A stretch of 64,000 bases of DNA, from IMG/VR virus record IMGVR_UViG_3300000203_000003, positions 77,979-141,978 of that record; one strand, given 5' to 3'. This document shows positions 1-64,000 of the stretch, piece after piece. The position numbers and the translations under genes were made by a program. Each line of letters begins with the position of its first letter. Position 1 is the first letter of the stretch. Under the pieces are notes generated by a model. That model made no database searches. It saw nothing but the letters and a program-made list of their open reading frames with translations, and had not been told where the DNA came from. Origin of the DNA: a virus (Duplodnaviria; Caudoviricetes).

Positions 1-181
1 TTCCATAGTCCCGGATGGCTTCGATAAGATTAATATTATGATGTCTATTTTCAGATGCTCTGCGAATATGAGTAGCCATCCTGGATTCTGGATTCTTAGA
101 AACACCAATGTAACCTTCATTCAATGGATCAGTGTGTTCAATAAGGTGTAACCAATAGACAGATGCTTCAGAATAATTCAT
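1..181 (-). CDS. GIY-YIG homing-endonuclease-like protein, 5' part (runs off window)
   Basis: Not in ORF track. Manual translation from ATG at 181: MNYSEASVYWLHLIEHTDPLNEGYIGVSKNPESRMATH..., with VYW..GYIG..R motif. GATAAATA lies 5 nt upstream on the - strand. Confidence 0.75.
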   Translation of the reverse strand, partial: MNYSEASVYWLHLIEHTDPLNEGYIGVSKNPESRMATHIRRASENRHHNINLIEAIRDYG

Positions 182-332
182 GTCTTTATTTATCATTCTG
201 GAAACAATTAACAATTAAACATTAAAGGCACGGTTATCGACAATAACCGAACTTTTTTCAGCAAAAAGATAAATATTAGTATCATGCAAACAGGCCGTAA
301 GCCTCAAAATTTTACTTAAAGGAAACAATAAA

Positions 333-3300
333 ATGGCATTAACATCACCAGGCGTAGAAGTCACAATCATTGACCAAAGCCAATATCTACCAGCACCGGG
401 CGGTTCAGTTCCTCTTGTTATTTTGGCAACAGCGCAAAATAAGTCTGATGCTTCTGGTACTGCTGTTGCTGCTGCAACAACTGCAACAAACGCAGGCAAG
501 CTGTTCCAAGTTACAAGTCAACGCGACCTGGTCAACTTGTACGGTTCACCGTTCTTCTATTCTACAACGAATGGTACTCCTATTCAGGGTTACGAGTTGA
601 ACGAATACGGTCTACTTGCTGCTTACTCGTTACTCGGAGTTACTAATCGTTGCTACGTTTTACGTGCAGACATTGATCTGGCCAGCTTAGTTGGTCAAAC
701 AGGTCGTCCTACTGGTTTTGTTGATAACGGAACATACTGGTTAGACACAACTGATTCTACTTGGGGCATCTATCAGTTCAATGCGGGTACAGGCAAGTTC
801 ACACTTCAAAGCCCGATCGTTATCACTAATCCCGATGATTTAACTGGCGGTGTTCCTCTGAACAGCATCGGTAATATTGGTGACTATGCAGTAAATACAC
901 TGCACACTTCGTCTTATCCTAGTGACCCTACATCAAGACAGTATTTTTACAAAACTACTCAAAATATTTGGACAACACTGGGTGGCGGATTATGGCGCGG
1001 CGACATTCCTACGGTTATCGGGAACAATGCGGTACCTTCCAATACTTTAGTCGCCGGTCAGTCATTCAATATCCATTGCAATGGTCTATATACTGCAACA
1101 ATTACTGTGCCAGATGATGGCGGCGGCTTCGGTTCAGTGGGGAGCGTGGCCGGTGTTATCCAGACTCTGGGTTGGTCAACTTTAACTGCTTCAGTTCGAA
1201 GCGGTAAATTATGTGTATTTTCAAAACAGCCAAAAACAGGCGCGCCCGTATATTTAAATTTTAGTTCCAGTTCTGGTTCAGTACTGGCTGATATCGGAAT
1301 TGCTGCAAACACAAATTTATATCAACCTAGTCTAATTTACGGCACTTCTGCGGAAATGCCGCTGTGGTCGAGCAGTCAGACGTACCCAAGACCAACCGGG
1401 TCTGTATGGATTAAAGTCGGGGCAGCGGGTAACGGACTGCAACCAGTCGTATCTAAATTTAATTCTACCACTCAACTATGGGTGAACAAGAATGTTTCTT
1501 TATACACATCAGACTGGGCTGCTAATGCAGAATTAGATGGATCAGGCGGTGCCGGCATTGCTGCTGGTACGGTGTATGCTCAATACAACTTTGATCTTCA
1601 ATACCCTTTAGGACCAGTTTATCTATACGAAAGATTGGCGACCGGCCCGACAGTAGTTACAGGAACAACAATTCCTACAACGTTCAGTGCAGGCACTATT
1701 ACAGTACAAGTTAGCACCCCTAGCGGCCCTAACTTAACAACCGCGCAAACAGTAACTATTACAGCACCGCTAGGCGCACAAGGCGCTGTCGGCTTCGTTA
1801 CAGCATGGTCCGCTGCTAATATTCTTTATACGACAGCAAGCGTTACTACAGACGGCGCAATTCAACTAACTCACACTGAAGGCGGAGCAATTGTTCTAGA
1901 TGACTCGATCGGCGGGGTTAGTAACGGAATAATCGCTGCAGCAGGATTTGTAGTTAATTCTACTACTGGATGCAAATATGGGCCTAGTGTTACCGCTGTC
2001 TTCAGTAATGCACCGTTAGTCGGCGGCCCCGGTACAAATGGTGAAGCAAGTGTCACCTCAGTCACAGGATCATATATTTTAAACGGTGCTGGTGTCGGTG
2101 GAAATGCGGGCACCGGTTACACAGTGGGAGATGTGCTTACTGTGCTAGGTTCTTCGCTAGGCGGAATTACTGGAGTAAACGATCTAGTAGTTGAGGTTGC
2201 CGCAGTCGGCGGATCGACTAATATCACAGCATTGGCATATGTGTCAGGTGCACCTTCTGCAATGTATACTACTCAATTGAGTAATTGGGTTGATTTTGAC
2301 TATATCTCGAACGAGGGCCCGCCTGTCGCTGACCCTGTTAACAACAAGAACTGGTTCTACAGCGTCACTGACGAAGTTGATATCATGGTTCAAAAGGGCG
2401 GCGCATGGGTTGGTTATGGCCAGACTAACTACGATAGTTCGGGTTTCCCGACGACAGGTGTTAACGCAACTGACCCGATGGGCCCGATCATTTCTGCATC
2501 TTCCCCGACTGTTCAGAATGATGGATCAGTATTAGTTTATGGTGATCTTTGGATCGATACAAGTGATCTTGAAAACTATCCAGTTATCTCTCGTTGGGAA
2601 GCAGTAGGTGATGTTGGTAGTCAAGTTGATCAATGGGTTCTGTTAGATAACTCTGACCAGACTAGTTCAACTGGTGTTCTATTTGCAGATGCTCGTTGGG
2701 CAACGGCTGATACAGTAAGTCCTACTCAGGATCCGATGGCAACTATCCCAGCATTGCTACAAAGCAGATATCTTGATCTGGATGCTCCTCAGGCAACTCT
2801 GTATCCACAAGGCATGTTATTATTCAACACACGCCGCTCAGGTTACAACGTCAAGCAATATCGTTCAGCATACTTCAACATGACTGACTTCCCAGGAGAA
2901 ACACTTCCTACAGAGAAGGCAGCATGGGTTACAGTAAGCGGTAATCAATCAAATGGTTCACCGTACATGGGTCGCAAGGCACAACGTGCTATGGTTGTTG
3001 AAGCAATGAACGCAATAGTGTCTACTAACACAGACATCCGTGATGACGATAACTTCTTCAATCTGATGGCAGCACCTAACTACCCAGAACTACAACCTGG
3101 TATGGTTACGCTGAACAATGATCGTGGTATGACTGGCTACATCATCGGTGACACACCGCTAAGATTAGCAGCAAGCGCAACTGACATTCAAGCTTGGGCT
3201 ACTAATGCAGCTGGTGCTACTGGAACAGGCGAAGCAGGTTGCGTAACACGCGACACTTACTTAGGTCTGTTCTATCCAAGTGGTATTACATCTGACTTGT

Positions 3301-3908
3301 CAGGTAACTTGGTTGCAGTGCCATCGTCACACATGATGCTCCGTACATTCTTGCGTAACGACAGTATCGCTTATCCTTGGTTAGCTGCTGCTGGTACTCG
3401 TCGTGGTATCATCGACAATGCTTCTAACATTGGTTATCTTGATGCTGCAACAGGCGAGTTCCAGACTATTAAAACAAGTCTTGGTCTTCGTGATGTGCTG
3501 TATACAAACTTCATCAACCCAATGGTGTTCTTCACCGGAGTTGGTCTGTTGAACTACGGTAACAAGACAAGTTTCAACTCGTCTAGTGCCCTTGACAGAA
3601 CTAACGTTGCTCGTTTAGTTGCGTACATTCGTCGTCAGTTGACATTAGCGGCTCGTCCGTTTGTGTTCGAACCGAACGATGCAGTGACACGTAATCAAAT
3701 TGGCGGTGTTGTTCAGACATTGATGGCTGACTTGGTTGCAAAACGTGGTCTATATGACTATCTGGTTGTGTGTGATGAATCAAACAACACACCTGCTAGA
3801 ATTGACAGAAATGAACTTTGGATTGATGTTGCGGTTGAACCCGTGAAAGCTGCTGAATTCATTTACATCCCGGTTCGTATTCTGAACACGGGTGAATTGA
3901 GCGCATAA
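333..3908 (+). CDS. gp18: Contractile tail sheath protein with large central insertion
   Basis: N-term LTSPGVEVTIID; C-term PWLAAAGTRRG, LDRTNVARL, FEPND, VVCDESNNTPARIDRNELWIDVAVEPVKAAEFIYIP; SD AAGGA. Confidence 0.95.
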   Translation: MALTSPGVEVTIIDQSQYLPAPGGSVPLVILATAQNKSDASGTAVAAATTATNAGKLFQVTSQRDLVNLYGSPFFYSTTNGTPIQGYELNEYGLLAAYSLLGVTNRCYVLRADIDLASLVGQTGRPTGFVDNGTYWLDTTDSTWGIYQFNAGTGKFTLQSPIVITNPDDLTGGVPLNSIGNIGDYAVNTLHTSSYPSDPTSRQYFYKTTQNIWTTLGGGLWRGDIPTVIGNNAVPSNTLVAGQSFNIHCNGLYTATITVPDDGGGFGSVGSVAGVIQTLGWSTLTASVRSGKLCVFSKQPKTGAPVYLNFSSSSGSVLADIGIAANTNLYQPSLIYGTSAEMPLWSSSQTYPRPTGSVWIKVGAAGNGLQPVVSKFNSTTQLWVNKNVSLYTSDWAANAELDGSGGAGIAAGTVYAQYNFDLQYPLGPVYLYERLATGPTVVTGTTIPTTFSAGTITVQVSTPSGPNLTTAQTVTITAPLGAQGAVGFVTAWSAANILYTTASVTTDGAIQLTHTEGGAIVLDDSIGGVSNGIIAAAGFVVNSTTGCKYGPSVTAVFSNAPLVGGPGTNGEASVTSVTGSYILNGAGVGGNAGTGYTVGDVLTVLGSSLGGITGVNDLVVEVAAVGGSTNITALAYVSGAPSAMYTTQLSNWVDFDYISNEGPPVADPVNNKNWFYSVTDEVDIMVQKGGAWVGYGQTNYDSSGFPTTGVNATDPMGPIISASSPTVQNDGSVLVYGDLWIDTSDLENYPVISRWEAVGDVGSQVDQWVLLDNSDQTSSTGVLFADARWATADTVSPTQDPMATIPALLQSRYLDLDAPQATLYPQGMLLFNTRRSGYNVKQYRSAYFNMTDFPGETLPTEKAAWVTVSGNQSNGSPYMGRKAQRAMVVEAMNAIVSTNTDIRDDDNFFNLMAAPNYPELQPGMVTLNNDRGMTGYIIGDTPLRLAASATDIQAWATNAAGATGTGEAGCVTRDTYLGLFYPSGITSDLSGNLVAVPSSHMMLRTFLRNDSIAYPWLAAAGTRRGIIDNASNIGYLDAATGEFQTIKTSLGLRDVLYTNFINPMVFFTGVGLLNYGNKTSFNSSSALDRTNVARLVAYIRRQLTLAARPFVFEPNDAVTRNQIGGVVQTLMADLVAKRGLYDYLVVCDESNNTPARIDRNELWIDVAVEPVKAAEFIYIPVRILNTGELSA

Positions 3909-3910
3909 GA

Positions 3911-3928
3911 AATGCCCTTCGGGGCATT
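3911..3928 (+). terminator. cUUCGg hairpin after the sheath gene (terminator or stabiliser)
   Basis: AATGCCC-TTCG-GGGCATT; weak U-tract; followed by GATAAATA at 3931. Confidence 0.6.
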
Positions 3929-3957
3929 ATGATAAATAATATTAACAGGAGATTTAT

Positions 3958-4593
3958 ATGGCAACAGGATCAGCATCAATCGCAAACATGACAGTACCAA
4001 ATGGCGGCGCTGGTGAAACACTATTAATGCCTAAGCTACAGTTCCGCTTCAGAGTTCGTTTCAACGGATTCGGCTCAGGCGATGTAGGTACATTAACAAG
4101 ACAGGTCATTGATTGTTCAAGACCCAACGTCACTTTCCAAGAAATTACAATGCCGATTTACAACTCGACAATGTATCTATCTGGAAAACATCAGTGGCAA
4201 CCAATGACACTCAACCTTAGAGATGACGCCAGCGGCAAAATCTCTGCGGCAGTTGGTTCACAACTTCAGAAACAGTTAGACTTCGCTGAACAAGCAAGTG
4301 CAACAGCTGGTATCGATTACAAGTTTGAAACAGTTATTGAAATGCTAGACGGTGGCAATGGCGGAACAGAGCCGACAGTTCTTGAAACTTGGAGTCTTGC
4401 TGGTTGTTTTGTACAAGTAGCAAACTACAATACGTTGAACTACGCAACAAATGATGTGGTTACTATCGCATTGACTATTCGTTTCGACAACGCAGAGCAA
4501 TATGCAGGCCCATCAAGTTCAGCTACACTAAGCGGTTCAGTCGGCGCAGCAGTAAGAACAGCATCGACAACAGCAACTGGCAACGGCAAGTAA
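3958..4593 (+). CDS. gp19: Tail tube protein (T4 gp19-like)
   Basis: Follows sheath; FRFRVRF..SRPNVTF..YLSGKHQWQPMTLNLRDD..W.L.GCF..LNY..IALTIRFDNA tube pattern. Confidence 0.85.
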   Translation: MATGSASIANMTVPNGGAGETLLMPKLQFRFRVRFNGFGSGDVGTLTRQVIDCSRPNVTFQEITMPIYNSTMYLSGKHQWQPMTLNLRDDASGKISAAVGSQLQKQLDFAEQASATAGIDYKFETVIEMLDGGNGGTEPTVLETWSLAGCFVQVANYNTLNYATNDVVTIALTIRFDNAEQYAGPSSSATLSGSVGAAVRTASTTATGNGK

Positions 4594-4611
4594 TTTCAGT
4601 TAGACTGAAAT

Positions 4612-5745
4612 ATGTCAGGTCCAGTATCAGACTTTCTACAGGGTGTCGCCGGAGGATTCTTCGGCGGCCCTGTTTTACGGGATTACACCCACGCCTCTAA
4701 AACATTCCGAGTAAACAACTTTGAGAATGCGCCGAAGCTAAAATTTCTGTTCCATGTGAACTTTGAAGTCAACACCGAAGCTCTTCCTAACTGTCCTAGT
4801 GCTAACTGGGGGCTGGCGGTGAAGTCGATTAAGCTACCATCGTTCACTATGACTACTCATGAGATGAACCAGTACAATCGTAAGCGAATCGTTCAGTCAA
4901 AGATCAAATATGATCCAGTGGATATCACGTTCCATGATGATGCTGGTACTGCCCAGAACGGCGGAATGATCAGAAATCTATGGAAGCTTTACTATCAGTA
5001 TTACTATTCAGATTCAAAGAACCCTAAGATAATGATAGCGTCTAAAGCAGTCAACAGCGATAGTTCTAAGGGCTCGGGGTACAACAACAGAACGCAATAT
5101 GACAAGTCAATCACCGGCGATGAAAACTGGGGATATTCGGGAGAAGCATCTCCGTCAATGCCCGGATTAGTTAAAGTTCCGTTCTTTAAATCAATCCGTA
5201 TATTCGGATTCAATCAGCATAACTACGTCACATACGTTCTTGTTAATCCGATGATTACACGCTTTGGTCACGACACATATAACTATGCTGAAGGCAACGG
5301 CACCATGGAGAACACCATGACGCTTGATTACGAAACAGTAGTGTATGACTCTGGTGCAATATCAGGTGCTAACCCAGGTAACATGGTTCCGGGCTTCGGT
5401 GATGTTGCTAACTATGACAAAACCCTGAGCCCTATATCTCGCCCTGGATCAAATTCTACTATATTAGGCCCCGGCGGGTTAGTAGAAGGTGTAGAAGGGT
5501 TCTCTCAGGCAATATCAGAAGGCAACTATCTAGGTGCCCTTGGCATCGCAGGACAATCATACAATACATTTAAGAACGCAAACCTAGGTCAGGTTCTAAA
5601 GAGTGATGTGACTTCACAGATACTTGGCGCGATGAATAGTACACCTAATGCGAACAATCCATTCAAGATTCCATCTGGTTCTGATATAGGTGCAGCAGCA
5701 GCGAACCTTATAAATAAGCCACCCGCTATTCCACCTGATAAATAA
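4612..5745 (+). CDS. Tube-fold baseplate/tube-initiator protein (gp48/gp54-like)
   Basis: VKSIKLPSF..NQYNRKR..KYDPVDITFHDD..NPMIT.F.HD..Y..MTLDYE tube-like pattern next to the tube gene. Confidence 0.6.
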   Translation: MSGPVSDFLQGVAGGFFGGPVLRDYTHASKTFRVNNFENAPKLKFLFHVNFEVNTEALPNCPSANWGLAVKSIKLPSFTMTTHEMNQYNRKRIVQSKIKYDPVDITFHDDAGTAQNGGMIRNLWKLYYQYYYSDSKNPKIMIASKAVNSDSSKGSGYNNRTQYDKSITGDENWGYSGEASPSMPGLVKVPFFKSIRIFGFNQHNYVTYVLVNPMITRFGHDTYNYAEGNGTMENTMTLDYETVVYDSGAISGANPGNMVPGFGDVANYDKTLSPISRPGSNSTILGPGGLVEGVEGFSQAISEGNYLGALGIAGQSYNTFKNANLGQVLKSDVTSQILGAMNSTPNANNPFKIPSGSDIGAAAANLINKPPAIPPDK

Positions 5746-5749
5746 TATT

Positions 5750-6109
5750 ATGGCACGAATATTAGACACTCGCACAGCACTTGATAAAACAATCAGAATC
5801 TTTGATTCCTTTTACGCCTTCGATGCGGTAGTTAACGGCGATGAGTTTGATGTTGTCAGAGGCTACTTCAGATCAGTCTGTGGTAGTTTCAACATCGCTG
5901 ACAACATGACTGCGGTGCTATTCAGAATCGCGCAAGAGACTCACATTCCTGTGTTAGACTTGCTCGGATACATCAAGGGAACAACTAAGCTGGAGATGAA
6001 TCAGGTCATCTGCTACTATCTTAACAGCTTCAAATCAAAGACTTCTCTATACGGAGTAAGTGTGGTCCCGCTGGCAAATCAGCCGGCGTCACGAAACATC
6101 GTTCAGTAA
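5750..6109 (+). CDS. Hypothetical protein (structural module)
   Basis: ORF in late operon; GATAAATA 5 nt before ATG. Confidence 0.6.
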   Translation: MARILDTRTALDKTIRIFDSFYAFDAVVNGDEFDVVRGYFRSVCGSFNIADNMTAVLFRIAQETHIPVLDLLGYIKGTTKLEMNQVICYYLNSFKSKTSLYGVSVVPLANQPASRNIVQ

Positions 6110-6110
6110 C

Positions 6111-6548
6111 ATGGCTAAGTATGCCCAAGGTATCTTCACTCCTAAATTTCCTGAGAAGTATATAGGAAAGAAGGCACCGAAGTATCGTAGTTCGTGGGAG
6201 ATGGCCATTATGACCTTCTTCGATAACAACAAAAACATATTGAAGTGGGCCAGCGAGTCAATCGCTATTCAATATATTCACCCATACACCGGACGACCCA
6301 CCAACTATATACCTGACTTCTTTGTTGTGTATGTGAACAACACTGGTAAGCAATACGCTGAAGTTATCGAAGTCAAACCAAGATCACAAACTATAATGTC
6401 TGAAGCCAAGAGTAAAGGCGATCAGCAGCAAGTCGTTATCAACACGGCTAAATGGCAAGCAGCAAAAGCATACTGTAATCAGCACGGCTTTGCCTTCAGA
6501 ATAATCACGGAGCATGATATTTTTAGTAACGGCAGACCCAAACGATAA
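6111..6548 (+). CDS. gp4: Head completion nuclease (T4 gp4-like, TnsA-N/PD-(D/E)XK)
   Basis: G.F.P..PEKY.G..YRSSWE..KWASE..Y.PDF..IEVKP..NTAKWQAA..F.IITE; start set to ATG 6111. Confidence 0.85.
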   Translation: MAKYAQGIFTPKFPEKYIGKKAPKYRSSWEMAIMTFFDNNKNILKWASESIAIQYIHPYTGRPTNYIPDFFVVYVNNTGKQYAEVIEVKPRSQTIMSEAKSKGDQQQVVINTAKWQAAKAYCNQHGFAFRIITEHDIFSNGRPKR

Positions 6549-6555
6549 ATATCAT

Positions 6556-7029
6556 ATGACTAAAAAACTATCAGAACTTTTCCAGTTGCCAATTGACGAT
6601 GAAGAAACTATCGTTCCAGAACGAGCACAGGAAATAACAACAGCAGCCTATTCAAATCTTGAGAAGATTGAAGCAGCACTGCCCCAGGTCAGAGGGCTTG
6701 ATTCTGCTGACAACGAGATGGACGACCTTGCGCTACTTGCTCAAGAAAGCTACAAGGATCTAATGGATCTGGGCCTACAAGTGGAAGCACGATTCTCTGC
6801 TGAAATCTTCAACTCGGCCAGCACATTCCTGGGACATGCTATCACTGCTAAGACTGCGAAGATCAACAAGAAACTGAAGATGATAGATTTACAGCTTAAA
6901 AAGTTGAGTCTGGATCAAAAAACAGCATCAAACAATGAAGAAATCGAAGCAACACCAGTCGGTGAAGCCAGATTACTTGATCGTAATGAGATGCTAAAGG
7001 CGTTGACCGGCAAAACAACTCAACAATGA
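6556..7029 (+). CDS. Helical hypothetical protein (possibly terminase small subunit)
   Basis: Coiled-coil character, size and context only; start at ATG 6556, 4 nt after GATAAATA. Confidence 0.45.
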   Translation: MTKKLSELFQLPIDDEETIVPERAQEITTAAYSNLEKIEAALPQVRGLDSADNEMDDLALLAQESYKDLMDLGLQVEARFSAEIFNSASTFLGHAITAKTAKINKKLKMIDLQLKKLSLDQKTASNNEEIEATPVGEARLLDRNEMLKALTGKTTQQ

Positions 7030-7054
7030 TAAATATATAATACAGGAATATTCC

Positions 7055-7669
7055 ATGATTAGCTTAAAAACATACATCGCAGAAAGCGTCAGATCGTATA
7101 ACTATACGATTAAGATCGCCGGAGAGGTCGATAAAAACTTTATCGATTTGTTCAAGTACAACCTTAATAAGTTCGACCCGATCAAGATCAGTGACCCGAC
7201 CACTACGCCAGTTCAAAAGGACCCGTACGGTTTCCCGGGATTATCTAACCAGCCAGTAACGATCATCAAAGCTGAGTTTAGATACCCAGCAACTGAGCCG
7301 ATGATTCAACAGATTGCTATGCTACTTGGTCACAACATCAACATGGTCAGAGCAACGACTACTGACTTCAATGACAGCATCAACGCAGAGAATGACCAGT
7401 TTGCTAATCAAGCTGATCACAATCCGTTGCTACTTCACGGTGAGTTGGAAGACAACGGCAAAGAAGCTGCAAAAGAATATGGTGAATCATATCTGAGTTC
7501 TATCAAGAAACAATCAGAAGGATCGAAGATCGACATTCCGTATGAAGGTAAAAAGACCCCGGATTCGTTTGATCCGTTCAAGCAACCAGTCATTGATAAG
7601 AAGGGCACTGAAAGCCCTATGAGTAAGATTACTCGTCCCGCTAAGCCTGCGACAGGCGCTCGAAAATAA
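7055..7669 (+). CDS. Putative head-associated protein
   Basis: Late promoter and SD; N-term MISLKTYIAE-S resembles the cleavable tags seen elsewhere in the window. Confidence 0.5.
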   Translation: MISLKTYIAESVRSYNYTIKIAGEVDKNFIDLFKYNLNKFDPIKISDPTTTPVQKDPYGFPGLSNQPVTIIKAEFRYPATEPMIQQIAMLLGHNINMVRATTTDFNDSINAENDQFANQADHNPLLLHGELEDNGKEAAKEYGESYLSSIKKQSEGSKIDIPYEGKKTPDSFDPFKQPVIDKKGTESPMSKITRPAKPATGARK

Positions 7670-7682
7670 ATAAGGAAATAAC

Positions 7683-10412
7683 ATGAACATTTTAGACATG
7701 ATGAATAAGTTGACGGCGCTGTCACAACCACTTACTGAAGCAAAGAAGCCTTCTGAAGGAAATGCTTTTGATCTGAAAACAAAGACTACCCCTGAAAAAG
7801 AAAAAGCAAAGAGCTTTGTTCACAAGGGCAAGTATGGTATGGAATACCAAGGTGATCCTGATGATGAAGAACTAGATGACAATGGCAAGAAGAAAAAGAA
7901 AGCTGCTCCTGCTGCTGACGAAAAGCGTGGTCGTGGCCGTCCTAAGAAGGGCGCTGATAATGCAGGTAATGTCACTAAGCCTGACTGGTCTGCATTCGGT
8001 GCCAAGAAGGATGTCAAGCTACCTAAGTGGGACAAGAAAGCAACTAAGAAGCACTCGCTCAAAGACTGGATAGAAAATCTTGACACAGCACTTAACGAAG
8101 ATGGTCAATACACTTCGTCGCCGCTACCAGGCGCGACTGCTATCAAGAACCCACAAGGTCAACAAGTAGCAACAGCAACAACCCCTCAGGCTACTGCTGC
8201 TATGACTACTATGATTAACAAGGGTGATGTTGATCTTACAGATCCTAATAAGGCACTGAAAGAAGTCGGTAAAAATCACATGGGTGAAACAGAATATCAT
8301 GGCTACTACAAGTGGCGCGTTGCTTGCCGTAAAGCAGGTGCCGTAGAGTTTGTTGGTGACAAAGACATTGACGAAGGGCACGACGCCAGTGGTCAGGCAG
8401 TCGGCGAATGGGACGGCGTAGTCGGTTCAGTATACGGTGACGCACACAAATCTCGTCCGGTACCAGCTGGAATGAATGAAGCAAAAGCTAAGAAAGATTA
8501 CGACCAAGATGGTAAAGTCGAAGATGAAACAGCAGAGTATAAAGGTCTGTCTGGTAAAGTAGCCGCTGCTAAGAAAGCTAAACAAGTTGAAGAAGCTAAG
8601 AAAGCTAAGCCAGACTTCCTTGATGTAGATAAAGACAAGAATAAGACAGAGCCGTTCAAGAAAGCTGTCAAAGATGCAGCTAAGAAAGTAGAAGAATCTT
8701 CCACCGTCAACGGAAAAACCGAAGATCCTAAGTCATTGAGATGGAAACAGACCAGCATGAGCCCAGACGCTGCAACTGCGAAGTATGGCAAAGCAAACGT
8801 CAAGGTAACCAAAGGTGGGTTGAATAACGGTAAGGACATGGTTGAAGTTAAAGTTCCATTAGGTGAAGGTAAAGATGAAGGCAAACCAGGTAAGAATTTT
8901 GCTAAGATCGCTAAGTCAGCTGGTGAAAAATACGGTTCAAAAGCAGCAGGCGAAAGAGTCGCCGGTGCTGTCAAAGCAAAGCTTGCTAAACAAGGTAAGC
9001 TAGAAGAAGGCAAAGTAAAAGAACTCTCTATGGATCTTGAAGACCGTACAATGAAGGACGCAGAGTTCAAAAAGAAATATGGAAAGTCGAAGGCCGATAT
9101 GCAAAAGAGTTTGAAACCCGCTGACGCTAAGAAGCCAGCAAGCAAGATTAAAGAGAGTATCCTACGTGAATCACACGACACGATGAAACACATCATCAAC
9201 AAGTTCAAGCACGAAGTCAAGAAGTTCGTAGCCGGCGGTGACTTGGATGAGGATCTGTATGACGCACTGTATGATTACTATTGTGATCAAGGCGAAATGC
9301 CTTACGGCACTATGAAGGCACGTGATGGTGATCCATATGAATGGGTTACACAACGCTTTGATACTGATGTTCAAGACCATGATGTTCCAGTTGATGAAGG
9401 TGCGTATTCACAAGATTACTTCACTGCTAATAAGCCAAGTCCAGTGCGTCAAGCTGCTCAAGTACCAGCTAAACCTGCTCAGACTCCATGGAGCAGAGAT
9501 CCTATCGCTGCTGCTACAGACAGAGTGTATGACGTATTCAACAGACCTAAGGCAGGGACAGGTGATGTTCAGTTCGAAAGTTGGGCAAAGAGTCTTGACA
9601 ATCTGTTAAGCGAAGGCATGAATGTTGTTGCTAACACTGGATTAGGCGACGGTCCTGATTCAGTTACTATCTCGGCAACTGACGAAGATGCTTTGAAACT
9701 TCTGGCAATCGTTAAGTCTGCTGGTTTAGGTATGTTCGCCAATGATGATCAAGTAGGAGATGAAGGTTCACCTCAAATGTCTATTCAACCACAGAACAAC
9801 CCTGATGCAGAGATTGGTGTAGTTGATGATCACGATGATATGCTCGGACTCATTCGTAAGATGACGGGTCAAGGTAATGCAGGTCAACAACCCGGTGCTA
9901 TGGAAGTCGAAGTAGACGAAGAACAAGGAATGAATCCTGGCGAAGCACAAGGATATCAGGATGAAGAAATGGCTGCAGAAAACACTCCTACATTCGGTGA
10001 AGTCGAGCCTGATCAAGAAGGATCATCAGAGGAAGAAGTTCAACAAGCTACTGACAAACTAGAAAAAGTACATGATGTATGGAGTCAGGCAGATTCTGAC
10101 GACGGTGAAGAATCTTCTGAAGACGAAGGTGAAGAATCAGCCGAGGAAGAAGAATCCGCTGAAGAAGAAGATGAAGAATCCGCTGAAGAAGAATCCGCTG
10201 AAGAAGAGGAAGAGGATCTAGACGAAGCATACGCAAATGGTGCTGAAGATACTTTTGAATCTGACATCGACTTCATGCAGAACGTCATCTCTGGTGGTGT
10301 TAACGGCAGAAAGCGCACACAATCAGTTGGCAACCCCGTGACAATCGCATCGACTCCGATGAAAGAATCGACTGATTTACTGTCTGACTGGAAAAAGTTA
10401 GCAGGCTTCTAA
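7683..10412 (+). CDS. K/E-rich putative prohead core/internal polyprotein
   Basis: AT-hook-like KRGRGRPKK, DxDxDG-like loops, many [LVIM]-x-E-[AGSD] sites, acidic tail, ends KKLAGF. Confidence 0.5.
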   Translation: MNILDMMNKLTALSQPLTEAKKPSEGNAFDLKTKTTPEKEKAKSFVHKGKYGMEYQGDPDDEELDDNGKKKKKAAPAADEKRGRGRPKKGADNAGNVTKPDWSAFGAKKDVKLPKWDKKATKKHSLKDWIENLDTALNEDGQYTSSPLPGATAIKNPQGQQVATATTPQATAAMTTMINKGDVDLTDPNKALKEVGKNHMGETEYHGYYKWRVACRKAGAVEFVGDKDIDEGHDASGQAVGEWDGVVGSVYGDAHKSRPVPAGMNEAKAKKDYDQDGKVEDETAEYKGLSGKVAAAKKAKQVEEAKKAKPDFLDVDKDKNKTEPFKKAVKDAAKKVEESSTVNGKTEDPKSLRWKQTSMSPDAATAKYGKANVKVTKGGLNNGKDMVEVKVPLGEGKDEGKPGKNFAKIAKSAGEKYGSKAAGERVAGAVKAKLAKQGKLEEGKVKELSMDLEDRTMKDAEFKKKYGKSKADMQKSLKPADAKKPASKIKESILRESHDTMKHIINKFKHEVKKFVAGGDLDEDLYDALYDYYCDQGEMPYGTMKARDGDPYEWVTQRFDTDVQDHDVPVDEGAYSQDYFTANKPSPVRQAAQVPAKPAQTPWSRDPIAAATDRVYDVFNRPKAGTGDVQFESWAKSLDNLLSEGMNVVANTGLGDGPDSVTISATDEDALKLLAIVKSAGLGMFANDDQVGDEGSPQMSIQPQNNPDAEIGVVDDHDDMLGLIRKMTGQGNAGQQPGAMEVEVDEEQGMNPGEAQGYQDEEMAAENTPTFGEVEPDQEGSSEEEVQQATDKLEKVHDVWSQADSDDGEESSEDEGEESAEEEESAEEEDEESAEEESAEEEEEDLDEAYANGAEDTFESDIDFMQNVISGGVNGRKRTQSVGNPVTIASTPMKESTDLLSDWKKLAGF
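10129..10209 (+). repeat. Coding tandem repeat (SAEEE units)
   Basis: Recurrent GAAGAATCCGCTGAAGAA. Confidence 0.7.
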
Positions 10413-10425
10413 GAAGATAGAACAT

Positions 10426-10456
10426 AAAATAGCTCGGTTCGCCGAGCTATTTTTTT
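10426..10456 (+). terminator. Intrinsic terminator
   Basis: AAAATAGCTCGG-TTCG-CCGAGCTATTTTTTT. Confidence 0.9.
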
Positions 10457-10491
10457 GGATACAGTGTTTAGAGACAAACGATAAATACTTG

Positions 10492-11052
10492 ATGAGCGAA
10501 TATTATGTATATGCCTACTTGAGAGATGACGGAAGTCCGTATTATATAGGCAAGGGTAAAGGAAATCGAGCCTACACTAAAAGTAAGGGCGAGATAAGTA
10601 AACCCGTTGACAAAACAAGAATCGTTATTTTAGAACAAGGATTAGCGGAAGTTGATGCCTTCACATTAGAGAAACAGATGATTGGCCAGTATGGACGTAA
10701 AGATAATAACACCGGAATACTTCGTAATAAAACGGACGGTGGTGAAGGCCCGGGCGGAATAAAACAATCACCGGAAGTTATTGCCCGACGAGTGGAGTCC
10801 TCTAGAGGAAAATCAATGGGTATGACAGGAAAGAAACATCGTCCGGAATCAAATGAAAAACGAAGGCTATCGATGCTAGGTAAAAATACCGGGACACATA
10901 CGATTGAACATTGTATTGCTAGTGGACTACCCAAACGCGGAATGAAATATAAATCACAATATAAACTCGTATGCCCGCACTGTGATAAATCAGGCGGTAG
11001 CGCAAATATGAAAAGATATCATATGGACAATTGTAAACAAATAGAAAGATAA
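10492..11052 (+). CDS. Free-standing GIY-YIG-like homing endonuclease with NUMOD3 and C-terminal CPHC Zn finger
   Basis: YYVYAYLR..PYYIGKG..R, ILRNKTDGGEG, GKKHRPES, CPHC..YHMDNC. Confidence 0.85.
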   Translation: MSEYYVYAYLRDDGSPYYIGKGKGNRAYTKSKGEISKPVDKTRIVILEQGLAEVDAFTLEKQMIGQYGRKDNNTGILRNKTDGGEGPGGIKQSPEVIARRVESSRGKSMGMTGKKHRPESNEKRRLSMLGKNTGTHTIEHCIASGLPKRGMKYKSQYKLVCPHCDKSGGSANMKRYHMDNCKQIER

Positions 11053-11061
11053 GGTTATCCC

Positions 11062-14000
11062 ATGCAGCAAAACATAGACTTCGGTACGTTCCCAGATGAT
11101 CCTGATGCGGATGCGATACGAACAGCCTTTCAGAAGGTACAGACAAACTTTGATGAGTTGTTTGACGTAACTGCAGGTGCGGCGGTTAACTCTGTTAATA
11201 GAACCCCGGGTATAGGTATACAAGTTAACTCACCTACAGGCAACGTAGTTGTCAGTGCTAACATCGCCACTATCCCGATGGACACAAGTACATTGAGATT
11301 ACGTCTGGAGAACGGTCTCCCGGGAGCTAACGGAGTTATCATTACCGGGCCCGGTAGAACAGTTTTTGTCGATCTTCCAAATAGCATCACCACCAATAAC
11401 TTCACTGCATCAGGCTGGGCGAATGTAACAGGTAATGTTATCGGTGGAAATATCAATACCATTGGACAGGTCGTTGCATCAGGTAATGTCACTGGTAGTA
11501 ACCTAAACACCACTGGCATCGCCAACGTTATCGGCAACGTCATCGGTGGAAATCTGACTACTAGCGGCAAAGTTGCTGCATCTGGTAATATTATAGGTTC
11601 AAATGTCACCGCCAATCTCGGGTTGTACGGAACCACTGCGAATGTATCCGGTAACGCAAACGTCGGCAACATCGGCTCAACTAATGGTGTATTCACTGGC
11701 AATATCACTGCTGGTAACGTGGGCGGAGCTAATCTAATAACCGCGAATTATCTACAAGGCACGTTGACTACTGCGGCGCAACCGAATGTCACTTCAGTCG
11801 GTGCACTATCTGCGCTTACTGTAACAGGTAATATAGCCGGCGGTAATGTTAATGCTGGAAATCTACTGACAGCTAACTACGTGCAAGGTACACTGACAAC
11901 AGCAGCACAACCGAACATTACGTCAACTGGTACATTAACTGGTCTAGGTGTTAATGGAACAGTCACCGCAGTAAACATCACTGCTAACACCGGAGTATTT
12001 ACTGGCAATGGTTCTGCTCTTAATAATCTCACTGGTGCTAATGTAACCGGTACTGTTGCTAATGCGACATATGCCGTCTCATCTGGTACTGCAGGATCAG
12101 CTACTACTGCAGGAACAGTCACTACTAATGCACAACCAAATATCACCTCAGTTGGCACATTATCTTCTCTGTTGATAACCGGCAATGCTAATGCAGCAAA
12201 CTTCAACGGAACATTCTACGGAGCAGGTACAGGACTCACTGCTATCCCGGGTGCTAATGTGACCGGTACTGTTGCTAATGCAACGTATGCAGTGAGCGCC
12301 GGCGGTTCAGGAACGGCCAGCACAGCAGGTACAGTCACCACAGCAGCCCAACCAAACATCACTTCTACAGGTACATTGACTGGACTGGGAGTAAATGGTA
12401 CAGTAACCGCAGTTAATATCACTGCTAACACCGGTGTATTCGCGGGTAACGGTTCAAGTTTAACTACGCTAACAGGTGCTAATGTAACAGGTACCGTTGC
12501 TAATGCGACATACGCAGTTTCATCTGGTACTGCGGGAACCGCAGGCACAGTCACTACAGCGGCACAGCCAAATATCACATCGACTGGCACGTTATCTGCA
12601 TTGACAGTAACGGGCAATATTGGGGCAGGTAATATAAATGCAGGCAACATGTTGACTGCAAACTATTCGACAGCAGTTCTAACAACCGCTGCCCAACCAA
12701 ACATTACTTCAACTGGTACATTAACTGGTCTAGGTGTTAATGGAACAGTCACCGCAGTAAACATCACTGCTAATACCGGTGTGTTCTCTGGCAACGGATC
12801 AGGACTTACCCAGCTAGCTGGCGCCAATGTAACCGGCTATGCACCTAATGCAACCCACGCTAACATCGCTGATGCTGCAAACGCAGTAGCAGGCGGAAAT
12901 GTCAGCGGTGCAGTAGGCCTTGCTACATTCGCTACAACAGCAAATGCAGTAGCCGGCGGAAATGTCAGCGGCCAAGTAAATTACGCAGCAACGGCAAATG
13001 CAGTAGCAGGTGCTAATGTCAGCGACCAAGTAAATTACGCAGCAACGGCAAACGCTGTGGCGGGTGGCAACGTCAGTGGACAAGTCGCTAATGCTCTGGT
13101 AGCAGGAACTGTTTACACTGCCGCTCAACCAAACATAACCTCAGTCGGTACTTTAACCGCAGTAACAGTATCTGGTAACGCAAACGTCGGCAACATCGGC
13201 TCAACTAATGGTGTATTCACTGGAAACATCTCGGGTGCTAATTATGTATCTGCTAACTACTTTACTGGTACGCTGACAACTAATGATCAGCCTAACATAA
13301 CCAGCACAGGTACATTGACTGCGTTAACTGTTAATGGCAATATAGGCGCCGGCAACGTCAATGCTCCTACATTCGGAGCACATAACGGCACGGTTGGAGC
13401 AACTACTGCGAACACAGGTAACTTCACAACAGTTACGGCATCTCTGACAGTTGCAGCAACTGGAAATGTATCAGGTGGAAATCTCACTACCGTCGGCGCA
13501 TTAAGTGCAACGGGCAATGCTAATGTTGGTAATCTCGGCACCGCTGGGTTAGTAGTAGCAACTGGCAACATAACTGGTGGCAATTTAGTAACTGGCGGAG
13601 CATTGAGCGTAACTGGTAATGCGAATGTAGGCAACATCGGAGCAACGAATTATGTAGGTACTGCTATCAACATAACTGCTAATGCGAACATCGGCACCAC
13701 GTTAAATGTAACAGGCAATGCTAATGTTGGTAATCTCGGTACTGCTGGTTTAGTAGTAGCAACAGGTAACATAACTGGTGGCAATTTAGTAACTGGCGGA
13801 GCATTGAGCGTAACTGGTAATGCGAATGTAGGCAACATTGGTGCCACATCAGGTGTTCTTACAGGAACGCTAAGTGTAACCAGTAACGCCAACGTTGGTA
13901 ACTTAGGTACTGCTGGACTTATCATAGCAACAGGTAACATCTCTGGTGCGAACTTAACAGGAACTCATTACGGCGCAGCAACTGGGTTGACCTCTATTCC

Positions 14001-17000
14001 AGGTGCGAATGTAACCGGTACTGTTGCTAATGCAACGTATGCAGTGTCATCTGGTACAGCAGGTACTGCTGGAACCGTGTCTACGAACGCACAACCGAAT
14101 ATCACATCAGTTGGTACATTAAGTTCATTGGCAGTAACCGGCAATGTAAATGCAGCAAACTTCAACGGAACCTTCTACGGAGCAGGCACAGGTCTTACTG
14201 CTATCCCGGGAGCAAATGTAACAGGTACTGTTGCTAATGCAACTTATGCAGTATCAGCAGGTAGTGCTGCTACAGCAGGCAGCGCCGGCTCTGCAACAAC
14301 CGCCGGCTCTGCAACAACCGCCGGTACAGTTACTACTAATGCTCAACCGAACATCACCTCAGTAGGCACTCTTTCCTCGCTTGCTGTAACTGCAACCATT
14401 AACACTTCTAACTTGTTAATAACTGGAACGGGCGGCGCTGGATTCATAACTATCCCCGGTCAATCACTCAATCCGCCTAATCCGACTGCTGGTAACTTGC
14501 TGATCCATGCTAGAACGATTAATGGATTCACACGAATTGAACAAGATAATGAAGCTCCGACTAATTTAGTATACGGACGAGACACCGCTATCATCTGTCG
14601 CAATGACACCGGCGCGACTATCAACAAGGGTCAAGCAGTCTATACAAGCGGAACAGTGTCTAACTCACCGCAGATTGCGAAAGCATTAGCATCAGGAGTC
14701 GCAACAATGCCTGCGATTGGTGTTGCTATGGACGATATTCTTACTGGTAACTTCGGTCAAGTAATGGTATCTGGTATCTTGGTATTCGATACATCAGCAT
14801 ATGCACCGAGCGCCCAAGTATGGGTGTCACCTACAACAGCAGGAGCTTTCACCGCAACTCGTCCTTCAGGATCAAATGTTGTCCAACGCATGGGAACTAT
14901 AATGGTTCAAGGCGGACCTGGTGTCGGACAGATGTTAGTTCTCACAGCACCTGCACTCCTGAACATGGAAACAGGAACAGCCGCAGCTACTTGGACTGCG
15001 AACTCGGCCATCGCTAACTACTTTAGTGGCAATGGGGCAAATCTGACAGCATTGACAGGTGCTAATGTAACAGGTACAGTTGCTAATGCAACCTACGCAC
15101 TGACTTCAGGCACGGCAGGTACTGTCACAACAGCAGCACAACCAAACGTAACTTCAGTTGGTACGTTGTCTGTTCTGGCAGTAACAGGTAATATCTCGGG
15201 CGCGAACTTAACAGGAACTCATTACGGAGCAGCAACTGGATTGACCGCAATTCCAGGAGCAAATGTAACAGGAACAGTTGCGAATGCCACATACGCTATT
15301 TCAGCTGGATCATCAGGTACCGCTGGTACGGTAACCACTAATGCACAGCCGAATATCACTTCACTCGGATCACTTACTGGATTGATCGTCAACGGTAATA
15401 TCAATGCAGGTAATACAGCGGCAGGCAACATTGTCTCGGCAAACTACGTGCAAGGAACATTAACAACTGCTGCCCAACCTAACATCACATCAGTGGGGTT
15501 GTTGACCGGGTTGAACGTAAATGATGGTATCACGGCCGCAAATATCACTGCGAATACCGGCGTATTCACTGGTAACGGATCAAGTCTTACGGCACTTACA
15601 GGGGCGAATGTAACCGGCACAGTTGCTAATGCAACATATGCAGTAAGTGCAGGTTCTGCTACGACAGCAGGAACCGTCACAACTGCTGCTCAACCGAATA
15701 TTACATCAGTTGGCTCGCTAGGTGCGTTAACTATTACTGGCAATCTATCATCAGGAAACGCTAATCTAGGCAATCTTGCTAAGGCAAACTTCTTCCAAGG
15801 TGACGGGTATCTAATCAGCAATCTCACGGTATCAGTCGGTAATGTTATTGTCAATGGTAACAGCAATGTTAGTATTGATCTTAACGGCAATGTGCTTATT
15901 TCGTCAGGAGGCAATGCGAACATCTTTGTGGTAACAGATACTGGCGCAAATGTAAATGGTTATCTTAAAGTGTCAGGCAATGTTGCTGCTGCTCGTTTTA
16001 CAGGATTATTAGCAGGTGCATTAACAATCGCTGCACAACCTAACGTAACAACACTGGGCACTATGACAGCATTGAATGTGTCCGGTGTATCTAACCTAAG
16101 TGTAGTCAGCAATGTTCGTATCTTCGGTGGTAGTCTAAACTATTATATGACCACTGATGGTAACGGTAATCTTTCATGGACATCAGGTGCGTTCAGCCCG
16201 TGTGGCGGAACGAATACCCAAGTTCAGTTCAACGACAACGGAAACTTCGGTGGCAGCGCAAATCTTACCTTCAATGGTAATCTGTTGACTATTATTGGTA
16301 ACGTTCAGTCGACAAACGTGTTAGGTGGAAATGTTGTCTCGGCAAACTTCTTCACCGGCACAATAACTACAAACGCGCAACCTAATATTACATCAGTGGG
16401 AACATTAACTGCGCTGATTGTAAACGGTAACATCAATGCGGGCAACACTGCAGGTGGCAATCTTGTATCCGCTAACTATATTCAAGGTACATTAATTACA
16501 GCAGCGCAACCTAATATTACATCAGTGGGCTCATTAAGTTCATTGAATGTAACCGGCAACGCAAATGCAGCAAACTTTAACGGAGCCCATTACGGAGCAG
16601 CAACTGGGCTGACAGCAATTCCGGGAGCAAATGTAACCGGTACCGTTGCTAATGCAACTTATGCAGTGTCATCTGGCAGTGCAACAACTGCAGGAACTGT
16701 CACAACTGCTGCTCAACCGAACATCACATCAGTCGGAACACTTACTTCACTTATTGTAACAGGTAATATTCAGGGATCTAACGTAGTTGCTGCTAACTAT
16801 GTAGGTGGTACCATGACTACCGCTGCACAACCCAATATTACTTCTGTTGGCACTCTATCTGCGCTTGCTGTGACAGGCAACATATCATCTGGTAATGCTA
16901 ACCTAGGTAATCTGGCATCAGCGAACTTCATCACAGGTACGCTTACTACGCCGGCGCAGGGTAACATTACATCATTAGGAACACTGGGATTATTATTCGT

Positions 17001-20000
17001 TACTGGTAATATTCAAGCAGAAAGATTAATTGCTAACAACACACTGAACGTAACTGGTAATGCTAATGTCGGTAATCTGGGAACTGCCGGACTACTTGTA
17101 GCAACAGGCAACGTCTCCGGTGGAAATCTTACAACTGCTGGAATGTTAACAGTTACTGGTAACGCAAACGTAGGCAACATAGGTTCTAATATATTTACCG
17201 GTAACTCATTGACTATATCAGGTAACGCAAACGTTGCTAACCTAGGAGCATCGGGTCTTATCATATCCACAGGCAATGTGTCCGGTGGCAACATAACGAC
17301 AGCCGGCAATGTAGTAGCCACTGCGAACATAACAGGTGGCAATCTAATAACAGGCGGAGTTCTATCGGTCACCGGCAACGCAAATGTTGGAAACATAGGC
17401 ACCCTAGGGTTGATCGTGGCCACAGGCAATATCAGCGCCGGCAACTTTATAACATCCGGCTCTATGTCAGTCACCGGAAATGCCAACGTTGGTAATCTAG
17501 GAACAGTTGGATTGGTAGTCGGCACCGGCAACATTACATCGAACGCAAACGTCATAACAAATAGTATTCTTGGCAGAACATCAGGTGTTACTATCACCGC
17601 AGTTGGTTCAGATCAAAATATATCTCTGGTGCCAACTGGCAACGGCACAGTTGATGTGGGTGGAAAACGCATATCATCATTGAATGACCCGTTTAATGCG
17701 ACTGACGCGGCGACCAAAGCATATGTTGATGCAACTACTTCATCATTGAAGGTTCTGGCGTCTGTTGTTGCTGCAACCACTGTAACTCTTACTGCGACCT
17801 ATAACAACGGTGCCAGTGGATTTGGTGCTACTCTTACTGCAACAACAAACGTAGTTCTGCCGACAATAGACGGATACACTGGGTTAGTTGTTACTAATCG
17901 TGTACTTGTTAAAAATCAAGCGGATCCTATTCAAAACGGTATATATGTTGTCTCAAGTCTCGGTGTAGTAGGAGTTTCTCCTTGGATACTAACCAGAGCG
18001 ACAGACTTTGATGGTGTGCCACCCAGCGAAATAACTTCAGGTGCATTCACGTTCATTACATACGGGGTACAAGGGTCAACTGGTTGGGTAGAATCTGCTA
18101 CTGGCGGTGGTCCTGGTGGCGCGATCAGACCGGGTATAGATGCTATTTCATTCACACAGTTCTCTGGTGCAGGTACATATGCAGCAGGTACTGGATTACA
18201 ACTTGACGGAACGATATTCAGCATCAGCAGCACAACAGTAACGGCAGCTTCATACGGAGGTTCTACCGCAATACCATCATTCACTGTTAATCAGCAAGGT
18301 CAACTCACTGCTGCATCAACTTCTGCGGTGATAGCTCCGGCAGGAACGTTATCCGGTGCCACACTGAACGCAACGGTAGTAACATCAAGTCTGACAAGCG
18401 TAGGAACACTCGGTAATCTAACTGTATCCGGTAATATAGGTGCAGGCAACGTAAATGCTCCGACATTCGGTCCGCATAATGGTGCAGTAGGAACGCTTAC
18501 TGCTAATACAGGTAACTTCACATCTGTTACTGCATCGCTGACAGTTGCCGCAACCGGTAATGTATCGGGCGCAAATCTTACAACTACTGGTGTATTGTCA
18601 GTAACAGGCAATGCGAACGTTGGTAACATCGGCGCACTGAATGTAATCGGCACTACAGGTAACTTCACAACAGTTAATACTGGAACGCTGAACGCCAGCA
18701 CAGTAGTAAATGTCACAGCGACTACGGAATCTACCAGCTTAATAACAGGTTCTATTAAGACAGCAGGTGGTATGGCAATTGCCGGTAACGTAGTCATCGG
18801 AAACGAATTATATGTCGGCACCGGCGCAGCAGCAACAACATTCACTAATCCTGTTATAATCGCCAGCGATACTGGTTCAGATTTTATTCAGTTAGCATTG
18901 GTAAACACAGCCGATACTGGATCAGCAGACGTATTAGTATACGGTGATAATGGTACAAACGATCAGGGTTGGAGCGATCTGGGCTTCACTGGTAGCAACT
19001 TCACTGACCCTTTATACACGATAACAGGAACAAACGACGGATATGTATTTGCTCAAGGCGATACAGCGAATGTAAAGGGCGGCAATTTAGTCTTTGCAAC
19101 AGGACAGTTCGGCTCTACGAAAGACTTGATCTGGGCAACAGGTGGATTCTTGGTTGCTAACGAGAAGATGCGCTTCATTCATGCAACCGGTCAGTTCTAT
19201 GTTAAAACATCAACCGTGTCAACAAGCACTTCGACCGGTGCATTGCGTGTTGCAGGCGGCGTTGGTATCGGTGGAAATGCTTATATAGGTGGAAATGCAA
19301 ATGTCACAGGAAACATAAGTGCAGGTAACGTAAGTGCAACTACATTCACTGGCGCATTATCCGGCGCAGCAACCACAGCAGGTACTGTCACCACAGCAGC
19401 ACAACCGAATATTACATCAGTTGGCACATTATCTTCTCTGTTGATAACCGGCAATGCTAATGCAGCAAACTTCAACGGAACGTTCTACGGAGCAGCAACT
19501 GGTCTGACCGCTATAGTGGGCGCGAATGTCACTGGTACTGTTGCTAATGCAACTTACGCGATTTCAGCAGGCAGTGCTACTACCGCAGGCACAGTAACAA
19601 CAAATGCTCAACCTAACATTACAAGCACAGGTACATTGACTACATTGACCGTTACGGGTAATATCGGTGCAGGTAACGTTAACTCTAACTTCTTTGGTTC
19701 AGGTACCGGTCTTACTTCAGTAGCCGGAGCGAATGTAACCGGTACAGTTGCCAATGCAACATACGCAGTCAGTGCAGGATCAGCTACTACAGCGGGTTCA
19801 GCTACTACAGCGGGTTCAGCTACTACAGCGGGCTCAGCTACTACAGCGGGCACAGTCACAACTGCTGCTCAACCTAACATTACAAGCACCGGCACTCTTG
19901 CTGCGCTTATCGTAACAGGTAATGTCACAGTTGGTAATCTTGTCACAGCGGGTTCTGGAGGCAACATAACCGGTGCTAATGTAATAACTTCGACAACAAT

Positions 20001-21759
20001 GTCGGCAACGACAATATCTGCAACAGGTAATCTATCAGGTGCTAACGTAACAGGAACGCATTATGGCGCGGCAACTGGTTTAACTTCTATTCCTGGTGGA
20101 AACGTAACCGGAGTAGTTGCAAATGCAACCTATGCAGTAACAGCAGGAACTGCAAATGCAGTAGCAGGTGCTAATGTCAGCGGTGTAGTTGCAAATGCAA
20201 CCTATGCAGTAACAGCAGGAACTGCAAATGCAGTAGCAGGTGCTAATGTCTCGGGACAAGTAGCAAATGCTAACGTAACATTCTACACCAGTATATCTTC
20301 TGTTTCAGCAGGCACACTTTACCCTCAGTTTGTAAATGCTACCTCAGGCAATCTTGCTACTCTTGCAAACTCTGTTTATGTTGCTAACGCTGCTAACGGA
20401 TCTTTTGCTGCAACTACTTTCGTCGGTGCTTTAAGTGGACTTGCTTCAAGCGCAACAATAGCAGCAAGCGCGAACGCAGTGGCCGGAGCTAATGTATCCG
20501 GTGCGGTAGCATTTGCAACAACAGCAAACGCAGTGGCCGGAGCTAATGTATCCGGTGCAGTAGCATTTGCAACAACAGCAAACGCAGTGGCCGGAGCTAA
20601 TGTATCCGGTGCAGTAGGACTTGCAACATACGCAACTACAGCAAATGCAATAGCCGGGGCAAATGTCAGCGGTGCAGTAGGACTTGCAACATACGCAACT
20701 ACAGCAAACGCAGTAGCAGGTGGCAACGTCAGTGGACAAGTCGCTAATGCTCTGGTAGCAGGAACTGTTTACACTGCCGCTCAACCAAACATCACATCAG
20801 TTGGTACATTGGCTTCATTGTTAATAACAGGCAACGCAAATGCTGCAAATTTCAACGGTACATACTATGGAGCGGCAACTGGATTGACAGCAATACCCGG
20901 TGCGAATGTCTCGGGTACTGTTGCAAATGCAACATACGCCGTAAGTGCAGGCAGTGCAGGAACAGCAACAACAGCAGGTACTGTAACTACAGCCGCGCAA
21001 GCCAATATCACCTCAGTGGGTACTCTGACAACATTAGGAGTTAATGGTACGGTAACGGCAGTTGCGTTTACTGCTAACACCGGAGTATTTTCAGGTAATG
21101 GATCCAGTCTTACATCACTTACGGGCGCTAATGTTACGGGTGCAGTCTCATTCGCAACTACGGCAAATGCTGTAGCAGGTGGAAATGTCAGCGGAACAGT
21201 TGCTAATGCAACATACGCAGTGTCGGCAGGTAGTGCAGGTAGTGCAACGACGGCAGGGTCAACAACTACAGTGACAACAGGCGGATCAGTAACTACAACA
21301 ACGATTACAACTGGCGCAACAGCAACAGCAGGTACTATTATTGGTAACTGGTCATTGGGAGCAGGTTCTAAACTGAATGCAACTTATGCTGACTTGGCTG
21401 AATACTATGCAGCGTCACACCAGATTGAAGCTGGTACTGTTGTGGAATTAGGCGGTGATCACGAAGTTCAAGTATGTAATTCACTGATGAGTACATTGGT
21501 TGCAGGTATAGTTACAACCGATCCAGCATATCTGATGAACGCCGGAATGGATTGTCTATTCCCTGTTGCGATAGCCTTGCAAGGACGCGTTCCGGCGAAG
21601 GTAATAGGCCCTGTCAAACGAGGTGACATGATGGTCAGCGCTGGTAACGGTCTCGCCATGGCATGTGCTTCACCTGCTATGGGAACAGTGTTGGGCAAAG
21701 CATTAACAGACTTCACTGGTGTTTCAGGCGTGATAGAAATCATGGTCGGAAGAACTTAA
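11062..21759 (+). CDS. Giant repetitive tail fibre/adhesin (3565 aa)
   Basis: N-term D.G..PDD..AD.IR.AF.K...NF.EL virion-anchor pattern; dozens of TTAAQPNITSVGTL and GANVTGTVANATYA repeats; DAATKAYVD neck; C-terminal ADLAEYY..ALQGRVPAKV chaperone-like domain. Confidence 0.85.
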   Translation: MQQNIDFGTFPDDPDADAIRTAFQKVQTNFDELFDVTAGAAVNSVNRTPGIGIQVNSPTGNVVVSANIATIPMDTSTLRLRLENGLPGANGVIITGPGRTVFVDLPNSITTNNFTASGWANVTGNVIGGNINTIGQVVASGNVTGSNLNTTGIANVIGNVIGGNLTTSGKVAASGNIIGSNVTANLGLYGTTANVSGNANVGNIGSTNGVFTGNITAGNVGGANLITANYLQGTLTTAAQPNVTSVGALSALTVTGNIAGGNVNAGNLLTANYVQGTLTTAAQPNITSTGTLTGLGVNGTVTAVNITANTGVFTGNGSALNNLTGANVTGTVANATYAVSSGTAGSATTAGTVTTNAQPNITSVGTLSSLLITGNANAANFNGTFYGAGTGLTAIPGANVTGTVANATYAVSAGGSGTASTAGTVTTAAQPNITSTGTLTGLGVNGTVTAVNITANTGVFAGNGSSLTTLTGANVTGTVANATYAVSSGTAGTAGTVTTAAQPNITSTGTLSALTVTGNIGAGNINAGNMLTANYSTAVLTTAAQPNITSTGTLTGLGVNGTVTAVNITANTGVFSGNGSGLTQLAGANVTGYAPNATHANIADAANAVAGGNVSGAVGLATFATTANAVAGGNVSGQVNYAATANAVAGANVSDQVNYAATANAVAGGNVSGQVANALVAGTVYTAAQPNITSVGTLTAVTVSGNANVGNIGSTNGVFTGNISGANYVSANYFTGTLTTNDQPNITSTGTLTALTVNGNIGAGNVNAPTFGAHNGTVGATTANTGNFTTVTASLTVAATGNVSGGNLTTVGALSATGNANVGNLGTAGLVVATGNITGGNLVTGGALSVTGNANVGNIGATNYVGTAINITANANIGTTLNVTGNANVGNLGTAGLVVATGNITGGNLVTGGALSVTGNANVGNIGATSGVLTGTLSVTSNANVGNLGTAGLIIATGNISGANLTGTHYGAATGLTSIPGANVTGTVANATYAVSSGTAGTAGTVSTNAQPNITSVGTLSSLAVTGNVNAANFNGTFYGAGTGLTAIPGANVTGTVANATYAVSAGSAATAGSAGSATTAGSATTAGTVTTNAQPNITSVGTLSSLAVTATINTSNLLITGTGGAGFITIPGQSLNPPNPTAGNLLIHARTINGFTRIEQDNEAPTNLVYGRDTAIICRNDTGATINKGQAVYTSGTVSNSPQIAKALASGVATMPAIGVAMDDILTGNFGQVMVSGILVFDTSAYAPSAQVWVSPTTAGAFTATRPSGSNVVQRMGTIMVQGGPGVGQMLVLTAPALLNMETGTAAATWTANSAIANYFSGNGANLTALTGANVTGTVANATYALTSGTAGTVTTAAQPNVTSVGTLSVLAVTGNISGANLTGTHYGAATGLTAIPGANVTGTVANATYAISAGSSGTAGTVTTNAQPNITSLGSLTGLIVNGNINAGNTAAGNIVSANYVQGTLTTAAQPNITSVGLLTGLNVNDGITAANITANTGVFTGNGSSLTALTGANVTGTVANATYAVSAGSATTAGTVTTAAQPNITSVGSLGALTITGNLSSGNANLGNLAKANFFQGDGYLISNLTVSVGNVIVNGNSNVSIDLNGNVLISSGGNANIFVVTDTGANVNGYLKVSGNVAAARFTGLLAGALTIAAQPNVTTLGTMTALNVSGVSNLSVVSNVRIFGGSLNYYMTTDGNGNLSWTSGAFSPCGGTNTQVQFNDNGNFGGSANLTFNGNLLTIIGNVQSTNVLGGNVVSANFFTGTITTNAQPNITSVGTLTALIVNGNINAGNTAGGNLVSANYIQGTLITAAQPNITSVGSLSSLNVTGNANAANFNGAHYGAATGLTAIPGANVTGTVANATYAVSSGSATTAGTVTTAAQPNITSVGTLTSLIVTGNIQGSNVVAANYVGGTMTTAAQPNITSVGTLSALAVTGNISSGNANLGNLASANFITGTLTTPAQGNITSLGTLGLLFVTGNIQAERLIANNTLNVTGNANVGNLGTAGLLVATGNVSGGNLTTAGMLTVTGNANVGNIGSNIFTGNSLTISGNANVANLGASGLIISTGNVSGGNITTAGNVVATANITGGNLITGGVLSVTGNANVGNIGTLGLIVATGNISAGNFITSGSMSVTGNANVGNLGTVGLVVGTGNITSNANVITNSILGRTSGVTITAVGSDQNISLVPTGNGTVDVGGKRISSLNDPFNATDAATKAYVDATTSSLKVLASVVAATTVTLTATYNNGASGFGATLTATTNVVLPTIDGYTGLVVTNRVLVKNQADPIQNGIYVVSSLGVVGVSPWILTRATDFDGVPPSEITSGAFTFITYGVQGSTGWVESATGGGPGGAIRPGIDAISFTQFSGAGTYAAGTGLQLDGTIFSISSTTVTAASYGGSTAIPSFTVNQQGQLTAASTSAVIAPAGTLSGATLNATVVTSSLTSVGTLGNLTVSGNIGAGNVNAPTFGPHNGAVGTLTANTGNFTSVTASLTVAATGNVSGANLTTTGVLSVTGNANVGNIGALNVIGTTGNFTTVNTGTLNASTVVNVTATTESTSLITGSIKTAGGMAIAGNVVIGNELYVGTGAAATTFTNPVIIASDTGSDFIQLALVNTADTGSADVLVYGDNGTNDQGWSDLGFTGSNFTDPLYTITGTNDGYVFAQGDTANVKGGNLVFATGQFGSTKDLIWATGGFLVANEKMRFIHATGQFYVKTSTVSTSTSTGALRVAGGVGIGGNAYIGGNANVTGNISAGNVSATTFTGALSGAATTAGTVTTAAQPNITSVGTLSSLLITGNANAANFNGTFYGAATGLTAIVGANVTGTVANATYAISAGSATTAGTVTTNAQPNITSTGTLTTLTVTGNIGAGNVNSNFFGSGTGLTSVAGANVTGTVANATYAVSAGSATTAGSATTAGSATTAGSATTAGTVTTAAQPNITSTGTLAALIVTGNVTVGNLVTAGSGGNITGANVITSTTMSATTISATGNLSGANVTGTHYGAATGLTSIPGGNVTGVVANATYAVTAGTANAVAGANVSGVVANATYAVTAGTANAVAGANVSGQVANANVTFYTSISSVSAGTLYPQFVNATSGNLATLANSVYVANAANGSFAATTFVGALSGLASSATIAASANAVAGANVSGAVAFATTANAVAGANVSGAVAFATTANAVAGANVSGAVGLATYATTANAIAGANVSGAVGLATYATTANAVAGGNVSGQVANALVAGTVYTAAQPNITSVGTLASLLITGNANAANFNGTYYGAATGLTAIPGANVSGTVANATYAVSAGSAGTATTAGTVTTAAQANITSVGTLTTLGVNGTVTAVAFTANTGVFSGNGSSLTSLTGANVTGAVSFATTANAVAGGNVSGTVANATYAVSAGSAGSATTAGSTTTVTTGGSVTTTTITTGATATAGTIIGNWSLGAGSKLNATYADLAEYYAASHQIEAGTVVELGGDHEVQVCNSLMSTLVAGIVTTDPAYLMNAGMDCLFPVAIALQGRVPAKVIGPVKRGDMMVSAGNGLAMACASPAMGTVLGKALTDFTGVSGVIEIMVGRT
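19774..19851 (+). repeat. 18-bp coding tandem repeat (AGSATT) x4
   Basis: TCAGCTACTACAGCGGG(T/C) repeated. Confidence 0.85.
20470..20730 (+). repeat. 54/63-bp coding tandem repeats (ANAVAGANVSGAV..)
   Basis: AACGCAGTGGCCGGAGCTAATGTATCCGGTGC x3, then 63-bp variants. Confidence 0.8.
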
Positions 21760-21760
21760 C

Positions 21761-22381
21761 ATGGTAAATCTACCAATGTTGCAATCGCTCTGCCCCGGTA
21801 CTAAAATAACTGTTCTGGGCCAGTATGCTCCGGCACTCAATGAAGTAATGGACTACTATGAAATAGGTAGTCAGCATAGAATAGCAGGATTTCTTGCTCA
21901 GGTCATCCACGAAAGCGGTGGATTTAACTTGGTGAAAGAAAATCTGAACTACAGCGCAGATGGTCTCCGAAAAACATTCGGTAAATACTTTCCAACAATA
22001 GAACTTGCTACCCAGTATGCCAGACAACCTGAGAAGATTGCTAGTCGCGTGTATGCTAACAGGATGCATAACGGAGATGAAGCATCAGGTGACGGGTATC
22101 GTTTCTGTGGCCGCGGCCTGATTCAGATAACAGGCAGAGAGAACTACACTAAACTTGCCGAAGCACTTGATATGAGCCTGGAAAATTGTGTCAACTATAT
22201 GGAGACACCAGAAGGAGCATGTTCATCAGCGGGATGGTTTTGGGACACTAATCAATTAAATGACTATTGTGATTCAGGTGACTTTATCACTCTTACTAAA
22301 CGCATTAACGGTGGCACCAACGGGCTTGAAGACCGTCGGCACTATTATGACCTGGCTATCGCCCTGCTAAATACACTATGA
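21761..22381 (+). CDS. GH19 chitinase-like lysozyme/endolysin
   Basis: FLAQVIHESGGF, ENLNYS, GRGLIQITGRENY, TKRINGG.NGLEDR. Confidence 0.92.
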   Translation: MVNLPMLQSLCPGTKITVLGQYAPALNEVMDYYEIGSQHRIAGFLAQVIHESGGFNLVKENLNYSADGLRKTFGKYFPTIELATQYARQPEKIASRVYANRMHNGDEASGDGYRFCGRGLIQITGRENYTKLAEALDMSLENCVNYMETPEGACSSAGWFWDTNQLNDYCDSGDFITLTKRINGGTNGLEDRRHYYDLAIALLNTL

Positions 22382-24849
22382 CACAACCTATTTGGAACAC
22401 GACTGCAGGATCACTGGGATCCTTTCCGGCTCTGATATTACTTGATGTTCAATTATCAGCATCGGCACAGCTACCGGCTACTAGCATACAATACTCTTTG
22501 TTGAGTGGAACATTGCCGACAGGGTTATCACTGACTGTTGATGGATTGATTTATGGATTACCGGCACTAGTTATTACAGATACAACAAACACCTTTACTG
22601 TTCGTGTAACAGATAATCTAAATAGTATCCGAGACAGAACATTCTCAATGAAAGTATCCGGTGCAGTTCTTCCGCAGTTTACAACTCCGGAAGGAAGTTT
22701 ATTAAGCACTCAGGACAGTATCTGGACTGAACTTCCGTTAATGTATTCTAATCCATATACTGCTAATGAAGTGATCATAGAGTTGAAGGAAGGGGTTTTG
22801 CCACCGGGACTAGAAATTAATGCGGCAGGGGTTATTCGTGGTTATCCTAATCCGCCTATAGTTAATAATACATTGAATGCCACCGCGACCAATGCCACAA
22901 TTACTACCTCAGGAACTAACTTGATTACATGTGCAACAACTACACATTTTAGCACAGGTCGACCAGTTGTATTTACGGGAACAATTGTGTTTGGTGGGAT
23001 AACGGCCGGCAGAACATATTATATCAAAACAGTGAATAACACAACAACGTTTACTATATCCACCACTCCCGGCGGTGATGTATTCCCCCTGGGCAGTGAT
23101 ACTGGCTCAATGACAGTTACGTTACCAGCAACATCTGTGGGCGCTCCAGCAATACGAACGTATTCCTTTACGTTAAAGTTAATAAGTGGTCTAGGTGGTG
23201 ATACTGCTGCATATTCTATTACAGTAATTAATCAAAATACTCCTGTCAGCGAAGGTGGTCCGGGCAAGACAGCTAATACAAGAGTCCCCACTATTCTCAA
23301 TACTCGGCCACTAACATTTAACATCACTGATGCTGATCCGTATTACGGGTATTATGTTTTACCGCCGATAGCGCCGTCCCAACCAGCGAATATAGGAACT
23401 ATTCAAAGTGGTGATTATTTTGCCTTCAAGATACATGGTGATGACTTCGACAACAATGAACTTGTATATTCATACTCGGGGTTACCTCTTGGGCTAGTTG
23501 GTGATCCTGTAACAGGCTGGATCACTGGAACACCGATTATATCGTCGGGCATAAGTAATTATAACTTTAGTGCAGCCGTCAGTAAAAAATTAAACCCAGG
23601 CATCAGCAGTGTATATTTTAACTTCGGTCTGAAAGTGAGTAACGGTGTTAATGATACTATAACATGGACCACTCCTGCGGATCTAGGAACAATATTCAAC
23701 GGTACTATTAGCACGTTGAGCGTAGAGGCAGCATCGGGTGTTTCTCTGATGTATCGCGTAGTAGGTGGTAGTCTACCACCGAATCTAACTTTATTGGAAA
23801 ATGGTGAAATAACAGGTTATGTATCCGATCAACCTACCGAAGATTTTCTCCTTAAAGGTAACAGCACTATATTTACCGTTACGGTACAGGCATACTCTCT
23901 GCAATATTCTATTATCCACTCTAGCAAAACATTCAGCATAAATGTTCTGCAGGAATATAGTCAACCTACAGATATTTTATATATCAAAGCTGCTCCGAGC
24001 GTAAATGATCGTCAAACCATCGATTCATTATTGACAAACGAAACATTGATACCAACAACAGATTTGTACAGACCGGACGACGGCTATTTTGGTAAAGCAA
24101 CAAGCGTGATTTATGCACATGCGTATGGGATATACGCAAGTGATATCAGCGAGTACATTGCTTCGGTCACTACTAATCATTACTGGAGAAGTATCACTCT
24201 CGGCGAATTAAAAACTGCCGAGGCAAAGAACGACGCCGGAGAGGTTGTGTATGAAGTAGTGTATAGTGAAGTCATTGACAATCTTGTTAATCCTTCTGGA
24301 ACAAGTATAAGTAGTAGCATATATTGGCCTCGACCAATTGACTTGGGTTTGGGACCATGGTATACAAGTGTGACTGACATTTATACCAGTTATGATTTCT
24401 CCGGAACTTATTACACCAGTTTGACTTCAGGATTCGCCCGAATATTATATCCAAATAGTCTGATCAATATGCGTAACAAAGTAGCCGCATCATTGGGTCA
24501 AGAATTCGACAGCAGATTGCTTCCGCTCTGGATGACTAGTCAGCAAGCAAATGGCAGCACACTAGGATACACTCAAGCGTGGGTGATATGTTACACTCTG
24601 CCGGGTAAAGCCAACACAATAAAGAATAATATACAGTCATTATGGCCGCATACGCTGAACGAAATCAATTTCAGCCTTGATAGATTCACGGTTGATAAAA
24701 GTTCTACCTATAATTACAATAAGAACGTGAATCCGGCTGCGTGGACAGGATTGCCAAGCGCAACACCGGTGCCCGATCCACTGAACAGCAAGGACTTTAC
24801 CATACTTTTCCCGCGTAAAACTATTTTACCCGATCAAACTCAATACTAA
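22378..24849 (+). CDS. Virion protein with Ig-like (He_PIG-type) repeats, probably baseplate
   Basis: Repeated G.LP.GL.L...G.I.G.P motifs. Confidence 0.65.
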   Translation: MTQPIWNTTAGSLGSFPALILLDVQLSASAQLPATSIQYSLLSGTLPTGLSLTVDGLIYGLPALVITDTTNTFTVRVTDNLNSIRDRTFSMKVSGAVLPQFTTPEGSLLSTQDSIWTELPLMYSNPYTANEVIIELKEGVLPPGLEINAAGVIRGYPNPPIVNNTLNATATNATITTSGTNLITCATTTHFSTGRPVVFTGTIVFGGITAGRTYYIKTVNNTTTFTISTTPGGDVFPLGSDTGSMTVTLPATSVGAPAIRTYSFTLKLISGLGGDTAAYSITVINQNTPVSEGGPGKTANTRVPTILNTRPLTFNITDADPYYGYYVLPPIAPSQPANIGTIQSGDYFAFKIHGDDFDNNELVYSYSGLPLGLVGDPVTGWITGTPIISSGISNYNFSAAVSKKLNPGISSVYFNFGLKVSNGVNDTITWTTPADLGTIFNGTISTLSVEAASGVSLMYRVVGGSLPPNLTLLENGEITGYVSDQPTEDFLLKGNSTIFTVTVQAYSLQYSIIHSSKTFSINVLQEYSQPTDILYIKAAPSVNDRQTIDSLLTNETLIPTTDLYRPDDGYFGKATSVIYAHAYGIYASDISEYIASVTTNHYWRSITLGELKTAEAKNDAGEVVYEVVYSEVIDNLVNPSGTSISSSIYWPRPIDLGLGPWYTSVTDIYTSYDFSGTYYTSLTSGFARILYPNSLINMRNKVAASLGQEFDSRLLPLWMTSQQANGSTLGYTQAWVICYTLPGKANTIKNNIQSLWPHTLNEINFSLDRFTVDKSSTYNYNKNVNPAAWTGLPSATPVPDPLNSKDFTILFPRKTILPDQTQY

Positions 24850-24857
24850 ATAGATAT

Positions 24858-25880
24858 ATGAGCAATATAAACACCAATGGAATCAACGTAAATTATCCTA
24901 CCCCAGGCGTTAACAACAACAGTCAGGGGTTTCGTGACAACTTTGCCTCGATCAAAACAAACATTACCACAGCAGGTGTGGAGATAACCGATCTTCAGAA
25001 TAAAGTAGTTGTTAAGTCTGCTTTGGCTAACACCGCAGTAAACAATGACATGGCCGGAACGATGATCAGCAACACGCTGACCAGAGGGTTCCGCGCTTCT
25101 ACTTATAATTTGGGCAATGCTCTCTCCGGAACTGTTCTTGTTGATGTGTCTCTCGGTGATGTCCAGTACGGCACCATTGCAGGTAATACGTCATTGACAT
25201 TCACTGGTTGGACTACGGACGGACGAAATAGCGTAGACTTAGAACTTGCTGTATCAAACGCTTCAGCGTTTCTGTCGTTCCCGTCAGCTATCTCAAGTGA
25301 TCAGTGTCTGGGTGTTACTACTCTGGAAAACTATGACAGCGCAAACAACGCAGTGAGCATCCCTTCTGGCGTATGCCAGCTAGATTATACATTGAGTTCA
25401 GTTGATTGCGGTGCTAACATTACAATCGAACCATTCAATCGCCCGAGACGGTCCACACAGATTCGCAGGCGAGCGCCTGCTCCAACTGGATTACTAGGTG
25501 ATATAGCAGGAACAGTGTCAGTTGATGCTAACTATGCGTATGTCTGCACCGGAACATTTGATTCGGGCGGCGCAAATACAGTGATTAAGTTAGGAGTAGC
25601 TGCCACTACAACAGGCACCAATCTTGTCACTCTTCCCAACGTTACCAGTCTTGTTGTTAATGCTCCTATTATATTTTCGGGCACGACATTCGGAAATATA
25701 GTTGCTGACACTGTTTATTACATTAAGTCGATTGCTACTCCCAATATTACGGTCAGTGATACTCGCACCGCAGGAACAGCAGGAACAGTATTTGCTCTGG
25801 ACACCGCATCAGGCACAATGACTGCTACAAGTTATAACGGTACGGACATCTGGAAAAGAATCGCACTCACTTCTTGGTGA
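24858..25880 (+). CDS. Putative baseplate/short fibre protein
   Basis: N-term YP.PG.NN.SQGFRDNF; C-term WKRIAL..W; shares the F.G..FG.I...TYYIK module with the upstream protein. Confidence 0.55.
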   Translation: MSNINTNGINVNYPTPGVNNNSQGFRDNFASIKTNITTAGVEITDLQNKVVVKSALANTAVNNDMAGTMISNTLTRGFRASTYNLGNALSGTVLVDVSLGDVQYGTIAGNTSLTFTGWTTDGRNSVDLELAVSNASAFLSFPSAISSDQCLGVTTLENYDSANNAVSIPSGVCQLDYTLSSVDCGANITIEPFNRPRRSTQIRRRAPAPTGLLGDIAGTVSVDANYAYVCTGTFDSGGANTVIKLGVAATTTGTNLVTLPNVTSLVVNAPIIFSGTTFGNIVADTVYYIKSIATPNITVSDTRTAGTAGTVFALDTASGTMTATSYNGTDIWKRIALTSW

Positions 25881-25902
25881 TAAGTAATGATAGGAGACTA
25901 TC

Positions 25903-26145
25903 ATCGAACATCCTTTCATTAACCCAACTGAGTTGGCAGATAAGTCAATGGACGATCTGCAAACGACCATATCTGCGCTGACCAATAAGCTTAACTATGC
26001 GTATCGTCATGGGCACGGACCATTGATTAATCAACTGAATATGGCTCTGGATAGCTATCGTCAGGCGTACAGTCGCAAAATGGACGACATATTTAAAAAG
26101 CAAAAGATTCATCCAAAAATCTCAATACAGAAAGACGGCGAATGA
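25903..26145 (+). CDS. Small helical hypothetical protein (start uncertain: ATC 25903 or TTG 25933)
   Basis: SD AGGAG at 25892 precedes in-frame ATC; stop overlaps next ATG. Confidence 0.55.
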   Translation: MEHPFINPTELADKSMDDLQTTISALTNKLNYAYRHGHGPLINQLNMALDSYRQAYSRKMDDIFKKQKIHPKISIQKDGE

Positions 26146-26753
26146 CCACCCGAATCCAACGCGACTTCTCTTTTCTCTCAGGAGTCTACTGTGACGAACT
26201 TTTCTCAATGTGTATGTATGAAACCTGTCTATACATTGATGTTGAAACGGATTCGATCCGTGAGCAAAACATCGCTATGGAACGCCTCAGTTACTTCATG
26301 TCAGAATATCTGGAAGATGCGATCTTCATCAAAGAAACTAACAAGAAGATGATTGATCTGTACACCGCTGCAGGCCTTAAAGTTTGTACGCTACCTGAAG
26401 AACCGCATGAGCAAATGATTGCTGTGATGTTGATGCTGAAACTGAACGCTATTGCCGAAGGGAGATTTGTGATCACTGATCTGTCAGTGACTTCAAGCAT
26501 AAGTGCAGGTGTCAGTTATATGTGTGAAATCGACAGCCCAATTGGCCCGTTCGCCGAAACAGGCTGGTGGGACAAAAGCGATGCGTCAATGTCAGCACCC
26601 AATAAGCAAAACAAGAAAGACAAGATCGTCCAATTGTTCCGCACACATAACACAGACTGGACAGAGTTTGGTTTGGGCTGGAAAGAAAAAGAGATTACTC
26701 TCGTTGTGGAAAAGCCCGAAATTTCCTTCGATAAATTACCAGAACAGTTGTAA
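26142..26753 (+). CDS. Hypothetical protein
   Basis: ATGA-coupled ORF in operon. Confidence 0.6.
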   Translation: MTTRIQRDFSFLSGVYCDELFSMCMYETCLYIDVETDSIREQNIAMERLSYFMSEYLEDAIFIKETNKKMIDLYTAAGLKVCTLPEEPHEQMIAVMLMLKLNAIAEGRFVITDLSVTSSISAGVSYMCEIDSPIGPFAETGWWDKSDASMSAPNKQNKKDKIVQLFRTHNTDWTEFGLGWKEKEITLVVEKPEISFDKLPEQL

Positions 26754-26776
26754 TCAACGCCTCTCTGTGCTATAAT
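26748..26776 (+). promoter_or_regulatory. Sigma70-type promoter with extended -10
   Basis: TTGTAA-17-TATAAT with TG; ATG 6 nt downstream. Confidence 0.65.
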
Positions 26777-26782
26777 AGCACA

Positions 26783-27286
26783 ATGAAAACTGATATTTAC
26801 GGCCAACAAATTTACAACGAAGTAGATTTGTGTGGGTTCTTCATGCAAGACCCAGATCGTATGATAAAAGATGCTCTGGTTGAGTCCAAAATCTCGTTTG
26901 ACTCGCTTGAACTAGAAAATGTGCCTAAGTTGAAGTTGTATCAAGATCCGAAACTAACCGTAGACGAATTTGATCAACAAAAACAATCTGATTGGTTCAT
27001 GCCCGAAGAGTATCGACAGCTAGATATTGCTAAATGGGTTCTGGATCAGTGTAAAGATGAGAATGAACTTCAACGAGCAGGGGACGAGCTCCTGAAATAC
27101 AATGACAGAAAAATGCTGGTGCTGCTACAATATCTTAAATATCTTGTAGACACCATGCGTCAGCATAAAATTGTATGGGGCGTGGGTCGGGGAAGTAGTG
27201 TTGCGAGTTTTGTGTTATACCTAATCGGTGTTCATCACATCAACTCACTCTATTACGACCTCGATATAAATGAGTTTTTAAAATAA
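26783..27286 (+). CDS. Stand-alone DNA polymerase III alpha (DnaE)-like fragment
   Basis: R...EL..Y, LVD.MR...IVWGVGRGSSVASFVLYLIGVH.I. Confidence 0.75.
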   Translation: MKTDIYGQQIYNEVDLCGFFMQDPDRMIKDALVESKISFDSLELENVPKLKLYQDPKLTVDEFDQQKQSDWFMPEEYRQLDIAKWVLDQCKDENELQRAGDELLKYNDRKMLVLLQYLKYLVDTMRQHKIVWGVGRGSSVASFVLYLIGVHHINSLYYDLDINEFLK

Positions 27287-27296
27287 AGGAAATATT

Positions 27297-27692
27297 ATGG
27301 CAACACATCGATCAGCAATGGGCAAGTCAGTAGACATGGCTACACTTGCCGCTAAAAATGAAACAGTACGCGCAGTAGGTAACATGAAGGTTAATGCCCG
27401 CGGAGACTCTATCGATTCAATGGGTCGAGTAACACGCCCAGTCACTGAAAAAGTGAACAGCGCATACGCAAAGACTGTAGGTAATCGATCTGCTCAGGTA
27501 AAACCAGCAGCACCCCAAGTAGATGCCGCGCGCCCAACACCGACTGCACCGGTAACAGTAGCTCCTATTGTAGCGACACCGGCAGCAGACCCATTCCAAC
27601 TCAACGAGATTGAACTTGAACTTGAGAACAATCTTGAGGAAGAACTGGAAGTGGAACAGATCAAAGCAGCAGAAAAGAAAAGTAAGAAATAA
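27297..27692 (+). CDS. Hypothetical protein
   Basis: SD AAGGA; phage-like codon usage. Confidence 0.6.
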   Translation: MATHRSAMGKSVDMATLAAKNETVRAVGNMKVNARGDSIDSMGRVTRPVTEKVNSAYAKTVGNRSAQVKPAAPQVDAARPTPTAPVTVAPIVATPAADPFQLNEIELELENNLEEELEVEQIKAAEKKSKK

Positions 27693-27693
27693 C

Positions 27694-28050
27694 ATGGCAG
27701 CAGCATACGCACCAACTGATATCAAAGCACTTCACCCTCTACGCGACACTATTCTGGTAACAGAAATGTCGTTTGATGAGCGTGTCACCTCAACCGGCAT
27801 CGTTCTTATCAACGATGATATGAAAAGTTCGGGCATTCGTCCTCGTTGGGGACGAGTGTATGCTGTCGGACCAGATCAGACTGATGTTAAAGTGGGTCAA
27901 TACATCTGTATCGCTCACGGACGTTGGACCCGCGGTGTTAAGATCAATGATGGAACGGGAAAATTGACCGTTAGAAAAGTTGACAACAACGACATCCTCC
28001 TGGTGAGTGATGAGCCAGTAGCCGATTACACAATGAGTGATAAAGTCTAA
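27694..28050 (+). CDS. groES: GroES/Cpn10-like co-chaperonin
   Basis: LHPLRDTILV, TSTGIVL, GRVYAVGP, VKVGQ, DIL; start at ATG 27694. Confidence 0.8.
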   Translation: MAAAYAPTDIKALHPLRDTILVTEMSFDERVTSTGIVLINDDMKSSGIRPRWGRVYAVGPDQTDVKVGQYICIAHGRWTRGVKINDGTGKLTVRKVDNNDILLVSDEPVADYTMSDKV

Positions 28051-28056
28051 CCAATG

Positions 28057-28135
28057 ATAAATAGTAGTGTAGTTCGCGGGAGTGGAATCCCCAACTACTC
28101 TAACGCTTTAGAGGAGCATCAGCATGACTATTTAT
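28057..28135 (+). promoter_or_regulatory. Conserved structured endonuclease leader, copy A
   Basis: ATAAATAGTAGT-GTAGTT-CGC-GGGA-GTGGAA-TCCC-C-AACTAC-TCTAAC-GCTT-TAGAG-GAGC-ATCAGC-ATG-ACTATTTAT; four more copies in window. Confidence 0.85.
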
Positions 28136-28846
28136 TACCTCATGGTTAAGACCCATAATATCACTGGGTTAAAATACCTATGTCAAACCAAACGAAAAGA
28201 TCCATTAAAATATTTGGGCTCAGGTTTACATTGGGGACGGCATCTTGCCATCCATGGTAAAGCAATCACAACCCTAATCCTCAAGGAATGTAGTTCAATT
28301 GAAGAAATAAAAGAATATGGATTATATTATAGTGAATTGTGGAATATAGTTGATAGCGATGAGTGGGCAAATCTAAAACCTGAGGATGGTCAGGGCTGGG
28401 GTGAAGGTGAACATCACCCGATGCGTGACCCAACGATTCGCGCAAAAATACAAGGTGACAACAATTACCAACGAAAACCGGATTATAGTTGCAGCCAAAC
28501 TACAATAGACAAGATATCAGGTCAAAATCATTACAAAAGTCGGTCGGGGTATATTCCTATTGAGGTAAGTCGGGCTACTAAGAGTAAAATGTCAGCGTCA
28601 CACTGGACAAAACAACCAAATGCAGGTGAAGTTAAATCCAAGATATCCGGTAAAAATAACTATCAATATAATCCTACCATCTATTGTTTCCATAATACTA
28701 TTAATGGAGAGATAATAAGGATGACGCGGTCTGAATTTAAAAATTATACAAATATGCCTAACAATCGGTTAGGAGCATTGATCAATAACAAAAAATATAA
28801 AGGGTGGAAGATATTAGATATCCCACCAAATGATGTTGACATATGA
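28124..28846 (+). CDS. Free-standing GIY-YIG-like endonuclease (MTIYY family)
   Basis: IYYLMVKTHNITGLKYLCQT..DP.KYLGSG..W..HL..HG, WANLKPEDG; C-terminal Y.F.N..GE HTH-like module. Confidence 0.8.
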   Translation: MTIYYLMVKTHNITGLKYLCQTKRKDPLKYLGSGLHWGRHLAIHGKAITTLILKECSSIEEIKEYGLYYSELWNIVDSDEWANLKPEDGQGWGEGEHHPMRDPTIRAKIQGDNNYQRKPDYSCSQTTIDKISGQNHYKSRSGYIPIEVSRATKSKMSASHWTKQPNAGEVKSKISGKNNYQYNPTIYCFHNTINGEIIRMTRSEFKNYTNMPNNRLGALINNKKYKGWKILDIPPNDVDI

Positions 28847-28864
28847 TATTGTTTCTGTTAAAAT
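28836..28864 (+). promoter_or_regulatory. Sigma70-type promoter overlapping the endonuclease 3' end
   Basis: TTGACA-17-TAAAAT with extended TG. Confidence 0.7.
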
Positions 28865-28888
28865 AAACTAACTTTTAAGGAAAATGAA

Positions 28889-29218
28889 ATGCAATGGTTA
28901 GACAAGTGGATCAGCAAAAAAGTTAAACAAGCATGGGACGAGGCGAATAAGCCGGCACGTGATGTTGAGGCAGAGGCATACAACAGTATGAAGATGTCAA
29001 CAATCGGTGGAGGACTAAAGAATACTATCAGCGGTTCCCCCAGGGCAATCGGAATGCAGTTCACGGTGTATCAGGCAAACGGCGGGCATGTACTGGAGTA
29101 TCAATATTACGATCCCAAAACAGACAGACACGCTAACAGCCTGCATCTTATCACTGTCGATCAAAACATGGGCGAAGTGATCGGTCACGCAATAACTCTT
29201 GAAATGTTGAAACGATGA
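28889..29218 (+). CDS. Hypothetical protein
   Basis: SD AAGGA; coupled to the clamp loader gene. Confidence 0.6.
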   Translation: MQWLDKWISKKVKQAWDEANKPARDVEAEAYNSMKMSTIGGGLKNTISGSPRAIGMQFTVYQANGGHVLEYQYYDPKTDRHANSLHLITVDQNMGEVIGHAITLEMLKR

Positions 29219-30147
29219 GTATGATTTCACAACTTTGGGTAGAGCGTTACCGACCGAAGGTCATTGCTGATTATGTTTTTGTCGATGAACGACTGAAACA
29301 ACAAGTAGAGGGTTGGGTTAAAGCAGGTAGCATCCCTCACTTACTATTGTCAGGTGATCCTGGCACAGGTAAGACTACACTGGCAAAAGTTCTGATCAAT
29401 GAACTGGGTGTGTCTGACTATGATGTGATGGAAATCAATGCGTCCAGAGAGCGCGGTATTGATATTGTTAAGACGAAGATCAATGGTTTCGCTCAAACTA
29501 TGCCTTTCGGTAAGTTCAAGATCATTCTACTTGACGAAGCAGATTACACAACGCCTGACTTTCAAGCTGCGTTACGATCTGACATGGAAGCGTATGCCGA
29601 TACAGTCAGGTTCATTCTGACATGTAACTACGAGGCAAAGATCATTCCGGCGCTGCGTGAAAGTCGCTGTCACAAGGTTCACATCGCCAAGCCAGATCGT
29701 GTTGAATTTACTGCACGGGCAGCAACAGTTCTTGTCACAGAAGGCGTCGAGTTTGACCTTGACACTCTTGACAGTTATATTCGTGTGACTTATCCCGATC
29801 TGCGTAAGACGCTGAATCAACTTCAAGTCAACAGCAGCACCGGTAAGTTGTTGCCACCGCAGGTGTCAGGTTCCAGTGAAAATGAACTGCTTATTGAAGC
29901 AACGACTTTGATCAAAGCAGGGAAGATTCTTGAAGGACGACAACAACTGATGCAGTATATTGCGCTGTATCCTACCCGGATCGAGGACACCTACAAGTGG
30001 ATGTACGAAAATCTTGATCTGTGGGGCAAGTCGAATGAAAAACGTGACGCCAGCATCATCATAATCAGAAATGGTCTGGCAACGCTGCCTCTGGTGGGCA
30101 TCCCTGAGATATCGCTGGCAGCTTCGCTGGTTGAACTTACTACTTAG
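29215..30147 (+). CDS. gp44: Clamp loader AAA+ subunit (gp44/RFC-small-like)
   Basis: LWVERYRP, GDPGTGKT, EINAS, LLDEAD, RFILTCNY, SRC, DLRK.LN.LQ. Confidence 0.92.
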   Translation: MSMISQLWVERYRPKVIADYVFVDERLKQQVEGWVKAGSIPHLLLSGDPGTGKTTLAKVLINELGVSDYDVMEINASRERGIDIVKTKINGFAQTMPFGKFKIILLDEADYTTPDFQAALRSDMEAYADTVRFILTCNYEAKIIPALRESRCHKVHIAKPDRVEFTARAATVLVTEGVEFDLDTLDSYIRVTYPDLRKTLNQLQVNSSTGKLLPPQVSGSSENELLIEATTLIKAGKILEGRQQLMQYIALYPTRIEDTYKWMYENLDLWGKSNEKRDASIIIIRNGLATLPLVGIPEISLAASLVELTT

Positions 30148-30155
30148 GAACAAAC

Positions 30156-30425
30156 ATGAGATACTTACTTATTACATTCGTCCGTAAACCGGGCGGTCAG
30201 ATTGACGAAATGGTCACTGTGTCGAAGCGAGTAAAGACTTCTGATCTGCAAACTTGTAATGTGATTATGGATTACGGCAAGAAGAAAGTCGATAAGTGCG
30301 TTATCGAAGGCAAGGTCCTGGAGCGAGACTGGGAAAATATGAATGGGTACTACAAAAAGATTTACCCTAAATTGATCGATCAGCTTGAGAAAGAAGCACC
30401 GATCACAACTAAAGCAAAGAAATAA
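30156..30425 (+). CDS. Hypothetical protein
   Basis: SD AGGA; ends at a terminator. Confidence 0.6.
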   Translation: MRYLLITFVRKPGGQIDEMVTVSKRVKTSDLQTCNVIMDYGKKKVDKCVIEGKVLERDWENMNGYYKKIYPKLIDQLEKEAPITTKAKK

Positions 30426-30426
30426 A

Positions 30427-30449
30427 AAACGGGGCCATGAGCCCCGTTT
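30427..30449. terminator. Bidirectional terminator between convergent genes
   Basis: AAACGGGGC-CATGA-GCCCCGTTT. Confidence 0.8.
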
Positions 30450-30452
30450 AGT

Positions 30453-31235
30453 TTATGAGTACAATCTAAGTACCTGTTCAATGATTCTGTGTCGCTGAAC
30501 ATCTTTAACTTCAAACTCACACGCAGTAATCCCTGCTACCGGCCGCTTATCTAATCTGTTAACTAAATCTAACAAACCATTATCTGCTTTCTTCTGGTCT
30601 GTCTGATCGGTATCACCTGTCAGGATAATCTTGGAGTTCTGTCCAATACGTGTCATCAACATCTTTAACTGTCCTGGTTTGGCATTCTGGCCTTCATCAA
30701 GAATGATGATAGAGTCTTTGAACGTGCGACCACGCATGAATCCAAGAGGGGAGAACTCAATGGTCTGTTCGGCCATCATCTCTGTAAGTTCTTTGACAGT
30801 GTAATACTCATGCAGAATATCAACCATTGGACGAACCCAAGGGGCAAGTTTTTCGTTCAGATCACCTGGCAAGAAACCGTGATCTTCATCTTCAACAGCA
30901 ACCGCAGGGCGTGTTAACACAATGCGTTTACACTCACCGGCGCGTAGTGCTTTGACTGCTGCAAGAATAGCAAGATACGTTTTACCGGTACCGGCTGGTC
31001 CAGATACGACTACGATATCTGTGTCTTGGTCAAGTAAAGCAATGATGTATTTTTCTTGGTTGAGAGACTTGGGGACGAGAACGACTGGCCTTTTGTTGAC
31101 TTTTGGCGCTTTTTGAGTTTGAGCAAAGTCTATTGTTTTGGAGTCGTTTAGATAAAATGATTTTTGGTTCTTTCTTTTGTCTTGTAAAAATGGGATATCC
31201 TGATCGCGTACAGCACTTGTGCGTTTTCTTGACAT
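30453..31235 (-). CDS. phoH: PhoH-like ATPase
   Basis: GPAGTGKTYLA, LTRPAV, GFLPGDL.EK, FMRGRTF, ILDEGQN, TGD.DQ.D, DVQRH. Confidence 0.93.
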   Translation of the reverse strand: MSRKRTSAVRDQDIPFLQDKRKNQKSFYLNDSKTIDFAQTQKAPKVNKRPVVLVPKSLNQEKYIIALLDQDTDIVVVSGPAGTGKTYLAILAAVKALRAGECKRIVLTRPAVAVEDEDHGFLPGDLNEKLAPWVRPMVDILHEYYTVKELTEMMAEQTIEFSPLGFMRGRTFKDSIIILDEGQNAKPGQLKMLMTRIGQNSKIILTGDTDQTDQKKADNGLLDLVNRLDKRPVAGITACEFEVKDVQRHRIIEQVLRLYS

Positions 31236-31346
31236 GTATAGATCCTTTAAGGAGTGTGAAATGAGAAGACCATCTTCTCAATAGTATTTAAGTTGTGTTC
31301 ATCCTTAAGATAGTGCTAGTTATTGCTTAATGCGGTTTACTAAATA

Positions 31347-32039
31347 TTAAGCTAGATGCATACTCCATCCGCTTACTGATTTGCGATTGCCTAAAACCAG
31401 TTCATTAATATTACCGGGGTGCAAATTATATGCTATTACCAGTGCTTTCTTAGTAGAATTAACTATCGTATTGGTCGCTGAGTGAAGGAATGAATATCTA
31501 GTAGCCGGGATGTCAGACAATCTCCATCCCTTTAAGAATTGTAACTTGCCACTAGTCAGTTCCCCGACTCCGCTCTTATACATACCGAATTCCCTACAAA
31601 ATTCCGACCGAACCATTCTGACATGTCGGTCAGTCTCATTGTGATAAAAATCATAGATGGTGTGGTCATAATTATACGCATTTTTACCTTTAATATGATT
31701 TTTTGCAATTATTTTGATATGCTCGTATGAGCGTGATGTTACTCTCCCGTTGTACCTGCTCATTCTACACATCGTCATAAATGCATAACACATTCTTGCC
31801 TTATGTTCACTGGTTGTTATCTTAGTAAGTAACCAATGGGCGATAAAATGTTCTCGTATGGTAAGTGCAACGGTGTGAGTACCGCCCATTGACTTAGGAA
31901 TAAAATGGTGCCGTTCAACATTTGTTTTAAGTCGCGCCCTTTGTTGAGCGTTAATAATAAGTTGCACATACCATGCGCTGTACTTGTTATTTAAGAATAC
32001 GTTTGTATTAAGGTGCTCGGCGAGTGAATAAATAGTCAT
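31347..32039 (-). CDS. Free-standing HNH endonuclease (MobE-like)
   Basis: ERHHFIPKSMGG..LTIREHFIAHWLL; two C-terminal HTH-like repeats ending KGW/SGW; likely start MTIYS at 32039. Confidence 0.8.
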   Translation of the reverse strand: MTIYSLAEHLNTNVFLNNKYSAWYVQLIINAQQRARLKTNVERHHFIPKSMGGTHTVALTIREHFIAHWLLTKITTSEHKARMCYAFMTMCRMSRYNGRVTSRSYEHIKIIAKNHIKGKNAYNYDHTIYDFYHNETDRHVRMVRSEFCREFGMYKSGVGELTSGKLQFLKGWRLSDIPATRYSFLHSATNTIVNSTKKALVIAYNLHPGNINELVLGNRKSVSGWSMHLA

Positions 32040-32106
32040 GCTGATGATCCTCCAGATCGTTAGAGAGGGCGGGAATCTCACCTCCGTGGCTCTCACTTTT
32101 ATTTAT
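32028..32106 (-). promoter_or_regulatory. Conserved structured endonuclease leader, copy C
   Basis: - strand: ATAAATAAAAGT-GAGAGC-CAC-GGAG-GTGAGA-TTCC-C-GCCCTC-TCTAAC-GATC-TGGAG-GATC-ATCAGC-ATG-ACTATTTAT. Confidence 0.85.
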
Positions 32107-32138
32107 GCCAAAACTACAAATAAAGATAAATACTTAAT

Positions 32139-32747
32139 ATGAAAACAGCCGACGAATTTTTCGATAACATTGACTACCCCAGCATCATTGACACTATCAA
32201 AGGTATCTATACCTCAGATGGATCTATGTCAACCCTACTCGACTTTGAGCGATGCTTGGACGAAGCCAATCTTTACGCATTTAAGAACTGGGAACTTGGC
32301 GAGTTGGTAGACGGACCGCGAGTGAAGAAATACACGGTGTCATGCGTATTCATGTGGCCGCACAAGCTGATGCCCGATCCACGCGGCGCCAAGAGATTAC
32401 TGTCTGTTGGGTGCAAGATCAAGTTCAAGAAAACAAAAATCAAAGTCCCGGTTCAAGTAGAAACACCCGATGATTATCTACCCGGCGGCCGATATCCGAA
32501 GTCAGTTATGAAACCAATCTGGTTGATTCTTATTCAGATCCCAACAGAGTTGATGGATGATGTTAAAGAAGGTTCTATTGATCTTGCTGATCAAACTATT
32601 GATCTGGAGGAACTTGACGATTCGTATGACGAGGATCTGGATCAAGATGACGGCACTGAGGACGAGGAGCCAGGTGGTCAGCCCGGTCCTGAAGATCAAG
32701 GTGCTCCGGGACAAGCAGGCGGAATGCCACCCCCACCACAGATGTAA
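32139..32747 (+). CDS. Hypothetical protein with acidic/Pro-rich tail
   Basis: GATAAATA 6 nt before ATG. Confidence 0.65.
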   Translation: MKTADEFFDNIDYPSIIDTIKGIYTSDGSMSTLLDFERCLDEANLYAFKNWELGELVDGPRVKKYTVSCVFMWPHKLMPDPRGAKRLLSVGCKIKFKKTKIKVPVQVETPDDYLPGGRYPKSVMKPIWLILIQIPTELMDDVKEGSIDLADQTIDLEELDDSYDEDLDQDDGTEDEEPGGQPGPEDQGAPGQAGGMPPPPQM

Positions 32748-32748
32748 T

Positions 32749-33309
32749 ATGAACAAAATACTATCAGAAGGTTTAGATTGGCATGACCTCGAAGGTCAGC
32801 TTGAAAAAATAGTCAGTGTTGATGACTATAGCGCACACATGGGCGAAGATTGCGATATCGTGACTCTGGCTTTCATCATCAGATCAGAACGAGCAGGCAA
32901 CGATCTTGTTGACTGGTTCGAGCGCGGATATGATTGGGTGCTTGATGCTCAAGTAAGCGAAGGTGAACTACGTCCCGGTCGTTATGTTGTGTTCGTTGAG
33001 CTAAGTCGCCGCACAACTGTTCCTGAAAGAATCATTGAGTTGCTTGCAGACATGGAAACACTTACTGATATTCCATTGAAAGACTGGACTATCAAAGTTG
33101 ACGATGAAGAATATCCCGCTGAAGAAGATGTGCTAAGTCAGGTCATCGTTCTTTCTCCGCATGAGTATCGTGAAGAAGAAGAAACCAACGACAACGAAAC
33201 TGAAGAAGGACTTAATGAAGTTCGCAAGGCGGCAGGCATTCCAGTTAAGCAGATTTATAATGCTGCTGATACTGAGATGAAAAACTACAAGGCGTTAGCA
33301 GGCCTGTAA
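32749..33309 (+). CDS. Acidic hypothetical protein (possible head protein)
   Basis: Start reassigned to MNKILSE-G; ends KALAGL like the 909-aa protein. Confidence 0.55.
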   Translation: MNKILSEGLDWHDLEGQLEKIVSVDDYSAHMGEDCDIVTLAFIIRSERAGNDLVDWFERGYDWVLDAQVSEGELRPGRYVVFVELSRRTTVPERIIELLADMETLTDIPLKDWTIKVDDEEYPAEEDVLSQVIVLSPHEYREEEETNDNETEEGLNEVRKAAGIPVKQIYNAADTEMKNYKALAGL

Positions 33310-33798
33310 ATGGCAACTATACTGGCAAGAAAAGTCCAGGACGAGATTCCAATTGCGACTGACGATGAGGCTGAAAGTCTACTTGTCGCAGATCCTACAG
33401 TAACCCAATTCTCGTCAAACTACGGTTCCAATCAAGGAACCTCTTTCGGTTCTACATATAACAACAACCAATCAAATAGTTCGACCCCAGTGTTAACTGG
33501 TGCTGCACCGTCGAACGCCGCATCAGGTGCTGACATTTTGGTAAAAGCAGACGAACACTGGATTAACAGACGCTGGCGCCCTGCAATGGGTTGGTTGTAT
33601 ATGGCAACTTGTCTGTTCGACTTCATCCTCTTTCCGATTCTATGGAGCATATTACAAGCACTGACAAAAGGATCGGTAACTATGCAATGGCAACCACTGA
33701 CCTTGCAAGGTGCCGGTCTGTATCACATCGCTATGGGCGCGGTGCTTGGCATCGCAGCATATGGCAGAACTCAAGAAAAGATTTCCGGATCCAATTGA
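33310..33798 (+). CDS. Holin-like membrane protein (3TM/GTA-holin type)
   Basis: WRPAMGW, hydrophobic segments, LG..AYGRT.EK. Confidence 0.65.
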   Translation: MATILARKVQDEIPIATDDEAESLLVADPTVTQFSSNYGSNQGTSFGSTYNNNQSNSSTPVLTGAAPSNAASGADILVKADEHWINRRWRPAMGWLYMATCLFDFILFPILWSILQALTKGSVTMQWQPLTLQGAGLYHIAMGAVLGIAAYGRTQEKISGSN

Positions 33799-33823
33799 CA
33801 TTTATTCAAATATAGTGTATAAT
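33795..33823 (+). promoter_or_regulatory. Perfect sigma70 consensus promoter
   Basis: TTGACA-17-TATAAT; ATG 5 nt downstream. Confidence 0.85.
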
Positions 33824-33828
33824 ACGCT

Positions 33829-34617
33829 ATGGACCATTATAAAACGCTCGGCGTCACGAAGACTGCCACGCAAGACGAAATCAAATCTGCTTACCGAAAA
33901 CTAGCAAGCAAGCACCACCCTGATAAAGGTGGCAACACAGGTGAGTTTCAGAAGATTCAGACAGCATACGACATACTTGGTGACGCAGATAAGCGACAAG
34001 AATATGATAACCCTCGCCCTCAAATGGGCAGCGGCTTCCCAGGTGGATTCAACTTCGGTCACGGTGGCAATCCGTTTGAAGATATGATGAGCCAGATTCT
34101 CAGACAGCGGCACTCGCAGCCACAACAGCAAGTATATCGAACGACTATCTGGATCTCATTGGAACAGGTGTATAGCGGCGCCGAGCAAATACTTCAACTA
34201 CAAACACCAACTGGTACACAGACTGCAAAAGTAGCAGTGCCAAAAGGGATTCAAGATGGTGGACAGGTCCGTTTAGAAAACATCATCGAAGGTGCCTCTC
34301 TGATAGCAGAGTTCCGAACTCACCAGCATCTCAAGTATACACGACACGGGCAAGACCTGGTGTGTAATCAGCAGATATCAGTTCTGGATCTGATTGTGGG
34401 CACATCATTTGAGTTCCAGACTATATCCGGTAAAACACTTGAGGTAACTATCCCACCCAAAACACAACCATATAACCAGATGAAGATAGCCGGTCATGGA
34501 TTGCCGATTCCAAATAGTCCGGCGTTTGGTGACCAAATAATCTTGCTTAAACCATTCATACCTGTTACAATAGACGAATCGATAACTAACGCTATTTTGC
34601 AGGCCAAAGCAAAGTAA
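33829..34617 (+). CDS. DnaJ/CbpA-like class B J-domain chaperone
   Basis: DHYKTLGV, AYRKLA.KHHPDKGG (HPD), G/F linker, DnaJ C-domain, no Zn finger. Confidence 0.9.
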   Translation: MDHYKTLGVTKTATQDEIKSAYRKLASKHHPDKGGNTGEFQKIQTAYDILGDADKRQEYDNPRPQMGSGFPGGFNFGHGGNPFEDMMSQILRQRHSQPQQQVYRTTIWISLEQVYSGAEQILQLQTPTGTQTAKVAVPKGIQDGGQVRLENIIEGASLIAEFRTHQHLKYTRHGQDLVCNQQISVLDLIVGTSFEFQTISGKTLEVTIPPKTQPYNQMKIAGHGLPIPNSPAFGDQIILLKPFIPVTIDESITNAILQAKAK

Positions 34618-34635
34618 ATATTTAAAAGGAAATAC

Positions 34636-36912
34636 ATGACCAACTCACCTGAAACAGAAGCAATCATTGAATCGGCGATTGCCTTCGCAAAAGAGCGCAA
34701 ACATCAGTATTGCACCATTGAACATCTTTTACTTGCGTTGGTAAGTCACCCGCCATTCAAGAAATGTCTGACAAGCTTCGGCGCTGACACTGATGCACTA
34801 ATCAATGAACTTAGTGCGTATCTGGGCAGTCTTCATGCTATCGTTGCAAATGTCGCCCCTGAAGAGGAAGTTAATCCTCGCAGGACAAACTCACTGGAGC
34901 GCGTGATGAATCGATCAGTGACACAGGTTCTGTTCACCGGACGCAAACAAGTCACCACAATTGATCTGTATCTGAGCATCGCCACAGAAGCTAATAGTCA
35001 TGCTCACTACTTCCTGTTGAAGTACGGTGTCATTCGCAACGAGTTTGTTCAACACTGGCAAAAGACTTACAAGGGCGCTGAATACACAACTGCTTTGTCA
35101 GATGGTCAAGCTGACGAAATCCTCGAAGAACACACAACTAATCTTACTCTACTTGCTAAACACGGCAAGCTGGAGCCGATGATTGGTCGTATTCAGGAGC
35201 TTGATGACATTGCTAATGTATTGGCAAAACGCTTTAAATCAAATGTGTTGATGGTGGGCGACCCCGGCGTAGGTAAGACAGCAATCGCAGAAGGTCTTGC
35301 CCAGATGATCGTTGATAAGTCAGCGCCTGAGTTCCTACATGATCACGAAATGTATTCGCTTGAAATCGGATCATTGCTTGCTGGCAGTAAGTATCGCGGT
35401 GACTTTGAAGAAAAAGTCAAAGCAGTTCTGGAAGCACTGAACACCAAGAAGAAAGCTATTCTGTTCATTGACGAAGCTCATACGATGCAGGGCGCCGGCG
35501 GCAGCACCTCAGGTGCAGTTGACTTTGCGAACATGATTAAGCCAGCTATCACCAAAGGCACTCTGAAAGTTATCGCCTCGACAACTTGGGAAGAGTATTA
35601 CGAATCGTTTGAAAAGGACAGGGCGTTGATGCGTCGATTCTATCGTGTGTCTATTGACGAGCCAAGTCACGATTCTACGATTCGCATCCTGTCTGGTCTC
35701 AGTACACGACTAAGCGACTTTCACGATGTTCAAATCACTGACGAAGCAATCACCGCAGCAGTTGATTCAGCAGCGCGATACATTCACGACCGCAAGAATC
35801 CTGACAAGTCTATCGATGTGCTTGACGGCGCCTGCGCTAAACAACGTGTGCTTGGCAACAAGCAAGCAGTGATCACTAAAGAGTTGATTCACGAACAAGT
35901 TGAACGCATGACCGGTGTACCTGCTGAAAAGTTGTCAGGTGACAACTATGATCGTATTGCATCGCTTGAGTTGAACATCAAGGGCAAGCTGTACGGGCAA
36001 GATGAAACTGTCAGTCAAGTGTTGGAACGCATCTATGTCAGCTTTGCAGGTATCGGAAACGACACCAAGCCTACAGCATCGTTTATCTTCACTGGACCAA
36101 CTGGTACTGGTAAGACAGAACTGGCACGACTGTTAAGCAAAAATCTTGATATGCCGCTGCTCAAATATGATATGAGTGAATACAGCGAGAAACATTCCGT
36201 GTCAGCATTGATCGGTCCGCCCCCGGGCTATGTAGGCTTCGGTGACAGTCAAGTTGGCGGCGGCCGATTGATCAATGATCTGAGCAAGAACCCGCACAGC
36301 ATCATGCTATTTGATGAAGTTGAAAAAGCTCATCCTGATATCTTCAACATCTTTCTTCAAATGCTTGACGAAGGACGCATCACTGGTTCGAATGGTAAAG
36401 AAGTCAGTTGCAAAAACTCTATCATCATCATGACCAGTAATCTCGGTTCTGCTGATGGCGAGAAGAATAACATCGGCTTCGGCACACAAGAAAAGCACGG
36501 TGAAGATGACAAAGCACTCAAGGAATTCTTCAAGCCTGAATTCAGGAATCGCATCGATCTGATCTGTAAGTTCGGCAAGCTGGACACCCTGGCGATCAAG
36601 AAAATCGTTATCAAGTTCACTGAGGAACTGAAAAAATCTCTTATTGAGAAACATCAGATTACATTCTCGTTATCTGAGCCGGTTGTCGAGTTCCTGGCAA
36701 ATCAAGGTTACGATCCTAAGATGGGCGCCAGGCCCCTTGGTCGTAAGATTGACGAACTGGTCAGAATTCCGCTGAGTAAGAAGATTCTGTTTGAGCGTGT
36801 GAAGAATGCAACTGTCACGGCGGTGATGGTTGACGGTGCAATCGGGTTCAATGTAGTTCAGAAAGTCAATGCTCACATCGGTGAAGATGGAGTGATTCAG
36901 CTTGAAAGTTGA
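34636..36912 (+). CDS. clpA: ClpA-like AAA+ unfoldase
   Basis: EHLLLAL N-domain, two Walker A/B sets (GDPGVGKT/FIDEAH; GPTGTGKT/FDEVEKAHP), IGF loop, GARPL; no middle domain. Confidence 0.92.
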   Translation: MTNSPETEAIIESAIAFAKERKHQYCTIEHLLLALVSHPPFKKCLTSFGADTDALINELSAYLGSLHAIVANVAPEEEVNPRRTNSLERVMNRSVTQVLFTGRKQVTTIDLYLSIATEANSHAHYFLLKYGVIRNEFVQHWQKTYKGAEYTTALSDGQADEILEEHTTNLTLLAKHGKLEPMIGRIQELDDIANVLAKRFKSNVLMVGDPGVGKTAIAEGLAQMIVDKSAPEFLHDHEMYSLEIGSLLAGSKYRGDFEEKVKAVLEALNTKKKAILFIDEAHTMQGAGGSTSGAVDFANMIKPAITKGTLKVIASTTWEEYYESFEKDRALMRRFYRVSIDEPSHDSTIRILSGLSTRLSDFHDVQITDEAITAAVDSAARYIHDRKNPDKSIDVLDGACAKQRVLGNKQAVITKELIHEQVERMTGVPAEKLSGDNYDRIASLELNIKGKLYGQDETVSQVLERIYVSFAGIGNDTKPTASFIFTGPTGTGKTELARLLSKNLDMPLLKYDMSEYSEKHSVSALIGPPPGYVGFGDSQVGGGRLINDLSKNPHSIMLFDEVEKAHPDIFNIFLQMLDEGRITGSNGKEVSCKNSIIIMTSNLGSADGEKNNIGFGTQEKHGEDDKALKEFFKPEFRNRIDLICKFGKLDTLAIKKIVIKFTEELKKSLIEKHQITFSLSEPVVEFLANQGYDPKMGARPLGRKIDELVRIPLSKKILFERVKNATVTAVMVDGAIGFNVVQKVNAHIGEDGVIQLES

Positions 36913-37612
36913 GAGCAGAAATAAACTATGGTACGGTAAATACACTTACCGTGCCAAGTTTACTTTAGTTGGAATCAATCGCACATACGCCTGTAAGACT
37001 TTCCTTCAGTTTTTAAAGAAACTAGAACAAAATCTCAGCGATAAGCCAAACGCGCCTTGGGCATCGGAATGGCAAAGTAGACTTCAAAGAGAAATCAAAG
37101 AGGTTGAGTTAGATTCGATTGAGAACTATATCAACTGGCGCGCCAAGTTCACGGGGAAAGGTGGTCCTGCTCTGATTCGCTCAGAGAGTAATTCTGCCGC
37201 AGTGTTCAGTAATGATCTGGCTCTATTACAGACATTACAAAACATCGATCCTGATCTAATTATCATCTTTACCAGAGTTGATAACAATATCCCTGAGGGG
37301 CACAAGTATTACGCTAAAGAGCCACCTCACAAGTTTCGCGTATATTTACGATCAATGGATCTGAAAGAACTGCCGTCATTCAGACAAGACTTAAAAGAGT
37401 TTTTTGAGCGATACCTGAACACAAAAACTGTAGTTGTTCCAAGCAGGGCCCTAACTCAATGGTTAAGACAGACTACCAGTTCTTGGCGTATGCGATATTG
37501 CTACGAACACTTCTATATAGATTATGACAATCCAAGCACATATACGCTGATATCACTGATGTTTGGTGATATGCTCTCTGCAATGTATAAATTAGAAAAG
37601 CGCCCACAGTGA
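36902..37612 (+). CDS. Hypothetical protein
   Basis: TTG start overlapping the clpA end. Confidence 0.55.
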   Translation: MKVESRNKLWYGKYTYRAKFTLVGINRTYACKTFLQFLKKLEQNLSDKPNAPWASEWQSRLQREIKEVELDSIENYINWRAKFTGKGGPALIRSESNSAAVFSNDLALLQTLQNIDPDLIIIFTRVDNNIPEGHKYYAKEPPHKFRVYLRSMDLKELPSFRQDLKEFFERYLNTKTVVVPSRALTQWLRQTTSSWRMRYCYEHFYIDYDNPSTYTLISLMFGDMLSAMYKLEKRPQ

Positions 37613-37635
37613 TAAATACTTGAAGGAGTATTTAT
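37612..37635 (+). promoter_or_regulatory. Late promoter whose sequence pairs over the downstream SD (translation-blocking hairpin)
   Basis: ATAAATACT-TGAAGG-AGTATTTAT; SD AAGGAG lies inside the hairpin. Confidence 0.7.
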
Positions 37636-37639
37636 TACC

Positions 37640-37804
37640 ATGGCTCAGATACAATCAGAAACAATCGTTATCACGTTTTCCAAGTTAGTCAAATCAGACG
37701 TAGGTGCTGACGCAATCACCAGCGAGGAAACAATTCTGGCACTTGAACAAGTCGCACAAGAGTTAGTCGCCGCTGGCGTAGTAGTTGAAGTGACAAAAGC
37801 ATAA
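37640..37804 (+). CDS. Small 54-aa protein missed by the ORF track
   Basis: MAQIQSETIVITFSKLVKS..ALEQVAQELVAAGVVVEVTKA; SD AAGGAG; TAATG coupling to the next gene. Confidence 0.7.
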   Translation: MAQIQSETIVITFSKLVKSDVGADAITSEETILALEQVAQELVAAGVVVEVTKA

Positions 37805-38172
37805 TGTCTCAATCTACGACACTGATCCTGTTGCCACAGACGGTATACGACGGTGGCGCAAACTATGAAGCATATACTGTCACTGGAAATGCTCAACACG
37901 CCGCTGGTTATTATCTTGGCAACCGTGATCTACAAACAGTAAGTCTGAGCCTGACTAATGTGACAGGTAACATCGTCATTGAAGCAAGTTTAGCAACGAC
38001 ACCCGGCGCTCTGGACTGGTTCAAAGTATACGAACTTGAAGCAAATAACACTTCAAACGTAAACGCCAATGCGTCTACTTACTCTAACATTGAAGGCAAC
38101 TTTGTCCACATGAGAGCAAAGGTAGAAGGATTCTACAACGGCATCGTGAACTTCGTAAAACTTAGCTATTAA
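37804..38172 (+). CDS. Beta-rich hypothetical (possibly virion) protein
   Basis: Coupled ORF in late operon. Confidence 0.55.
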   Translation: MSQSTTLILLPQTVYDGGANYEAYTVTGNAQHAAGYYLGNRDLQTVSLSLTNVTGNIVIEASLATTPGALDWFKVYELEANNTSNVNANASTYSNIEGNFVHMRAKVEGFYNGIVNFVKLSY

Positions 38173-38173
38173 A

Positions 38174-40591
38174 ATGAAAACAATCGTCGTAATGCCAGGA
38201 GGCTTTCATCCGTTTCACGCAGGACATTATGCTCTGTATAAATCAGCAGTGGAGGCCTTTCCCGGCGCTGATGTGTATGTCGCTGCAACAAACGATCAAA
38301 AAGCACGACCTTTCCCGTTTGCGATTAAAGAGAAACTTGCTAAGATAGCCGGCGTTGCTCCAGGACATTTCGTTCAGGTGTCAAGTCCATTCAAAGCAGC
38401 AGAGATAACTCAGCACTACAACCCTGATCAGGATGTGCTGATCTTCGTCCGTTCAGAGAAGGACCGAAACGAACAACCTAAGCCCGGTGGCATGAAGAAG
38501 GACGGCACCCCATCTTACTTTCAGCCATATACAGGAAAAGGTATGCAGCCGTTCAGTAAACACGCTTACTTCGCCTATCTGCCTACGGTAGAGTTTGGTC
38601 CTGGCATCACCGGCGCAACAGAGATTCGCAATGCCTGGCCGACATTGAATCCTACTCGCAAGACAGCAATGGTTATGAGCCTGTATCCAGCAACGAAACA
38701 GAATCCTCAGCTGGCTGCGAATGTAGTCAAGATGATGGATCTTGGCATGGGCGGCCAGCCCGAAGTGGATGAGAGTAAAGAGGAGGCACTTCAGTATGCT
38801 ACTCAGGCTCATGCCGGACAAACGAGAGCAGGTGGTGCTCCTTATATTTCACATCCGATAAGTGTAGCAGATTCAATCAAGCAATACAAGAAATCACACA
38901 ACCTCGATGCGTTAATCAGTGCTGCACTATTACATGATACCGTAGAAGATACTGACACCACTCATGAAGCCCTACACGATTTATTCGGTGGTTTAGTTGC
39001 CTCACTAGTTCAAGAACTAACTAGCGACAAAGAGAAGATTCAACAAATGGGCAAAGCTGATTATCTGGCACAGAAAATGGCTGCTATGAGCAGTTATGCT
39101 CTGGTGATAAAACTTGCCGATCGACTCGACAATGTTCAAGATATTGCTACTGCTAAAACTCCAGAGTGGAGGGCGAAGTATAGGGCAGAAACTGAAAAGA
39201 TTTTAGACTATATTGAAAAGCATCGCGCCTTATCAGGAACGCACCAGAAGTTAATAGAACTTATCCGTAACAAGTTAGGCGAGATTGATAGTCATCAAGG
39301 TGTAACAGAAGACACCTCATCCTCAAGTCTTCCGGATGTTCTGTATCACGGTGGTGAACACCAGATAAGCAAGTTCAGAATTCCACCCTACGGTGTATTT
39401 TTCAGTCCCCATAAAGAATGGGCAGAGGAATACGGTGACGCGCTAACTACCGCAAAAGTCAACGCCACGAAAGTGTATGTCGCCGATTCTGATAACTGGA
39501 ACGATCCAAACTCGTTTGACGCTAAAGTGCTTGACGCACTGTTTGACCGTGACTATAAAACTTTGGCAGTATGTGTCAAAGTATTACAGGCTCGAGGCTA
39601 TCAGGCACTTCAAACGCAGACTGACAGCGAAATGGTTGTGGTGTTCCCGGGAACTGAGATTCAAGTATTACCGCCGGATGAAGGAGTTGAGTTAAAATTC
39701 AACTCAAATTCACTCAACGAAAGTCAAATCTATTCGTATTTTAAGAAGAAATATTCTCTCTACGAAAGTGAAAAATTCCCACAGAGAATGGTATCAAGTA
39801 TTAAAAAGATAAATGAAACAGACAACCATAATGAAATTAAACAATTTATCCATCGGGTTGAAACCTTTGACTATCCTGGTCGGATCAAAGTAGGAGATTC
39901 CTTGGCAGTTTTAGATTTTGAGATAAACTTCGCCTGGAAAGAAATTGAAGGTCGTGGATTTACACAGGCAAAAAGAATAACAAAAATATCGGCTGATAGC
40001 GCCGGAATAAATTATATAGAATTTGAAGACGGTGACCGATATCCTAGACTTGCAAAAGCAACGTTCGGAGATAAACAACGACCCATGGAATTTGCCGCGT
40101 ATTTTAAAAAATCAAATGATGCGGAACACGCCATTACGGTATTAGGGTTGATCGTGCCCGATACATGGGAATACAATACCAGTGAAATTCAACGTGGCAA
40201 CACTTCTGAAGTTGACGAACAATTCACCACTAATCTGACAACCGAGGGTGACCTAAATGAACTCCATTCGGACACCTTACATAGTTATGCAGGAAAGGCA
40301 TGTGACCGTAATACCAAGAGTATTAGGCAAGCAGATTGGAAACGAACTACCCCGGATGAGAGAGAGAAGATTCACCAAAAAGTTCTAAGAAGATGTGACG
40401 GTATAGGAAGGGCTTTGGACAAGGATCATGCCAAGCAGGAGAATGAACTGTTGAAGAATATTCCACCTCATTTACGCAAAAAATTAAGGCTTCCTGAACC
40501 ATATGTTGATGAAGGCTCGGACATCCAGTTGTCCAAACCAATCAAACCTTTCAATCAGGTTAAACAATATCCTCTGACCGCCCTGCTATAG
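38174..40591 (+). CDS. Multidomain protein: HIGH-family cytidylyltransferase-like + SpoT/Mesh1-type HD hydrolase + ART-like + unknown domains
   Basis: PGGFHPFHAGH; AH.GQ.R..G.PYI.HP..ALLHDTVEDT..KLADRLDN; VLYHG..GVFFS..A..YG; linkers VDES, QGVTED, LNES, INET, VDEG. Confidence 0.75.
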   Translation: MKTIVVMPGGFHPFHAGHYALYKSAVEAFPGADVYVAATNDQKARPFPFAIKEKLAKIAGVAPGHFVQVSSPFKAAEITQHYNPDQDVLIFVRSEKDRNEQPKPGGMKKDGTPSYFQPYTGKGMQPFSKHAYFAYLPTVEFGPGITGATEIRNAWPTLNPTRKTAMVMSLYPATKQNPQLAANVVKMMDLGMGGQPEVDESKEEALQYATQAHAGQTRAGGAPYISHPISVADSIKQYKKSHNLDALISAALLHDTVEDTDTTHEALHDLFGGLVASLVQELTSDKEKIQQMGKADYLAQKMAAMSSYALVIKLADRLDNVQDIATAKTPEWRAKYRAETEKILDYIEKHRALSGTHQKLIELIRNKLGEIDSHQGVTEDTSSSSLPDVLYHGGEHQISKFRIPPYGVFFSPHKEWAEEYGDALTTAKVNATKVYVADSDNWNDPNSFDAKVLDALFDRDYKTLAVCVKVLQARGYQALQTQTDSEMVVVFPGTEIQVLPPDEGVELKFNSNSLNESQIYSYFKKKYSLYESEKFPQRMVSSIKKINETDNHNEIKQFIHRVETFDYPGRIKVGDSLAVLDFEINFAWKEIEGRGFTQAKRITKISADSAGINYIEFEDGDRYPRLAKATFGDKQRPMEFAAYFKKSNDAEHAITVLGLIVPDTWEYNTSEIQRGNTSEVDEQFTTNLTTEGDLNELHSDTLHSYAGKACDRNTKSIRQADWKRTTPDEREKIHQKVLRRCDGIGRALDKDHAKQENELLKNIPPHLRKKLRLPEPYVDEGSDIQLSKPIKPFNQVKQYPLTALL

Positions 40592-40655
40592 GGTAAATAG
40601 AAATATTTTGAGCCACTTTGGCCAGAGTAAATATTTCTATCTTACAGAGGATCTC

Positions 40656-41531
40656 ATGGCAAAGAAAAAAGAAGCAGCAACTATTCCAGTTGAAAAGTTA
40701 CAAGAAATCGTAGAACAAAACCCAGCAGCACCGGTATCCGAACCTGCTCCCGGAACAGTACAAGTCAACGTAGACTTTCTGAAAACAACACGGGTTCACA
40801 TTGGAATGCCATGTTATGGTGGTATGCTGACTGAATCTACATTCATGTCGTTTATCAAGTGGTCAAACACCGCACGACAGCTTGGCATCGATTGGACATT
40901 GGAAACAATGGTCAACGAATCGCTTATCTCTCGCGCACGAAACACACTGACAGCAAAGTTTTTGGACATGCCAGATGCCACTCACTTGTTCTTCGTTGAC
41001 GCAGACATTGGTTGGGAACCATGGCACCTGTTAGTTCTGTTGAATCGTGACGTTGACGTTATCGGTGGACTATATCCAATGAAGACAATGCCAGTCAAGT
41101 GGGTTGTTAATGGATTTGATGGTGCCGAAGAAGGACCTGATCAACTACAAGAAGTCAGCAAAGCGGGCACAGGCTTCCTGTTGATGAAGAAACACGTATT
41201 TGAGAAGTTGAAATCTCACCCGGCAGTAAAGCAATATGTGAACGATATCGGTCTTGATCCGAAATATGACAAACATCTGAAAACATATTTCGACACCGCA
41301 GTTCGTCAAAATCGTTACTATAGCGAAGACTGGTGTTTCTGTGAAAACTTTAGAGATATCGGCGGAAAAATTTGGATGGACAAACGAGTTCTGCTGCGTC
41401 ACACCGGCACTTATACTTTCTGTATGGAAAATCAGGAACACTTGTTGAATACGATCGGACCCATGTATTTAGATCAACAGCGACAAAAAGGCTTCAAACT
41501 AATAGACCAAGACGGAAACGAGATTAAGTAA
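40656..41531 (+). CDS. GT-A fold glycosyltransferase-like protein
   Basis: GMPCYGG, ESLISRARN, FFVDADI (DxD), GTGFLL, YSEDWCFC, LRHTG; start reassigned to ATG 40656 (SD GAGGA). Confidence 0.75.
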   Translation: MAKKKEAATIPVEKLQEIVEQNPAAPVSEPAPGTVQVNVDFLKTTRVHIGMPCYGGMLTESTFMSFIKWSNTARQLGIDWTLETMVNESLISRARNTLTAKFLDMPDATHLFFVDADIGWEPWHLLVLLNRDVDVIGGLYPMKTMPVKWVVNGFDGAEEGPDQLQEVSKAGTGFLLMKKHVFEKLKSHPAVKQYVNDIGLDPKYDKHLKTYFDTAVRQNRYYSEDWCFCENFRDIGGKIWMDKRVLLRHTGTYTFCMENQEHLLNTIGPMYLDQQRQKGFKLIDQDGNEIK

Positions 41532-41545
41532 AGTCTTTATCAAAT

Positions 41546-41567
41546 AAAAGGCTCTTCGGAGCCTTTT
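41546..41567 (+). terminator. Intrinsic terminator
   Basis: AAAAGGCTC-TTCG-GAGCCTTTT. Confidence 0.85.
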
Positions 41568-41600
41568 CCTATCCTCGCAGTAATAGGACTAAATAATAGT

Positions 41601-42266
41601 ATGATTGCTTATTCTAAACTAAATCCACCAACTGGCTTCTATGTATATATGTGGCTTCGGGAAGACCAGAGTCCATATTATGTAGGAAAAGGTATGACTC
41701 GCAGAGCTTGGCGATCAGGATCTCCAATTGATCAAACCCGCATTGTTATAGTTGAGCATATGCTCACTGAGGAGGAAGCGTTTAGTAAGGAACGACAACT
41801 CATTAAAGAGTACGGTCGTAAAGACCTCGGAACAGGCATATTAAGAAATATGACTGATGGCGGAGAAGGAGCATCAGGGCAGGTACAGACAATTGATACT
41901 ATTGAAAAGCGACATAAAACACGCAAAGAAAATGGAAATTGGGGCAACGCATCACTGATAGGTAGTAAACAAGCGGCGGAAGAAATATCCAGAAAAAGCG
42001 AAAGACAACGCGGTCAAAAACATTCTCCTGAGCGTAATGCGAAGCGCAGTGCAGCATTGAAGGGTAGAAAGTTATCCCCTGAACATATAGCCAAGCGAAC
42101 TGCTACGGTAACTGGCAGAAAACAACGACCTGAAGTTATTGAAAACCGATCAGCGCAACTAAGAGGGCGAAAGCAAGAGGTGATAACTTGTCCACATTGT
42201 GGCAAATCCGGCGGGTGCGTAGTTATGAAGAGGCACCACTTTGACCATTGTAAATCTATCCGATAA
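41601..42266 (+). CDS. Free-standing GIY-YIG-like endonuclease with NUMOD3 repeats and CPHC finger
   Basis: FYVYMWLR..PYYVGKG, ILRNMTDGGEG, G.K.SPE repeats, CPHCGK..HHFDHC. Confidence 0.85.
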   Translation: MIAYSKLNPPTGFYVYMWLREDQSPYYVGKGMTRRAWRSGSPIDQTRIVIVEHMLTEEEAFSKERQLIKEYGRKDLGTGILRNMTDGGEGASGQVQTIDTIEKRHKTRKENGNWGNASLIGSKQAAEEISRKSERQRGQKHSPERNAKRSAALKGRKLSPEHIAKRTATVTGRKQRPEVIENRSAQLRGRKQEVITCPHCGKSGGCVVMKRHHFDHCKSIR

Positions 42267-42273
42267 ATACTTG

Positions 42274-43533
42274 ATGGATCTCAAAGAACTCGACTCATTT
42301 AAACTGGCAGACGCAGTGACTTTTCACACGGAACTGAACCCTAAACTTTTCAGAGGTCGTCACCTACATCCTGAAGTTGAAAAGCAACTGAAAATCATCG
42401 CTGAAGATTTCATTGAAGAAATGGGTCTGTCTGATATTAACGTGGTTGATATCACAATCTCCGGTTCAAACGCAGCATACAGTTATACGAAACACTCTGA
42501 TCTAGATTTACATCTACTTGTGGATATGTCGAAGTTAAATAATGACGCAATGTATCTGGAGTTGTTTGATGCGAAAAAGACAATCTATAACGACACACAC
42601 GACATAACAATCAGACACATTCCAGTTGAGTTGTACATTCAGGATTCAAATCATCAGGTTACAAGCGTCGGTGAGTATAGTATTCTGCGTGATGAGTGGA
42701 TCAGAATCCCAAGTAAGCGTAGAGCAAACTTCGATCAAACAGCAACGGCTGCGAAGTATGAAAAACTGTCGAAGTTGATAGACAGAGCGTTGAAAACATC
42801 TGACCTGAATAAGATAAATCATCTGATCAAAACAATACATCGCTACAGACAAGCAGGGCTTGACCAAGGCGGCGAGTTCGGACCAGAGAATCTTGCATAC
42901 AAAGCAATACGAACAACTGGCCAGATCACTAAGCTGTATGCTCTGCGAGATAAACTTCATTCCAGAAGATTGAGTATCGAGGGACAGTATTCTCAATTGG
43001 AAGAATCAACGTCTACTCTTCCTAAAGTATTGTATCATGTGACTCCGGCGAAGAATCTGCCTGGCATAATGAGTAAAGGGTTGATACCGAAAGTAGGAAG
43101 TAGATCAGCACAAATATACAACGAACAATCTGGTATATTCTGTTTCCCCGATAAGGTATCAGTCGAAGATGCGCTGATGAATTGGTTAGGTGATCAGTTC
43201 GATGAGAATGAAACTCTGGCACTACTGGCTATAGATTCGACAGGACTACAAGGTAAATATACTCCTGGTGCAGAATATGAAGTTGTGATTACTTCTCCGG
43301 TCCCAGTCAGTAATATAAGTGTCGCATCAAAAGATGTAGACGCGATGTTTGAATCAGCATCAGGTTACATCCCAAGCAACGCTCAAAAGAATGATCCAAG
43401 ATACAAAACAGCGTTAACTGTAGATATCAAGCCGGATACGATCCAAGTAAATGCTAAAAAATTAGGGTTAGGTGGAATAAAAAGATCAGGAATTCCTCAG
43501 TTTGCCCGGGCCGATGGCAAAACAAAAAGATAA
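42274..43533 (+). CDS. Pol-beta-superfamily nucleotidyltransferase + ART-like domain fusion
   Basis: ISGSNA.Y.YT..SDLDLH, VELY; after QLEES linker LYHVT..I...GL.P..GIF; tail after MFES. Confidence 0.7.
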   Translation: MDLKELDSFKLADAVTFHTELNPKLFRGRHLHPEVEKQLKIIAEDFIEEMGLSDINVVDITISGSNAAYSYTKHSDLDLHLLVDMSKLNNDAMYLELFDAKKTIYNDTHDITIRHIPVELYIQDSNHQVTSVGEYSILRDEWIRIPSKRRANFDQTATAAKYEKLSKLIDRALKTSDLNKINHLIKTIHRYRQAGLDQGGEFGPENLAYKAIRTTGQITKLYALRDKLHSRRLSIEGQYSQLEESTSTLPKVLYHVTPAKNLPGIMSKGLIPKVGSRSAQIYNEQSGIFCFPDKVSVEDALMNWLGDQFDENETLALLAIDSTGLQGKYTPGAEYEVVITSPVPVSNISVASKDVDAMFESASGYIPSNAQKNDPRYKTALTVDIKPDTIQVNAKKLGLGGIKRSGIPQFARADGKTKR

Positions 43534-43607
43534 ATAGTAGTGTAGTTCGCGGAAGTGGAATTCCCAACTACTCTAATGCCCAAGGAGCAATCAGCATGAC
43601 TATTTAT
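43530..43607 (+). promoter_or_regulatory. Conserved structured endonuclease leader, copy B
   Basis: ATAAATAGTAGT-GTAGTT-CGC-GGAA-GTGGAA-TTCC-C-AACTAC-TCTAAT-GCCCAAGGAGC-AATCAGC-ATG-ACTATTTAT. Confidence 0.85.
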
Positions 43608-44267
43608 TATCTTATGGTTAAGACCCATAATATTACCGGTTTAAAATATCTTTGTCAGACAAAACGCAAAGACCCACACAAATATCTCGGATCCGGTAAA
43701 GATTGGTTGATCCATCTCATGCGTCACGGAAAAGAACATTCAACTGAAATTATTATTGCCTGTCAGAGCAGACAGGAACTGTACTATTGGGGAATGTATT
43801 ATAGTAGCCTATGGAGGGTAGTAACCGGCCAGGATGATTTCGGCAATAAAATATGGGCTAACCGGATTAAAGAAAACGGCGGGGGCGAAGGTATGACTTC
43901 GGCGCTAGCCACTGAAATTCAAAATAGGCCGGCTACAAAACTTAAAAATTCAGATTCCCACAAAATGTTATGGAAAAATAAAGAATATATTAAAAAGCAA
44001 ATAGATGCCCACCAATCCATAGATTATCGCACTCGGAATAGCGTACTTCAAAAAGAAGTACAAAATAGACCCGAAGTTAAAGAAAAGTTGAGTGGCAAAA
44101 ATAGTTACAAATACGATCATACAATTTACACCTTCATCCACACTACAGGGATTATAGAAACGTTAACTCAATACGACCTAATTAGGAAATATGATCTATG
44201 TCAGCCAAATTTAAATTCAGTTGTCCGTAATAAAAGACGAATACACAAAGGCTGGACGATAGCATAA
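43596..44267 (+). CDS. Free-standing GIY-YIG-like endonuclease (MTIYY family)
   Basis: First ~33 aa nearly identical to the 28124 protein; divergent C-terminus ending HKGW. Confidence 0.8.
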   Translation: MTIYYLMVKTHNITGLKYLCQTKRKDPHKYLGSGKDWLIHLMRHGKEHSTEIIIACQSRQELYYWGMYYSSLWRVVTGQDDFGNKIWANRIKENGGGEGMTSALATEIQNRPATKLKNSDSHKMLWKNKEYIKKQIDAHQSIDYRTRNSVLQKEVQNRPEVKEKLSGKNSYKYDHTIYTFIHTTGIIETLTQYDLIRKYDLCQPNLNSVVRNKRRIHKGWTIA

Positions 44268-44344
44268 CCATAATCCGCCCTTGCTTCGAAAATAAACTCT
44301 CTTTAAACCAATTTTGATAAATAGTATATAAGTGGAAATATACT

Positions 44345-46447
44345 ATGCAAATCAAACACCTCGAAGAATGTTCAACAACTGCAGGCGCTGTAGCAACATT
44401 CGCTCAACCATTTGAAACCGTTCAAAAGCGCACTCCGGAGAAGAAACTTAAAGGTAGCAATCTACTCAAAGGTATCAAAACTTCAGCGAAGTATGCTAAC
44501 AGCCTACACGAAGGCGAGGGTTTCCCGCATGATGTAGATCACATGCCCGGTCAAACTATCAAACACCAGAATACAAACTGCACTGCTTGTCATGGTCGCA
44601 AGGTGCAGTATAAACTCGGTGGCAAACTATACCCAGACAATAAGAAAGGTGCCACTAAAGTTATATGCCCAACTTGCAACGGTACCGGTGATAAGGAGCA
44701 TACCGACACAGAAGATGGCCGCAATTATGCTAATGCGTTTGGTACATACCAGTATGAGTCAGTCGAAGAAGGCGCCAAGGTAGATCGCATGGTCGGTCAT
44801 GTCAAATCAAGCGAGAAGAAACTTGGCAAGTCCTCGAAAGAAGCAGAAAATATCGCCTGGGCAACCGCCAACAAGCGTGGTATGCTTGATAACAAGAATA
44901 AGAAGGTGGCGGAAGGCTTCTCTAATGATATGTCTACAGAAGATATGATTGCGTATCTAAGACAGCACCACGATGAGAATCTACACCCCGATTATCTAAA
45001 TCATCTTACTAATACGAACAGCAAGTTTGTGCTAAAAAATATCCCACTAAATTCCATCAGAACTGAATTGTCAGGATTAGATAGAACAAAAGTAGAGCAA
45101 TACAAAAAGATGGACTTTAGCAAGGCTCCCCCTATAGTAGTTGGTAGTGATGGTAATATATTAGATGGCTATCACAGAGCCAATGTAGCAAAAGCATTAG
45201 GGATCTCTACTATTAAAGCCTATGTTGGCATTAAAGGTCAGCAAGGTGTGGCGGAAGCAGACGATAAAAAAGAATGGCAAAAACAAAATGCTAAACCAAA
45301 ACAGTTAGGAAAAACTGAAAAGTATTTCTCTACGAGACATACTACTAAAGATACTGGCGCAGCCGACAAAGAGCAAGGTGTGGCGGAAGGCTCCATATCT
45401 GATTTGTTGAACAAGGATCCTACATCTCCAAAATTTAACGACCATTCAGCACCACGCAAAACAAAACATTCTGGTAGCACCCCGACCCCATATGAGCAAG
45501 GCAGATTAGATGCCCACAGAAAAAAGTCATATAACAATATCCACAACAGCGAACAGGATGCAGAAGATTATAAAACTGGATATAGACACGTTAAATCTAG
45601 GCAAGGTGTGGCGGAAGCAAATACACTACCAGCAGGACAGGCTGTTGCAGCACAACCTCAAGCAGGTAAGAAGTCTGGCCCGATAAACATGGTGGGCCCT
45701 GATAAGAACAAGCACGTAGATGTTAGTGCTAATCCTTCTGTGGCACAATCTAATGACCCGGAATTAAGACGCAAATCTGAGTGGGCGCAGCGACACTACG
45801 GTGCTACTCTAAGCCCTGATGAAGCCATGAACAAGTGGATGCAGCGAGGACTAGACATTACTGAAAAGAACGATAAGCGCCACGACGCAGAGATTGCCAA
45901 ACTGATGAAAGAAATAGCCGGCCTTAAACGTATCATTAATAACCTGCACCCGGCGGCAACCGGAGCATCTAACGTTGCTGAAGGTGAAATCACAGAAGAT
46001 GATGTAGTTCTATCTGCTGACCGTCGTCGCCCTAAATCAGGACTGCTATCTAAACCAGAGCAGGCGATGAACCCCGCTGATGTGGTGAAGCTTGACGTTC
46101 CATTGCTGATCAGACTGCTTGAGTTTGCCAAGGAAGATGCGGCTGACGATATGGCTCTACATGATCTTGCTGAAAAGCTAGTAGCAGGTTGCCAACGTGG
46201 CAGAACTCTGACAATGAAAGACTATGATAGTCTTGTCCCTTCAACACCAGAAGCACCTGGCCCAGATGAACAGGAGGACTTCGAAGGCAAGTTCAATCAA
46301 GAGATGGATGAAATCAGTGATCCCGCAGTAAAGAGTTATCTTGGCAAAGCAATGACTGATACACTCACAGGTAAGAAAGATCGTAATTCTGGTATGAAAC
46401 GTGCGATTAGCAGGTTAGCTGGGACAAATAAACCACTGACTAAATAA
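44345..46447 (+). CDS. Modular polyprotein: CxxC Zn module, ParB/Srx-like module and small modules separated by (QG)VAE linkers
   Basis: CTACHG..CPTCNG; PPIVV..ILDGYHR; linkers LHEG, VEEG, VAEG, QGVAE x3, NVAEG, ITED, MDEI. Confidence 0.7.
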   Translation: MQIKHLEECSTTAGAVATFAQPFETVQKRTPEKKLKGSNLLKGIKTSAKYANSLHEGEGFPHDVDHMPGQTIKHQNTNCTACHGRKVQYKLGGKLYPDNKKGATKVICPTCNGTGDKEHTDTEDGRNYANAFGTYQYESVEEGAKVDRMVGHVKSSEKKLGKSSKEAENIAWATANKRGMLDNKNKKVAEGFSNDMSTEDMIAYLRQHHDENLHPDYLNHLTNTNSKFVLKNIPLNSIRTELSGLDRTKVEQYKKMDFSKAPPIVVGSDGNILDGYHRANVAKALGISTIKAYVGIKGQQGVAEADDKKEWQKQNAKPKQLGKTEKYFSTRHTTKDTGAADKEQGVAEGSISDLLNKDPTSPKFNDHSAPRKTKHSGSTPTPYEQGRLDAHRKKSYNNIHNSEQDAEDYKTGYRHVKSRQGVAEANTLPAGQAVAAQPQAGKKSGPINMVGPDKNKHVDVSANPSVAQSNDPELRRKSEWAQRHYGATLSPDEAMNKWMQRGLDITEKNDKRHDAEIAKLMKEIAGLKRIINNLHPAATGASNVAEGEITEDDVVLSADRRRPKSGLLSKPEQAMNPADVVKLDVPLLIRLLEFAKEDAADDMALHDLAEKLVAGCQRGRTLTMKDYDSLVPSTPEAPGPDEQEDFEGKFNQEMDEISDPAVKSYLGKAMTDTLTGKKDRNSGMKRAISRLAGTNKPLTK
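44906..45617 (+). repeat. Dispersed in-frame direct repeats GCAAGGTGTGGCGGAAG (QGVAE)
   Basis: Exact 17-mers at 45241, 45373 and 45601; 10-nt core GTGGCGGAAG also at 44906; spacings 342/132/228 nt. Confidence 0.9.
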
Positions 46448-46451
46448 TCGT

Positions 46452-48275
46452 ATGAGAGCATTAGAGTTTTTAAACGAAATAGCAATGAATCCGAACTCCC
46501 TGAGAAGGGACGCCGAGAAGATCAACGCCATGGCAGGCATGGAGTTTGAGATGTATGTCCCGAACGCAGGTGGGCCAGACAATGACTACGAATCTGTGCC
46601 TGACTATAGTATGGATGAGCAGGCCAATGATATAGACTATATCATCCGCTTCTTTAACGGCGGCGATGGCTACAATGATCGTAGAGATTTAGCAATGCTG
46701 CGTGACGAACTTGAAGATGCTTACTCTGAATGGGGCATGGAGCAACAATCTGAACAGTGGCACCAAGAAGGTAAAGAACTGCTGAAAACATACATGGAAG
46801 AAAATGATTGGGACGCCGACGAAGCAATCGATCAAGCAATGAATGATCTTGGATTCACCGCAGAAGAAAAAGACGAAGCCAAAGACGGTGGAGACTCTGC
46901 AAAAGGCATACAGACAAGTAAAGAGTTACCTGATACGCCGGCGTATCATAACTGGGTCCGAGCCGTTACCGTTGCTGAAGAAGCATTTGATGAAAAAGTA
47001 GAAGAAGAATGGGACTCTCAAGGCAGGTTATATGACAAGGCCCGTGAAGAATGGGAAAATGATTGGGAATGTCCTGATCAACGTGACTTCCTACGTGATA
47101 ACAACCTCCGTCGCATGAGTGATGTGGAAAATAACTACACTATTACATGGCCGTATCGCACCGCGCCTGAAGCCGGTGAGCTTGACATGGATTCAGTCGG
47201 TGAGATGTTCAGCAAAGCAATGGGTAAGAAAGTCATAACCGGTGGATATCATCGTGCCGGTCGTTCTCCAACTGCATACTCACTTGAACCGGACGGAAGT
47301 CTTGACTCACCGAATGAACCTGAAGATGGTGGTCTGGAATTCATCAGTCCGCCGATGTCTATCCCTGATATCATCGCTGATCTGAAGAAAGTTAAAGCAT
47401 GGGCAGATGAGACCGGTTGCTACACAAACGAATCAACCGGTCTTCACATCAATGTCAGCGTGCCTCAAGGTGCCGACAGAGACTATGTTAAACTTGCTCT
47501 GTTGCTCGGAGATGATTACATACTTGAACAATTCGGGCGTGAAGCAAACACATTCTGTAAGTCAGCACTGGCCAAAGTAAAGCAATACGCAATGACACGT
47601 GATGCAGATGCCAAAGCAGTTCTGGAAAAGATGCGTTCAGGTCTTGACAAGTTTGCGTCAAAAGCAATTCACAGTGGCAACACAGACAAATACATCAGCA
47701 TCAACAACAAAGGTGACTACATTGAGTTCAGATCGCCCGGCGGCGATTGGTTAGATGATAACTTCGACAAGATTGAAAATACGTTGTTGAGAACTGTAGT
47801 TGCGCTTGACGCCGCAAGTGATCCACAGAAGTATCGCAAAGAATATCTGAAGAAGCTGTACAAGATCCTGGCCCCAAAGGGTGAAGGCGATCCGATTGGT
47901 ATCTTCGCCAAGTATGTCGCCGGTGATATGCCAGCAGCCGCCCTAAAAAGCTTCATCAAGCAGGTACAGCTACAAAGAAATATTAAGAAACAGGGCCCCG
48001 AAGTAGCAGCGCCGGCTGCTAGCATCAGAACACGCTCCGGTTATCTGACTCCTAATCAAGATTGGGAACCTGAAACAACTCAACCCGGCACTACGCCTGG
48101 TATGGTCCCGTGGGCGCTTGTTAATCGTAATACCGGTGAACACATTGGCGAACCATTTATGGCGCCACCGGGCGCCGTAAACGCCGGCGCATATGACCGA
48201 GCGATTGAGATAGTAAATCAAATGGGACTAACACCGGAGCAACGACGGGAACTCATCGTTCAACCGGCAGACTAA
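46452..48275 (+). CDS. Putative amidoligase (COOH-NH2 ligase type 2)
   Basis: GMEFE, EPDGSL, GLEFISP, STGLHINV, KY..IN, IEFRSPG; N-term MRALEFLNE. Confidence 0.8.
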   Translation: MRALEFLNEIAMNPNSLRRDAEKINAMAGMEFEMYVPNAGGPDNDYESVPDYSMDEQANDIDYIIRFFNGGDGYNDRRDLAMLRDELEDAYSEWGMEQQSEQWHQEGKELLKTYMEENDWDADEAIDQAMNDLGFTAEEKDEAKDGGDSAKGIQTSKELPDTPAYHNWVRAVTVAEEAFDEKVEEEWDSQGRLYDKAREEWENDWECPDQRDFLRDNNLRRMSDVENNYTITWPYRTAPEAGELDMDSVGEMFSKAMGKKVITGGYHRAGRSPTAYSLEPDGSLDSPNEPEDGGLEFISPPMSIPDIIADLKKVKAWADETGCYTNESTGLHINVSVPQGADRDYVKLALLLGDDYILEQFGREANTFCKSALAKVKQYAMTRDADAKAVLEKMRSGLDKFASKAIHSGNTDKYISINNKGDYIEFRSPGGDWLDDNFDKIENTLLRTVVALDAASDPQKYRKEYLKKLYKILAPKGEGDPIGIFAKYVAGDMPAAALKSFIKQVQLQRNIKKQGPEVAAPAASIRTRSGYLTPNQDWEPETTQPGTTPGMVPWALVNRNTGEHIGEPFMAPPGAVNAGAYDRAIEIVNQMGLTPEQRRELIVQPAD

Positions 48276-48276
48276 T

Positions 48277-48663
48277 ATGAGAGCCACAGAGTTTCTATCC
48301 GAGAGTCAGCAAACAACGCTGAATGATTTATACGACAGTGATCTTCCGGGGCGCGATGAATCTCTATGGGATGAGATAGGAACAATGGATCTTGACACGC
48401 CGTTGATGATTCATACGATGCCCCGATACAAAATAGAAATCATGTTGCTTGGTCAATACCGGGTCGAGCACCTTGATGAAATTGTTGACATGATGGCCCC
48501 GGATCAGAAAGAAATTCTTGAACGCTACATGAATGATCCAACATTAGCTGACAAAGTTATTGTGATATCTGAGCATAGGATCATCGACGGCAATCATCGT
48601 GCGTTGGCAGCAGCATATAAAGGCACTTCGATTAAATACATTGATCTATCAGAACTACAATGA
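48277..48663 (+). CDS. ParB/Sulfiredoxin-like nuclease-fold protein
   Basis: IIDGNHRALAA; N-term MRATEFLSE. Confidence 0.7.
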   Translation: MRATEFLSESQQTTLNDLYDSDLPGRDESLWDEIGTMDLDTPLMIHTMPRYKIEIMLLGQYRVEHLDEIVDMMAPDQKEILERYMNDPTLADKVIVISEHRIIDGNHRALAAAYKGTSIKYIDLSELQ

Positions 48664-50225
48664 GAGCCCATATATTTCTATACGAAACAATAGATCCTAC
48701 AAGAGAGGATCTGGTCAGCGTGGCTCAATGGCTACACGCCGAACCTGATCAGATTGAAGTTCATATCAAGCATGAACCTATTGACAAGTTCCTGGGTCAG
48801 ATCAAAGAGATGCACGGAACCTTCAATGAGTTTCCCAAAGACGAACGGCGAACAAACAAGATTCTTCGTCTGTTGAAACAAGGTGCCACTCCGATGCCAA
48901 TGTATGTGGAGCAGGGCGATCCTGATCTATTCGTCATGGAAGGTCGCCATCGTATGGTTGCGTTCTGGCTCGCCGGAATGAAGACAGTTCCCGTGGCGTA
49001 TGCGTCAAAGAAGTTAGACGAAACAATAAATCCTGATATTCTTAATAAAAAATTCAATCATACTCAAGAGATTGGTGATTATACTTACAAAGCGTCAGTT
49101 GAGATATTTATGGATGAACCATTGTTGAACATTAAAGCATATGATGGTAATAAAGAAATAGGTCAAATATTGTTTCAAATATTTGACTGGGAAGATGATA
49201 CGAACGATGGATACATGGAAAGTGGCGGCACTGAAGTTGATCCAAAATATAGAAATAAAGGTGTAGCATCCACTATGTATGCGTATGCGAAGATGTTGGG
49301 CAATGATATAAGACCTAGTTTTCAACGAACTACAGCGGGTAGAGGAATGTGGGACGCATGGCAAAAGTCAGGTGATGATAAACATCTCGTCGCTGAGGAT
49401 TCCTATAGTCCGCCAACACTACACACCGGTGACAAAATTTTGAAGGGAAAATTTAAGAACAGTCCTGCTGAGATTAAAGGCTTCGGTAAGGACAAACATA
49501 ACCAGCCAACCTTGCGGACAAATAAAGGTGACATACAGTTGTTCAAGCCTCGAGTGGTTAAACTTATGCCGGATAAATTAGATGAATACGAGCGTGATAC
49601 TCCCAACAGCAGACAAATCTTCTCCAAGTTAGAAGGGCTCGGATACAAGAAGTTAGGTCACGGTGCTGACGCCACAGTGTGGGCGAAGGATGATAATCAT
49701 GTCATCAAGATTCTGATGCCCAGACGCACTTTGCCAAGTGATGTCACCAATGCTGAAAAAGGCTTTATGACCTTTTATGAATTCTGTAAAAAGCATCCGG
49801 AGTTACCTAATCTGCCGCGATTTATTGATATTGGTGGGCAAGGAACTACTGTGTTTGAAATTAACGGGACGCCGTATAGACAAATCGCAATGGAACGACT
49901 GTTGCCGATTCCAGACAAAAGCTTTGAGCAACGCATAGTGTGGTTGCTGAGTGATCTAGCAAAGATCAGAGCGCCCTGGAGCAATGTAGTCAGCATGTTG
50001 AAGAAGCCGGGTACTTGGCCTCCTAGTTGGCAGGAGATGCCTCAGTTGATTGCTGAGAGATTCGCTGACCCGGTAGTCAGCAAACAATTCGGAATATTAT
50101 ATTTGACAATGTCCAGGTTGTATCATGCTGGACTCAAATCTGGACTCGGTTGGGACCTTCATACCGAGAATGCAATGATGCGGCGAGACGGCACCATTGT
50201 TATCGTTGATCCGTATTTTACCTGA
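48660..50225 (+). CDS. Polyprotein: ParB/Srx + GNAT acetyltransferase + small beta domain + protein-kinase-like domain
   Basis: EGRHRM; VDPKYRNKGVASTMY..T.AG..MW; LGHGADATVW..VIKI..ERL..DLHTENAM..IVDP; linkers LYE-T, LDE-T, VAE-D, LDE-Y. Confidence 0.78.
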   Translation: MRAHIFLYETIDPTREDLVSVAQWLHAEPDQIEVHIKHEPIDKFLGQIKEMHGTFNEFPKDERRTNKILRLLKQGATPMPMYVEQGDPDLFVMEGRHRMVAFWLAGMKTVPVAYASKKLDETINPDILNKKFNHTQEIGDYTYKASVEIFMDEPLLNIKAYDGNKEIGQILFQIFDWEDDTNDGYMESGGTEVDPKYRNKGVASTMYAYAKMLGNDIRPSFQRTTAGRGMWDAWQKSGDDKHLVAEDSYSPPTLHTGDKILKGKFKNSPAEIKGFGKDKHNQPTLRTNKGDIQLFKPRVVKLMPDKLDEYERDTPNSRQIFSKLEGLGYKKLGHGADATVWAKDDNHVIKILMPRRTLPSDVTNAEKGFMTFYEFCKKHPELPNLPRFIDIGGQGTTVFEINGTPYRQIAMERLLPIPDKSFEQRIVWLLSDLAKIRAPWSNVVSMLKKPGTWPPSWQEMPQLIAERFADPVVSKQFGILYLTMSRLYHAGLKSGLGWDLHTENAMMRRDGTIVIVDPYFT

Positions 50226-50318
50226 ACACACCTTAGGACCGCAACTTAGTTGCGTGTGTGGGGTCGTCGCTCACCCTAATAACAATGGAGTCGTGCCCGG
50301 GTTTATTTAAAGAGCGAC
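50226..50318 (+). ncRNA. Candidate structured intergenic RNA with pseudoknot
   Basis: ACACA/TGTGT enclosing CGCAAC-TTA-GTTGCG; GGGT/ACCC stem whose loop GTCGCTC complements GAGCGAC at 50312. Confidence 0.45.
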
Positions 50319-50346
50319 ACTTTATTCTCCCTAGCATAAATACACT

Positions 50347-50922
50347 ATGCGCGCCAATCAATTTATCACAGAATCAGCTTTAAATGACCTAGAGCGTCAA
50401 CTACCAAGCCACCTTACTCACGGTCACAGTGCCCTTGACAATCTTATGCACAAAATTGCCCGTAGACATAATCTTACAGACGATGCACTACATGATATGT
50501 TCAAACGAAAGCACCTTAAGTCGCCACATGATCTGATCAAAGACAAACTACACGAAGAAGGTGATGATAATTCAGACGAACAAACCAGAGACTTCATCAA
50601 GTGGGCTATAGAAGTGCTGCATATTCAACAACCATATCCCAAGATCACTCTAAGCAAAGACTCAGACGCAGCCAGAGAAGGTCACCACACTGGATTGAAC
50701 ACTCCTGCTGCCAACACGATCTGGATTTATGTCGGGAACAGAAACCTTATTGACATTCTCCGTACTGTTTTCCACGAACTCACCCATACCAGACAATATC
50801 AGATGGGCATGGTCAAAGACGGCGACAGTTATCCCGGCAGCCCCATCGAAGTACTGGCTGATGCCATGGCCGGAAAGTATATCAAGATATACGGCAAGGA
50901 ACATCCGGAGATATTCCAATGA
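50347..50922 (+). CDS. Zincin-like metallopeptidase-domain protein
   Basis: ILRTVFHELTH..Q..E..A (HExxH); N-term MRANQFITE; internal LHEE linker. Confidence 0.7.
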   Translation: MRANQFITESALNDLERQLPSHLTHGHSALDNLMHKIARRHNLTDDALHDMFKRKHLKSPHDLIKDKLHEEGDDNSDEQTRDFIKWAIEVLHIQQPYPKITLSKDSDAAREGHHTGLNTPAANTIWIYVGNRNLIDILRTVFHELTHTRQYQMGMVKDGDSYPGSPIEVLADAMAGKYIKIYGKEHPEIFQ

Positions 50923-51770
50923 GAGCAAATGAATTTATCAATGAGGGGATTGAACGACTACGACCTGACGATTACGAAGGTGGTAAGGGCTATTTAGGTG
51001 GCACAGACTCCGGCAAGAAAGTATCTGCCTTACCAGGTGGCAGCGGTCTTTTGTACAGTATAGGGAGTGGTAACTGGGGAAGCACCGCTATTAGAATTTG
51101 GGATCCGAACGGAGAAGACTTTATTCAGGCTAAACGAAGAGGTGCAGAATCAAAGCCAGTTATTCAACGCCGTCGATTCCATGGTAGAGTACGCGACTGG
51201 GAACGAGAACAACAAAAACTAAAAGCACCGGGTCAATTAATCGGTGAACTTACTGTGGATAAGGCAAAATCTTTTCCCCTGAAGAATGCTGTTAAAGTTG
51301 GAACAATCACAGTTGACGAGGACTATCGTGGCATAGGTCTGGCCAAAGCATTATACGGCATTGTGCTGACTATATTGAAGTTACCATTACTAGCCGGGAC
51401 AAGTCAAACACCTGGCGGCCGCAAGAACTGGGTTAGCATATCAGGAATCCCGGGCGTGGATATGAAAGGGTATGTGTCTGTCCATGATGATAATTTAACT
51501 ACCATAAAAATAGATCCCTACGCCCGGAGAGGCGATAAACAGTATGATGAAAAACGTAATAAAAAGGCTGATCAGACGATTGACATCATCATGGGACAAT
51601 TAGGCGGACAGTATATTGGTAAGGGCGGGTATGGTTCCTTATACTTTGCATTTGATGTGCAGCCCAATGACACCGGGAAAGAATTAGAAGCCGCTGTAAA
51701 AACTAAGTTAAGCACTGTATATAGTGGTGAATATAACTCCGGACTATACGCCGTCTGGACAGGAAAATGA
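50919..51770 (+). CDS. GNAT acetyltransferase-like protein
   Basis: VDEDYRGIGLAKALY..QTPGGRKNW; N-term MRANEFINE. Confidence 0.75.
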   Translation: MRANEFINEGIERLRPDDYEGGKGYLGGTDSGKKVSALPGGSGLLYSIGSGNWGSTAIRIWDPNGEDFIQAKRRGAESKPVIQRRRFHGRVRDWEREQQKLKAPGQLIGELTVDKAKSFPLKNAVKVGTITVDEDYRGIGLAKALYGIVLTILKLPLLAGTSQTPGGRKNWVSISGIPGVDMKGYVSVHDDNLTTIKIDPYARRGDKQYDEKRNKKADQTIDIIMGQLGGQYIGKGGYGSLYFAFDVQPNDTGKELEAAVKTKLSTVYSGEYNSGLYAVWTGK

Positions 51771-51846
51771 GATTATACGAGCGCAAACTACAGACCGGAC
51801 AGACTATCCGCGAAACTGTATTCGGTAAACCTAAGCTAAAATAAAG

Positions 51847-52494
51847 TTATCTCAGCATTCCAGGTGCAAACCCCTCGGGGCAATCAAAGGTTAAAATAGA
51901 AACTTCCCCGTTATTAAACCAGTGTTTACCAAATGACGGATTATTAGCCCCGGTCATATTTATTCCATGCTCAACTCGCTTCTTTCCTGTATGGGCGGCA
52001 GCTACCTTAGCATTACGATCTGTAGAATATGTATATCCCTTTCTACTTTTGCTAATAGCCGCTCTGCGTTCCAAGGAATGTGGTCCCCTCTTTACACCCT
52101 TCAATGCCCGACTTTGTTTAAGACGCGCCTCTGATGATGGAATGGAGCCGAGGCGTTTTTCTCTGATCTTATCCTTAGTGTCTTGGGAATGTTTAAAACC
52201 AGAAATTCCCTCACCGCCCGCTGTTTTATTGCGAAGTATACCGGTGTTTTCATTTTTGCGACCGTACCAACGAATATAAAATCTTTCTAAAGCAAGCGCG
52301 CCGACCTCTGATAAGTTGGCCTCTAAAATAATTATTCTGGAATGATCTTTGGGTGTTCTGAATACTTCCGTTTTTGCGTGTTTCCATGCTCGCTTGTCCT
52401 GTCCCTTACCAATGTAATACGGGGTGTTATCATCACGCAAATATGCGTATGTATAAAATCCATCGGGTGGATTTTTGTATGAATAAATAGTCAT
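51847..52494 (-). CDS. Free-standing GIY-YIG-like endonuclease with NUMOD3
   Basis: FYTYAYLR..PYYIGKG, ILRNKTAGGEG, GFKHSQDTK, GKHWFNNG. Confidence 0.85.
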   Translation of the reverse strand: MTIYSYKNPPDGFYTYAYLRDDNTPYYIGKGQDKRAWKHAKTEVFRTPKDHSRIIILEANLSEVGALALERFYIRWYGRKNENTGILRNKTAGGEGISGFKHSQDTKDKIREKRLGSIPSSEARLKQSRALKGVKRGPHSLERRAAISKSRKGYTYSTDRNAKVAAAHTGKKRVEHGINMTGANNPSFGKHWFNNGEVSILTFDCPEGFAPGMLR

Positions 52495-52563
52495 GCTGAT
52501 TGCTCCTCAAAAGCGTTAGAGCGGTTAGGGTCTGATCACCAGCGAACCGCACTATCTATTTAT
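52483..52563 (-). promoter_or_regulatory. Conserved structured endonuclease leader, copy D
   Basis: - strand: ATAAATAGATAGT-GCGGTT-CGC-TGGT-GATCAG-ACCC-T-AACCGC-TCTAAC-GCTT-TTGAG-GAGC-AATCAGC-ATG-ACTATTTAT. Confidence 0.85.
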
Positions 52564-52573
52564 ACCAAACTAC

Positions 52574-52602
52574 TTGCTTTTATGATTTATTCGTTATATA
52601 AT
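52574..52602 (+). promoter_or_regulatory. Sigma70-type promoter for the polymerase operon
   Basis: TTGCTT-17-TATAAT. Confidence 0.6.
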
Positions 52603-52623
52603 GAATCTTTAAAGGAATTTATC

Positions 52624-52881
52624 ATGGATACAATTTTTAGTGGCGACCAAAAATTAAAGTTAAACGCGCTCTTTAACGAGTGTCTTCCGGTCATGACCGA
52701 AATCGAAACTCTCAGCGGGGGATTAACTGATACTATCAAAGCAGTAGGTGAGGAGTTAGAAATCAAACCCAGTATATTAAAACGGGCAATGAAAATCGCT
52801 CATAAAGCCTCACTTGGTCAGACTAATGTTGACCATGACGCGCTAAATACCGTACTGGAAGCAGTCGGGAAAACTCTCTAA
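52624..52881 (+). CDS. Small helical dsDNA-binding protein (T4 DsbA/GapR-like)
   Basis: EIE.L...L.DTIK....EL.I.P..L.RA.K pattern; start ATG 52624 with SD AAGGA. Confidence 0.5.
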   Translation: MDTIFSGDQKLKLNALFNECLPVMTEIETLSGGLTDTIKAVGEELEIKPSILKRAMKIAHKASLGQTNVDHDALNTVLEAVGKTL

Positions 52882-54572
52882 TGTCATTTGTTGACGCAAT
52901 CCACAATAAAGACTCTGAGCAGATCGTTGTTGTAGAACGGGACAAGGACGGTAAGCGTCAGTATAAAGAGTATCAGGCAAACTATACATTTTACTACGCG
53001 GATCCCAAAGGCAAGTATCGCGGGCTGAGTGCGGGCACCGCACTCCCGGTCAGTCGATTCTCCTGCCGAAAGCGAACAGAGTTTGAAAAAGAACGACGAA
53101 TAAACTCCGGCAAGAAAATGTTTGAGAGTGATATTGGCGTTGTGGGCAGATGCCTTAGTGAGAACTATCGCAACATTGATGCTCCCAAACTTCACACTTG
53201 CTTCTTCGACATTGAAACTGACTTCGATCCTGACAAAGGCTTCTCCCCTGCATCAGAAGCGATGAACAAGATCACTGCTATCTCAATGTATCTTGACTGG
53301 CTTGATCGTCTTGTCACTCTTGTCATTGCTCCTAAGCACATGACGCCGGAGACAGCACAAGAAATCTGCGATTCGTTCGAGGACACCATGCTGTTCACCA
53401 GTGAGAAGGACATGTTCGATGTGTTCTTTCAGTTGATTGACGATGCCGATGTGTTAACTGGTTGGAACTCTGAAGGATACGACATACCCTACATGGTTAA
53501 TCGTGTCACCCGAGTTATGAGCAAGAACGACACACGAAAGTTCTGTTTACTAGGTCAGCTACCTAAGGCTCGCACATACGAACGCTTCGGCAAAGAAGAA
53601 ACAACTTACGACTTGATCGGTCGTATTCATCTTGACTATCTTCAACTCTACAAAAAGTACAACTACGAGAGTCGCCACAGCTACAAACTAGATGCTATTG
53701 GCGAGTTAGAAGTTCACGAAAACAAGACTTCATACGAGGGTACTCTGGATCAGTTGTATAACAAAGACTTCAAAAAGTTCATTGAATACAACAGACAAGA
53801 TACGAAGTTGGTATATAAGATCCATGCTAAAGTTCACTTTCTTGAACTGGCAAATCAACTGGCACACGAAAACACCGTGTTGATTCCGGTTGTCATGGGT
53901 ACAGTGGCAATGGTTGAAATGGCGATCATGAACGAAGCTCATGATCATGGTCTGGTAGTTCCTGATAAAAAACGAAGGGTTGAAAATGATGATATCCAAC
54001 AACAAGCGGCAGGTGCCTATGTTGCTACTCCCAAAAAGGGAATTCACGAATGGGTCGGAGCAGTTGACATTAACTCGCTCTATCCCTCAACGATCCGGGC
54101 GCTTAACATGGCGCCAGAAACCATCATTGCTCAGGTCAGACAAACACTGACAGATCAGTTCATGCACGAAAAGGGCATGAGACTGGCACGTGAGAAGAAA
54201 CGCCACAAAGATGGCGACGATGATGTGACGGGAAGTGTCCTCTGGGAAGGTTTGTTCGGGTCGTTAGAATACACCTCGATCATGAACCAAGAACGCGGCA
54301 CTCTGCTGACGATTGACTACGAAGATGGACGCACTGAGGAGAAAAGTGCTGCTGAAATCTGGAAGATGATCTTTGACAGTCACAATCCATGGATGATCAG
54401 TGCGAACGGCACGATCTTCTCGTATGCTAATCAAGGTATCATCCCGGGACTACTTGGTAAGTGGTACAGTGATCGTAAGGCTCAACAACGGAAAATGAAA
54501 CTCTGTTCTGAACTTGCCGCGGGGATAGATGTAGACGATGAAATGGTAGCTTTACTTAATCATAGTCCGTAG
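52881..54572 (+). CDS. gp43: Family B DNA polymerase, N-terminal part (exonuclease, motif A, first fingers helix)
   Basis: FFDIET, GWNS..YD.PY, YN..D, VDINSLYPS, GIIPGLL.KWY..RK. Confidence 0.92.
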   Translation: MSFVDAIHNKDSEQIVVVERDKDGKRQYKEYQANYTFYYADPKGKYRGLSAGTALPVSRFSCRKRTEFEKERRINSGKKMFESDIGVVGRCLSENYRNIDAPKLHTCFFDIETDFDPDKGFSPASEAMNKITAISMYLDWLDRLVTLVIAPKHMTPETAQEICDSFEDTMLFTSEKDMFDVFFQLIDDADVLTGWNSEGYDIPYMVNRVTRVMSKNDTRKFCLLGQLPKARTYERFGKEETTYDLIGRIHLDYLQLYKKYNYESRHSYKLDAIGELEVHENKTSYEGTLDQLYNKDFKKFIEYNRQDTKLVYKIHAKVHFLELANQLAHENTVLIPVVMGTVAMVEMAIMNEAHDHGLVVPDKKRRVENDDIQQQAAGAYVATPKKGIHEWVGAVDINSLYPSTIRALNMAPETIIAQVRQTLTDQFMHEKGMRLAREKKRHKDGDDDVTGSVLWEGLFGSLEYTSIMNQERGTLLTIDYEDGRTEEKSAAEIWKMIFDSHNPWMISANGTIFSYANQGIIPGLLGKWYSDRKAQQRKMKLCSELAAGIDVDDEMVALLNHSP

Positions 54573-55250
54573 TTGAGAAAGGGATGACACGAAGATGAAG
54601 TTTTTTACAAGATCCCGTTTTCTGTAAATCCTTTCTAAATACCATTCTTTTCCTATACTGCTAACTTCTACATAAGTATCCAAACTTTTAATATATGCAT
54701 CCGCTGTTCTTCTATCATCAACCGAATATTCTTTTTGTAATATGATATCCGATAATCCAAACTTACCAATAAGATATTCACAGCACGTTGCCTCCAAGGT
54801 TGATGAATATTTACGGCCATCATGTTCGACTGGTTTTGACCACGTTCCTTCTCTTATTTTATGTGGGGTGCAAACCGGACAACGTTTGCGGTGTTCGTCA
54901 GTGCGTAATATTACCTCGAGGGAAGACTTTACTATATGACCACAATGGTGTTTAAAATGCAGCGGTAAATATGAGTTTTTGTATTCGTTATCGTCAACTA
55001 TTTCCCATTGACCGGGCAATAAACTCGTCTTTACCAAGTCAATCGGTTTGCGAACTCTCAACTGGAAACAATGACGACAACCTATTCCATTCAAGACTTG
55101 CCTGGGTTGCGTATTCCAAATATTGTTACAGGTATGACACATATGATTTATTTTAAAGGTGATACCATTATAAGGTTCCAACGCGGTGTAACCGAGTTTT
55201 TTTACGGCAGCAGAGTAAGTGCTTTCATTGTATTTTTTATTTAACCCCAT
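54552..55250 (-). CDS. Zn-ribbon + PD-(D/E)XK-like putative endonuclease interrupting polB
   Basis: CHTC, CRHC, HHCGH, CPVC; YSSTLE..ADAY..YVEV; SD AGGAGA. Confidence 0.7.
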   Translation of the reverse strand: MGLNKKYNESTYSAAVKKLGYTALEPYNGITFKINHMCHTCNNIWNTQPRQVLNGIGCRHCFQLRVRKPIDLVKTSLLPGQWEIVDDNEYKNSYLPLHFKHHCGHIVKSSLEVILRTDEHRKRCPVCTPHKIREGTWSKPVEHDGRKYSSTLEATCCEYLIGKFGLSDIILQKEYSVDDRRTADAYIKSLDTYVEVSSIGKEWYLERIYRKRDLVKNFIFVSSLSQLRTMIK

Positions 55251-55259
55251 ATTATCTCC

Positions 55260-55275
55260 TATAAATACTATTTAT
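55260..55275. promoter_or_regulatory. Palindromic double late promoter
   Basis: T-ATAAATA-C-TATTTAT between divergent genes. Confidence 0.65.
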
Positions 55276-55299
55276 CATTGACAGAAAGATTATGCAAAA

Positions 55300-56547
55300 A
55301 TGGATGTAGAACATATTAAACACTTGGTAAAAACCAGAAATGTATCGGAATTGCGACAATATATGAAGTTGCATAACCTTGTGATTAAAAATGGGAAGAT
55401 AGTCGCTTCACAGGAGAAAATAAAGGAATTTACAGATTATTGGGACAAGCGACAACTGGTCAGAAAGATTTTGTTGAACTCAGCTTACGGTGCCCTGTTG
55501 AATGAACACTGTCGTTTCTACGATAAGCGTATCGGTCAATCGGTTACTCTATCAGGCAGGCAGATTGTGAAGCACATGAGCGCACACATCAATGAAATCG
55601 TCACCGGAGAGTATGACTACACCGGGCAAGCAATCGTATACGGTGACACTGACTCTTGTTATTTCTCTGCATGGCCTCTGATGAAGGATGAAGTTGCTGC
55701 TAGCACAATGACTTGGAGCAAAGACGTTGCTATTCAGTTGTACGACAATATCGCTGATCAGATCAATGACGGGTTCGCTGGCTTTATGGAGAAGTCGTTT
55801 CATGCTCCACGCAAGAACGGCGAAATCATCAAAGCAGGTCGAGAACTGGTTGCTGATCGGTCGTTGTTTATCACTAAGAAGCGGTATGCTCTGAACATCT
55901 ACGACAAAGAAGGCAAGCGTCTGGATCAGTATGACATGGACAAGGCTAAGAAGAACGGTGTCAGATTCGGCATTGGTCAAATCAAGGCTATGGGTCTTGA
56001 TCTGAAACGCGCTGACACACCTAAGTATGTTCAAGAGTTCCTGATGCGAGTGTTGGAGATGGTCCTTGATGGTAAAGATCGTCAGGATATCATTGAGGTT
56101 ATCAAGACGTTCAAAACTGAATTGGGCAACCAAGACGGATGGACAAAGGGTTCGCCTAAGTCAGTTAACAAGCTGACGATGTATGGTGAAGCGGAAGAGA
56201 AAAGTCGAACAGGCAGGGCAAACATGCCTGGTCACGTTCGGGCTGCTATCAACTGGAACTGGCTGCGTCGAGTCCATAACGACAACTACTCAATGAAGAT
56301 CATGGATGGCATGAAGATTGTGGTATGTAAGCTGAAAAACAACCCATTGGGTTACACCAGCATTGCATACCCAGTTGATGAAATGAGATTGCCAGAATGG
56401 TTCAAAGAACTTCCGTTCGACAATCTATTAATGGAAAAGACGTTAGTTGATGAAAAGATCGACAACTTACTCGGTGTTATGAACTGGGACTTACGTTCCA
56501 ATACAGACACCAACTCTACAGTTGATTCTCTATTCACCTTCGGTTAA
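55300..56547 (+). CDS. gp43: Family B DNA polymerase, C-terminal part (motifs B and C, thumb)
   Basis: QLVRKILLNSAYG, YGDTDS, KKRY, KAMGLDLKR.DTP. Confidence 0.92.
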   Translation: MDVEHIKHLVKTRNVSELRQYMKLHNLVIKNGKIVASQEKIKEFTDYWDKRQLVRKILLNSAYGALLNEHCRFYDKRIGQSVTLSGRQIVKHMSAHINEIVTGEYDYTGQAIVYGDTDSCYFSAWPLMKDEVAASTMTWSKDVAIQLYDNIADQINDGFAGFMEKSFHAPRKNGEIIKAGRELVADRSLFITKKRYALNIYDKEGKRLDQYDMDKAKKNGVRFGIGQIKAMGLDLKRADTPKYVQEFLMRVLEMVLDGKDRQDIIEVIKTFKTELGNQDGWTKGSPKSVNKLTMYGEAEEKSRTGRANMPGHVRAAINWNWLRRVHNDNYSMKIMDGMKIVVCKLKNNPLGYTSIAYPVDEMRLPEWFKELPFDNLLMEKTLVDEKIDNLLGVMNWDLRSNTDTNSTVDSLFTFG

Positions 56548-57259
56548 ACTTACACTTATCAAAGTGCCATTGTTTCATTGCCCCTCCTGCTCCTACTTTG
56601 GAGCAATGGGGACAAGTCACTTCAGCCATTTTTATTCCGGCCATCTTTTTGCTTATGTTTAGACGGGCCTCCTCGGTGTGCTTTCTCCCTGTATTTTTGG
56701 CACTAATCTTCTCCTTAGTCTCGATGGAGTGAGTTTTTCCGTTAAACGGGCCTGTACCAAAAAACTTGTTATTGGGCCCTCGATGTAAATCACAGAAGGC
56801 ATCCGTGTGTTTCTTGCCGGCGTTTTTAAGTCCTATCTTTTCCTTGGTAATGCCAGACATTATGGTACCAGTATGTGAATAGCTCATTTTACGCTTAGTT
56901 AGATCAGAATGTGTCCGTCCTTTACCTTTGCGTGAAATTTCCGCTCGTCCTTTAGGACCACAATCACCACCTTCCCCGGCTTCAGGTTTTAGGTTGGCCC
57001 AAGTCTTTTTGCCCAGGACATCACAGGCATCCACTACATTCCATAATTCGCTGTAATACAACCCGCGATCTTTGATTTCTGTTTTAGATTGGCATTCATG
57101 TAATATTTCCGTCGTGATTTCTTTTCCATGTTTTTTGAGATGTGTTTTCCAATACTCACCGGAACCGAGGTATTTATATGGGTCTGCTTTTCCTGTGTAG
57201 CCGAGATATTTAAGACCTGTTATTTTATGGGTCTTAACATAGAGATAATAAATAGTCAT
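56534..57259 (-). CDS. Free-standing GIY-YIG-like endonuclease (MTIYY family) with NUMOD3 and CPHC finger
   Basis: IYYLYVKTH.ITGLKYLGYT, YLGSG, WANLKPE, GKTHSIETK, CPHC..WHFDKC. Confidence 0.85.
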   Translation of the reverse strand: MTIYYLYVKTHKITGLKYLGYTGKADPYKYLGSGEYWKTHLKKHGKEITTEILHECQSKTEIKDRGLYYSELWNVVDACDVLGKKTWANLKPEAGEGGDCGPKGRAEISRKGKGRTHSDLTKRKMSYSHTGTIMSGITKEKIGLKNAGKKHTDAFCDLHRGPNNKFFGTGPFNGKTHSIETKEKISAKNTGRKHTEEARLNISKKMAGIKMAEVTCPHCSKVGAGGAMKQWHFDKCKFNRR

Positions 57260-57328
57260 GCTGATTGCTCCTTTGTAGCGTTAGAGAGGGCAGGAATTCG
57301 TTGTTCCGTGGCTCTCACTTTTATTTAT
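57248..57328 (-). promoter_or_regulatory. Conserved structured endonuclease leader, copy E
   Basis: - strand: ATAAATAAAAGT-GAGAGC-CAC-GGAA-CAACGAA-TTCC-T-GCCCTC-TCTAAC-GCT-ACAAAGG-AGC-AATCAGC-ATG-ACTATTTAT. Confidence 0.85.
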
Positions 57329-57358
57329 CCCTTTATCATCACTTGGGCATTTAAGTCA

Positions 57359-57387
57359 TTGACTTGTGTAAAATATTCCTATATAAT
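57359..57387 (+). promoter_or_regulatory. Sigma70-type promoter
   Basis: TTGACT-17-TATAAT. Confidence 0.7.
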
Positions 57388-57430
57388 ACACGTTAACGCT
57401 ATGTAAATAGTTTAACATAAAGGAAAAAAT

Positions 57431-58162
57431 ATGAAGGATGTCCTCAAAGATTTAATCGAACACACGCACGGTCTGGGCTGCGTAGAACTTATCAAGGTTA
57501 CCGGAACTGATAAGGAAACAACTATCAACGCCGTAGCAGAAGATAAGTCTGTTATCGTCAGCGGAACATTCGCCAAGCCAGTCGCTGATTTTATCGGCGT
57601 ATTTGGCATGCCTAATCTGGGCAAGCTGAAAACTATTTTGGGCTTTGATGACTACGATGATACATCAACCGTTAACGTCACCCGTGTACAGAAAGACGGA
57701 GCAGATGTGCCAAGTAGTATTCACTTTGAAACGAAGACCGGCGACTTCATCAACGATTATCGACTGATGTTGAAGTCTATCGTTGACGAAAAGGTCAAGG
57801 CAGTCACTTTTGCTGGTGCAACCTGGAACGTCGAGTTTGAACCAACTATCGCTGGTATCATGCGTCTGAAAAAGCAAGCATCAGCTAACTCAGAAGAAGC
57901 AAACTTTGTCACCAAAGTCGAGAATGGCGATCTGAAGATTTACTTCGGTGACGCAAGCACTCACTCTGGTAACTTCGTGTTTCAGCCTACTGTTAAGGGA
58001 TCACTAAGTCGCACCTGGATGTGGCCGGTCAAGCAGTTTCTTGGCATCATGGACCTAGTCGGTGACAAGAAGGTCTATATCGCTGATGCTGGAGCAATGA
58101 AAATCACGGTTGACAGCGGTGTCGCAGTTTACACTTATCTACTACCAGCACAAGCAAAATGA
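57431..58162 (+). CDS. Putative sliding clamp (gp45/PCNA-like)
   Basis: 243 aa with two alpha/beta repeats, FG..NL.KL..IL, C-terminal Y.Y.LP; next to polB, with a clamp loader in the window. Confidence 0.6.
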   Translation: MKDVLKDLIEHTHGLGCVELIKVTGTDKETTINAVAEDKSVIVSGTFAKPVADFIGVFGMPNLGKLKTILGFDDYDDTSTVNVTRVQKDGADVPSSIHFETKTGDFINDYRLMLKSIVDEKVKAVTFAGATWNVEFEPTIAGIMRLKKQASANSEEANFVTKVENGDLKIYFGDASTHSGNFVFQPTVKGSLSRTWMWPVKQFLGIMDLVGDKKVYIADAGAMKITVDSGVAVYTYLLPAQAK

Positions 58163-58524
58163 TCAAGGCTGTATGCGGCACCGGGTCTATCATCGTTAAC
58201 GGCGGGCACCCTAGTTACCCGTATTTCCCTATGAACAATAATCCGATGACAGGAATGGTGCGGTTTAATCCCAGCAATCAGAATACCGAAGTATTTGACG
58301 GCGCTGGCTGGAGCGGACAGAGCAGCGCCGTCCCGATGATCGGATTAAGTCCTGATGCTGAGGCAGCGATTACATGGGCCATTACGAAGATGGAAAATGA
58401 GGCGTATATTCTTGGATTGTCTAAAGAATATCCCGCAGTCAAATACTTGCTTGATCAGCAAAACGATATTAAACACAAAATAGACATGGTGGTGGCACTG
58501 GTCAAACCAGAAGTAAAAGTATGA
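58159..58524 (+). CDS. Hypothetical protein
   Basis: Coupled ORF. Confidence 0.55.
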   Translation: MIKAVCGTGSIIVNGGHPSYPYFPMNNNPMTGMVRFNPSNQNTEVFDGAGWSGQSSAVPMIGLSPDAEAAITWAITKMENEAYILGLSKEYPAVKYLLDQQNDIKHKIDMVVALVKPEVKV

Positions 58525-58532
58525 TCGAGAGA

Positions 58533-58637
58533 TTAGCGGAATCTACACTTATCAAAATGATAGGCAATCATTCCGCTACCTTTCCCTGTTTTTCCGCAGT
58601 GCGGGCAAATAATAGTTGGCTTTGCTAATAATGTTGA
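58533..58637 (-). pseudogene. Relic 3' end of a homing endonuclease gene
   Basis: Manual translation ..KPTIICPHCGKTGKGSGMIAYHFDKCRFR*; no start codon upstream of the CPHC motif. Confidence 0.8.
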
Positions 58638-58662
58638 CTATCTTCTATTAATCCTATATAAT
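58634..58662 (+). promoter_or_regulatory. Sigma70-type promoter
   Basis: TTGACT-17-TATAAT; ATG 6 nt downstream. Confidence 0.7.
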
Positions 58663-58668
58663 ATTCAT

Positions 58669-60213
58669 ATGACTCAAGTAAACTTAACCGCAACACAAAA
58701 TCCAGAATGGGCCTTATTTTTGCCGGCCTTATCTTCATTTTTTATATCTGGATTAGGCAAACAGCGTGAGGGCAATAACTATTTCGAGAAAGCAAGACTT
58801 CCCATTGGTATACCGGATACGGAAGTTCTAAACTTTCTCAATAGTAAACAGGCATTATTCCCATATAAATGGGCATTGTATAGTGCAGGCCATGCTGATT
58901 TAACTTCATACAAAACAAATCCTTCCGAGAGTATTGTCGTTAAGCGAGAGCCGGGTTCTTTTATTCTTGCTGACTCCGGCGGGTTTCAAATCCTTAAGGG
59001 GCAATGGCCGGCTGATTGGAAGGATCCTAACTGTCCTAAGGCCATGCAGAAACGACGGGAAGTATTAGCCTGGATGGAAGATATTGCGGATTACGGCATG
59101 TGTCTTGATATTCCGTCTCAATCGCTTCGCACATACGGGATGAAGGATAAGAACGGTAACTCGCTACATGGCATCAAGACTATTCAAGACGCTATCACTG
59201 CCACGCACATCAACAATGAATACTTTATCGCAAACAGAACGGGTAAGTGTAAGTTTCTGAATGTGATGCAGGGACTGAACCACACTCAAAGCGAGTCATG
59301 GTATCAGGAGATGAAGAAGTATTGTGACCCAAAGGTCTATCCCGATAATCACTTCAACGGTTGGGCTATGGGAGGTCAGACTAAGATTGACATTCATCTG
59401 TTCCTTATCCGGCTGATTAACTTTATCCACGATGGATTGTTAGAACAAGGTAAGCATGACTGGATTCACTGCCTGGGCACATCCATAGTAGAATACGCTG
59501 TGTTATTCAGTGATGTTCAACGTGCTGTCCGAAAGTATCACAACCCTGATCTGACTATCAGCTTCGACTGTGCCAGCCCGTTCTTCGGTGCTGCTAAGGG
59601 TCTGGCTTACAACAATAACTCTTTCAAGCACGACAAGAAATGGACCTACTCCATGGAAAAGACCGCGGAGAAGAAGGCTTACTCAACAGATACACGGAAG
59701 TTTCGTGATGCTGTTTTGGCTGAAGGTATCCATAAAGCCTTTACAGACAGTCCAATAACTGATAAAATGTTACTTAAGGATCTTTGCTATCGTGGCAAAG
59801 GCTTTCTAGGACAACACGGTAAAGAAACAAAAACATCTTGGGACACTCTCAGCTATACGCTGATTCAGGGTCACAATGTTTATCAGCATATGGTCGCAGT
59901 TCAAGAAGCAAATCGTCAATATGATTCAGGTGTCATCCCAAGTATGTTGATGAACAACACCTTCGAACACGTTGAAATTGGGAAGATCATCGATGAAGTC
60001 TTTGCCCAGAAAGATCGTCAAAAATCTCTTGATCTAGTTGAGAAGTATTCCAGGTATTGGATGCAGTTCAAAGCTGGTCAAGGATTCAGCGGTAAAAAGA
60101 CAGTAAACTCACTGACACAATTCAACGCTCTGTTCACCGAAGAAGCTGAACCAGAAATTGACGAAGTTATTGAAGATGCTGATGATGCCATCACAGAGGC
60201 TTTAGGAGAATAA
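58669..60213 (+). CDS. dpdA: TGT-fold transglycosylase, probably DpdA-like 7-deazaguanine DNA-insertion enzyme
   Basis: ADSGGFQ, CLDIP, NVMQG, WAMGG, IHCLG, SFDCASP; QueD-like gene nearby. Confidence 0.7.
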   Translation: MTQVNLTATQNPEWALFLPALSSFFISGLGKQREGNNYFEKARLPIGIPDTEVLNFLNSKQALFPYKWALYSAGHADLTSYKTNPSESIVVKREPGSFILADSGGFQILKGQWPADWKDPNCPKAMQKRREVLAWMEDIADYGMCLDIPSQSLRTYGMKDKNGNSLHGIKTIQDAITATHINNEYFIANRTGKCKFLNVMQGLNHTQSESWYQEMKKYCDPKVYPDNHFNGWAMGGQTKIDIHLFLIRLINFIHDGLLEQGKHDWIHCLGTSIVEYAVLFSDVQRAVRKYHNPDLTISFDCASPFFGAAKGLAYNNNSFKHDKKWTYSMEKTAEKKAYSTDTRKFRDAVLAEGIHKAFTDSPITDKMLLKDLCYRGKGFLGQHGKETKTSWDTLSYTLIQGHNVYQHMVAVQEANRQYDSGVIPSMLMNNTFEHVEIGKIIDEVFAQKDRQKSLDLVEKYSRYWMQFKAGQGFSGKKTVNSLTQFNALFTEEAEPEIDEVIEDADDAITEALGE

Positions 60214-60214
60214 C

Positions 60215-60415
60215 ATGGGCGATGTAGTGGAAATTGACAATCAAGAGGACCTGATAACAATGACTACAGGAGCATCCGGTGAGATGCTTCGCGTGACAAA
60301 AACTGGGTTTTATGTTCGCGGCGTCCGAGTAGAACAAGATGCGAGGGAAGCAGAGAATGTTTATAATGCTTTCCATCAATGGCTCACATGGGCTGCACTA
60401 ACAAGGAATTACTAA
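60215..60415 (+). CDS. Hypothetical protein
   Basis: SD AGGAG; coupled. Confidence 0.5.
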   Translation: MGDVVEIDNQEDLITMTTGASGEMLRVTKTGFYVRGVRVEQDAREAENVYNAFHQWLTWAALTRNY

Positions 60416-60852
60416 TGGATCAGCGAACTCAAGCACTTGTAGACAAAATAAACAAGGTAAGTGACACCGCAACGCGCACTATCTTTGTGACATTTCAGAA
60501 AGAGGGGATTCATTTCTACCCGTTAGCAGCGGTTCACCCCGACCTTGCTGATGTAAGTTTTCTTGGCTCCCCACATCGACATATTTTTCATTTTCGTGTG
60601 GACATTCAGGTTGAACACTCCAACAGGGACATAGAATTCATCCAATTTAAACGTTGGTGCGAATCGCTCTACAGCGAAAAAGCACTTGAACTGGATTACA
60701 AAAGCTGTGAAATGATTAGCGATGATCTATATAAACAAATCGCTATTCGTTACCCAGACCGTGATGTTCAAATCGAAGTCTCCGAAGACGGCGAGAACGG
60801 CAGCACGATTTTTTATAACAGGTTTCGGCCTATTCAACAACTCGCTATTTAA
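60415..60852 (+). CDS. QueD-like (6-pyruvoyl-tetrahydropterin synthase fold) protein
   Basis: EGIH.YP, PHRHIFHF, RDIEFI, SCEMI, VSEDGENG. Confidence 0.7.
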   Translation: MDQRTQALVDKINKVSDTATRTIFVTFQKEGIHFYPLAAVHPDLADVSFLGSPHRHIFHFRVDIQVEHSNRDIEFIQFKRWCESLYSEKALELDYKSCEMISDDLYKQIAIRYPDRDVQIEVSEDGENGSTIFYNRFRPIQQLAI

Positions 60853-60863
60853 AGGAAAACAAA

Positions 60864-61070
60864 ATGGCAAAGATCGCTTATCAATCTAACCCGCGTGTCG
60901 CTCAAATCTTTGAGGACTTGGAAAACTATCTGGAGTTCTGTAAGGACTTCGGGTATCGGTATGATGAGGCAACCCTATATGATATGCGCGATTATGCGTA
61001 TCGTCAGTTTCAGAAGGCGGTGACTGGCAAGTTCCCGCGCGACTGCTGGGTAGAAAATGCTCGTCCATAA
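60864..61070 (+). CDS. Hypothetical protein
   Basis: SD AAGGA. Confidence 0.55.
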   Translation: MAKIAYQSNPRVAQIFEDLENYLEFCKDFGYRYDEATLYDMRDYAYRQFQKAVTGKFPRDCWVENARP

Positions 61071-61818
61071 AGACTGCATAGTAGTTGTGTCTGGGGGGTT
61101 CGATCCTGTTCACTCTGGACATATTCTGTTGCTTAACTCTGCAAAGACTTACGGCAACTATCTTATCGTCGGAGTCAACAGCGATGAATGGCTGGTGCGT
61201 AAGAAGGGCAGAGCATTTTTGCCTTGGTCCGAGCGTTCTGCTATTGTCAACAACATGAAAGCTGTTGATGAAGTAATGGCATTCGATGATAGTGATGGGT
61301 CGGCGTGTGACTTGCTTGAAAAAGTCAAAGCATTTTATCCCGGCTTTCCGATCATATTCGCAAACGGCGGAGACCGGACAGCGGTGAACATTCCCGAAAT
61401 GCGAATTAAGGATATCATCTTCAAGTTTGGCATCGGCGGTGAGAACAAAATAAATAGTTCGTCCTGGATTCTTGAAGAATGGAAAAGCCCTAAAACATTC
61501 CGCCAATGGGGTTACTATCGTGTGCTACATGAAGCACCGGGATACAAAGTAAAAGAGTTAGTCATTGAACCTGGTAAGATGTTGTCGATGCAACGTCACT
61601 TTAAGCGTGAAGAACATTGGTACATCCTTAAAGGTGAATGTGACATTGGTACAACATATTTAGATATGTTCCAGCGTATTAATATTCGTGAAAACGAAAC
61701 TTACAACATCGGCAAAGAAGTATGGCATCAGGGTCAGAATAACACTGACACTAATGTTCATATCCTTGAAGTTCAATACGGCACCGAATGTATAGAAGAG
61801 GACATAGAAAGAAAATGA
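61057..61818 (+). CDS. Cytidylyltransferase-like (HIGH) + cupin (mannose-6-phosphate isomerase type) fusion
   Basis: SGGFDPVHSGH, GVNSD, ANGGDR, NSSS; R.WG.Y.VL, LSMQRH.KR.EHW, ILEVQYG...EEDIER. Confidence 0.85.
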   Translation: MLVHKDCIVVVSGGFDPVHSGHILLLNSAKTYGNYLIVGVNSDEWLVRKKGRAFLPWSERSAIVNNMKAVDEVMAFDDSDGSACDLLEKVKAFYPGFPIIFANGGDRTAVNIPEMRIKDIIFKFGIGGENKINSSSWILEEWKSPKTFRQWGYYRVLHEAPGYKVKELVIEPGKMLSMQRHFKREEHWYILKGECDIGTTYLDMFQRINIRENETYNIGKEVWHQGQNNTDTNVHILEVQYGTECIEEDIERK

Positions 61819-61853
61819 GAAAACTATTCTACATGGGGCTGGGGCCTACTTAG
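61815..61853 (+). pseudogene. Orphaned original 5' end of the downstream glycosyltransferase
   Basis: MRKLFYMGLGPT* versus MRKLIYMGLEKY at 62678. Confidence 0.75.
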
Positions 61854-61907
61854 TATTAGAACTATATAAAAAACAATACCGGTGATAAATACTATATAGG
61901 AGCATAT

Positions 61908-62690
61908 ATGAGTAAACAATCACCGGATCATGTTGAAAAACGAATTAGTAAAATCCGAGGTGTTAAAAAAGGTCCTTCGCCATTTAGAAAAACAACTGAA
62001 CAGATAATCACAGAAATACAATCTTATCATGGTGATAGGTATTTGTTGGATCGGGTTCAATATGTCAACTGTTCTACTAAAATTGAAGTTGGCTGCCGTG
62101 AGCATGGATATTTCTTTAAATGGCCAAATGACATGAAGGGTGGAGGATGTCCCAAATGCGGCGGAAGTCTCAAAAAGACTCCCGACGAATTTTTAGAACA
62201 AATGCACCAGTTGTTTCCTGAATATGAATTTAAAACTCCATATAAAAACGCTCATACGAAAATAGAAGTAGTATGCCCGGATCATGGACCATTTATGATT
62301 AAACCTAACACTTTACTATCAGGAACAGGATGCGGGACATGTGGATACGAGAAGGCCTGGCTAACTAAAATAGCGAATGGACAATGTCGTGATCCCAGTG
62401 AGATAGGTGAGCATGAGTTATACCGAAAAGCAGTGTGGCGAGAAACAAACCAAAGCTTTAATAAATATTTCGCCGGTCAACAACGAAACAAGGACATTCA
62501 TTTGGACCATATTGTATCCATAACTGACGGCTGGGCGAATAAGATACCCGCAGAGATTATAGGATCGGTGATAAATCTGCGACTTATTAATGGAATTGAC
62601 AATAGAAGGAAGTCCAATAAGAGTGACATGACAGTAGAAATGCTGTATAATAAGTTTAAAGAATTTAAGGAACAACTATGCGAAAATTGA
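61908..62690 (+). CDS. Free-standing Zn-ribbon/HNH-like endonuclease
   Basis: Two C..HG.F...P......GC..C repeats; HLDHIVSI..NLRLI...N..K; late promoter and SD. Confidence 0.8.
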   Translation: MSKQSPDHVEKRISKIRGVKKGPSPFRKTTEQIITEIQSYHGDRYLLDRVQYVNCSTKIEVGCREHGYFFKWPNDMKGGGCPKCGGSLKKTPDEFLEQMHQLFPEYEFKTPYKNAHTKIEVVCPDHGPFMIKPNTLLSGTGCGTCGYEKAWLTKIANGQCRDPSEIGEHELYRKAVWRETNQSFNKYFAGQQRNKDIHLDHIVSITDGWANKIPAEIIGSVINLRLINGIDNRRKSNKSDMTVEMLYNKFKEFKEQLCEN

Positions 62691-63850
62691 TATATATGGG
62701 ACTCGAAAAATATAAGAGTAGATACACCTTTCAACTCCAAGACTGGAATGAAGCAGTATTCAAGAGTCGTAACATTGATTATATTCTGGTGCCGGGGGAG
62801 ACTCTCAGTAACGATCAAGCTATTGTAACGGGACAAGTTCTGGACGCGCATGGTCGTAGTTATTTCGGCATGAGTCAGTTGATGAATCTGGTCAAACTGA
62901 TGAAAGCAGGAGAGGTGACAAGCGATGATGTGGTCTACTTTGAGGATATGTTTCAACCGGGCATGGAGTCTTTACCCTATATACTTCAACAGGTCGACCA
63001 ATCAAAGCGCCCTCGGATTTATGTTCGCTGTCTTGCTCAGTCCATTGATCCTGATGATTTTGTTCATGTATGGGGTATGTCTAAGTGGATGGGTCATTAT
63101 GAAAAGATGTTGGACTCGTTTGTAGATGGCGTACTTGCGACCAACGAAGAAATGGTCGCCCATATGAAGATTGCGGGATGGGAAGCGCCTATCTACAATA
63201 TCAGTGGTCTGGCATTCGGCAAGGCAGAAGTGCTTAGTCGAGTGAAAGAAGTTATCCCGTTTGATGAACGTCTACCTCGCGTAGCTTTCTCAGCACGATG
63301 GGATCAGGAGAAGCAACCTGACTTCTACATGGACATGATCGAAGCATGGCATCAGGAGTTGCCCAACTCAAAAGTTGAGTTCTGTGTGTTCAGCGGTGGC
63401 AAGTTGAAGTCTAACAATGAATCTTACATGGCACGAACCCGCGACATGCAGGCGCGTGGTATGCTGACTGTATACGAAGACTTGGAAAAGAATCAATACT
63501 ATGATCTGCTGAACAATACCCGCGTAGTATTCAACTGTGCGCTTCAAGATTGGGTCAGCAACACCGTAAGTGAAGGTGATACTCTTGGCTGCAACGTTCT
63601 GTATCCTGCGTATCGTTCGTTCCCAGAAACATTCGCCAATGACTTTGAACGACTATATGTTCCCTGGAGCATCCCTGATGCGATGAACAAGCTGTATGGT
63701 CTGCTGTCATACCCGCATGAGAACATGGGCAAGATCAGCGATTACAATGACAAAACCATTGATCGTATCTGTGATATTTTTGAAGGCGACAACTCAGGCC
63801 TGCGAATGACTAAAGATTATCGGAAGTATACCCGTGAATCAAAGTATTGA
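62678..63850 (+). CDS. GT-B fold glycosyltransferase
   Basis: FSARWDQEKQP, Y..LL...V.FN.A.QD....T..E....GC..L.P....FPE. Confidence 0.7.
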   Translation: MRKLIYMGLEKYKSRYTFQLQDWNEAVFKSRNIDYILVPGETLSNDQAIVTGQVLDAHGRSYFGMSQLMNLVKLMKAGEVTSDDVVYFEDMFQPGMESLPYILQQVDQSKRPRIYVRCLAQSIDPDDFVHVWGMSKWMGHYEKMLDSFVDGVLATNEEMVAHMKIAGWEAPIYNISGLAFGKAEVLSRVKEVIPFDERLPRVAFSARWDQEKQPDFYMDMIEAWHQELPNSKVEFCVFSGGKLKSNNESYMARTRDMQARGMLTVYEDLEKNQYYDLLNNTRVVFNCALQDWVSNTVSEGDTLGCNVLYPAYRSFPETFANDFERLYVPWSIPDAMNKLYGLLSYPHENMGKISDYNDKTIDRICDIFEGDNSGLRMTKDYRKYTRESKY

Positions 63851-64000
63851 ACCAATCATTCTCGTTAATGTAACAAGTGACTCTGGTCTTGTTCTGGCCA
63901 GAGCATTTCATTCAGCGGGTCGACCAGTTATCGGTGTTATCTCTTCGGTTGATAAAGACTTTGACAAGGACATATCCTGTCTGACAGAGTTATTAGTCGG
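63834..64000 (+). CDS. Partial ORF with degenerate Rossmann-like start (possibly epimerase-related)
   Basis: From GTG 63834: ..IILVNVTSDSGLVLARAFHSAGRPVIGV..; open to the window end. Confidence 0.35.
   Translation, partial: MNQSIEPIILVNVTSDSGLVLARAFHSAGRPVIGVISSVDKDFDKDISCLTELLV

Follow-up and report, generated by a model that had tools for sequence, protein, structure and literature searches.

A cassette of ~80 bases heads five homing endonuclease genes (A to E) in the window, the whole 64,000-nt stretch analysed here, which belongs to an uncultured freshwater jumbo phage. The window contains exactly five occurrences of an 18-base block that includes the start codon, compared with 0.08 expected from shuffled sequences, and all five copies lie where an earlier note on this DNA had placed them. 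The layout described in that note also agreed with our alignments of the copies: a box (the outer box), P1, a 3-nt bulge, P2, P1', a conserved linker, P3 over the Shine–Dalgarno (SD) sequence, the start codon and an inverted box (the inner box). The box is the phage T4-type promoter box, ATAAATA, and two convergent copies are present in each cassette, ~66 bp apart; in keeping with the late promoter mentioned in the note, the box at the cassette 5' end is of the T4 late-promoter type. The features of the five loci, with the predicted antisense RNAs discussed below, are as follows.

28057..28135, minus strand: cassette A, box to box (R2 match of 101 bits)
28057-28063, plus strand: outer box of cassette A, predicted to drive nuclease gene A
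28129-28135, read on the minus strand: inner box of cassette A
~28124 down to ~28058, minus strand: predicted antisense RNA A
28100-28107 with 28115-28122, mRNA coordinates: P3' of cassette A
28069-28074 with 28093-28098, mRNA coordinates: P1 of cassette A
28078-28081 with 28088-28091, mRNA coordinates: P2 of cassette A
28124..28846, plus strand: nuclease gene A, 240 aa, GIY-YIG-like family 1
32028..32106, plus strand: cassette B, with its inner box at 32028-32034 read on the plus strand
32100-32106, minus strand: outer box of cassette B, predicted to drive nuclease gene B
~32039 to ~32105, plus strand: predicted antisense RNA B
~32126-32132, plus strand: box of the next plus-strand gene after cassette B
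31347..32039, minus strand: nuclease gene B, 230 aa from the ATG at 32039, HNH-type homing endonuclease
43530..43607, minus strand: cassette C, outer box 43530-43536 (plus strand), inner box 43601-43607 (read on the minus strand)
~43596 down to ~43531, minus strand: predicted antisense RNA C
43596..44267, plus strand: nuclease gene C, 223 aa, GIY-YIG-like family 1
52483..52563, plus strand: cassette D, inner box 52483-52489 (read on the plus strand), outer box 52557-52563 (minus strand)
~52494 to ~52562, plus strand: predicted antisense RNA D
51847..52494, minus strand: nuclease gene D, 215 aa, GIY-YIG-like family 2, NUMOD3 motif
57248..57328, plus strand: cassette E, inner box 57248-57254 (read on the plus strand), outer box 57322-57328 (minus strand)
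~57259 to ~57327, plus strand: predicted antisense RNA E
56534..57259, minus strand: nuclease gene E, 241 aa, GIY-YIG-like family 1, NUMOD3 motifs

Gene B is an HNH-type homing endonuclease (phrog_655), and the family of gene D gave a weak GIY-YIG match in the PDB (E 0.002). Genes A, C and E form one common family (family 1), for which no Pfam match was obtained. Since the family-1 profile also found nothing when compared with PDB sequences, a fold search was needed. The best PDB matches of the family-1 model (pLDDT 83.6) in the fold search were to the catalytic domain of I-TevI (prob 0.96–1.0, TM 0.49–0.63, with an E-value of only 0.025), those of its N-terminal domain having prob 1.0 and TM 0.54–0.62, pointing to a GIY-YIG catalytic fold in genes A, C and E. 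The combination of an HNH nuclease and two GIY-YIG-like subfamilies, as first proposed from the letters of the window, was thereby recovered.

The 142-kb record that contains the window carries 12 copies of the cassette in total, of which 11 made up our first covariation set, the 12th being identified later. Four other jumbo records carry 1–13 copies each, and well over 200 copies were found in uncultured IMG/VR phages; two pattern scans of IMG/VR detected the cassette in at least 114 and at least 116 stretches, respectively. A homing endonuclease gene lay downstream of every copy examined, and all cluster representatives were nuclease genes. The description of the cassette as portable, modular and regulatory, moving independently of the nuclease family, holds: at least ten N-terminal nuclease families stand behind it, among them GIY-YIG-like, HNH and HNH_3. 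The cassette had no match in Rfam at the gathering score over the whole window, and a search of three loci at E values up to 1 yielded a sole, spurious 18-bit match outside the cassette. No covariance-model match indicating homology to RNA-OUT or another Rfam family was found, in agreement with the earlier assessment that the element belongs to no named RNA family. Megablast with cassette A and the start of gene A gave 0 matches in 50,697 GenBank phage records, while blastn with two cassette copies gave chance matches only (E 0.8–3); no carrier is known among cultured phages. A scan of genome contigs detected the cassette in four short MAG contigs only, with no clue to the host. Four freshwater DNA runs examined over 43000-58000 contained no empty-site joints, the contigs all ending at cassette repeats.

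We then considered the boxes. In the whole record, 39 of 75 occurrences of the box were located 0–70 nt upstream of a same-strand gene start, compared with a background of 4% and with 0–18% for composition-matched non-overlapping words; tail genes are among those with the box upstream. Judged by its position, the box was thus shown to behave in this genome like a promoter motif. The inner box has exactly the same sequence and lies within nuclease codons 2–4. Its distance to the first helix is 4–7 nt (mostly 5), although the ATG and the reading frame shift, and depending on the copy it is translated as MTIY, MYL, MIFI or MLF. Among 110 copies whose selection did not depend on either box, 81 had the complete 7-mer and nearly all others retained the 6-base core, showing that the inner box is conserved as nucleotides whatever the reading frame. 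Because its spacing to the RNA is constant while the frame changes, the MTIY start, which the note had traced to inverted-repeat ends, is a by-product. Those ends, once read as the borders of an inverted repeat or mobile element, are a pair of convergent promoter boxes and not a helix; the 7-bp A-U pairing between them showed no covariation in either the 11 or the 110 copies. A tiny antisense ORF starting from the palindromic CATG was considered and rejected, its frame and length differing between copies owing to a 1-nt indel.

The stems themselves covary, as claimed before. In the 11 copies of the record, 94.5% of cells were paired, nine pairs varied on both sides and the observed score was reached by 0 of 500 shuffles; in 110 distinct IMG/VR copies, 347 double-change cells were counted, compared with 78 expected. 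The strand was indicated by the wobble pairs. Over the 110 distinct copies, 201 cells could pair only as G·U when read on the antisense strand, compared with 13 for the mRNA strand; the counts for the single helices were 176 versus 3 for P3', 16 versus 0 for P1' and 9 versus 10 for P2', the loop-closing pair of P2' being without strand bias. When folded as antisense RNA, 98.1% of cells were paired (99.8% in P1'), 15 of 18 pairs varied on both sides, and none of 500 shuffles matched this fold in percentage paired, double-change cell count or covariation score; slid controls gave 27–42% paired. P3' is an 8-bp helix of the antisense strand only, joining both conserved 'linker' blocks. It contains a G·U that is invariant in 110 of 110 copies and two covarying pairs (AU/GU/UA/GC and UG/UA/CG/AU/GC). 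The mRNA-strand equivalents of its G·U positions are A·C mismatches, and that strand supports only a 3-bp P3, the extension being A·C-mismatched in most copies. The antisense fold was also the stabler in 91% of 108 copies, with a mean gain of 4.2 kcal/mol (Wilcoxon p 4e-17). The uneven wobble counts, the 8-bp helix that only the antisense strand can form and the folding energies agree in assigning the conserved fold to the strand opposite the nuclease gene, so that it is not the mRNA leader envisaged in the earlier note. The single mismatch noted in P1 and the unpaired conserved linkers are A·C oppositions on the mRNA and become G·U pairs when the opposite strand is read. Most of the helices are plain Watson–Crick and can also form in the mRNA, so that they may have an additional role on the sense strand.

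Given a conserved fold opposite the nuclease gene, the most likely product of the cassette is a small antisense RNA by which the nuclease is held in check. The cassette is probably a compact cis-antisense RNA gene superposed on the 5' end of the homing endonuclease gene; its RNA of ~65 nt would have a promoter of its own, form two hairpins, end in a U-rich tail and cover the ribosome site and start codon of the nuclease. The outer box would set the start of the nuclease mRNA, and the inner box would direct a transcript of ~65 nt from the other strand. This RNA would begin with a 5' hairpin (P3', 8 bp) that holds the SD complement at its stem-loop junction, followed by the bulged 3' hairpin (P1'/P2') and a U-rich tail, the complement of the outer box region, which together may act as an intrinsic terminator. 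The 10 nt beyond the 3' hairpin contain a mean of 6.6 U, the hairpin has a mean energy of −10 kcal/mol, and 2–3 non-U bases lie between them; this hairpin, with its bulged stem, was not called by a simple terminator scan. With full complementarity to the mRNA 5' UTR, SD and AUG, the antisense RNA may block nuclease translation and/or trigger decay of the message, while converging polymerases may interfere with one another. The net effect would be to hold a potentially genome-damaging nuclease at a low level. We infer the transcription of the antisense RNA, its start and stop sites and the repression from the sequence. As both promoters belong to one class, the two RNAs would be expected at the same time, and a reason for the repression is then harder to see than in systems whose RNAs differ in timing or stability.

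Since the same initiation region is present in all nuclease genes of the phage and of co-infecting relatives, the antisense RNAs might also act as a pool. They would then form a shared trans-acting network of multi-copy inhibition directed at unrelated selfish nuclease genes, sensing total cassette copy number and damping all homing endonucleases jointly, and the nucleases of a competing phage might be blunted too. Such a network would explain why the pairing region is near-invariant despite the drifting hairpins. We consider it unlikely, and did not adopt it as the main reading, because non-cognate copies of this genome can pair in trans over short stretches only, with a median of 8 contiguous nt.

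A sense-strand leader, serving as a 5' stabiliser, RBS mask or protein-binding operator, with box-to-box pairing that silences read-through as in I-TevI, is quite unlikely for the mRNA, although P1, P2 and the 3-bp P3 covary and can form there. Judging from the box-N4-ATG spacing, the mRNA would start at the foot of P1 and so carry a 5'-terminal hairpin, and RBS-masking hairpins are used by T-even endonuclease genes (PMC2988022). Against this, the mRNA strand has practically no G·U while ~200 cells wobble on the other strand only, both conserved linker blocks are partnerless on the mRNA, the sense fold is the less stable in 91% of copies, and the box-to-box helix never covaries. An I-TevI-type hairpin sequestering SD and AUG was not found in the cassette, the mRNA offering a 3-bp P3 only, nor was a late promoter in a 5' arm, a feature that could come only from the box-to-box pairing, which does not covary. 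With the promoter upstream of every helix, the mask would be present whichever promoter is used, and the I-TevI scheme of a promoter within the masking hairpin, invoked previously, does not apply.

It is still less credible that the cassette insulates the host phage, with the inner box and the hairpin/U-tract restarting or stopping flanking transcription and the nuclease left unregulated. Eight of the 12 cassette genes oppose the main gene direction, compared with 14% of all genes, and there the antisense strand is the main transcribed strand; the structure is the same, however, in the four copies co-oriented with their neighbours, where the inner box faces the upstream gene. A cassette-less HNH gene in a split DNA polymerase has a back-to-back box pair, one box facing the downstream polymerase fragment, and inserted endonuclease genes often bring promoters for their neighbours (T4 review, PMC2988022). 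Yet a terminator directly after a promoter would undo any restart, the genes that follow cassettes B and E have a box of their own and a sigma70-like promoter, respectively, and the covarying P3' helix would be left without a role.

An element acting at the DNA level, as a bottom-strand ssDNA hairpin or protein-bound inverted repeat in recombination, replication or cassette exchange (integron attC- or PeSL-like), is highly improbable: ssDNA hairpins also tolerate G·T, metagenome assemblies branch between loci at the shared 80 bp (loose ends at cassette borders) and T4-like phages shuffle modules by way of PeSL motifs (PMC4122927), but a frame-independent box at fixed spacing with a U-rich tail opposite is a set of transcription-unit features, the SD and AUG of the nuclease gene are always overlapped, and no recombinase is associated. 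Readings of the bulged hairpin as integron attC-like or as a K-turn were rejected, their defining motifs being absent.

Among the selfish elements of large phages, homing endonucleases are the principal ones, and the tolerance of dozens per genome is only partly understood. To our knowledge, their controls are gene-specific mRNA hairpins and autorepression. If the antisense reading is correct, one portable antisense-RNA cassette would be a general control module for at least ten nuclease families at hundreds of loci in uncultured freshwater phages, travelling with nuclease catalytic and DNA-binding modules. It would be a new phage RNA family, abundant, strongly covarying and not in Rfam, and a natural example of convergent late promoters in which an embedded promoter limits the first codons of a protein. 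The cassette could also provide a compact part for the synthetic control of toxic genes.

Type I toxin–antitoxin systems such as SymR/SymE and Sok/hok employ a short structured cis-antisense RNA that has its promoter in the first codons of the harmful gene and covers SD and AUG. They are chromosomal or plasmid addiction and stress modules; unlike them, the cassette gives no evidence for differential RNA stability or post-segregational killing. An antisense RNA opposite a homing endonuclease gene has been seen experimentally in cyanophage S-PM2 (CfrI), a T4-like phage that uses NATAAATA late promoters (cited in PMC2984593). Unlike the cassette, CfrI is ~225 nt long, spans the nuclease gene and psbA at a single locus and is not a portable 5' element; it is not reported to have a shared structure (cited in PMC2984593).

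Late-promoter-in-hairpin masks are known for I-TevI, I-TevII, I-TevIII, segB and Aeh1 mobE (PMC2988022). Like the cassette genes, these homing endonuclease genes of T4-type phages each come with a late promoter and with RNA structure at the ribosome binding site that limits expression or, for the cassette, is predicted to do so. In the T-even masks the mRNA hairpin contains the late promoter, so that late transcripts escape, and each gene has its own sequence (PMC2988022); the cassette fold, in contrast, belongs to the other strand, has all its helices downstream of the promoter and forms one conserved family. PeSL elements of T4-like phages are small repeated promoter/stem-loop motifs beside variable genes and possible recombination points (PMC2839356, PMC4122927). 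The cassette is likewise a small repeated composite of promoter and stem-loop. PeSLs have an early sigma70-type promoter and a terminator in one orientation between ORFs, with no nuclease tie and no start-codon overlap, whereas the cassette has a convergent pair of late-type boxes and extends over the start codon.

In the RNA-OUT/RNA-IN system of IS10/Tn10, RNA-OUT is an antisense RNA of ~69 nt that controls the element's own enzyme gene and, acting in trans, makes repression rise with copy number (PMC5006887). The cassette shows RNA-OUT-type features, namely, a convergent opposite-strand promoter in the 5' coding region, as read from the DNA, and a conserved stable antisense structure. As with RNA-OUT, the predicted promoter is embedded in the beginning of the gene and converges on the gene promoter, and the RNA would pair with the translation initiation region. 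The two have no sequence or Rfam relationship, and the one long stem of RNA-OUT is replaced in the cassette by two hairpins; the cassette promoters are phage late-type. The overlap covers the whole 5' UTR (~60 nt) in the cassette and 35 nt in IS10, and while RNA-OUT serves one transposase, the cassette is attached to many unrelated nuclease families.

All five elements described in the earlier note as mRNA leaders of about 80 nt were present in the window, each at the head of a nuclease gene:

Cassette A, window 28057–28135, + strand, heading a gene of the largest family of cassette-borne nucleases
Cassette B, window 32028–32106, − strand, heading an HNH-type gene
Cassette C, window 43530–43607, + strand, heading a gene of the same family as A
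Cassette D, window 52483–52563, − strand, heading a gene whose family weakly matches GIY-YIG in PDB
Cassette E, window 57248–57328, − strand, heading a gene of the same family as A and C

An 18-base block across the start codon was identical in all five and absent elsewhere in the window (0.08 occurrences expected from shuffles). The window forms the final 64 kb of a 141,978-bp IMG/VR virus record of 41% estimated completeness, in which 12 cassettes were identified.

The helices placed by the earlier note on the mRNA strand (P1, P2 and P3) do covary. In the 11 copies first found in the record, 94.5% of cells were paired, nine pairs had changed on both sides, and the covariation score was reached by no shuffle. 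On the mRNA strand, the P1 and P2 core contained no G·U pairs, and A·C and C·A mismatches occurred at many different positions in several stem variants; each of these mismatches becomes G·U when read on the complementary strand. Two blocks of the supposed leader are conserved and single-stranded: one is the linker that follows P1, the other the spacer separating the Shine-Dalgarno sequence (SD) from AUG. When the opposite strand is folded, these two blocks pair with each other, lengthening P3 to an 8-bp helix (P3′) with an invariant G·U in 110 of 110 distinct copies. The two pairs beside it covary (AU, GU, UA and GC at one; UG, UA, CG, AU and GC at the other).

Pairing of the cassette helices in 110 distinct copies
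Cells pairing only as wobble: antisense strand, 201; mRNA strand, 13
Cells paired overall: antisense strand, 98.1%; mRNA strand, n/a
P1′ cells paired: antisense strand, 99.8%; mRNA strand, n/a

Moving the partners by 1–3 columns as a control reduced pairing to 27–42%. The antisense fold was the more stable in 91% of copies, by a mean of 4.2 kcal/mol. The wobble counts, the 8-bp P3′ and the folding energies place the conserved fold on the strand opposite the nuclease gene, not in an mRNA leader.

We then considered the 7-base box, ATAAATA, found in convergent copies at the outer and inner ends of the cassette. These ends had been taken for inverted repeats that force each protein to begin MTIY. 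No covariation of the box was detected between the two ends, and a box-to-box helix is therefore without support. In the record, 39 of 75 box occurrences preceded a same-strand gene start by no more than 70 nt, against a background of 4% and 0–18% for composition-matched control words not overlapping the box; tail genes are among the genes so preceded. Judged by this placement, the box is the promoter motif of the phage, and the outer box would therefore drive the nuclease gene. In T4-type phages, the late promoter is TATAAATA or NATAAATA (PMC2984593). The inner box lies on the opposite strand, inside codons 2–4 of the nuclease gene, and is directed back across the cassette. Measured on a sample picked without reference to either box, its distance to the first antisense helix was 4–7 nt, mostly 5, and was kept as the ATG slides. 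Since this spacing is kept while the same bases are translated as MTIY, MYL, MIFI or MLF in different copies, the MTIY start is a by-product of a nucleotide-level signal, and the ends are convergent promoter boxes.

Several other box arrangements were observed. At window 10481–10494, 42263–42276, 50336–50349 and 5738–5752, the box precedes an ATG by exactly 4 nt (5 nt in one case), with no space for an SD; besides the cassette genes, nine genes in the whole record have it exactly 4 nt before the ATG. This spacing suggests leaderless late mRNAs in the phage. Another convergent pair, 10 nt apart (window 37612–37635), encloses an SD-like AAGGAG but neither hairpins nor a nuclease gene. The DNA polymerase gene (window 52881–56547) consists of two ORFs, 52881–54572 and 55300–56547, split by an opposite-strand HNH gene (54552–55250) that has no cassette; two back-to-back boxes 1 nt apart (55261–55275) are directed at the HNH gene and at the downstream polymerase fragment, respectively. 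A near-consensus sigma70-type promoter (TTGACT, 17 nt, TATAAT; window 57359–57387) lies between cassette E and the + strand gene at 57431, so that cassette E lies where early and late transcription meet. Window 11062–21759, downstream of the tail genes, is a single 3565-aa ORF.

The claim that the cassette is portable across nuclease families was correct and proved stronger than originally stated, because the 121 downstream ORFs of at least 60 aa, clustered by N-terminal domain, formed 15 groups, and all representatives scanned were of homing-endonuclease types (GIY-YIG, HNH, HNH_3, NUMOD3-bearing proteins and PHROG homing-endonuclease families). For the largest family (A, C and E), the modelled N-terminal domain best matched the I-TevI catalytic domain. 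The twelfth cassette of the record (G000:C1:36000-36898, outside the window) lies intact upstream of an HNH gene whose reading frame is broken by a stop codon past the HH..P motif and which is probably decaying. Eight of the 12 cassette-bearing nuclease genes are on the minus strand, compared with about 14% of all called genes in the record; cassette insertion favours orientation against the main direction of transcription. A further nuclease-like gene (window 61908–62690; region 61865–62690) starts with a plain box, SD and ATG, without hairpins or inner box, so not every nuclease gene of the phage has a cassette.

A search of IMG/VR with a 16-base block gave at least 114 stretches. Among the matches listed, a simple screen requiring two motifs accepted about 100 of 116 occurrences as full cassettes, and a covariance model recognized all but a handful of the 116; this model detected 125 copies in 100 of the listed loci, often several per contig. 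A second search, based solely on a single common P1/P2 variant, added at least about 80 new loci. Four other jumbo records (259–349 kb) carried 1–13 copies each. No cassette was detected in cultured GenBank phages by megablast or blastn, and among 185,579 species genomes it was found only in four short MAG contigs. All DNA runs containing the phage were from freshwater, and its nearest isolates by tail sheath are the jumbo phages Atu_ph07, Phosso and PA5oct (approximately 45% identity).

On the antisense strand, the 3′ hairpin (about −10 kcal/mol) is followed by a U-rich tail (mean 6.6 U in 10 nt), the complement of the outer-box region. The cassette thus has the layout of a transcription unit for a predicted RNA of about 65 nt, comprising promoter, 5′ hairpin, 3′ hairpin and U tail. 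This RNA would be fully complementary to the 5′ UTR, SD and AUG of the nuclease mRNA, with the SD complement at the stem-loop junction of its 5′ hairpin. Should the fifth base past the box be the start site, the sense and antisense RNAs would each have the base of a hairpin at their 5′ end. We infer that the antisense RNA represses translation of the nuclease, the stability of its mRNA or both, possibly aided by collision of converging polymerases. This reading has two weaknesses: the outer and inner promoters are of one class, so both RNAs would be made simultaneously, and the candidate terminator after the 3′ hairpin is non-canonical. Of the original interpretation, a portable regulatory element without a name was retained, as Rfam contained no matching family; it was wrong on the strand of the fold and on the nature of the end repeats.

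Among known systems, mRNA hairpins that contain a late promoter control the endonuclease genes of T-even phages (PMC2988022), a scheme that was checked for the cassette and did not fit. PeSL cassettes are composites of early promoter and terminator (PMC2839356, PMC4122927) and, unlike the present cassette, have no tie to nucleases. In cyanophage S-PM2, a homing endonuclease gene is known to face an antisense RNA (PMC2984593); that RNA is long and locus-specific, unlike the cassette. The closest working analogue is the RNA-OUT/RNA-IN pair of IS10. RNA-OUT is a 69-nt antisense RNA with its promoter inside the 5′ end of the transposase gene; it pairs with the initiation region, and repression rises with copy number (PMC5006887). 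The likeness lies in an antisense RNA, here predicted, from a promoter within the 5′ end of the gene and across its initiation region. Comparative evidence strongly supports the cassette as a new RNA family that would act by this known principle.

Follow-up and report, generated by a model that had tools for sequence, protein, structure and literature searches.

Gene and module content of the locus

At positions 38174–51770 of the window (the whole stretch of 64,000 nucleotides of viral DNA analysed here), eleven open reading frames are present, all on the + strand. Eight of them encode multi-enzyme proteins, as had been predicted originally, and the other three are a glycosyltransferase-like gene and two homing-endonuclease genes. 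The glycosyltransferase-like gene (40608..41531, phrog_1574) is syntenic in relatives, has no tag and is probably not cargo. One homing endonuclease gene (41601..42266, PHROG 314/655) is inserted in the cluster, and the other (43596..44267), probably of the GIY-YIG type, is assigned by motif alone, with the family-profile searches (Pfam and PHROG) giving no match. Upstream, the cluster is flanked by a gene for an AAA+ protease, and downstream by one for a DNA polymerase. The source contig has a length of 142 kb, which makes it a 41% fragment of the genome. Comparison of the whole region by megablast and of the tagged proteins by tblastn with 50,697 phage records gave no match, with the HD domain alone being matched, and since the tagged proteins have no tblastn match among these records, we find no cultured relative. 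It is fairly probable that the phage belongs to the uncultured jumbo myoviruses of the T4 superfamily and has a genome of about 350 kb, and that the locus is a variable cargo locus.

Two of the eight proteins are headed by a nucleotidyltransferase. The first one, of 805 aa (38174..40591), is resolved by Pfam and by the module breakpoints and joint variants in relatives into a HIGH nucleotidyltransferase (residues 1–194), an HD domain (201–372), an ART-like domain (380–500), an unknown domain (504–676), a mini-peptide, another unknown domain (697–777) and a conserved tail of about 22 aa, with the joint Glu codons being E200 (38771–38773), E379 (39308–39310), E682 (40217–40219), E696 (40259–40261) and E780 (40511–40513). 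The boundary near residue 503 departs from the joint motif and, as at a few junctions in relatives, Ala or Pro is present at P3. The second one, of 430 aa (42274..43533), comes from the reading frame at 42241, where the true start is the Met of codon 12, and is composed of a pol-beta nucleotidyltransferase-like head, an ART-like domain (256–371) and a conserved C-terminal tail (372–430), with the joint Glu codons E255 (43003–43005) and E371 (43351–43353). In both proteins the joints are present, the N-terminal leader is absent and the C-terminal tails are conserved.

The 700-aa jointed protein (44345..46447), delineated from V-A-E counts, junction data and the N-termini of relatives, begins with a variant leader (E8 at 44366–44368), followed by a stretch that resembles the start of a mature capsid protein and then by a zinc-ribbon segment, a ChaB-like mini-module (143–187), a ParB-like module and low-complexity segments. 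Its joint Glu codons are E142 (44768–44770), E190 (44912–44914), E304 (45254–45256), E348 (45386–45388), E424 (45614–45616) and E546 (45980–45982). The motif V-A-E-[G/A] occurs five times in this protein, against about 0.05 expected, and its single-sequence AlphaFold model (pLDDT 40.7) is usable only for the long unstructured stretches around the joints.

The remaining five proteins are all tagged. They are an amidoligase-like protein of 607 aa (46452..48275; leader E9 at 46476–46478), a ParB-like protein of 128 aa (48277..48663; leader E9 at 48301–48303), a 521-aa protein (48660..50225) having ParB-like, GNAT, small beta and kinase modules, a 191-aa protein (50347..50922) having an N-terminal module and then a zincin-like one (H-E-x-x-H), with the leader E9 at 50371–50373 and the joint E70 at 50554–50556, and a GNAT-like protein of 283 aa (50919..51770; leader E9 at 50943–50945). 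In the 521-aa protein the candidate cuts are at the Glu codons E9 (48684–48686), E121 (49020–49022), E246 (49395–49397) and E309 (49584–49586). Two or more unrelated effector domains are present in one polypeptide in the 805-aa, 430-aa, 700-aa and 521-aa proteins.

The enzyme list that had been given for these genes is firm in part. The HD domain has a strong Pfam match (PF13328, E 2.8e-17), the kinase fold is confirmed by Foldseek matches to APH and protein kinases (with the Kinase-PolyVal match to this module at E 0.05), and the first GNAT, when scanned alone, reaches 23.1 bits, above the Pfam cut-off of 20.7. The other assignments are below cut-off, weak or motif-based. The ART-like domains give 24.7 bits with ART-PolyVal, under the cut-off of 31.2, with an Atlas lead to the Arr, PARP and Tox-ART clusters, and the amidoligase gives 19.5 bits, the cut-off being 22, while the matches of the HIGH nucleotidyltransferase, the pol-beta nucleotidyltransferase, the second GNAT and the zincin are weak throughout. 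For the ParB/Srx modules, including those at 44900–45244 and 48687–49022, the Pfam and PDB sequence searches gave no match. The ParB-like protein at 48277–48663 has an Atlas lead, and the other two calls are motif-based, with no mutual similarity detectable between these two units.

The N-terminal leader

The leader, M-R-A-x-E-F-[I/L]-x-E, has nine residues and is present in the five consecutive genes at 46452–51770 and in two genes elsewhere in the contig. The proposal of one targeting tag stands for five of the eight multi-enzyme proteins, and for a sixth with the variant form, and does not stand for the two nucleotidyltransferase-headed proteins (38174 and 42241). In IMG/VR the DNA pattern of the leader is found at no fewer than 120 loci, in 142 ORFs (at least 142 proteins), which have an in-frame stop codon from a few to about 50 codons upstream and are otherwise unrelated in sequence. 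As judged by this pattern, the leader is common to the whole lineage. It is noted that the ART module of the 430-aa protein has a stand-alone homologue, L018, the leader of which shares the first six tag residues and has an end that is not [I/L]-x-E.

In T4, the leader is M-K-T-Y-Q-E-F-I-A-E (PMC8442874), where residues 4 and 7 are used for targeting and residues 8 and 10 for processing, with gp21 cleaving after L/I-x-E (PMC9026906). The core E-F-I-x-E is common to this capsid-targeting sequence and the leader described here, with the F, I/L and E positions in agreement. As with IPI, IPII, IPIII and Alt of T4, a leader of about ten residues that ends in I/L-x-E is placed on unrelated proteins, the difference being that the present leader is one residue shorter and begins with M-R-A.

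Another explanation would be that the proteins remain in the cytoplasm as late or early enzymes and are not packaged at all, the leader having a different function, such as in translation initiation, in stability or in localisation, and the linkers being simply flexible spacers. This would fit the 805-aa and 430-aa proteins having no leader and the neighbouring genes being partly non-structural (the AAA+ protease and the DNA polymerase), and packaging itself is inferred from sequence. However, the leader agrees with the T4 targeting sequence at the positions that matter for its function, the interchangeability of leader and joint at the protein level, as discussed below, is not explicable by translation initiation, and the 700-aa protein begins with a copy of the maturation region of the capsid protein. 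We therefore regard this explanation as very unlikely.

Joints, module exchange and the Q-G-V-A-E linker

It had been claimed that the domain boundaries fall at [VLI]-x-E, and this is supported by the homology breakpoints relative to related contigs. Among the 38 junction clusters of the window's own proteins, 17 are within 4 residues of [VILM]-x-E, against 5.4 expected by chance (p ~5e-5), the proportion being 11 of 14 for the clusters with at least two supporting alignments, and the seven boundaries that had been named all coincide with homology junctions. The comparison of module order across relatives, which had been suggested as a check, shows that the shuffling of modules falls exactly at the joints. 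In relatives, the GNAT, small beta, ART, ChaB-like and tail modules stand behind the leader in some cases and behind an internal [VILM]-x-E in others, and because the same module follows either of them, the tag end and the joint are interchangeable. In the 191-aa family, relatives have additional modules inserted between the same two ends, and the zincin-like domain, which here has its own gene of 191 aa, forms part of longer fusion proteins in some relatives.

The residues that are kept at the joints can be seen from the ChaB-like and tail contexts. For the ChaB-like module, all 52 contexts have Glu at P1, and 38 of them have V/I/L/M at P3. For the tail, Glu is at P1 in 23 of the 28 contexts, and every one of these 23 has V/I/L/M at P3. 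The background for V/I/L/M is 0.25, and P2 is free at both. The ChaB-like module either ends the protein at a stop codon or runs into [VLM]-x-E, behind which no fewer than 12 different modules occur. The idea that the joints are fossil leaders of fused genes is rejected, because P3 and P1 survive at the joints and the other leader residues do not.

For the 521-aa protein, each module has tagged stand-alone homologues in relatives, and about 85% of 120 homologues of the whole protein begin with the leader. Structure prediction, another check that had been suggested, agrees with the assignment of its cuts: in the AlphaFold model (pLDDT 80.8), three of the four candidate cuts are located in segments of low confidence and the remaining one in a linker between domains, so that all four have a disordered N-terminal or inter-domain position, with the remaining five copies of the motif lying within helices or strands. 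With Glu at P1, a hydrophobic P3 and a position that is predicted to be accessible, the candidate sites would fit what is required of gp21 substrates.

At joints of the types K-L-D-E, L-M-K-E, V-K-E, etc., the codons vary freely while the hydrophobic P3 and the Glu at P1 are kept, and since most joints vary synonymously in DNA, selection acts on the peptide. The Q-G-V-A-E linker is written CAAGGTGTGGCGGAA in 45 of 69 distinct instances, though GTG and GCG are rare codons here. In 1.88 Mb its 11-mer core was counted 88 times, where 0.9 would be expected; every copy is in the sense frame, and the flanks are unrelated in 73 contexts. The fixation of Q-G-V-A-E at the DNA level exceeds what a protease site alone explains. 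This spelling, fixed despite the rare codons, and the excess of the 11-mer core in the sense frame between unrelated flanks, together with the clear exchange of modules at these points, would be expected if the joints and the leader were in-frame recombination linkers only and the proteins remained whole multi-domain enzymes. We consider the latter unlikely, for the other joint types are codon-free yet keep P3 and P1, which is a constraint at the peptide level and matches the specificity of gp21, and the roles in recombination and in cleavage may coexist. It is possible, though doubtful, that Q-G-V-A-E has such a dual purpose, with the fixed CAAGGTGTGGCGGAA, of about 15–20 nt, being both an in-frame recombination splice point and a prohead protease cut site. 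The DNA-fixed linker hints at a mechanism of in-frame module exchange, and if its dual purpose is true, the enzyme modules would be shuffled in an exon-like manner among the cargo genes of jumbo phages and the injected enzyme set would have a built-in rapid combinatorial evolution.

Proposed pathway and comparison with known systems

We propose that host-directed enzymes (nucleotidyltransferases, HD hydrolase, ADP-ribosyltransferase-like, ParB-like, GNAT, kinase, amidoligase and zincin) would be built as strings of modules. The leader would act as the T4 capsid-targeting sequence does, bringing the protein into the prohead core, where the gp21-type prohead protease would cleave after the Glu of [VILM]-x-E, removing the leader and separating the modules at the joints. 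The released enzymes would be kept in the head and would enter the host together with the DNA, where they could act on nucleic acids, proteins or defences. As the modules and the tag each end in the motif of the head-maturation protease, it is probable, from sequence comparison, that the cargo proteins are taken into the capsid and cleaved, and that the pieces reach the host along with the DNA. On the whole we judge it somewhat probable that the locus encodes a modular enzyme cargo of the phage head, targeted by the leader and cut by a gp21-type protease.

The prohead protease that had been invoked is supported by the motif form that the joints share with the leader end and by the presence of a gp21-type protease in relatives, and the contig itself has no protease gene. 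Peptidase_S77, the T4 gp21-type prohead protease, is above cut-off in all eight relatives that are at least 98% complete, the sheath proteins of near-complete relatives having up to 69% identity to that of this contig. In the 41% contig, the profile searches with Peptidase_S77 and Gp23 found neither gene; the absence of the protease gene follows from the contig being a fragment. The lone Gp23 match in the contig is spurious, as it covers 26 profile positions, is below cut-off and adjoins nucleotide-metabolism genes. In one relative the head module is intact, with portal, protease, scaffold and gp23-type capsid protein, the latter matching T4 gp23 with E 3.5e-38 and having four [VIL]-x-E within its first 43 residues.

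It might be supposed that packaging or injection involves the uncut proteins and that their processing is done afterwards by the zincin-like peptidase (50347–50922) rather than by the prohead protease, since MPTase domains have been proposed to process polyvalent proteins (PMC5512222) and a zincin-like module is present within the locus and in longer polyproteins of relatives. This is also very improbable, because the joint motif is that of the T4-type leader end and of the capsid propeptide, the zincin call is weak, and the zincin protein has a tag and a joint of its own.

Cleavage by the prohead protease would place the system close to T4, where, as in this lineage, a gp21-type (Peptidase_S77) protease and a gp23-type capsid protein are present and the loci are hypervariable. 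The internal proteins of T4 are small and basic, whereas the cargo here consists of large multi-module enzymes with internal joints of the leader-end form, which counts against the proposed pathway, and even the small ones among the tagged proteins have a non-basic pI (4.5–7.1). Also unlike T4, some proteins here have conserved C-terminal tails in place of the leader.

The polyprotein idea is less novel than the original prediction stated. Polyvalent proteins were predicted by Iyer, Burroughs, Anand, de Souza and Aravind (2017) to be packaged in the virion, to enter together with the DNA and to undergo processing into units (PMC5512222), and they are, like the present proteins, strings of ART, ParB, kinase, HD, GNAT and zincin-type domains. 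By contrast, their processing was ascribed to an MPTase within the same polypeptide and their targeting to MuF or portal fusions (PMC5512222), while here there are joints of the prohead-protease type, a T4-type leader and a zincin in a separate gene, with the matches to the PolyVal Pfam families being under the cut-offs. Processing of head proteins at multiple sites is known in T4, phiKZ and SPN3US; in phiKZ, 201phi2-1 and SPN3US, a diverged gp21 homologue cuts many head or ejection proteins after Glu, at multiple and redundant sites (PMC9026906). The short motifs ending in Glu are alike, but that of the phiKZ group is S/A/G-x-E and serves chiefly for propeptide removal, with a shared leader and module shuffling at the sites being undescribed there. 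Phage P1 Dar (DarA, DarB, DdrB, Hdf) provides large head-packaged anti-restriction enzymes, some of which are proteolytically processed (PMC5512222, PMC9024508), with an ordered loading that depends on Hdf and DarA and, unlike here, without a shared leader or jointed modules. No paper describing the present system was found in the literature, and we regard it as a new variant on the theme of T4 internal proteins and polyvalent proteins.

If the pathway is true, freshwater jumbo phages of a widespread, uncultured lineage would bring a large and fast-changing set of enzymes into the host at infection, governed by a single short loading tag and a single protease rule, and the T4 internal-protein paradigm, so far limited to a few small inhibitors, would be widened to modular enzyme polyproteins. 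A sequence rule to predict injected proteins in metagenomic phages would also be gained, and with it a natural design for loading multiple proteins into engineered T4-type capsids.

Finally, we note that some copies of ATAAATA are part of cassettes preceding homing-endonuclease genes, which weakens the reading of every ATAAATA as a late promoter. Motifs of the GATAAATA type are present 12–29 nt upstream of three of the genes, and it is plausible that the multi-enzyme genes are late genes.

The phage and its proposed cargo locus

It is noted that the window forms the final 64 kb of a 141,978-bp IMG/VR contig of 41% completeness (CheckV). It encodes a 1191-aa tail sheath and tube proteins, and also has a 3565-aa ORF, an AAA+ protease-like gene and a DNA polymerase gene. 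The best cultured matches of the sheath are Atu_ph07, Phosso and the PA5oct group (~45% identity across part of the protein), and the full-length sheath is 68–69% identical in two complete uncultured genomes of 349–352 kb. Judged from these matches, the size of these relatives and the completeness, the contig is thus part of the genome, ~350 kb in size, of an uncultured jumbo myovirus, which on sequence is placed in the T4 superfamily. No cultured relative was found in the phage collection searched.

The region 38174–51770 holds eleven ORFs, all on the + strand. The eight enzyme genes that the original prediction had placed here are present, the remaining three being a glycosyltransferase-like gene and two homing-endonuclease genes. 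Support for the predicted domains differs in strength: HD (Pfam, E 2.8e-17), the kinase fold and one GNAT, which exceeds the Pfam cut-off, are firm; the ART-PolyVal and amidoligase matches are below cut-off, ART families also being indicated by an Atlas lead; both nucleotidyltransferases (HIGH and pol-beta), the zincin and the second GNAT are weak matches; and the ParB/Srx calls are motif-level, one of the three copies also having an Atlas lead. The gene order is kept in relatives: a HIGH-nucleotidyltransferase-headed protein (here 805 aa, 38174–40591), the glycosyltransferase-like gene, a pol-beta-nucleotidyltransferase-headed protein (430 aa, 42274–43533), a protein with a capsid-like start (700 aa, 44345–46447) and then leader-tagged proteins, with the zincin last. 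The heads and tails of these proteins are conserved, and the central modules vary from phage to phage; among them are modules of chitinase, NUDIX, deaminase, sigma-factor-like, GNAT, ART and HD type.

Some minor features of the locus are also noted. The glycosyltransferase-like gene (phrog_1574, 40608–41531), with its real start probably at the Met of codon 17, is flanked by the two nucleotidyltransferase-headed genes in all syntenic relatives. The homing-endonuclease genes (41601–42266 and 43596–44267) split the locus, and relatives lack them at those positions. Directly after the capsid-like-start gene, relatives encode a protein of 940–1140 aa that opens with a conserved sequence of its own, M-S-x-I-L-K-G-[LI]-x-E-S (L153:7514–10528, L159:6884–9928, L161:6152–9583 and L210:6620–9448, all loci of relatives); the window phage is without this gene, its 700-aa protein being extended instead. 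Motifs GATAAATA or CATAAATA at 42262, 44316 and 50335 (also 32125), which resemble the T4 late promoter, lie 12–29 nt upstream of gene starts. The + strand has 22 copies of ATAAATA and the − strand 11.

A shared N-terminal leader

The leader M-R-A-x-E-F-[I/L]-x-E starts five consecutive genes (46452, 48277, 48660, 50347 and 50919), and also two genes of 127 aa that lie shortly before the large terminase gene, at L003:1718–2101 and L003:2098–2481 (genome 20718 and 21098; L003 is a piece of the same contig). A degenerate DNA pattern for the leader, scanned over IMG/VR with a handful of chance matches expected, matched at least 120 loci. Among the matches listed, the 142 leader ORFs represent many unrelated families of 65–500 aa, with an in-frame stop codon a few to ~50 codons upstream in all 142. 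For the 521-aa protein (48660–50225), 120 homologues were compared, and ~85% of them also start with the leader.

In T4 the sequence that targets proteins to the capsid reads M-K-T-Y-Q-E-F-I-A-E (PMC8442874), where residues 4 and 7 act in targeting and residues 8 and 10 in processing, gp21 cleaving after L/I-x-E (PMC9026906). Its Phe, Ile/Leu and Glu positions match those of the leader here. The tagged 127-aa proteins, by contrast, are not basic (pI 5.7 and 7.1) as the T4 internal proteins are. We consider it quite unlikely that the proteins of the locus are never packaged and that the leader has a different role. The families of the two 127-aa proteins are the most widespread leader bearers in IMG/VR contigs, and outside the window two further ORFs (99 aa, genome 38963; 198 aa, genome 52707) have leader-like starts ending in I-x-E.

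Joints, protease and proposed mechanism

Module limits were taken as homology breakpoints, independent of the motif, from BLAST alignments between the window proteins and the complete ORF set of the related loci retrieved. Of the resulting 38 junction clusters, 17 have [VILM]-x-E within 4 residues, versus 5.4 expected (p about 5e-5), rising to 11 of 14 for clusters with at least two supporting alignments. The seven boundaries originally placed at [VLI]-x-E are all among the homology junctions near the motif. The structure model of the 521-aa protein (40-sequence alignment, pLDDT 80.8), a kind of check put forward with the original prediction, also favours that prediction: its low-confidence segments are 1–10, 178–182, 238–252 and 296–309, the candidate cuts E9, E246 and E309 each fall within one of them, and E121 lies between a strand (109–117) and a helix (125–128), whereas the other five [VILM]-x-E copies (E50, E94, E153, E400 and E466) are within helices or strands.

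As read from the sequences, the strongest evidence on the joints is the interchangeability of leader and joint. In the window, K-L-D-E precedes the GNAT module of the 521-aa protein; in relatives this module comes directly after the leader, or after Q-G-V-A-E, L-M-K-E, V-N-E and others, in ~50 distinct contexts. The same exchange occurs in four further modules: the small beta (after E246), the ART-like, a ChaB-like mini-module and a C-terminal tail module. Across distinct upstream contexts, P1 is Glu in 52/52 for the ChaB-like and 23/28 for the tail module; P3, with a background of 0.25 for V/I/L/M, is one of these four in 38/52 ChaB-like contexts and in each of the 23 tail contexts that have Glu; and P2 is free. 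Downstream of the ChaB-like module comes either the protein end or [VLM]-x-E followed by one of at least 12 different modules. This mini-module (44771–44911, ~48 aa) keeps 75–93% identity across more than 60 contigs.

In the 805-aa protein, which has seven modules, the motif fits five of the six boundaries. This protein is without a leader because its catalytic motif begins at residue 12; its relatives all share the same ~22-residue C-terminal tail with a joint before it, and the tail of the 430-aa protein is likewise conserved. These tails (40526–40588 and 43354–43530) are C-terminal in all relatives whatever the intervening modules, a joint preceding each. Speculatively, the tails of these two leaderless nucleotidyltransferase-headed proteins may be alternative handles. 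A variant leader opens the 700-aa protein, as it does its relatives, and is followed by sequence similar to the beginning of the mature capsid protein. In the window (44345–44420), the stretch after the leader is similar to the N-terminal maturation region found in the gp23-type capsid protein of the lineage (compare L214:10318–10490, in a relative).

Peptidase_S77 is above cut-off in all eight relatives of 98–100% completeness and in one 67% complete; the only two in which it was not found are a 43% fragment and the window's own contig. In one relative the genes run as in T4 (portal, small core proteins, protease, scaffold, capsid protein), and its capsid protein matches T4 gp23 (E 3.5e-38) and has four [VIL]-x-E in the first 43 residues.

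The T4 leader and internal proteins are already known. Polyvalent proteins have been predicted to be packaged and processed (PMC5512222), and in giant phages head proteins are processed at multiple sites (PMC9026906). No description of leader-tagged, protease-jointed enzyme polyproteins was found in full-text literature searches. We think it probable, and the most likely mechanism, that loading is T4-like: the leader would carry the proteins into the prohead, a gp21-type protease would cut off the leader and part the modules at the joints, and the freed enzymes would exit together with the DNA. Targeting, cutting, retention, injection and targets are all steps that we infer. That the tagged zincin-like protein (191 aa, 50347–50922) instead processes the proteins after delivery, as in PMC5512222, seems to us improbable, its domain match being weak.

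A linker with one prevailing DNA spelling

Of 69 distinct instances of Q-G-V-A-E, 45 have the spelling CAAGGTGTGGCGGAA, even though this phage seldom uses the codons GTG and GCG (~16% and 14% use). Copies of this 15-mer lie at 45245–45259, 45377–45391 and 45605–45619 and at genome 25814 (L003:6814). Across the 1.88 Mb that the related loci comprise, its 11-mer core is found 88 times versus 0.9 expected, in every case in the sense frame and with unrelated flanks in 73 contexts; GTG-GCG-GAA codes 74 of 120 G-V-A-E versus 11 of 171 V-A-E without the preceding Gly. Read this way, the linker is conserved, or has recently spread, as DNA, for which in-frame recombination is the obvious candidate explanation. 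The other joint types show synonymous variation, their DNA not being fixed; there is therefore a general peptide-level rule plus this one linker that is shared as DNA too. That the joints are linkers for recombination only, as the fixed spelling of this one might suggest, is unlikely beside the peptide-level rule at the others.

Other contigs, too, contain CAAGGTGTGGCGGAA, in dozens of unrelated contexts. A 620-aa protein encoded after the terminase (L003:5230–7092, genome 24230–26092), with a weak 'virion structural protein' match, carries a pair of V-A-E joints close to the C-terminus, and the fixed 11-mer encodes one of the two.

Follow-up and report, generated by a model that had tools for sequence, protein, structure and literature searches.

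In phage T4, the internal proteins IPI, IPII, IPIII and Alt carry a capsid-targeting sequence that is cut off by gp21 (PMC9026906, PMC3012670); it is N-terminal, about 10 residues long, and has aliphatic-x-Glu at its end (PMC9026906). In T4-type phages, the PeSL cassettes and Botstein "linker" sequences are a second point of reference: short conserved motifs flank non-essential cassettes and supply the homology by which these are inserted, deleted and replaced, no dedicated integrase being needed, as described by Arbiol et al. 2010 (PMC2839356), who themselves made the comparison with integrons. PeSLs are intergenic, combine a sigma70-like promoter with a terminator hairpin around an ORF, and move whole genes. 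Exchange within genes is known from the T-even adhesins, where, according to Trojet et al. 2011 (PMC3157838; Tetart et al. 1998 therein), recombination takes place at conserved motifs in gp37 and in gp38 (glycine-rich motifs), and variable segments are swapped in frame at or near such motifs in phages of the T4 superfamily. In bacterial CdiA (VENN sequences) and at the Rhs core/CT boundary, a short conserved stretch of coding sequence marks off the variable modules, module homology both starts and ends precisely there, and recombination has been proposed to reload toxins (Poole et al. 2011, PMC3150448); these systems have a single variable C-terminal toxin, an immunity gene and orphan arrays. 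The polyvalent proteins known from phages and conjugative elements are multi-domain proteins with a late or virion gene context; they have been proposed to enter with the injected DNA and to be split into units, and have been credited with autoprocessing by a zincin-like MPTase (Iyer et al. 2017, PMC5512222, in whose text the term "linker" is not used). We found no published description of the QGVAE linker word reported here.

The window analysed (64,000 nucleotides) belongs to a 142-kb contig, about 41% complete, whose source is an uncultured T4-related jumbo phage of ~350 kb. On the plus strand, which carries all the features of this gene given below, the 700-aa polyprotein ORF P0001 (44345-46447) consists of a leader, an N-terminal module, three linker-bounded cassettes and two further modules; when cut after each VAE, it yields units of 190, 114, 44, 76, 122 and 154 residues. 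Some 20 nt 5′ of the start codon lies GATAAATA (44317-44324), T4 late-promoter-like in its resemblance to TATAAATA only, from which P0001 may be expressed late. The first eight residues, MQIKHLEE (44345-44368), end in L-E-E and are a candidate capsid-targeting leader, with MKISNLTE and MKISSLFE as the corresponding leaders in orthologues. The N-terminal module (44369-44914), also kept in orthologues, contains two CxxCxG zinc-ribbon-like motifs (weak DnaJ_CXXCXGXG match, under the Pfam cut-off) and has KKVAE at its end. It is followed by a 114-codon cassette that includes its own 3′ QGVAE (44915-45256), a lysine-rich 44-codon cassette (ADDKKEW...DKEQGVAE, 45257-45388), a 76-codon cassette (GSISDLL...SRQGVAE, 45389-45616), a 122-codon module with a noncanonical NVAE end (45617-45982) and a C-terminal module common to orthologues (GEITEDD...PLTK, 45983-46447).

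The segments of 114, 44 and 76 codons belong to three separate similarity families, in line with the original prediction that they are unrelated. The same prediction had taken one of them for a ParB/Srx domain, and this call stands because the predicted fold of the 114-residue cassette is confident (pLDDT 89.5) and its top fold matches are the ParB N-domain and sulfiredoxin; only the fold search gave a match, and neither Pfam nor a PDB sequence profile recognised the cassette. No Pfam family was found in P0001 at E ≤ 0.01, including MPTase, Cdi and Rhs domains, and no MPTase or other built-in peptidase was found by Pfam in its separate pieces. Searches of the gene against the cultured-phage collection gave neither a DNA nor a protein match, and its modules occur in no cultured phage. 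P0001 is present on five contigs. A second protein, P0002, is 100% identical to it from residue 302 onward and may represent an alternative array.

P0001 resembles the polyvalent proteins in holding at least two unrelated effector-type domains in one polypeptide, in a phage late or virion setting, and ParB-like, ART, GNAT, NTase and HD domains recur: GNAT, NUDIX, NTase and ParB domains were found in homologues, and the neighbour gene at 38174-40591 combines an HD match with two weak ones that stay under the Pfam cut-offs, to ART-PolyVal and to a cytidylyltransferase-like family. Unlike polyvalent proteins with their MPTase, P0001 would be processed by the head protease rather than by a built-in peptidase. 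The five genes that follow on the plus strand (46452-48275, 48277-48663, 48660-50225, 50347-50922 and 50919-51770) have MRAxEF[LI]xE-like starts (MRALEFLNE, MRATEFLSE, MRAHIFLYE, MRANQFITE and MRANEFINE, respectively), and by resemblance both they and P0001 carry putative capsid-targeting leaders of the T4 internal-protein type, ~8-10 residues long with an aliphatic-x-Glu end. The ParB cassette of P0102 and P0116 starts at the same residue, directly behind an MRAxEF[LI]xE-type leader. Peptidase_S77 and a gp23-type capsid protein are encoded in four of the five large genomes with the word, and both genes are absent from the 142-kb source contig at its ~41% completeness. In the N-terminal region of the relatives' gp23-type capsid proteins, L-x-E motifs (LAE|S, LME|N, LKE|N) stand at the position of the T4 gp23 cut. 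The most likely role of the QGVAE linker is that of a cleavage site for a T4 gp21-type prohead protease, a reading based on its V-x-E, on the T4-like leaders of the neighbours and on the ParB cassette placed behind such a leader elsewhere. The locus is also hypervariable and its products are probably injected, again as in T4 internal proteins. In contrast to those proteins, P0001 fuses many cargo modules through internal putative cut-site linkers, and its linker DNA is fixed and marks points of exchange.

We consider it fairly probable that P0001 is a late, head-targeted cargo polyprotein in which the linker DNA serves as a homology patch and the linker peptide as a cut site. Unrelated small modules, such as the ParB/Srx-fold domain and short basic peptides, would be strung on QGVAE|G, and a head protease cutting at aliphatic-x-Glu would free them within the head, to be ejected with the DNA.

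At the DNA level, the linker is constant down to its silent positions. An exact 17-mer, GCAAGGTGTGGCGGAAG, had been predicted to occur three times, and it does so at 45241-45257, 45373-45389 and 45601-45617, each time in the P0001 frame and reading QGVAE; three or more matches were obtained in 0 of 100 dinucleotide-preserving shuffles. Its predicted 10-nt core, GTGGCGGAAG, is likewise present in frame at 44906-44915 (KKVAE), and beyond the window, at position 25814 of the genome, there is a further 13-mer copy, GGTGTGGCGGAAG (HGVAE|D). Other VAE sites do use different codons, as originally stated (GTTGCTGAA at 45974, GTCGCTGAG at ~49389). The 17-mer was found in at least 120 IMG/VR contigs, and among the matches listed 30 contigs have two to five copies; all 159 listed sites read QGVAE in frame, 153 of them within open frames no shorter than 150 codons, and their flanks are unrelated. 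Two control 17-mers, synonymous and built from preferred codons, matched 36 and 9 loci, in single copy each. Conservation of the word spans only ~18-20 nt between uninformative flanks, with the consensus nAG CAA GGT GTG GCG GAA Gnn, and the residue after Glu is G, A, E or D at 91% of 545 GVAE sites. No hairpin, promoter, inverted repeat, attC-like structure or conserved flank was found at the word. An internal translation start there was considered and rejected, the sequence having no start codon at a workable spacing after AGGTG.

Codon usage at the linker departs strongly from its background. In loci mostly chosen for holding the 17-mer, a single 15-mer accounts for 190 of 227 QGVAE sites (84%; codon usage in these ORFs predicts 0.7%). 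Among loci retrieved through protein similarity, without ascertainment by the 17-mer, GTGGCGGAA occurs at 16 of 17 G-VAE sites (~2% expected from background codons), so that the linker is free of the synonymous scrambling that would have spoken against the original prediction; at VAE sites without the preceding G in these loci, the count is 0 of 17. As a baseline, the major capsid proteins of carrier phages share only 77-91% amino acid identity, and their genes keep identical codons in 4-18% of identical five-residue windows, with a codon identity of 0.54-0.63 at identical residues. This baseline and the protein-ascertained count superseded a strict pairwise synonymous-site test of cassettes vs. 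linkers, which had 15 usable pairs and was ascertainment-biased.

Two explanations of this fixation dispense with a role of the word in recombination. According to the first, silent sites are fixed for translation or mRNA function (e.g., a ribosomal pause at module borders, caused by the rare GCG and the SD-like AGGUG), and cassette shuffling is illegitimate recombination followed by selection for intact modules. GCG is indeed the least used Ala codon in the same ORFs (9.8%), AGGTG lies within the word and is able to pair with the anti-Shine-Dalgarno sequence, and selection alone would leave surviving breakpoints at module boundaries. Pausing signals, however, are usually degenerate, yet the exact 15-mer dominates QGVAE sites; homologous boundaries are also served by VNE, IME, VRE, VQE and VTE linkers with different codons; Rfam gave no match anywhere in 44000-46600; and the exchange junctions described below stop at the word on both sides in one pair of genes and conform to a crossover within the repeat in another. 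We regard this explanation as unlikely. The second holds that nothing in the DNA is functional, the pattern arising from a recent shared ancestry of linker-plus-cassette units or from chimeric assembly at a short repeat. Every dataset used is a metagenome assembly, and scaffold L195 has an N gap adjoining a linker. But canonical words are kept by cassettes at only 72-81% nucleotide identity; the capsid proteins of carrier phages differ by up to 23%, and their capsid codons have diverged as given above; a repeat of 17-20 nt is below the usual assembler k-mer size, such k-mers being longer; and architectures recur independently of a single assembly, that of the relative L121 in four assemblies, which follow two naming styles, and P0001 on its five contigs. 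This second explanation appears very improbable.

Orthologues of P0001 do not have a fixed module content, which would likewise have spoken against the original prediction: the N- and C-terminal modules are the same and the cassette arrays between them differ. The syntenic locus L121 is ~94% identical to the window across the shared parts and shows an "empty site": one 17-mer takes the place of the window's series of 17-mer, 76-codon cassette and 17-mer, as expected from a crossover in the repeat. That the same cassettes would occur in other genes was also borne out. The ParB/Srx cassette sits in another gene in L121, and the 76-codon cassette recurs at 99.6% nucleotide identity, between unrelated flanks, in an unrelated polyprotein gene (L193) whose protein is elsewhere ~23% identical; there, identity sets in with the initial base of one 17-mer and runs to 4 nt beyond the other. 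Because of the empty and filled sites in L121 and the window and the L193 cassette ending at or near 17-mers, we place the breakpoints at the linker.

The wider sample gives the same picture, with 651 cassette families counted in 265 polyproteins. The 114-residue cassette has 35 homologues with 30 upstream and 26 downstream neighbour families, and the 44-codon cassette 15 homologues with 12 upstream and 9 downstream neighbour families; within families, length is constant and neighbours are many and varied. Internal BLAST alignments end near VAE at 5-6 times the random frequency. P0108 contains nine GVAE linkers and a two-cassette unit present twice in dispersed positions, and no tandem cassette duplicates were found. 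Exchange is not confined to the canonical word. Variant linkers also border cassettes (L194; L140-L147), and some rearrangements have no canonical word at their borders. At 44906, the breakpoint between the window and L121 lies inside the V-x-E codons, where L121 has GTCGAAGAAGG and few bases are shared; a segment before RPVAE in L121 is missing from the window, with VAE at one side only. L193 shares, in addition, a 56-nt cassette end.

These junctions bear on a third alternative, in which the word is the site-specific target of a dedicated nuclease (e.g., one of the free-standing homing endonucleases, which are numerous in these phages) or recombinase that cuts out and inserts cassettes in frame, perhaps in the form of mini-circles, so that the locus would be a "protein-domain integron." Fixation of the word far exceeds the needs of a protease site and reaches the silent G before CAA, and the possibility of a dedicated enzyme was raised for PeSLs by Arbiol et al. 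2010 (PMC2839356). The polyprotein cluster is closely flanked, both upstream and downstream, by GIY-YIG-type endonuclease genes, which are missing from L121; the gene at 41601-42266 matches homing-endonuclease PHROGs, and those at 43596-44267 and 51847-52494 were called on N-terminal motifs only. On the other hand, the word has neither conserved flanks nor inverted repeats, and partial or variant words, as well as cassette interiors, have been sites of exchange too (the 44906 junction and the 56-nt end in L193), for which reason homology fits better than site recognition. Tyrosine recombinase PF00589 had zero matches in G000, G001 (complete), G002, G004 and G005, with matches in 14 of 14 control genomes, and no serine recombinase was found in the source contig or the four large relatives, one of them complete. 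We therefore doubt that a dedicated enzyme acts on the word, both as its target and as the basis of a cassette-excising array; if it did, lytic jumbo phages would assemble the effector polyproteins that they inject out of a pool of cassettes shared in the environment.

A RecA/UvsX homologue is encoded in the source contig and in four relatives, and with no tyrosine or serine recombinase found, recombination at short homology is likely and an integron is not. As in integrons, the array consists of promoterless cassettes, has a repeated boundary site, and gains or loses single cassettes; unlike integrons, it has no IntI-type recombinase and no attC-like imperfect inverted repeat, and its cassettes are in-frame protein segments rather than genes. 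Integron membership was rejected on the missing recombinases and attC-like structure. The original prediction is thus supported in part. Of the "recombination joint" in an "integron-like in-frame array," the joint is upheld by linker breakpoints and cassette exchange, and the integron survives as an analogy only; the predicted release of cassettes by cleavage at VAE has circumstantial support.

Returning to the homology-patch reading, the 18-20-nt word, identical across cassettes, genes and phages, would offer a short stretch of homology at which general phage recombination or template switching could insert, delete or swap whole cassettes; the products would always be in frame with cut sites on both flanks, and silent sites would stay fixed as cassettes with intact words keep moving. 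A patch of 17-20 nt is short by the standards of T4-type recombination; in Arbiol et al. 2010 (PMC2839356, citing Singer 1982), small patches of <50 bp are said to satisfy T4 recombination. In contrast to PeSLs, the P0001 word is coding and in frame, without promoter or hairpin, and moves domains inside a gene. Whereas the adhesin motifs form the structural core of a single folded domain, the P0001 motif is an inter-module linker and likely protease site between unrelated, autonomous units. Unlike CdiA and Rhs, the system is phage-borne, with serial cassettes in one ORF, up to nine linkers and no immunity genes; the genes after P0001 are of cargo type with capsid-targeting-like leaders, not small immunity ORFs.

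If this reading is true, it would provide a sequence-defined mechanism of domain-level modular evolution, in which one short word both keeps recombinants in frame and ensures release of the modules by the head protease. It would account for the rapid reassortment of injected proteins by giant phages against host defences, and it hints at how T4-type capsids could be designed, on a natural model, to package several cargoes. The 15-17-mer is a simple search key with which candidate injected effectors from uncultured phages could be catalogued by the hundred.

We mapped the 17-mer encoding the QGVAE linker of P0001, the 700-aa polyprotein of ORF 44345-46447. As the original prediction held, GCAAGGTGTGGCGGAAG is present in exact copies, confined to the + strand, at 45241, 45373 and 45601 (three or more matches in 0 of 100 dinucleotide-preserving shuffles), and its 10-nt core recurs at 44906; every copy lies in frame within this ORF, and splitting P0001 after each VAE gives 190, 114, 44, 76, 122 and 154 residues. 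Other VAE sites indeed use different codons, namely GTTGCTGAA at the fifth VAE of P0001 (NVAE, 45974) and GTCGCTGAG in the gene at 48660-50225. The 114-residue unit was recognized by neither Pfam nor PDB sequence profile, and a structural search with its predicted fold (pLDDT 89.5) returned ParB N-domains and sulfiredoxins as top matches, in agreement with the ParB/Srx domain proposed for it. A word resembling a T4 late promoter (GATAAATA) is found ~20 nt upstream of the P0001 start codon. Outside the window, a 620-aa ORF of the source contig (G000:C1:24230-26092) carries KQVAE/A and HGVAE/D (slash, unit boundary), the latter from the canonical 13-mer GGTGTGGCGGAAG.

Comparison of related IMG/VR loci at the nucleotide level indicates that cassettes move and that the breakpoints are located at the word. 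In the syntenic locus L121 (~94% identical to the window in common parts), a single 17-mer stands in place of the window's pair of 17-mers with 76 codons between them, and the ParB unit is in a different gene (74% identity). The 76-codon unit recurs in L193 (99.6% identity over 249 nt) within a protein otherwise ~23% identical, the identity beginning at base 1 of the upstream word and ending 4 nt beyond the downstream one, with unrelated flanks on both sides, and in L194 at 97% identity, bounded by variant words. In L193, a 61-residue cassette preceding the 76-codon one ends in the same 39 nt plus linker (L193:5239-5294; 56 nt, 100% identical), suggestive of a chimeric cassette or of a crossover within a unit. 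At the 44906 junction, window and L121 are identical over 40 nt, and divergence begins inside the V-x-E codons. An ~80-residue segment preceding RPVAE/AGKKSGP in L121 (7421-7711) is missing from the window (45617-45660), with VAE at one side only, so two linkers are not used in every rearrangement.

Cassettes would be exchanged by homology or template switching rather than site recognition. This fits better because the 44906 junction has just part of the word in common with L121 and because the 56-nt identity in L193 reaches back into the final part of the preceding unit; a dedicated enzyme acting at the word, which these two stretches fit less well, is improbable. Searches of the source contig and four relatives (one complete) detected no tyrosine or serine recombinase, and all five encode a RecA/UvsX homologue.

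The same modularity is visible in the proteins. The closest P0001 homologues have the first and last modules in common and differ in internal units, the 44-residue unit occupying five different positions with differing neighbors, and many weaker matches cover only residues 188-304, i.e., VAE to VAE. Orthologues thus differ by whole units and cassettes recur in other genes, both of which had been anticipated. In a set of 265 polyproteins, 35 copies of the ParB unit are accompanied by 30 different neighbor families upstream and 26 downstream; the corresponding numbers are 12 and 9 for the 44-residue unit and 9 and 7 for the 76-residue unit. Of 275 internal alignment ends on the query side, 109 fall within 4 residues of a VAE against an expectation of 22; for the subject side, the figures are 72 of 257 against 11.5. 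Proteins carry up to nine GVAE (median unit length 76 residues), and P0108, another linker-bearing protein, contains one two-unit block twice. A further orthologue, L195, has the array 44-65-67-53; an N run (L195:2893-3009) immediately precedes a linker inside this gene, and the assembly may have broken at the variable array.

The proposed metagenome search recovered the 17-mer in at least 120 IMG/VR contigs, 30 of those listed having 2-5 copies. The QGVAE frame is used at all 159 listed sites (153 of them within open frames of 150 codons or more), and the flanking residues are unrelated to one another. In ORFs of listed word-bearing loci, which had been picked for carrying the word, CAAGGTGTGGCGGAA encodes QGVAE at 190 of 227 sites (0.7% expected from their own codon usage; the rarest Ala codon, GCG, accounts for 9.8%). 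Synonymous scrambling was likewise not seen in a word-independent sample, L121 and L134-L147, gathered solely by protein similarity, where GTGGCGGAA is used at 16/17 G-VAE sites and at 0/17 VAE sites without preceding G. Two control synonymous 17-mers built from preferred codons returned only 36 and 9 loci, single copy throughout. A translational role for the word's codons is doubtful. Conservation extends over ~18-20 nt (the base preceding the word is A in 88% of sites, and the two following it are G and C in 65% and 56%, respectively), and flanks beyond this carry no information. Large word-bearing contigs have 3-6 copies of the 12-nt core each, on a single strand (reversed control pattern, 0). 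Their capsid proteins are 77-91% identical; in the capsid genes of carriers, codon identity at identical residues is just 0.54-0.63 and all codons are kept in 4-18% of identical 5-residue windows, and therefore fixation of the word does not merely reflect recency. Silent sites are probably kept fixed since only cassettes with intact words would keep moving. In the more distant clade of L147 (3-1430), QDV[ST]E/G stands at boundaries homologous to QGVAE/G and linker copies are less uniform, e.g., AAGCAAGATGTGACCGAAG, three bases off the canonical word. In the large relative G001, linker copies at 176506/176887 and 524059/524440 are spaced 347,553 bp apart, and this record (524 kb) probably represents a concatemer, longer than one unit, of a ~348 kb genome.

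Circumstantial evidence points to VAE as a putative protease cut site. Peptidase_S77 and a gp23-type capsid protein are encoded by four of five large word-bearing contigs, and the capsid proteins of carriers have LAE/S, LME/N or LKE/N in the N-terminal region, at the position where T4 gp23 is cut. In the linker-bearing proteins P0102 and P0116 the ParB unit begins at the same residue, immediately behind an MRAxEF[LI]xE leader, and thus leader cut site and VAE appear to be interchangeable boundaries. Glu is followed by G, A, E or D at 91% of 545 sites. More distant relatives have VNE, IME, VRE, VQE or VTE at homologous boundaries; the protease would therefore need aliphatic-x-Glu only, so the fixation of QGVAE and its codons has to be explained at the level of DNA.

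The source contig is a 141,978-bp fragment (CheckV completeness 41%) encoding a Lon-like protease, a 1191-aa tail sheath (~45% identical to its counterparts in the jumbo phages Atu_ph07 and PA5oct) and a DNA polymerase split over two ORFs (52881-54572 and 55300-56547, within 52881-56547) with a minus-strand 232-aa ORF between them (54552-55250). Downstream of the tail genes, an ORF of 3565 aa (11062-21759) has no Pfam matches. The neighbor gene at 38174-40591 has an HD domain plus weak ART-PolyVal and cytidylyltransferase-like matches, the latter two below Pfam cut-offs. Free-standing GIY-YIG-type homing endonuclease genes at 41601-42266 (matching homing-endonuclease PHROGs), 43596-44267 and 51847-52494 (minus strand; these two called from N-terminal motifs only) bracket the polyprotein cluster, different genes taking their place in L121; they may stimulate local recombination. 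P0001 begins with MQIKHLEE, and the five genes directly after it (46452-51770) with MRALEFLNE, MRATEFLSE, MRAHIFLYE, MRANQFITE and MRANEFINE. These starts, most closely the five of MRAxEF[LI]xE type, resemble the capsid-targeting sequence of T4 internal proteins, which spans ~10 residues, with residues 8 and 10 governing gp21 processing (PMC9026906). The cluster as a whole probably encodes head cargo.

The polyprotein gene had no match among cultured phages. Processing of polyvalent proteins by MPTase has been described in a paper whose text lacks the word "linker" (PMC5512222). Linker-mediated modular shuffling is established for the PeSLs of T4-type phages and discussed for internal-protein loci (PMC2839356), but PeSLs are intergenic, whereas the P0001-type word lies inside ORFs in the QGVAE frame. 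Known precedents also include in-frame exchange of gp38 adhesin segments at conserved motifs (PMC3157838) and exchange in CdiA at VENN-encoding sequences (PMC3150448). No mention of QGVAE was found in the phage literature searched; the QGVAE system is therefore a variation on known kinds of exchange.

Follow-up and report, generated by a model that had tools for sequence, protein, structure and literature searches.

A Probable Homing Endonuclease Cassette That Interrupts the Start of a Phage Glycosyltransferase Gene and Carries a Replacement for It

In the stretch of Caudoviricetes DNA analysed here (64 kb, hereafter the window), the gene of an endonuclease lies inside the 5' end of a glycosyltransferase (GT) gene, leaving the native start of this gene upstream as a dead stub and being followed by a second, complete start that travels with the nuclease. 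Across many uncultured phages, four diverged nuclease lineages show this architecture at one and the same position. Taking into account the comparison of these loci, it is probable that the nuclease gene is part of a cassette with a free-standing HNH homing endonuclease, and that this cassette has one fixed site near the 5' end, around codon 13, of a conserved phage gene for a GT-B enzyme. The first-pass annotation of this DNA had proposed that an endonuclease invaded a gene start and supplied a recoded N-terminus in its place, and this interpretation is largely supported, with the corrections discussed below.

The Locus and Its Endonuclease

The features of the locus are collected in Table 1. 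The stop codon (TGA) of the upstream cytidylyltransferase-cupin gene shares bases with the ATG at 61815 (ATGA), and the 12-codon frame opened by this ATG closes at a TAG (61851-61853). The start of the intact GT gene, at 62678, is located 13 nt inside the nuclease ORF (61908-62690). Thus, the cassette sits inside the 5' end of the GT ORF and disrupts its start, as had been claimed, and the duplicated start also reads as first described: eight of the first nine residues are the same in both copies, and five of those eight codons differ.

Table 1. Features of the GT locus in the 64-kb window.
Feature	Position	Strand	Basis
Upstream cytidylyltransferase and cupin/mannose-6-P isomerase-like gene	61057..61818	+	ORF; Pfam PF01467, PF01050
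Remnant A: native GT start, codons 1 to ~12, dead stub	61815..61848	+	~33 of 36 nt as in the L004 start, by eye
Remnant B: probable decayed older remnant, GT codons ~9-13	61849..61874	+	Alignment of the region before the HEG, nine loci
GATAAATA, T4-type late-promoter-like motif, 17 nt 5' of the HEG start codon	61884..61891	+	Kept in 4 of 4 HEG lineages
Shine-Dalgarno (SD) AGGAG of the HEG	61898..61902	+	Sequence reading
Putative free-standing homing endonuclease gene (HEG), 260 aa, zinc-ribbon and HNH	61908..62690	+	
Sigma-70-like promoter match (11/12) within the 3' end of the HEG, 27 nt 5' of the GT start	62623..62651	+	
SD AAGGA of the replacement GT start, within the HEG ORF	62667..62671	+	Sequence reading
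Replacement GT codons 1-13, imported with the HEG	62678..62716	+	Comparison with 52 distinct HEG-free starts
GT-B fold glycosyltransferase gene (predicted), 390 aa, intact, mosaic	62678..63850	+	

The nuclease contains two CxxH...CxxC zinc-ribbon repeats (residues ~59-85 and ~119-146), followed by a predicted C-terminal HNH, or His-Me finger, domain (residues ~195-238). Residues H198, D200, H201, N223 and N232 are invariant in 20 nuclease homologues, and so are the zinc ligands C63, H66, C81 and C84 among the homologues. The structural model (pLDDT 83) places strands at 197-201 and 224-228 and a helix at 229-235, and shows two repeated hairpin-helix units in the zinc-ribbon part. Its best fold match in VIA-align is the Gme HNH nicking endonuclease, with a modest score (Z 5.2, 63 residues, rmsd 3.8), and the next matches, GVE2 HNH, BrxU and the Cas9 HNH domain, also score modestly. 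A Foldseek search with the whole model returned no match at E <= 0.001, giving just weak Cas9 HNH rows, and a sequence search of the PDB gave no meaningful match. Among HNH-type profiles, Pfam gave just GmrSD_C, below threshold (E = 0.028; 14.7 bits, the cut-off being 23). PF05265 is precomputed for 46 of 46 nuclease homologues, and a direct hmmscan of the nuclease gave weak rows for DUF723 (E = 0.96) and CapR (E = 0.055). PHROG 681 and 559 also match, the latter, named "HNH endonuclease", spanning residues 23-166, that is, the zinc-ribbon and not the catalytic part. On the basis of the motif and the modest fold scores, the protein can be classed as a predicted HNH (His-Me finger) endonuclease, and it looks active, the ORF being intact and the HNH and zinc-ligand residues invariant in its homologues. 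No paralogues of the HEG were found in the window's own record.

The interrupted gene, located in a 7-deazaguanine DNA-modification cluster, is predicted from its model (pTM 0.70) to encode a GT-B fold glycosyltransferase. Foldseek gave at least 500 hits at E <= 0.001 (top E = 7.5e-10), with the PBCV NY2A glycosyltransferase, PimA, BshA and OtsA as the top matches and the T4 alpha-glucosyltransferase at rank 36, while a Pfam search with the GT gave no family above threshold.

Two promoter-like signals accompany the nuclease gene. The heptamer ATAAATA is found 33 times in the window, where 12.7 copies would be expected, in many cases a short way 5' of start codons, and GATAAATA may act as a promoter. 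The sigma-70-like match in the 3' end of the HEG falls within the 120 nt that are kept at a locus where the rest of the HEG has been deleted (L084), and it may work as a promoter for the GT gene; such matches are not enriched over the region as a whole.

Native Start, Stub and Replacement Start

A six-frame scan of the 64-kb window found only two 9-mers matching the GT start at six or more of nine positions, the pair at 61815 and 62678, and in 20 shuffles the best match was five of nine or lower in 19 and seven of nine in one; a chance resemblance is thereby ruled out. An assembly artefact is ruled out as well, the arrangement recurring in independent assemblies. The likeness of nine residues that was initially reported is confirmed but too short: the stub resembles the GT start as far as about codon 12 (61815-61848), one base having been lost, and remnant B has to be added to it. 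This second remnant (61849-61874) is also present at L091, and in a shorter form at L025, L095, L097 and L100; the alignment suggests that it is older than remnant A and arrived with the cassette.

In L003 and L004, the closest relatives that lack the nuclease, a start of the stub type runs straight into the GT body, and both the ATGA junction and the upstream gene are those seen in the window. Thus, the stub is the native GT start, and the proposal that the first copy is the native one is borne out. The GT of L003 shares 91% amino acid identity with that of the window, its upstream region being only 78-87% identical, and an isogenic HEG-free genome is absent from the comparison. The second copy was thought to be carried with the nuclease, and the same type of start is indeed found in other loci (L023, L084, L088 and L091-094), with a related one in the other HEG lineages.

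A search for the GT found 379 loci, of which 80 were kept. At codons 10-12 of the fetched locus records, 76 HEG-free records read E-P-Y, about 19 HEG-linked records read E-K-Y and three HEG-free records also read E-K-Y, a tally (76/19/3) that overstates the number of events, since it includes overlapping fetches of some contigs and the loci are not phylogenetically independent. All 76 HEG-free loci without the diagnostic substitution have the stub-type start, as expected if this is the original allele, and the other three (L011, L052 and L054) look like short conversion patches. L011 is 96-100% identical to the HEG-free L008 over nt 46-630, and about 12 of its first 48 nt, counted by eye, are switched to the HEG-linked type; these changes look like a brief tract of repair with the proposed site at its centre. 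The idea that the E-P-Y alleles derive from loss of the HEG by deletion between the repeated starts was rejected, because the products of such a deletion should keep E-K-Y, as these three loci do. Among isolates, only Synechococcus phage BUCT-ZZ01 has the GT (63% amino acid identity), and it is HEG-free with a native-type start. A megablast of positions 61000-64000 against the phage collection gave no near-identical match. Taken as a whole, these loci present a presence/absence polymorphism of the HEG at one fixed GT site, at codon 12-14.

Compared with 52 distinct HEG-free starts, the replacement start has bases unseen in any of them at nt 13, 31 and 32 (F/Y5I and P11K). A fourth base of this kind, at nt 40 (A14S), belongs to codon 14, just beyond the replacement codons. 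In HEG-linked starts in general, the novel bases cluster at nt 7-42, with a few synonymous ones at nt 53-60. The hallmark of these starts is a few, mostly non-synonymous changes at otherwise invariant bases around the insertion point. The suggestion that synonymous recoding confers immunity to cleavage has to be abandoned, as the synonymous differences correspond to ordinary allele divergence: overall, the DNA of GT alleles diverges by about 30%, and HEG-free alleles also contain each of the synonymous variants found in the new start of the window.

The GT gene itself is a mosaic. Its first ~60-90 nt are clearly of the HEG-linked type, the sequence then leans to the donor up to about nt 470, and the rest is L003-like. 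Informative sites divide, donor to recipient, as 73:30 in the left part and 33:182 in the right (Fisher p = 2e-22), with the donor-like tract being patchy between nt 60 and 470 and L023 not being the true donor. This pattern is consistent with the 5' end of the gene having come in with the HEG by co-conversion. Thus, the claim of a carried gene start stands in that the start is imported, but the import is not limited to nine codons, the GT being donor-like to about nt 470.

Recurrence and Decay of the Cassette

Close homologues of the HEG were looked up on contigs from IMG/VR, JGI, ENA, Logan and TARA, and every one of them was located directly 5' of this GT. They form four lineages, at 84-100%, 66-70%, 49% and 45% identity. 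The gene 5' of the HEG loci varies (the cupin gene, a 68-aa ORF, a PRA-PH-like gene and others). However variable this context, wherever the upstream DNA of a HEG locus is visible, it includes a GT-start remnant that ends at codon 12-14 and is followed by conserved cassette sequence. Thus, the survey of other insertions for duplicated starts, which had been put forward as a check, yields a remnant plus a replacement start in all four lineages. The substitutions in the start, at GT codons 5-14, are lineage-specific (K11+S14, K11+V13, N8+Q13 and W5+C7), those of the window being P11K, A14S and a change at position 5.

The remnants differ in age: those of L102, L105 and L108 are fresh, those of L025, L095 and L100 are decayed, and L097 has two in tandem. 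In L084, all that is left is the replacement start preceded by the final 120 nt of the HEG, and L074 has a remnant, then the terminal ~27 nt of a HEG of the L108 type, then the replacement start. The series, an unusually complete one, spans fresh invasions, layered remnants, decayed or deleted HEGs, and HEG-free alleles with a short converted patch.

Proposed Homing Mechanism and Alternative Explanations

It is proposed that the mobile unit comprises the late-type promoter motif with its SD, the HEG, the SD (and possibly a promoter) embedded in the 3' end of the HEG, and the replacement codons 1-13, which would be continuous with the GT body of the donor. In a mixed infection, the nuclease would cut a HEG-free GT allele near codons 10-14, and the right-hand end would invade the donor GT. 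Synthesis would then copy the 5' part of the donor GT, the replacement start and the HEG, after which the left end would be joined either in a short homology to the remnant of the donor or non-homologously. The first 12-13 codons of the recipient would be left over as a dead stub that keeps its coupling to the upstream gene, and translation of the GT would begin at the imported start. The element would be protected from its own nuclease because the stub is interrupted at the site and the imported start is substituted at otherwise invariant bases (in the window, P11K, A14S and position 5). Cleavage, the exact position of the cut and the immunity of the new start are what we infer from the sequences compared. 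Free-standing phage endonucleases, those of the HNH type included, frequently have their cut tens to hundreds of nucleotides away from where they are inserted, and codon 13 may thus not be the place of the cut.

A further proposal, somewhat less likely to be right than wrong, is that the replacement start is a heritable, co-evolving organ of the element, with substitutions matched to the recognition sequence of its own lineage. Since the SD and the candidate promoter of the GT lie in the 3' end of the HEG, the GT would, on that proposal, become dependent on the cassette, and even dead elements would leave behind this end together with an immune start.

Other explanations have to be considered. 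The stub could be the one-off scar of a faulty repair, the nuclease being an ordinary HEG of the intergenic space that precedes the GT. The seg and mob genes of T4 usually lie between genes and have their cut site in an adjacent gene, and non-homologous left junctions do occur, as illustrated by the tandem remnants of L097 and the layered remnant of the window. However, in nine of nine aligned locus types, covering four HEG lineages, the remnant ends at codon 12-14, and there is no locus in which a HEG abuts the upstream gene without a remnant. Across lineages, the point at which the remnant stops and the cassette sequence beyond it are both conserved; this speaks for an inherited and site-specific arrangement and makes a one-off scar improbable. 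Slightly less probable still is that the nuclease has been domesticated, for example for competition in co-infection or for regulation of the DNA-modification operon, and that the start is kept because of the SD and promoter in the HEG. The 3' end of the HEG holds the SD of the GT and the 11/12 promoter match, exactly this part is kept in the HEG-deleted L084 and L074, and embedded promoters that favour retention have been described for T4. Against this, fresh remnants in differing contexts (L102, L105, L108 and the window) and the mosaic GT argue for recent, repeated invasion, and HEG loss and HEG-free converted alleles (L011, L074 and L084) fit a cycle of invasion and decay. It has to be noted that domestication can go together with homing and does not contradict it.

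By far the least credible explanation is that the GT is restored by a self-splicing intron or by translational bypass, with the stub as its true first exon. HEGs in phage genes are often intron-borne, and translation of the stub remains coupled to that of the upstream gene. However, Rfam gave no family at E <= 1 over 61500-63000, the stub carries a frameshift or a stop in L025, L091, L095 and L100 and thus cannot serve as an exon in these loci, and the second start is complete, has its own SD and encodes a protein sequence conserved in every HEG-linked locus. Moreover, splicing codon 13 to codon 14 would leave this second start pointless. A group I intron with an internal HEG was rejected on the same grounds, namely, the lack of an Rfam ribozyme match, the broken upstream "exon" and the complete second start.

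Comparison with Known Systems

The closest described precedent for the proposed homing cassette is that of the fungal mitochondrial mORFs, which replace gene C-termini and form hybrid genes, as in atp6 of Allomyces macrogynus (Paquin, Laforest and Lang 1994, PNAS 91:11807) and in atp6, atp9, cox2 and nad3 of Glomus sp. (Beaudet et al. 2013, PMC3630166). Thus, the principle of end replacement was already described for fungal mitochondria. In both the mORFs and the window, a conserved protein-coding gene harbours an endonuclease ORF with neither intron nor intein, the gene end is supplied again as an in-frame but diverged copy, and the native end is left as a remnant that is nearer to the allele of relatives than the imported copy is. 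The window arrangement shares these features of mORF-type end replacement and would be an N-terminal mirror image of the mORF cases. As it replaces the N-terminus instead of the C-terminus, it must supply a start codon, an SD and possibly a promoter. The host is a phage and not an organelle. Mitochondrial mORF elements carry GIY-YIG or LAGLIDADG enzymes, whereas that of the window combines zinc-ribbon and HNH parts and occurs as four diverged nuclease lineages at one site.

Intronless homing with co-conversion of flanking markers is known for the free-standing T4 endonucleases SegF, SegG and MobE (Edgell, Gibb and Belfort 2010, PMC2988022; Wilson and Edgell 2009, PMC2790892). They share with the window a free-standing HEG beside a conserved gene, a HEG-less allele as presumed target, co-conversion of the flank, middle- or late-type promoters and signals for the downstream gene embedded in the HEG. 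However, the T4 HEGs are intergenic and duplicate no gene end, whereas in the window the insertion is inside an ORF and the start is duplicated. Phage genes split by a HEG, such as nrdA of Aeromonas phage Aeh1 by MobE, T4 gene 60 by mobA and gp43 of phage 25 by seg, also have a HEG in a coding region without a splicing element, but they yield two functional polypeptides, while in the window the upstream piece is discarded and replaced. As for the protein, T5orf172 (GIY-YIG) homing endonucleases with CapR, DUF723 or DUF4397 zinc-finger repeats (Barth et al. 2023, PMC10448857) would resemble that of the window in their repeated zinc-ribbon modules, putatively DUF723/CapR-like in the window and presumed to bind DNA, and in the location of their genes at recombination boundaries beside important phage genes; the predicted catalytic domain of the window nuclease is, by contrast, a C-terminal HNH and not T5orf172. 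A literature search for a phage HEG-borne replacement gene start found no description of one.

Implications

The textbook niches of homing endonucleases at essential genes are introns, inteins and intergenic sites, together with a few split-gene cases. The phage locus described here would represent a fourth way for HEGs, in which a gene end is discarded and a replacement is brought, a route that, in the literature found, is otherwise described for fungal mitochondria only. The comparative series narrows the likely recognition site to about 35 bp and names candidate immunity substitutions. Moreover, if the replacement start is a co-evolving organ of the element, the lineages would offer a natural series for the joint change of homing specificity and immunity mutations.

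There are also consequences for the reading of phage genomes. Short "orphan" ORFs coupled to upstream genes can be stubs of this kind, and genes beside HEGs can be chimeras, leading to misleading phylogenies. Since the target GT-B gene belongs to a cluster for 7-deazaguanine DNA modification, the element may reassort the alleles of a gene that bears on anti-restriction.

Gene Layout and Proteins

In the final 64 kb of the 142-kb IMG/VR virus record, which is the window considered here, a cytidylyltransferase-cupin gene is followed by a 12-codon frame (the stub), by a gene encoding a 260-aa protein (HEG) and by a 390-aa ORF (GT). Stub and 390-aa ORF share eight of their first nine residues, with different codons at five of these eight, and no other 9-mer in the six frames of the window matches the gene start at six or more of nine positions (the best match in 20 shuffled controls was at most 5 in 19 of them, and 7 in one). 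The layout of stub, nuclease and second start described in the first-pass annotation held base for base when the sequence was re-read.

The 260-aa protein contains two CxxH...CxxC zinc-ribbon repeats, in a region matched by PHROG 681/559; repeats of this type bind DNA in the T5orf172 homing endonucleases of phages (PMC10448857). All 46 homologues of the protein have a precomputed PF05265 (DUF723) annotation, and a C-terminal H-x-D-H...N...N motif is invariant across 20 homologues. Its structural model (pLDDT 83) best matches the Gme HNH nicking endonuclease (Z 5.2), followed by other His-Me finger nucleases. The protein is thus assigned as a zinc-ribbon and HNH homing endonuclease, a catalytic assignment that is moderately supported.

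Pfam and PHROG searches with the 390-aa protein returned no family, and its model shows a GT-B glycosyltransferase fold, with at least 500 Foldseek matches at E <= 0.001 headed by a chlorovirus GT, PimA, BshA and OtsA. Taking into account that its first strand comprises residues 4-7 and the loop after it residues 8-16, the duplication covers the coding sequence for the conserved beta1-loop in the N-terminal domain. Among cultured phages, the protein is found in one, at 63% identity: the kyanovirus Synechococcus phage BUCT-ZZ01.

The GT-B gene lies in a DNA-modification cluster together with the cytidylyltransferase-cupin gene, a 514-aa ORF (no family in Pfam or PHROG), which the first sequence reading calls TGT-fold/DpdA-like, and a 157-aa ORF that it calls QueD-like. 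In BUCT-ZZ01 and other relatives the cluster also has genes for FolE, QueE and sugar epimerase, a content that points to a 7-deazaguanine base which is glycosylated or elaborated in some other way.

Coordinates of features in the window and in homologous locus records (L numbers)
Feature	Record	Coordinates	Remarks
DNA-modification cluster	window	58669-64000	
Cytidylyltransferase-cupin gene	window	61057-61818	Pfam PF01467 + PF01050; terminal TGA overlaps ATG at 61815
Stub frame, 12 codons	window	ATG 61815 to TAG 61851-61853	
Fresh remnant	window	61815-61848	stub similarity reaches ~codon 12
Older remnant	window	61849-61874	directly after fresh remnant; same layout in L091
HEG ORF, 260 aa	window	61908-62690	AGGAG 6 nt ahead of start codon
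HEG 3' end retained in L084	window	62571-62690	
Putative promoter match	window	62623-62651 (+)	
GT ORF, 390 aa	window	62678-63850	start 13 nt before HEG ORF stop; AAGGA 62667-62671
Remnant and HEG 3' end	L074	3934-4003	
Tandem remnants	L097	2480-2606	
Extended HEG frame	L095	2501-3358	
Extended HEG frame	L097	2501-3385	
Opposite-strand endonuclease ORFs	L084	2004-2774 (-)	
Opposite-strand endonuclease ORFs	L091/L092	1279-2043 (-)	
Opposite-strand endonuclease ORFs	L097	1420-2190 (-)	
GT called as two ORFs	L093	1244-2409	

Native and Imported Gene Starts

Of 379 GT loci found by scanning IMG/VR, 80 were retained, and the closest relatives among these are L003 (91% at the amino acid level) and L004, both HEG-free and with the upstream cupin gene and ATGA overlap seen in the window. 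Their start, identical to the stub at about 33 of 36 nt (counted by eye), continues directly into the GT body, so the stub is the native start; this is the allele that the first-pass annotation had predicted for nuclease-free relatives.

The origin of the second start was addressed at the sites where L003 and the HEG-linked L023 differ. The window GT follows L023 at the first 20 informative sites; up to about nt 470, counted from the GT start, 73 sites are L023-like versus 30, and beyond that point 182 are L003-like versus 33 (Fisher p = 2e-22). The donor-like tract is patchy mid-way, and neither record is the true parent. Judged from this sequence pattern, the 5' end of GT clearly arrived with the nuclease.

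The imported start had also been regarded as synonymously recoded, a view that comparison with 52 distinct HEG-free starts does not sustain: bases absent from these occur in the window start only at nt 13, 31, 32 and 40, plus the synonymous nt 60, and its remaining differences from the stub, synonymous ones included, are ordinary polymorphisms among HEG-free alleles. Since GT alleles differ by about 30% of their DNA overall, the 19 of 27 bases identical between stub and new start simply reflect inter-allele distance. Codons 10-12 encode E-P-Y in 76 HEG-free records and E-K-Y in three, and E-K-Y in 19/19 HEG-linked records of the two main lineages, in a tally of fetched locus records in which some contigs were fetched more than once. 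Within this short stretch, the substitutions of the other HEG lineages are different ones (K11+V13, N8+Q13 and W5+C7).

Recurrence at One Site

Besides more distant homologues, a search with the 260-aa protein returned 16 close ones (59-100% identity), and the contigs of the homologues were examined in IMG/VR, JGI, ENA, Logan and TARA assemblies. All HEG homologues looked up sit directly 5' of GT, and the gene upstream of the cassette differs among loci (cupin, 68-aa ORF, PRA-PH-like gene and others). By identity to the window HEG, they form four lineages, at 84-100% (window, L023, L088, L091-094), 66-70% (L025, L095-104), 49% (the marine L105-107) and 45% (L108-110).

When other insertions were surveyed for duplicated starts, a check put forward with the initial reading, a GT-start remnant ending at codon 12-14 was found before the HEG in every locus with upstream DNA. 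The cassette sequence after it includes GATAAATA, replaced in the two distant lineages by TATAAATA or CATAAATA. Remnants are fresh in L102, L105 and L108, and decayed by frameshifts and stops in L025, L091, L095 and L100; in L097 a fresh and a decayed remnant stand in tandem, which points to repeated invasion in which the left junction was non-homologous. The 5' part of the remnant resembles the local HEG-free allele type (that of L091 matches L061-063, which share its upstream gene, and that of L102 matches L060), so that the left junction formed repeatedly inside these 39 nt or where they end. It would have arisen sometimes via short homology to the donor remnant and sometimes non-homologously, giving rise to stacked remnants.

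In several loci of the second lineage (L095, L097 and those of proteins P0006, P0008, P0011, P0013 and P0016) the HEG frame reaches back through the decayed remnant without a stop; in L095 it does so from the ATG of the remnant itself, which abuts the stop codon of the upstream gene. The nuclease of this lineage may borrow the old GT translation start; alternatively, gene callers may just have chosen the longest ORF. Opposite-strand endonuclease ORFs, one HNH-like and apparently in two pieces, the others DUF723 + T5orf172, lie between the QueD-like gene and the 68-aa ORF, a neighbourhood that is a HEG hotspot. In the HEG-bearing contig L093, gene calling splits the GT that follows the HEG into two ORFs (239 and 141 aa), which may reflect a frameshifted gene or an assembly error.

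Deletion and Possible Converted Patches

In L084 the HEG has been lost except for its last 120 nt (93% identical to the window), and the replacement start is kept. In L074 the remnant ends at codon 13 and is followed by the last ~27 nt of an L108-type HEG, otherwise gone; its replacement start is of the L108-lineage type, with W5 and C7. The surviving HEG piece carries the Shine-Dalgarno site of GT in both. A putative sigma-70-like promoter (11/12 match) lies in the HEG 3' end of the window, 27 nt before the GT start, in a stretch retained in L084, such matches showing no enrichment over the region as a whole. Retention of this piece resembles the case of the T4 seg and mob genes, in which embedded promoters favour retention (PMC2988022).

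The HEG-free L011 is 96-100% identical to the HEG-free L008 over nt 46-630, but its first 48 nt include about 12 that are HEG-linked in type. This patch is what would be expected if a break near codons 10-14 were repaired with only the functional copy of the donor as template, and a deletion between the two repeats would be equally able to yield it.

Proposed Mechanism

From these comparisons, the arrangement is probably the result of intronless homing by an element that replaces the 5' end of a gene. That the arrangement recurs in four lineages contradicts a one-off accident. An intron or bypass joining the stub to the GT body is likewise contradicted, as no Rfam match was found in 61500-63000 at E <= 1, decayed stubs occur and the second start is complete. 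Domestication of the nuclease is compatible with homing and is not needed to account for the data.

Homing would start with a cut near GT nt 25-45, a position on which four independent patterns converge: the shared insertion point, the clustering of unique substitutions, the patch in L011 and the places where stacked remnants end. The GT would be spared because start codon and Shine-Dalgarno site, and perhaps a promoter too, come with the element, which itself would escape cleavage because its two copies of the site are interrupted in one case and altered in the other. Ahead of the HEG, GATAAATA is similar to a motif just upstream of many window genes (ATAAATA occurs 33 times in the window versus 12.7 expected), and this likeness suggests, by analogy with T4, late expression.

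In fungal mitochondria, mobile endonuclease ORFs supply a gene with a foreign C-terminus, and the native one persists beside it as a remnant, as in atp6 of Allomyces (Paquin et al. 1994) and in atp6, atp9, cox2 and nad3 of Glomus (PMC3630166). The logic is the same in mirror image, the C-terminus being exchanged there and the gene start here. The phage literature searched describes intergenic, intron- or intein-borne and gene-splitting HEGs, and gene-start replacement was not found in it. These loci are of value for how deep a natural series they offer, rather than for the principle, which had already been described in fungal mitochondria.
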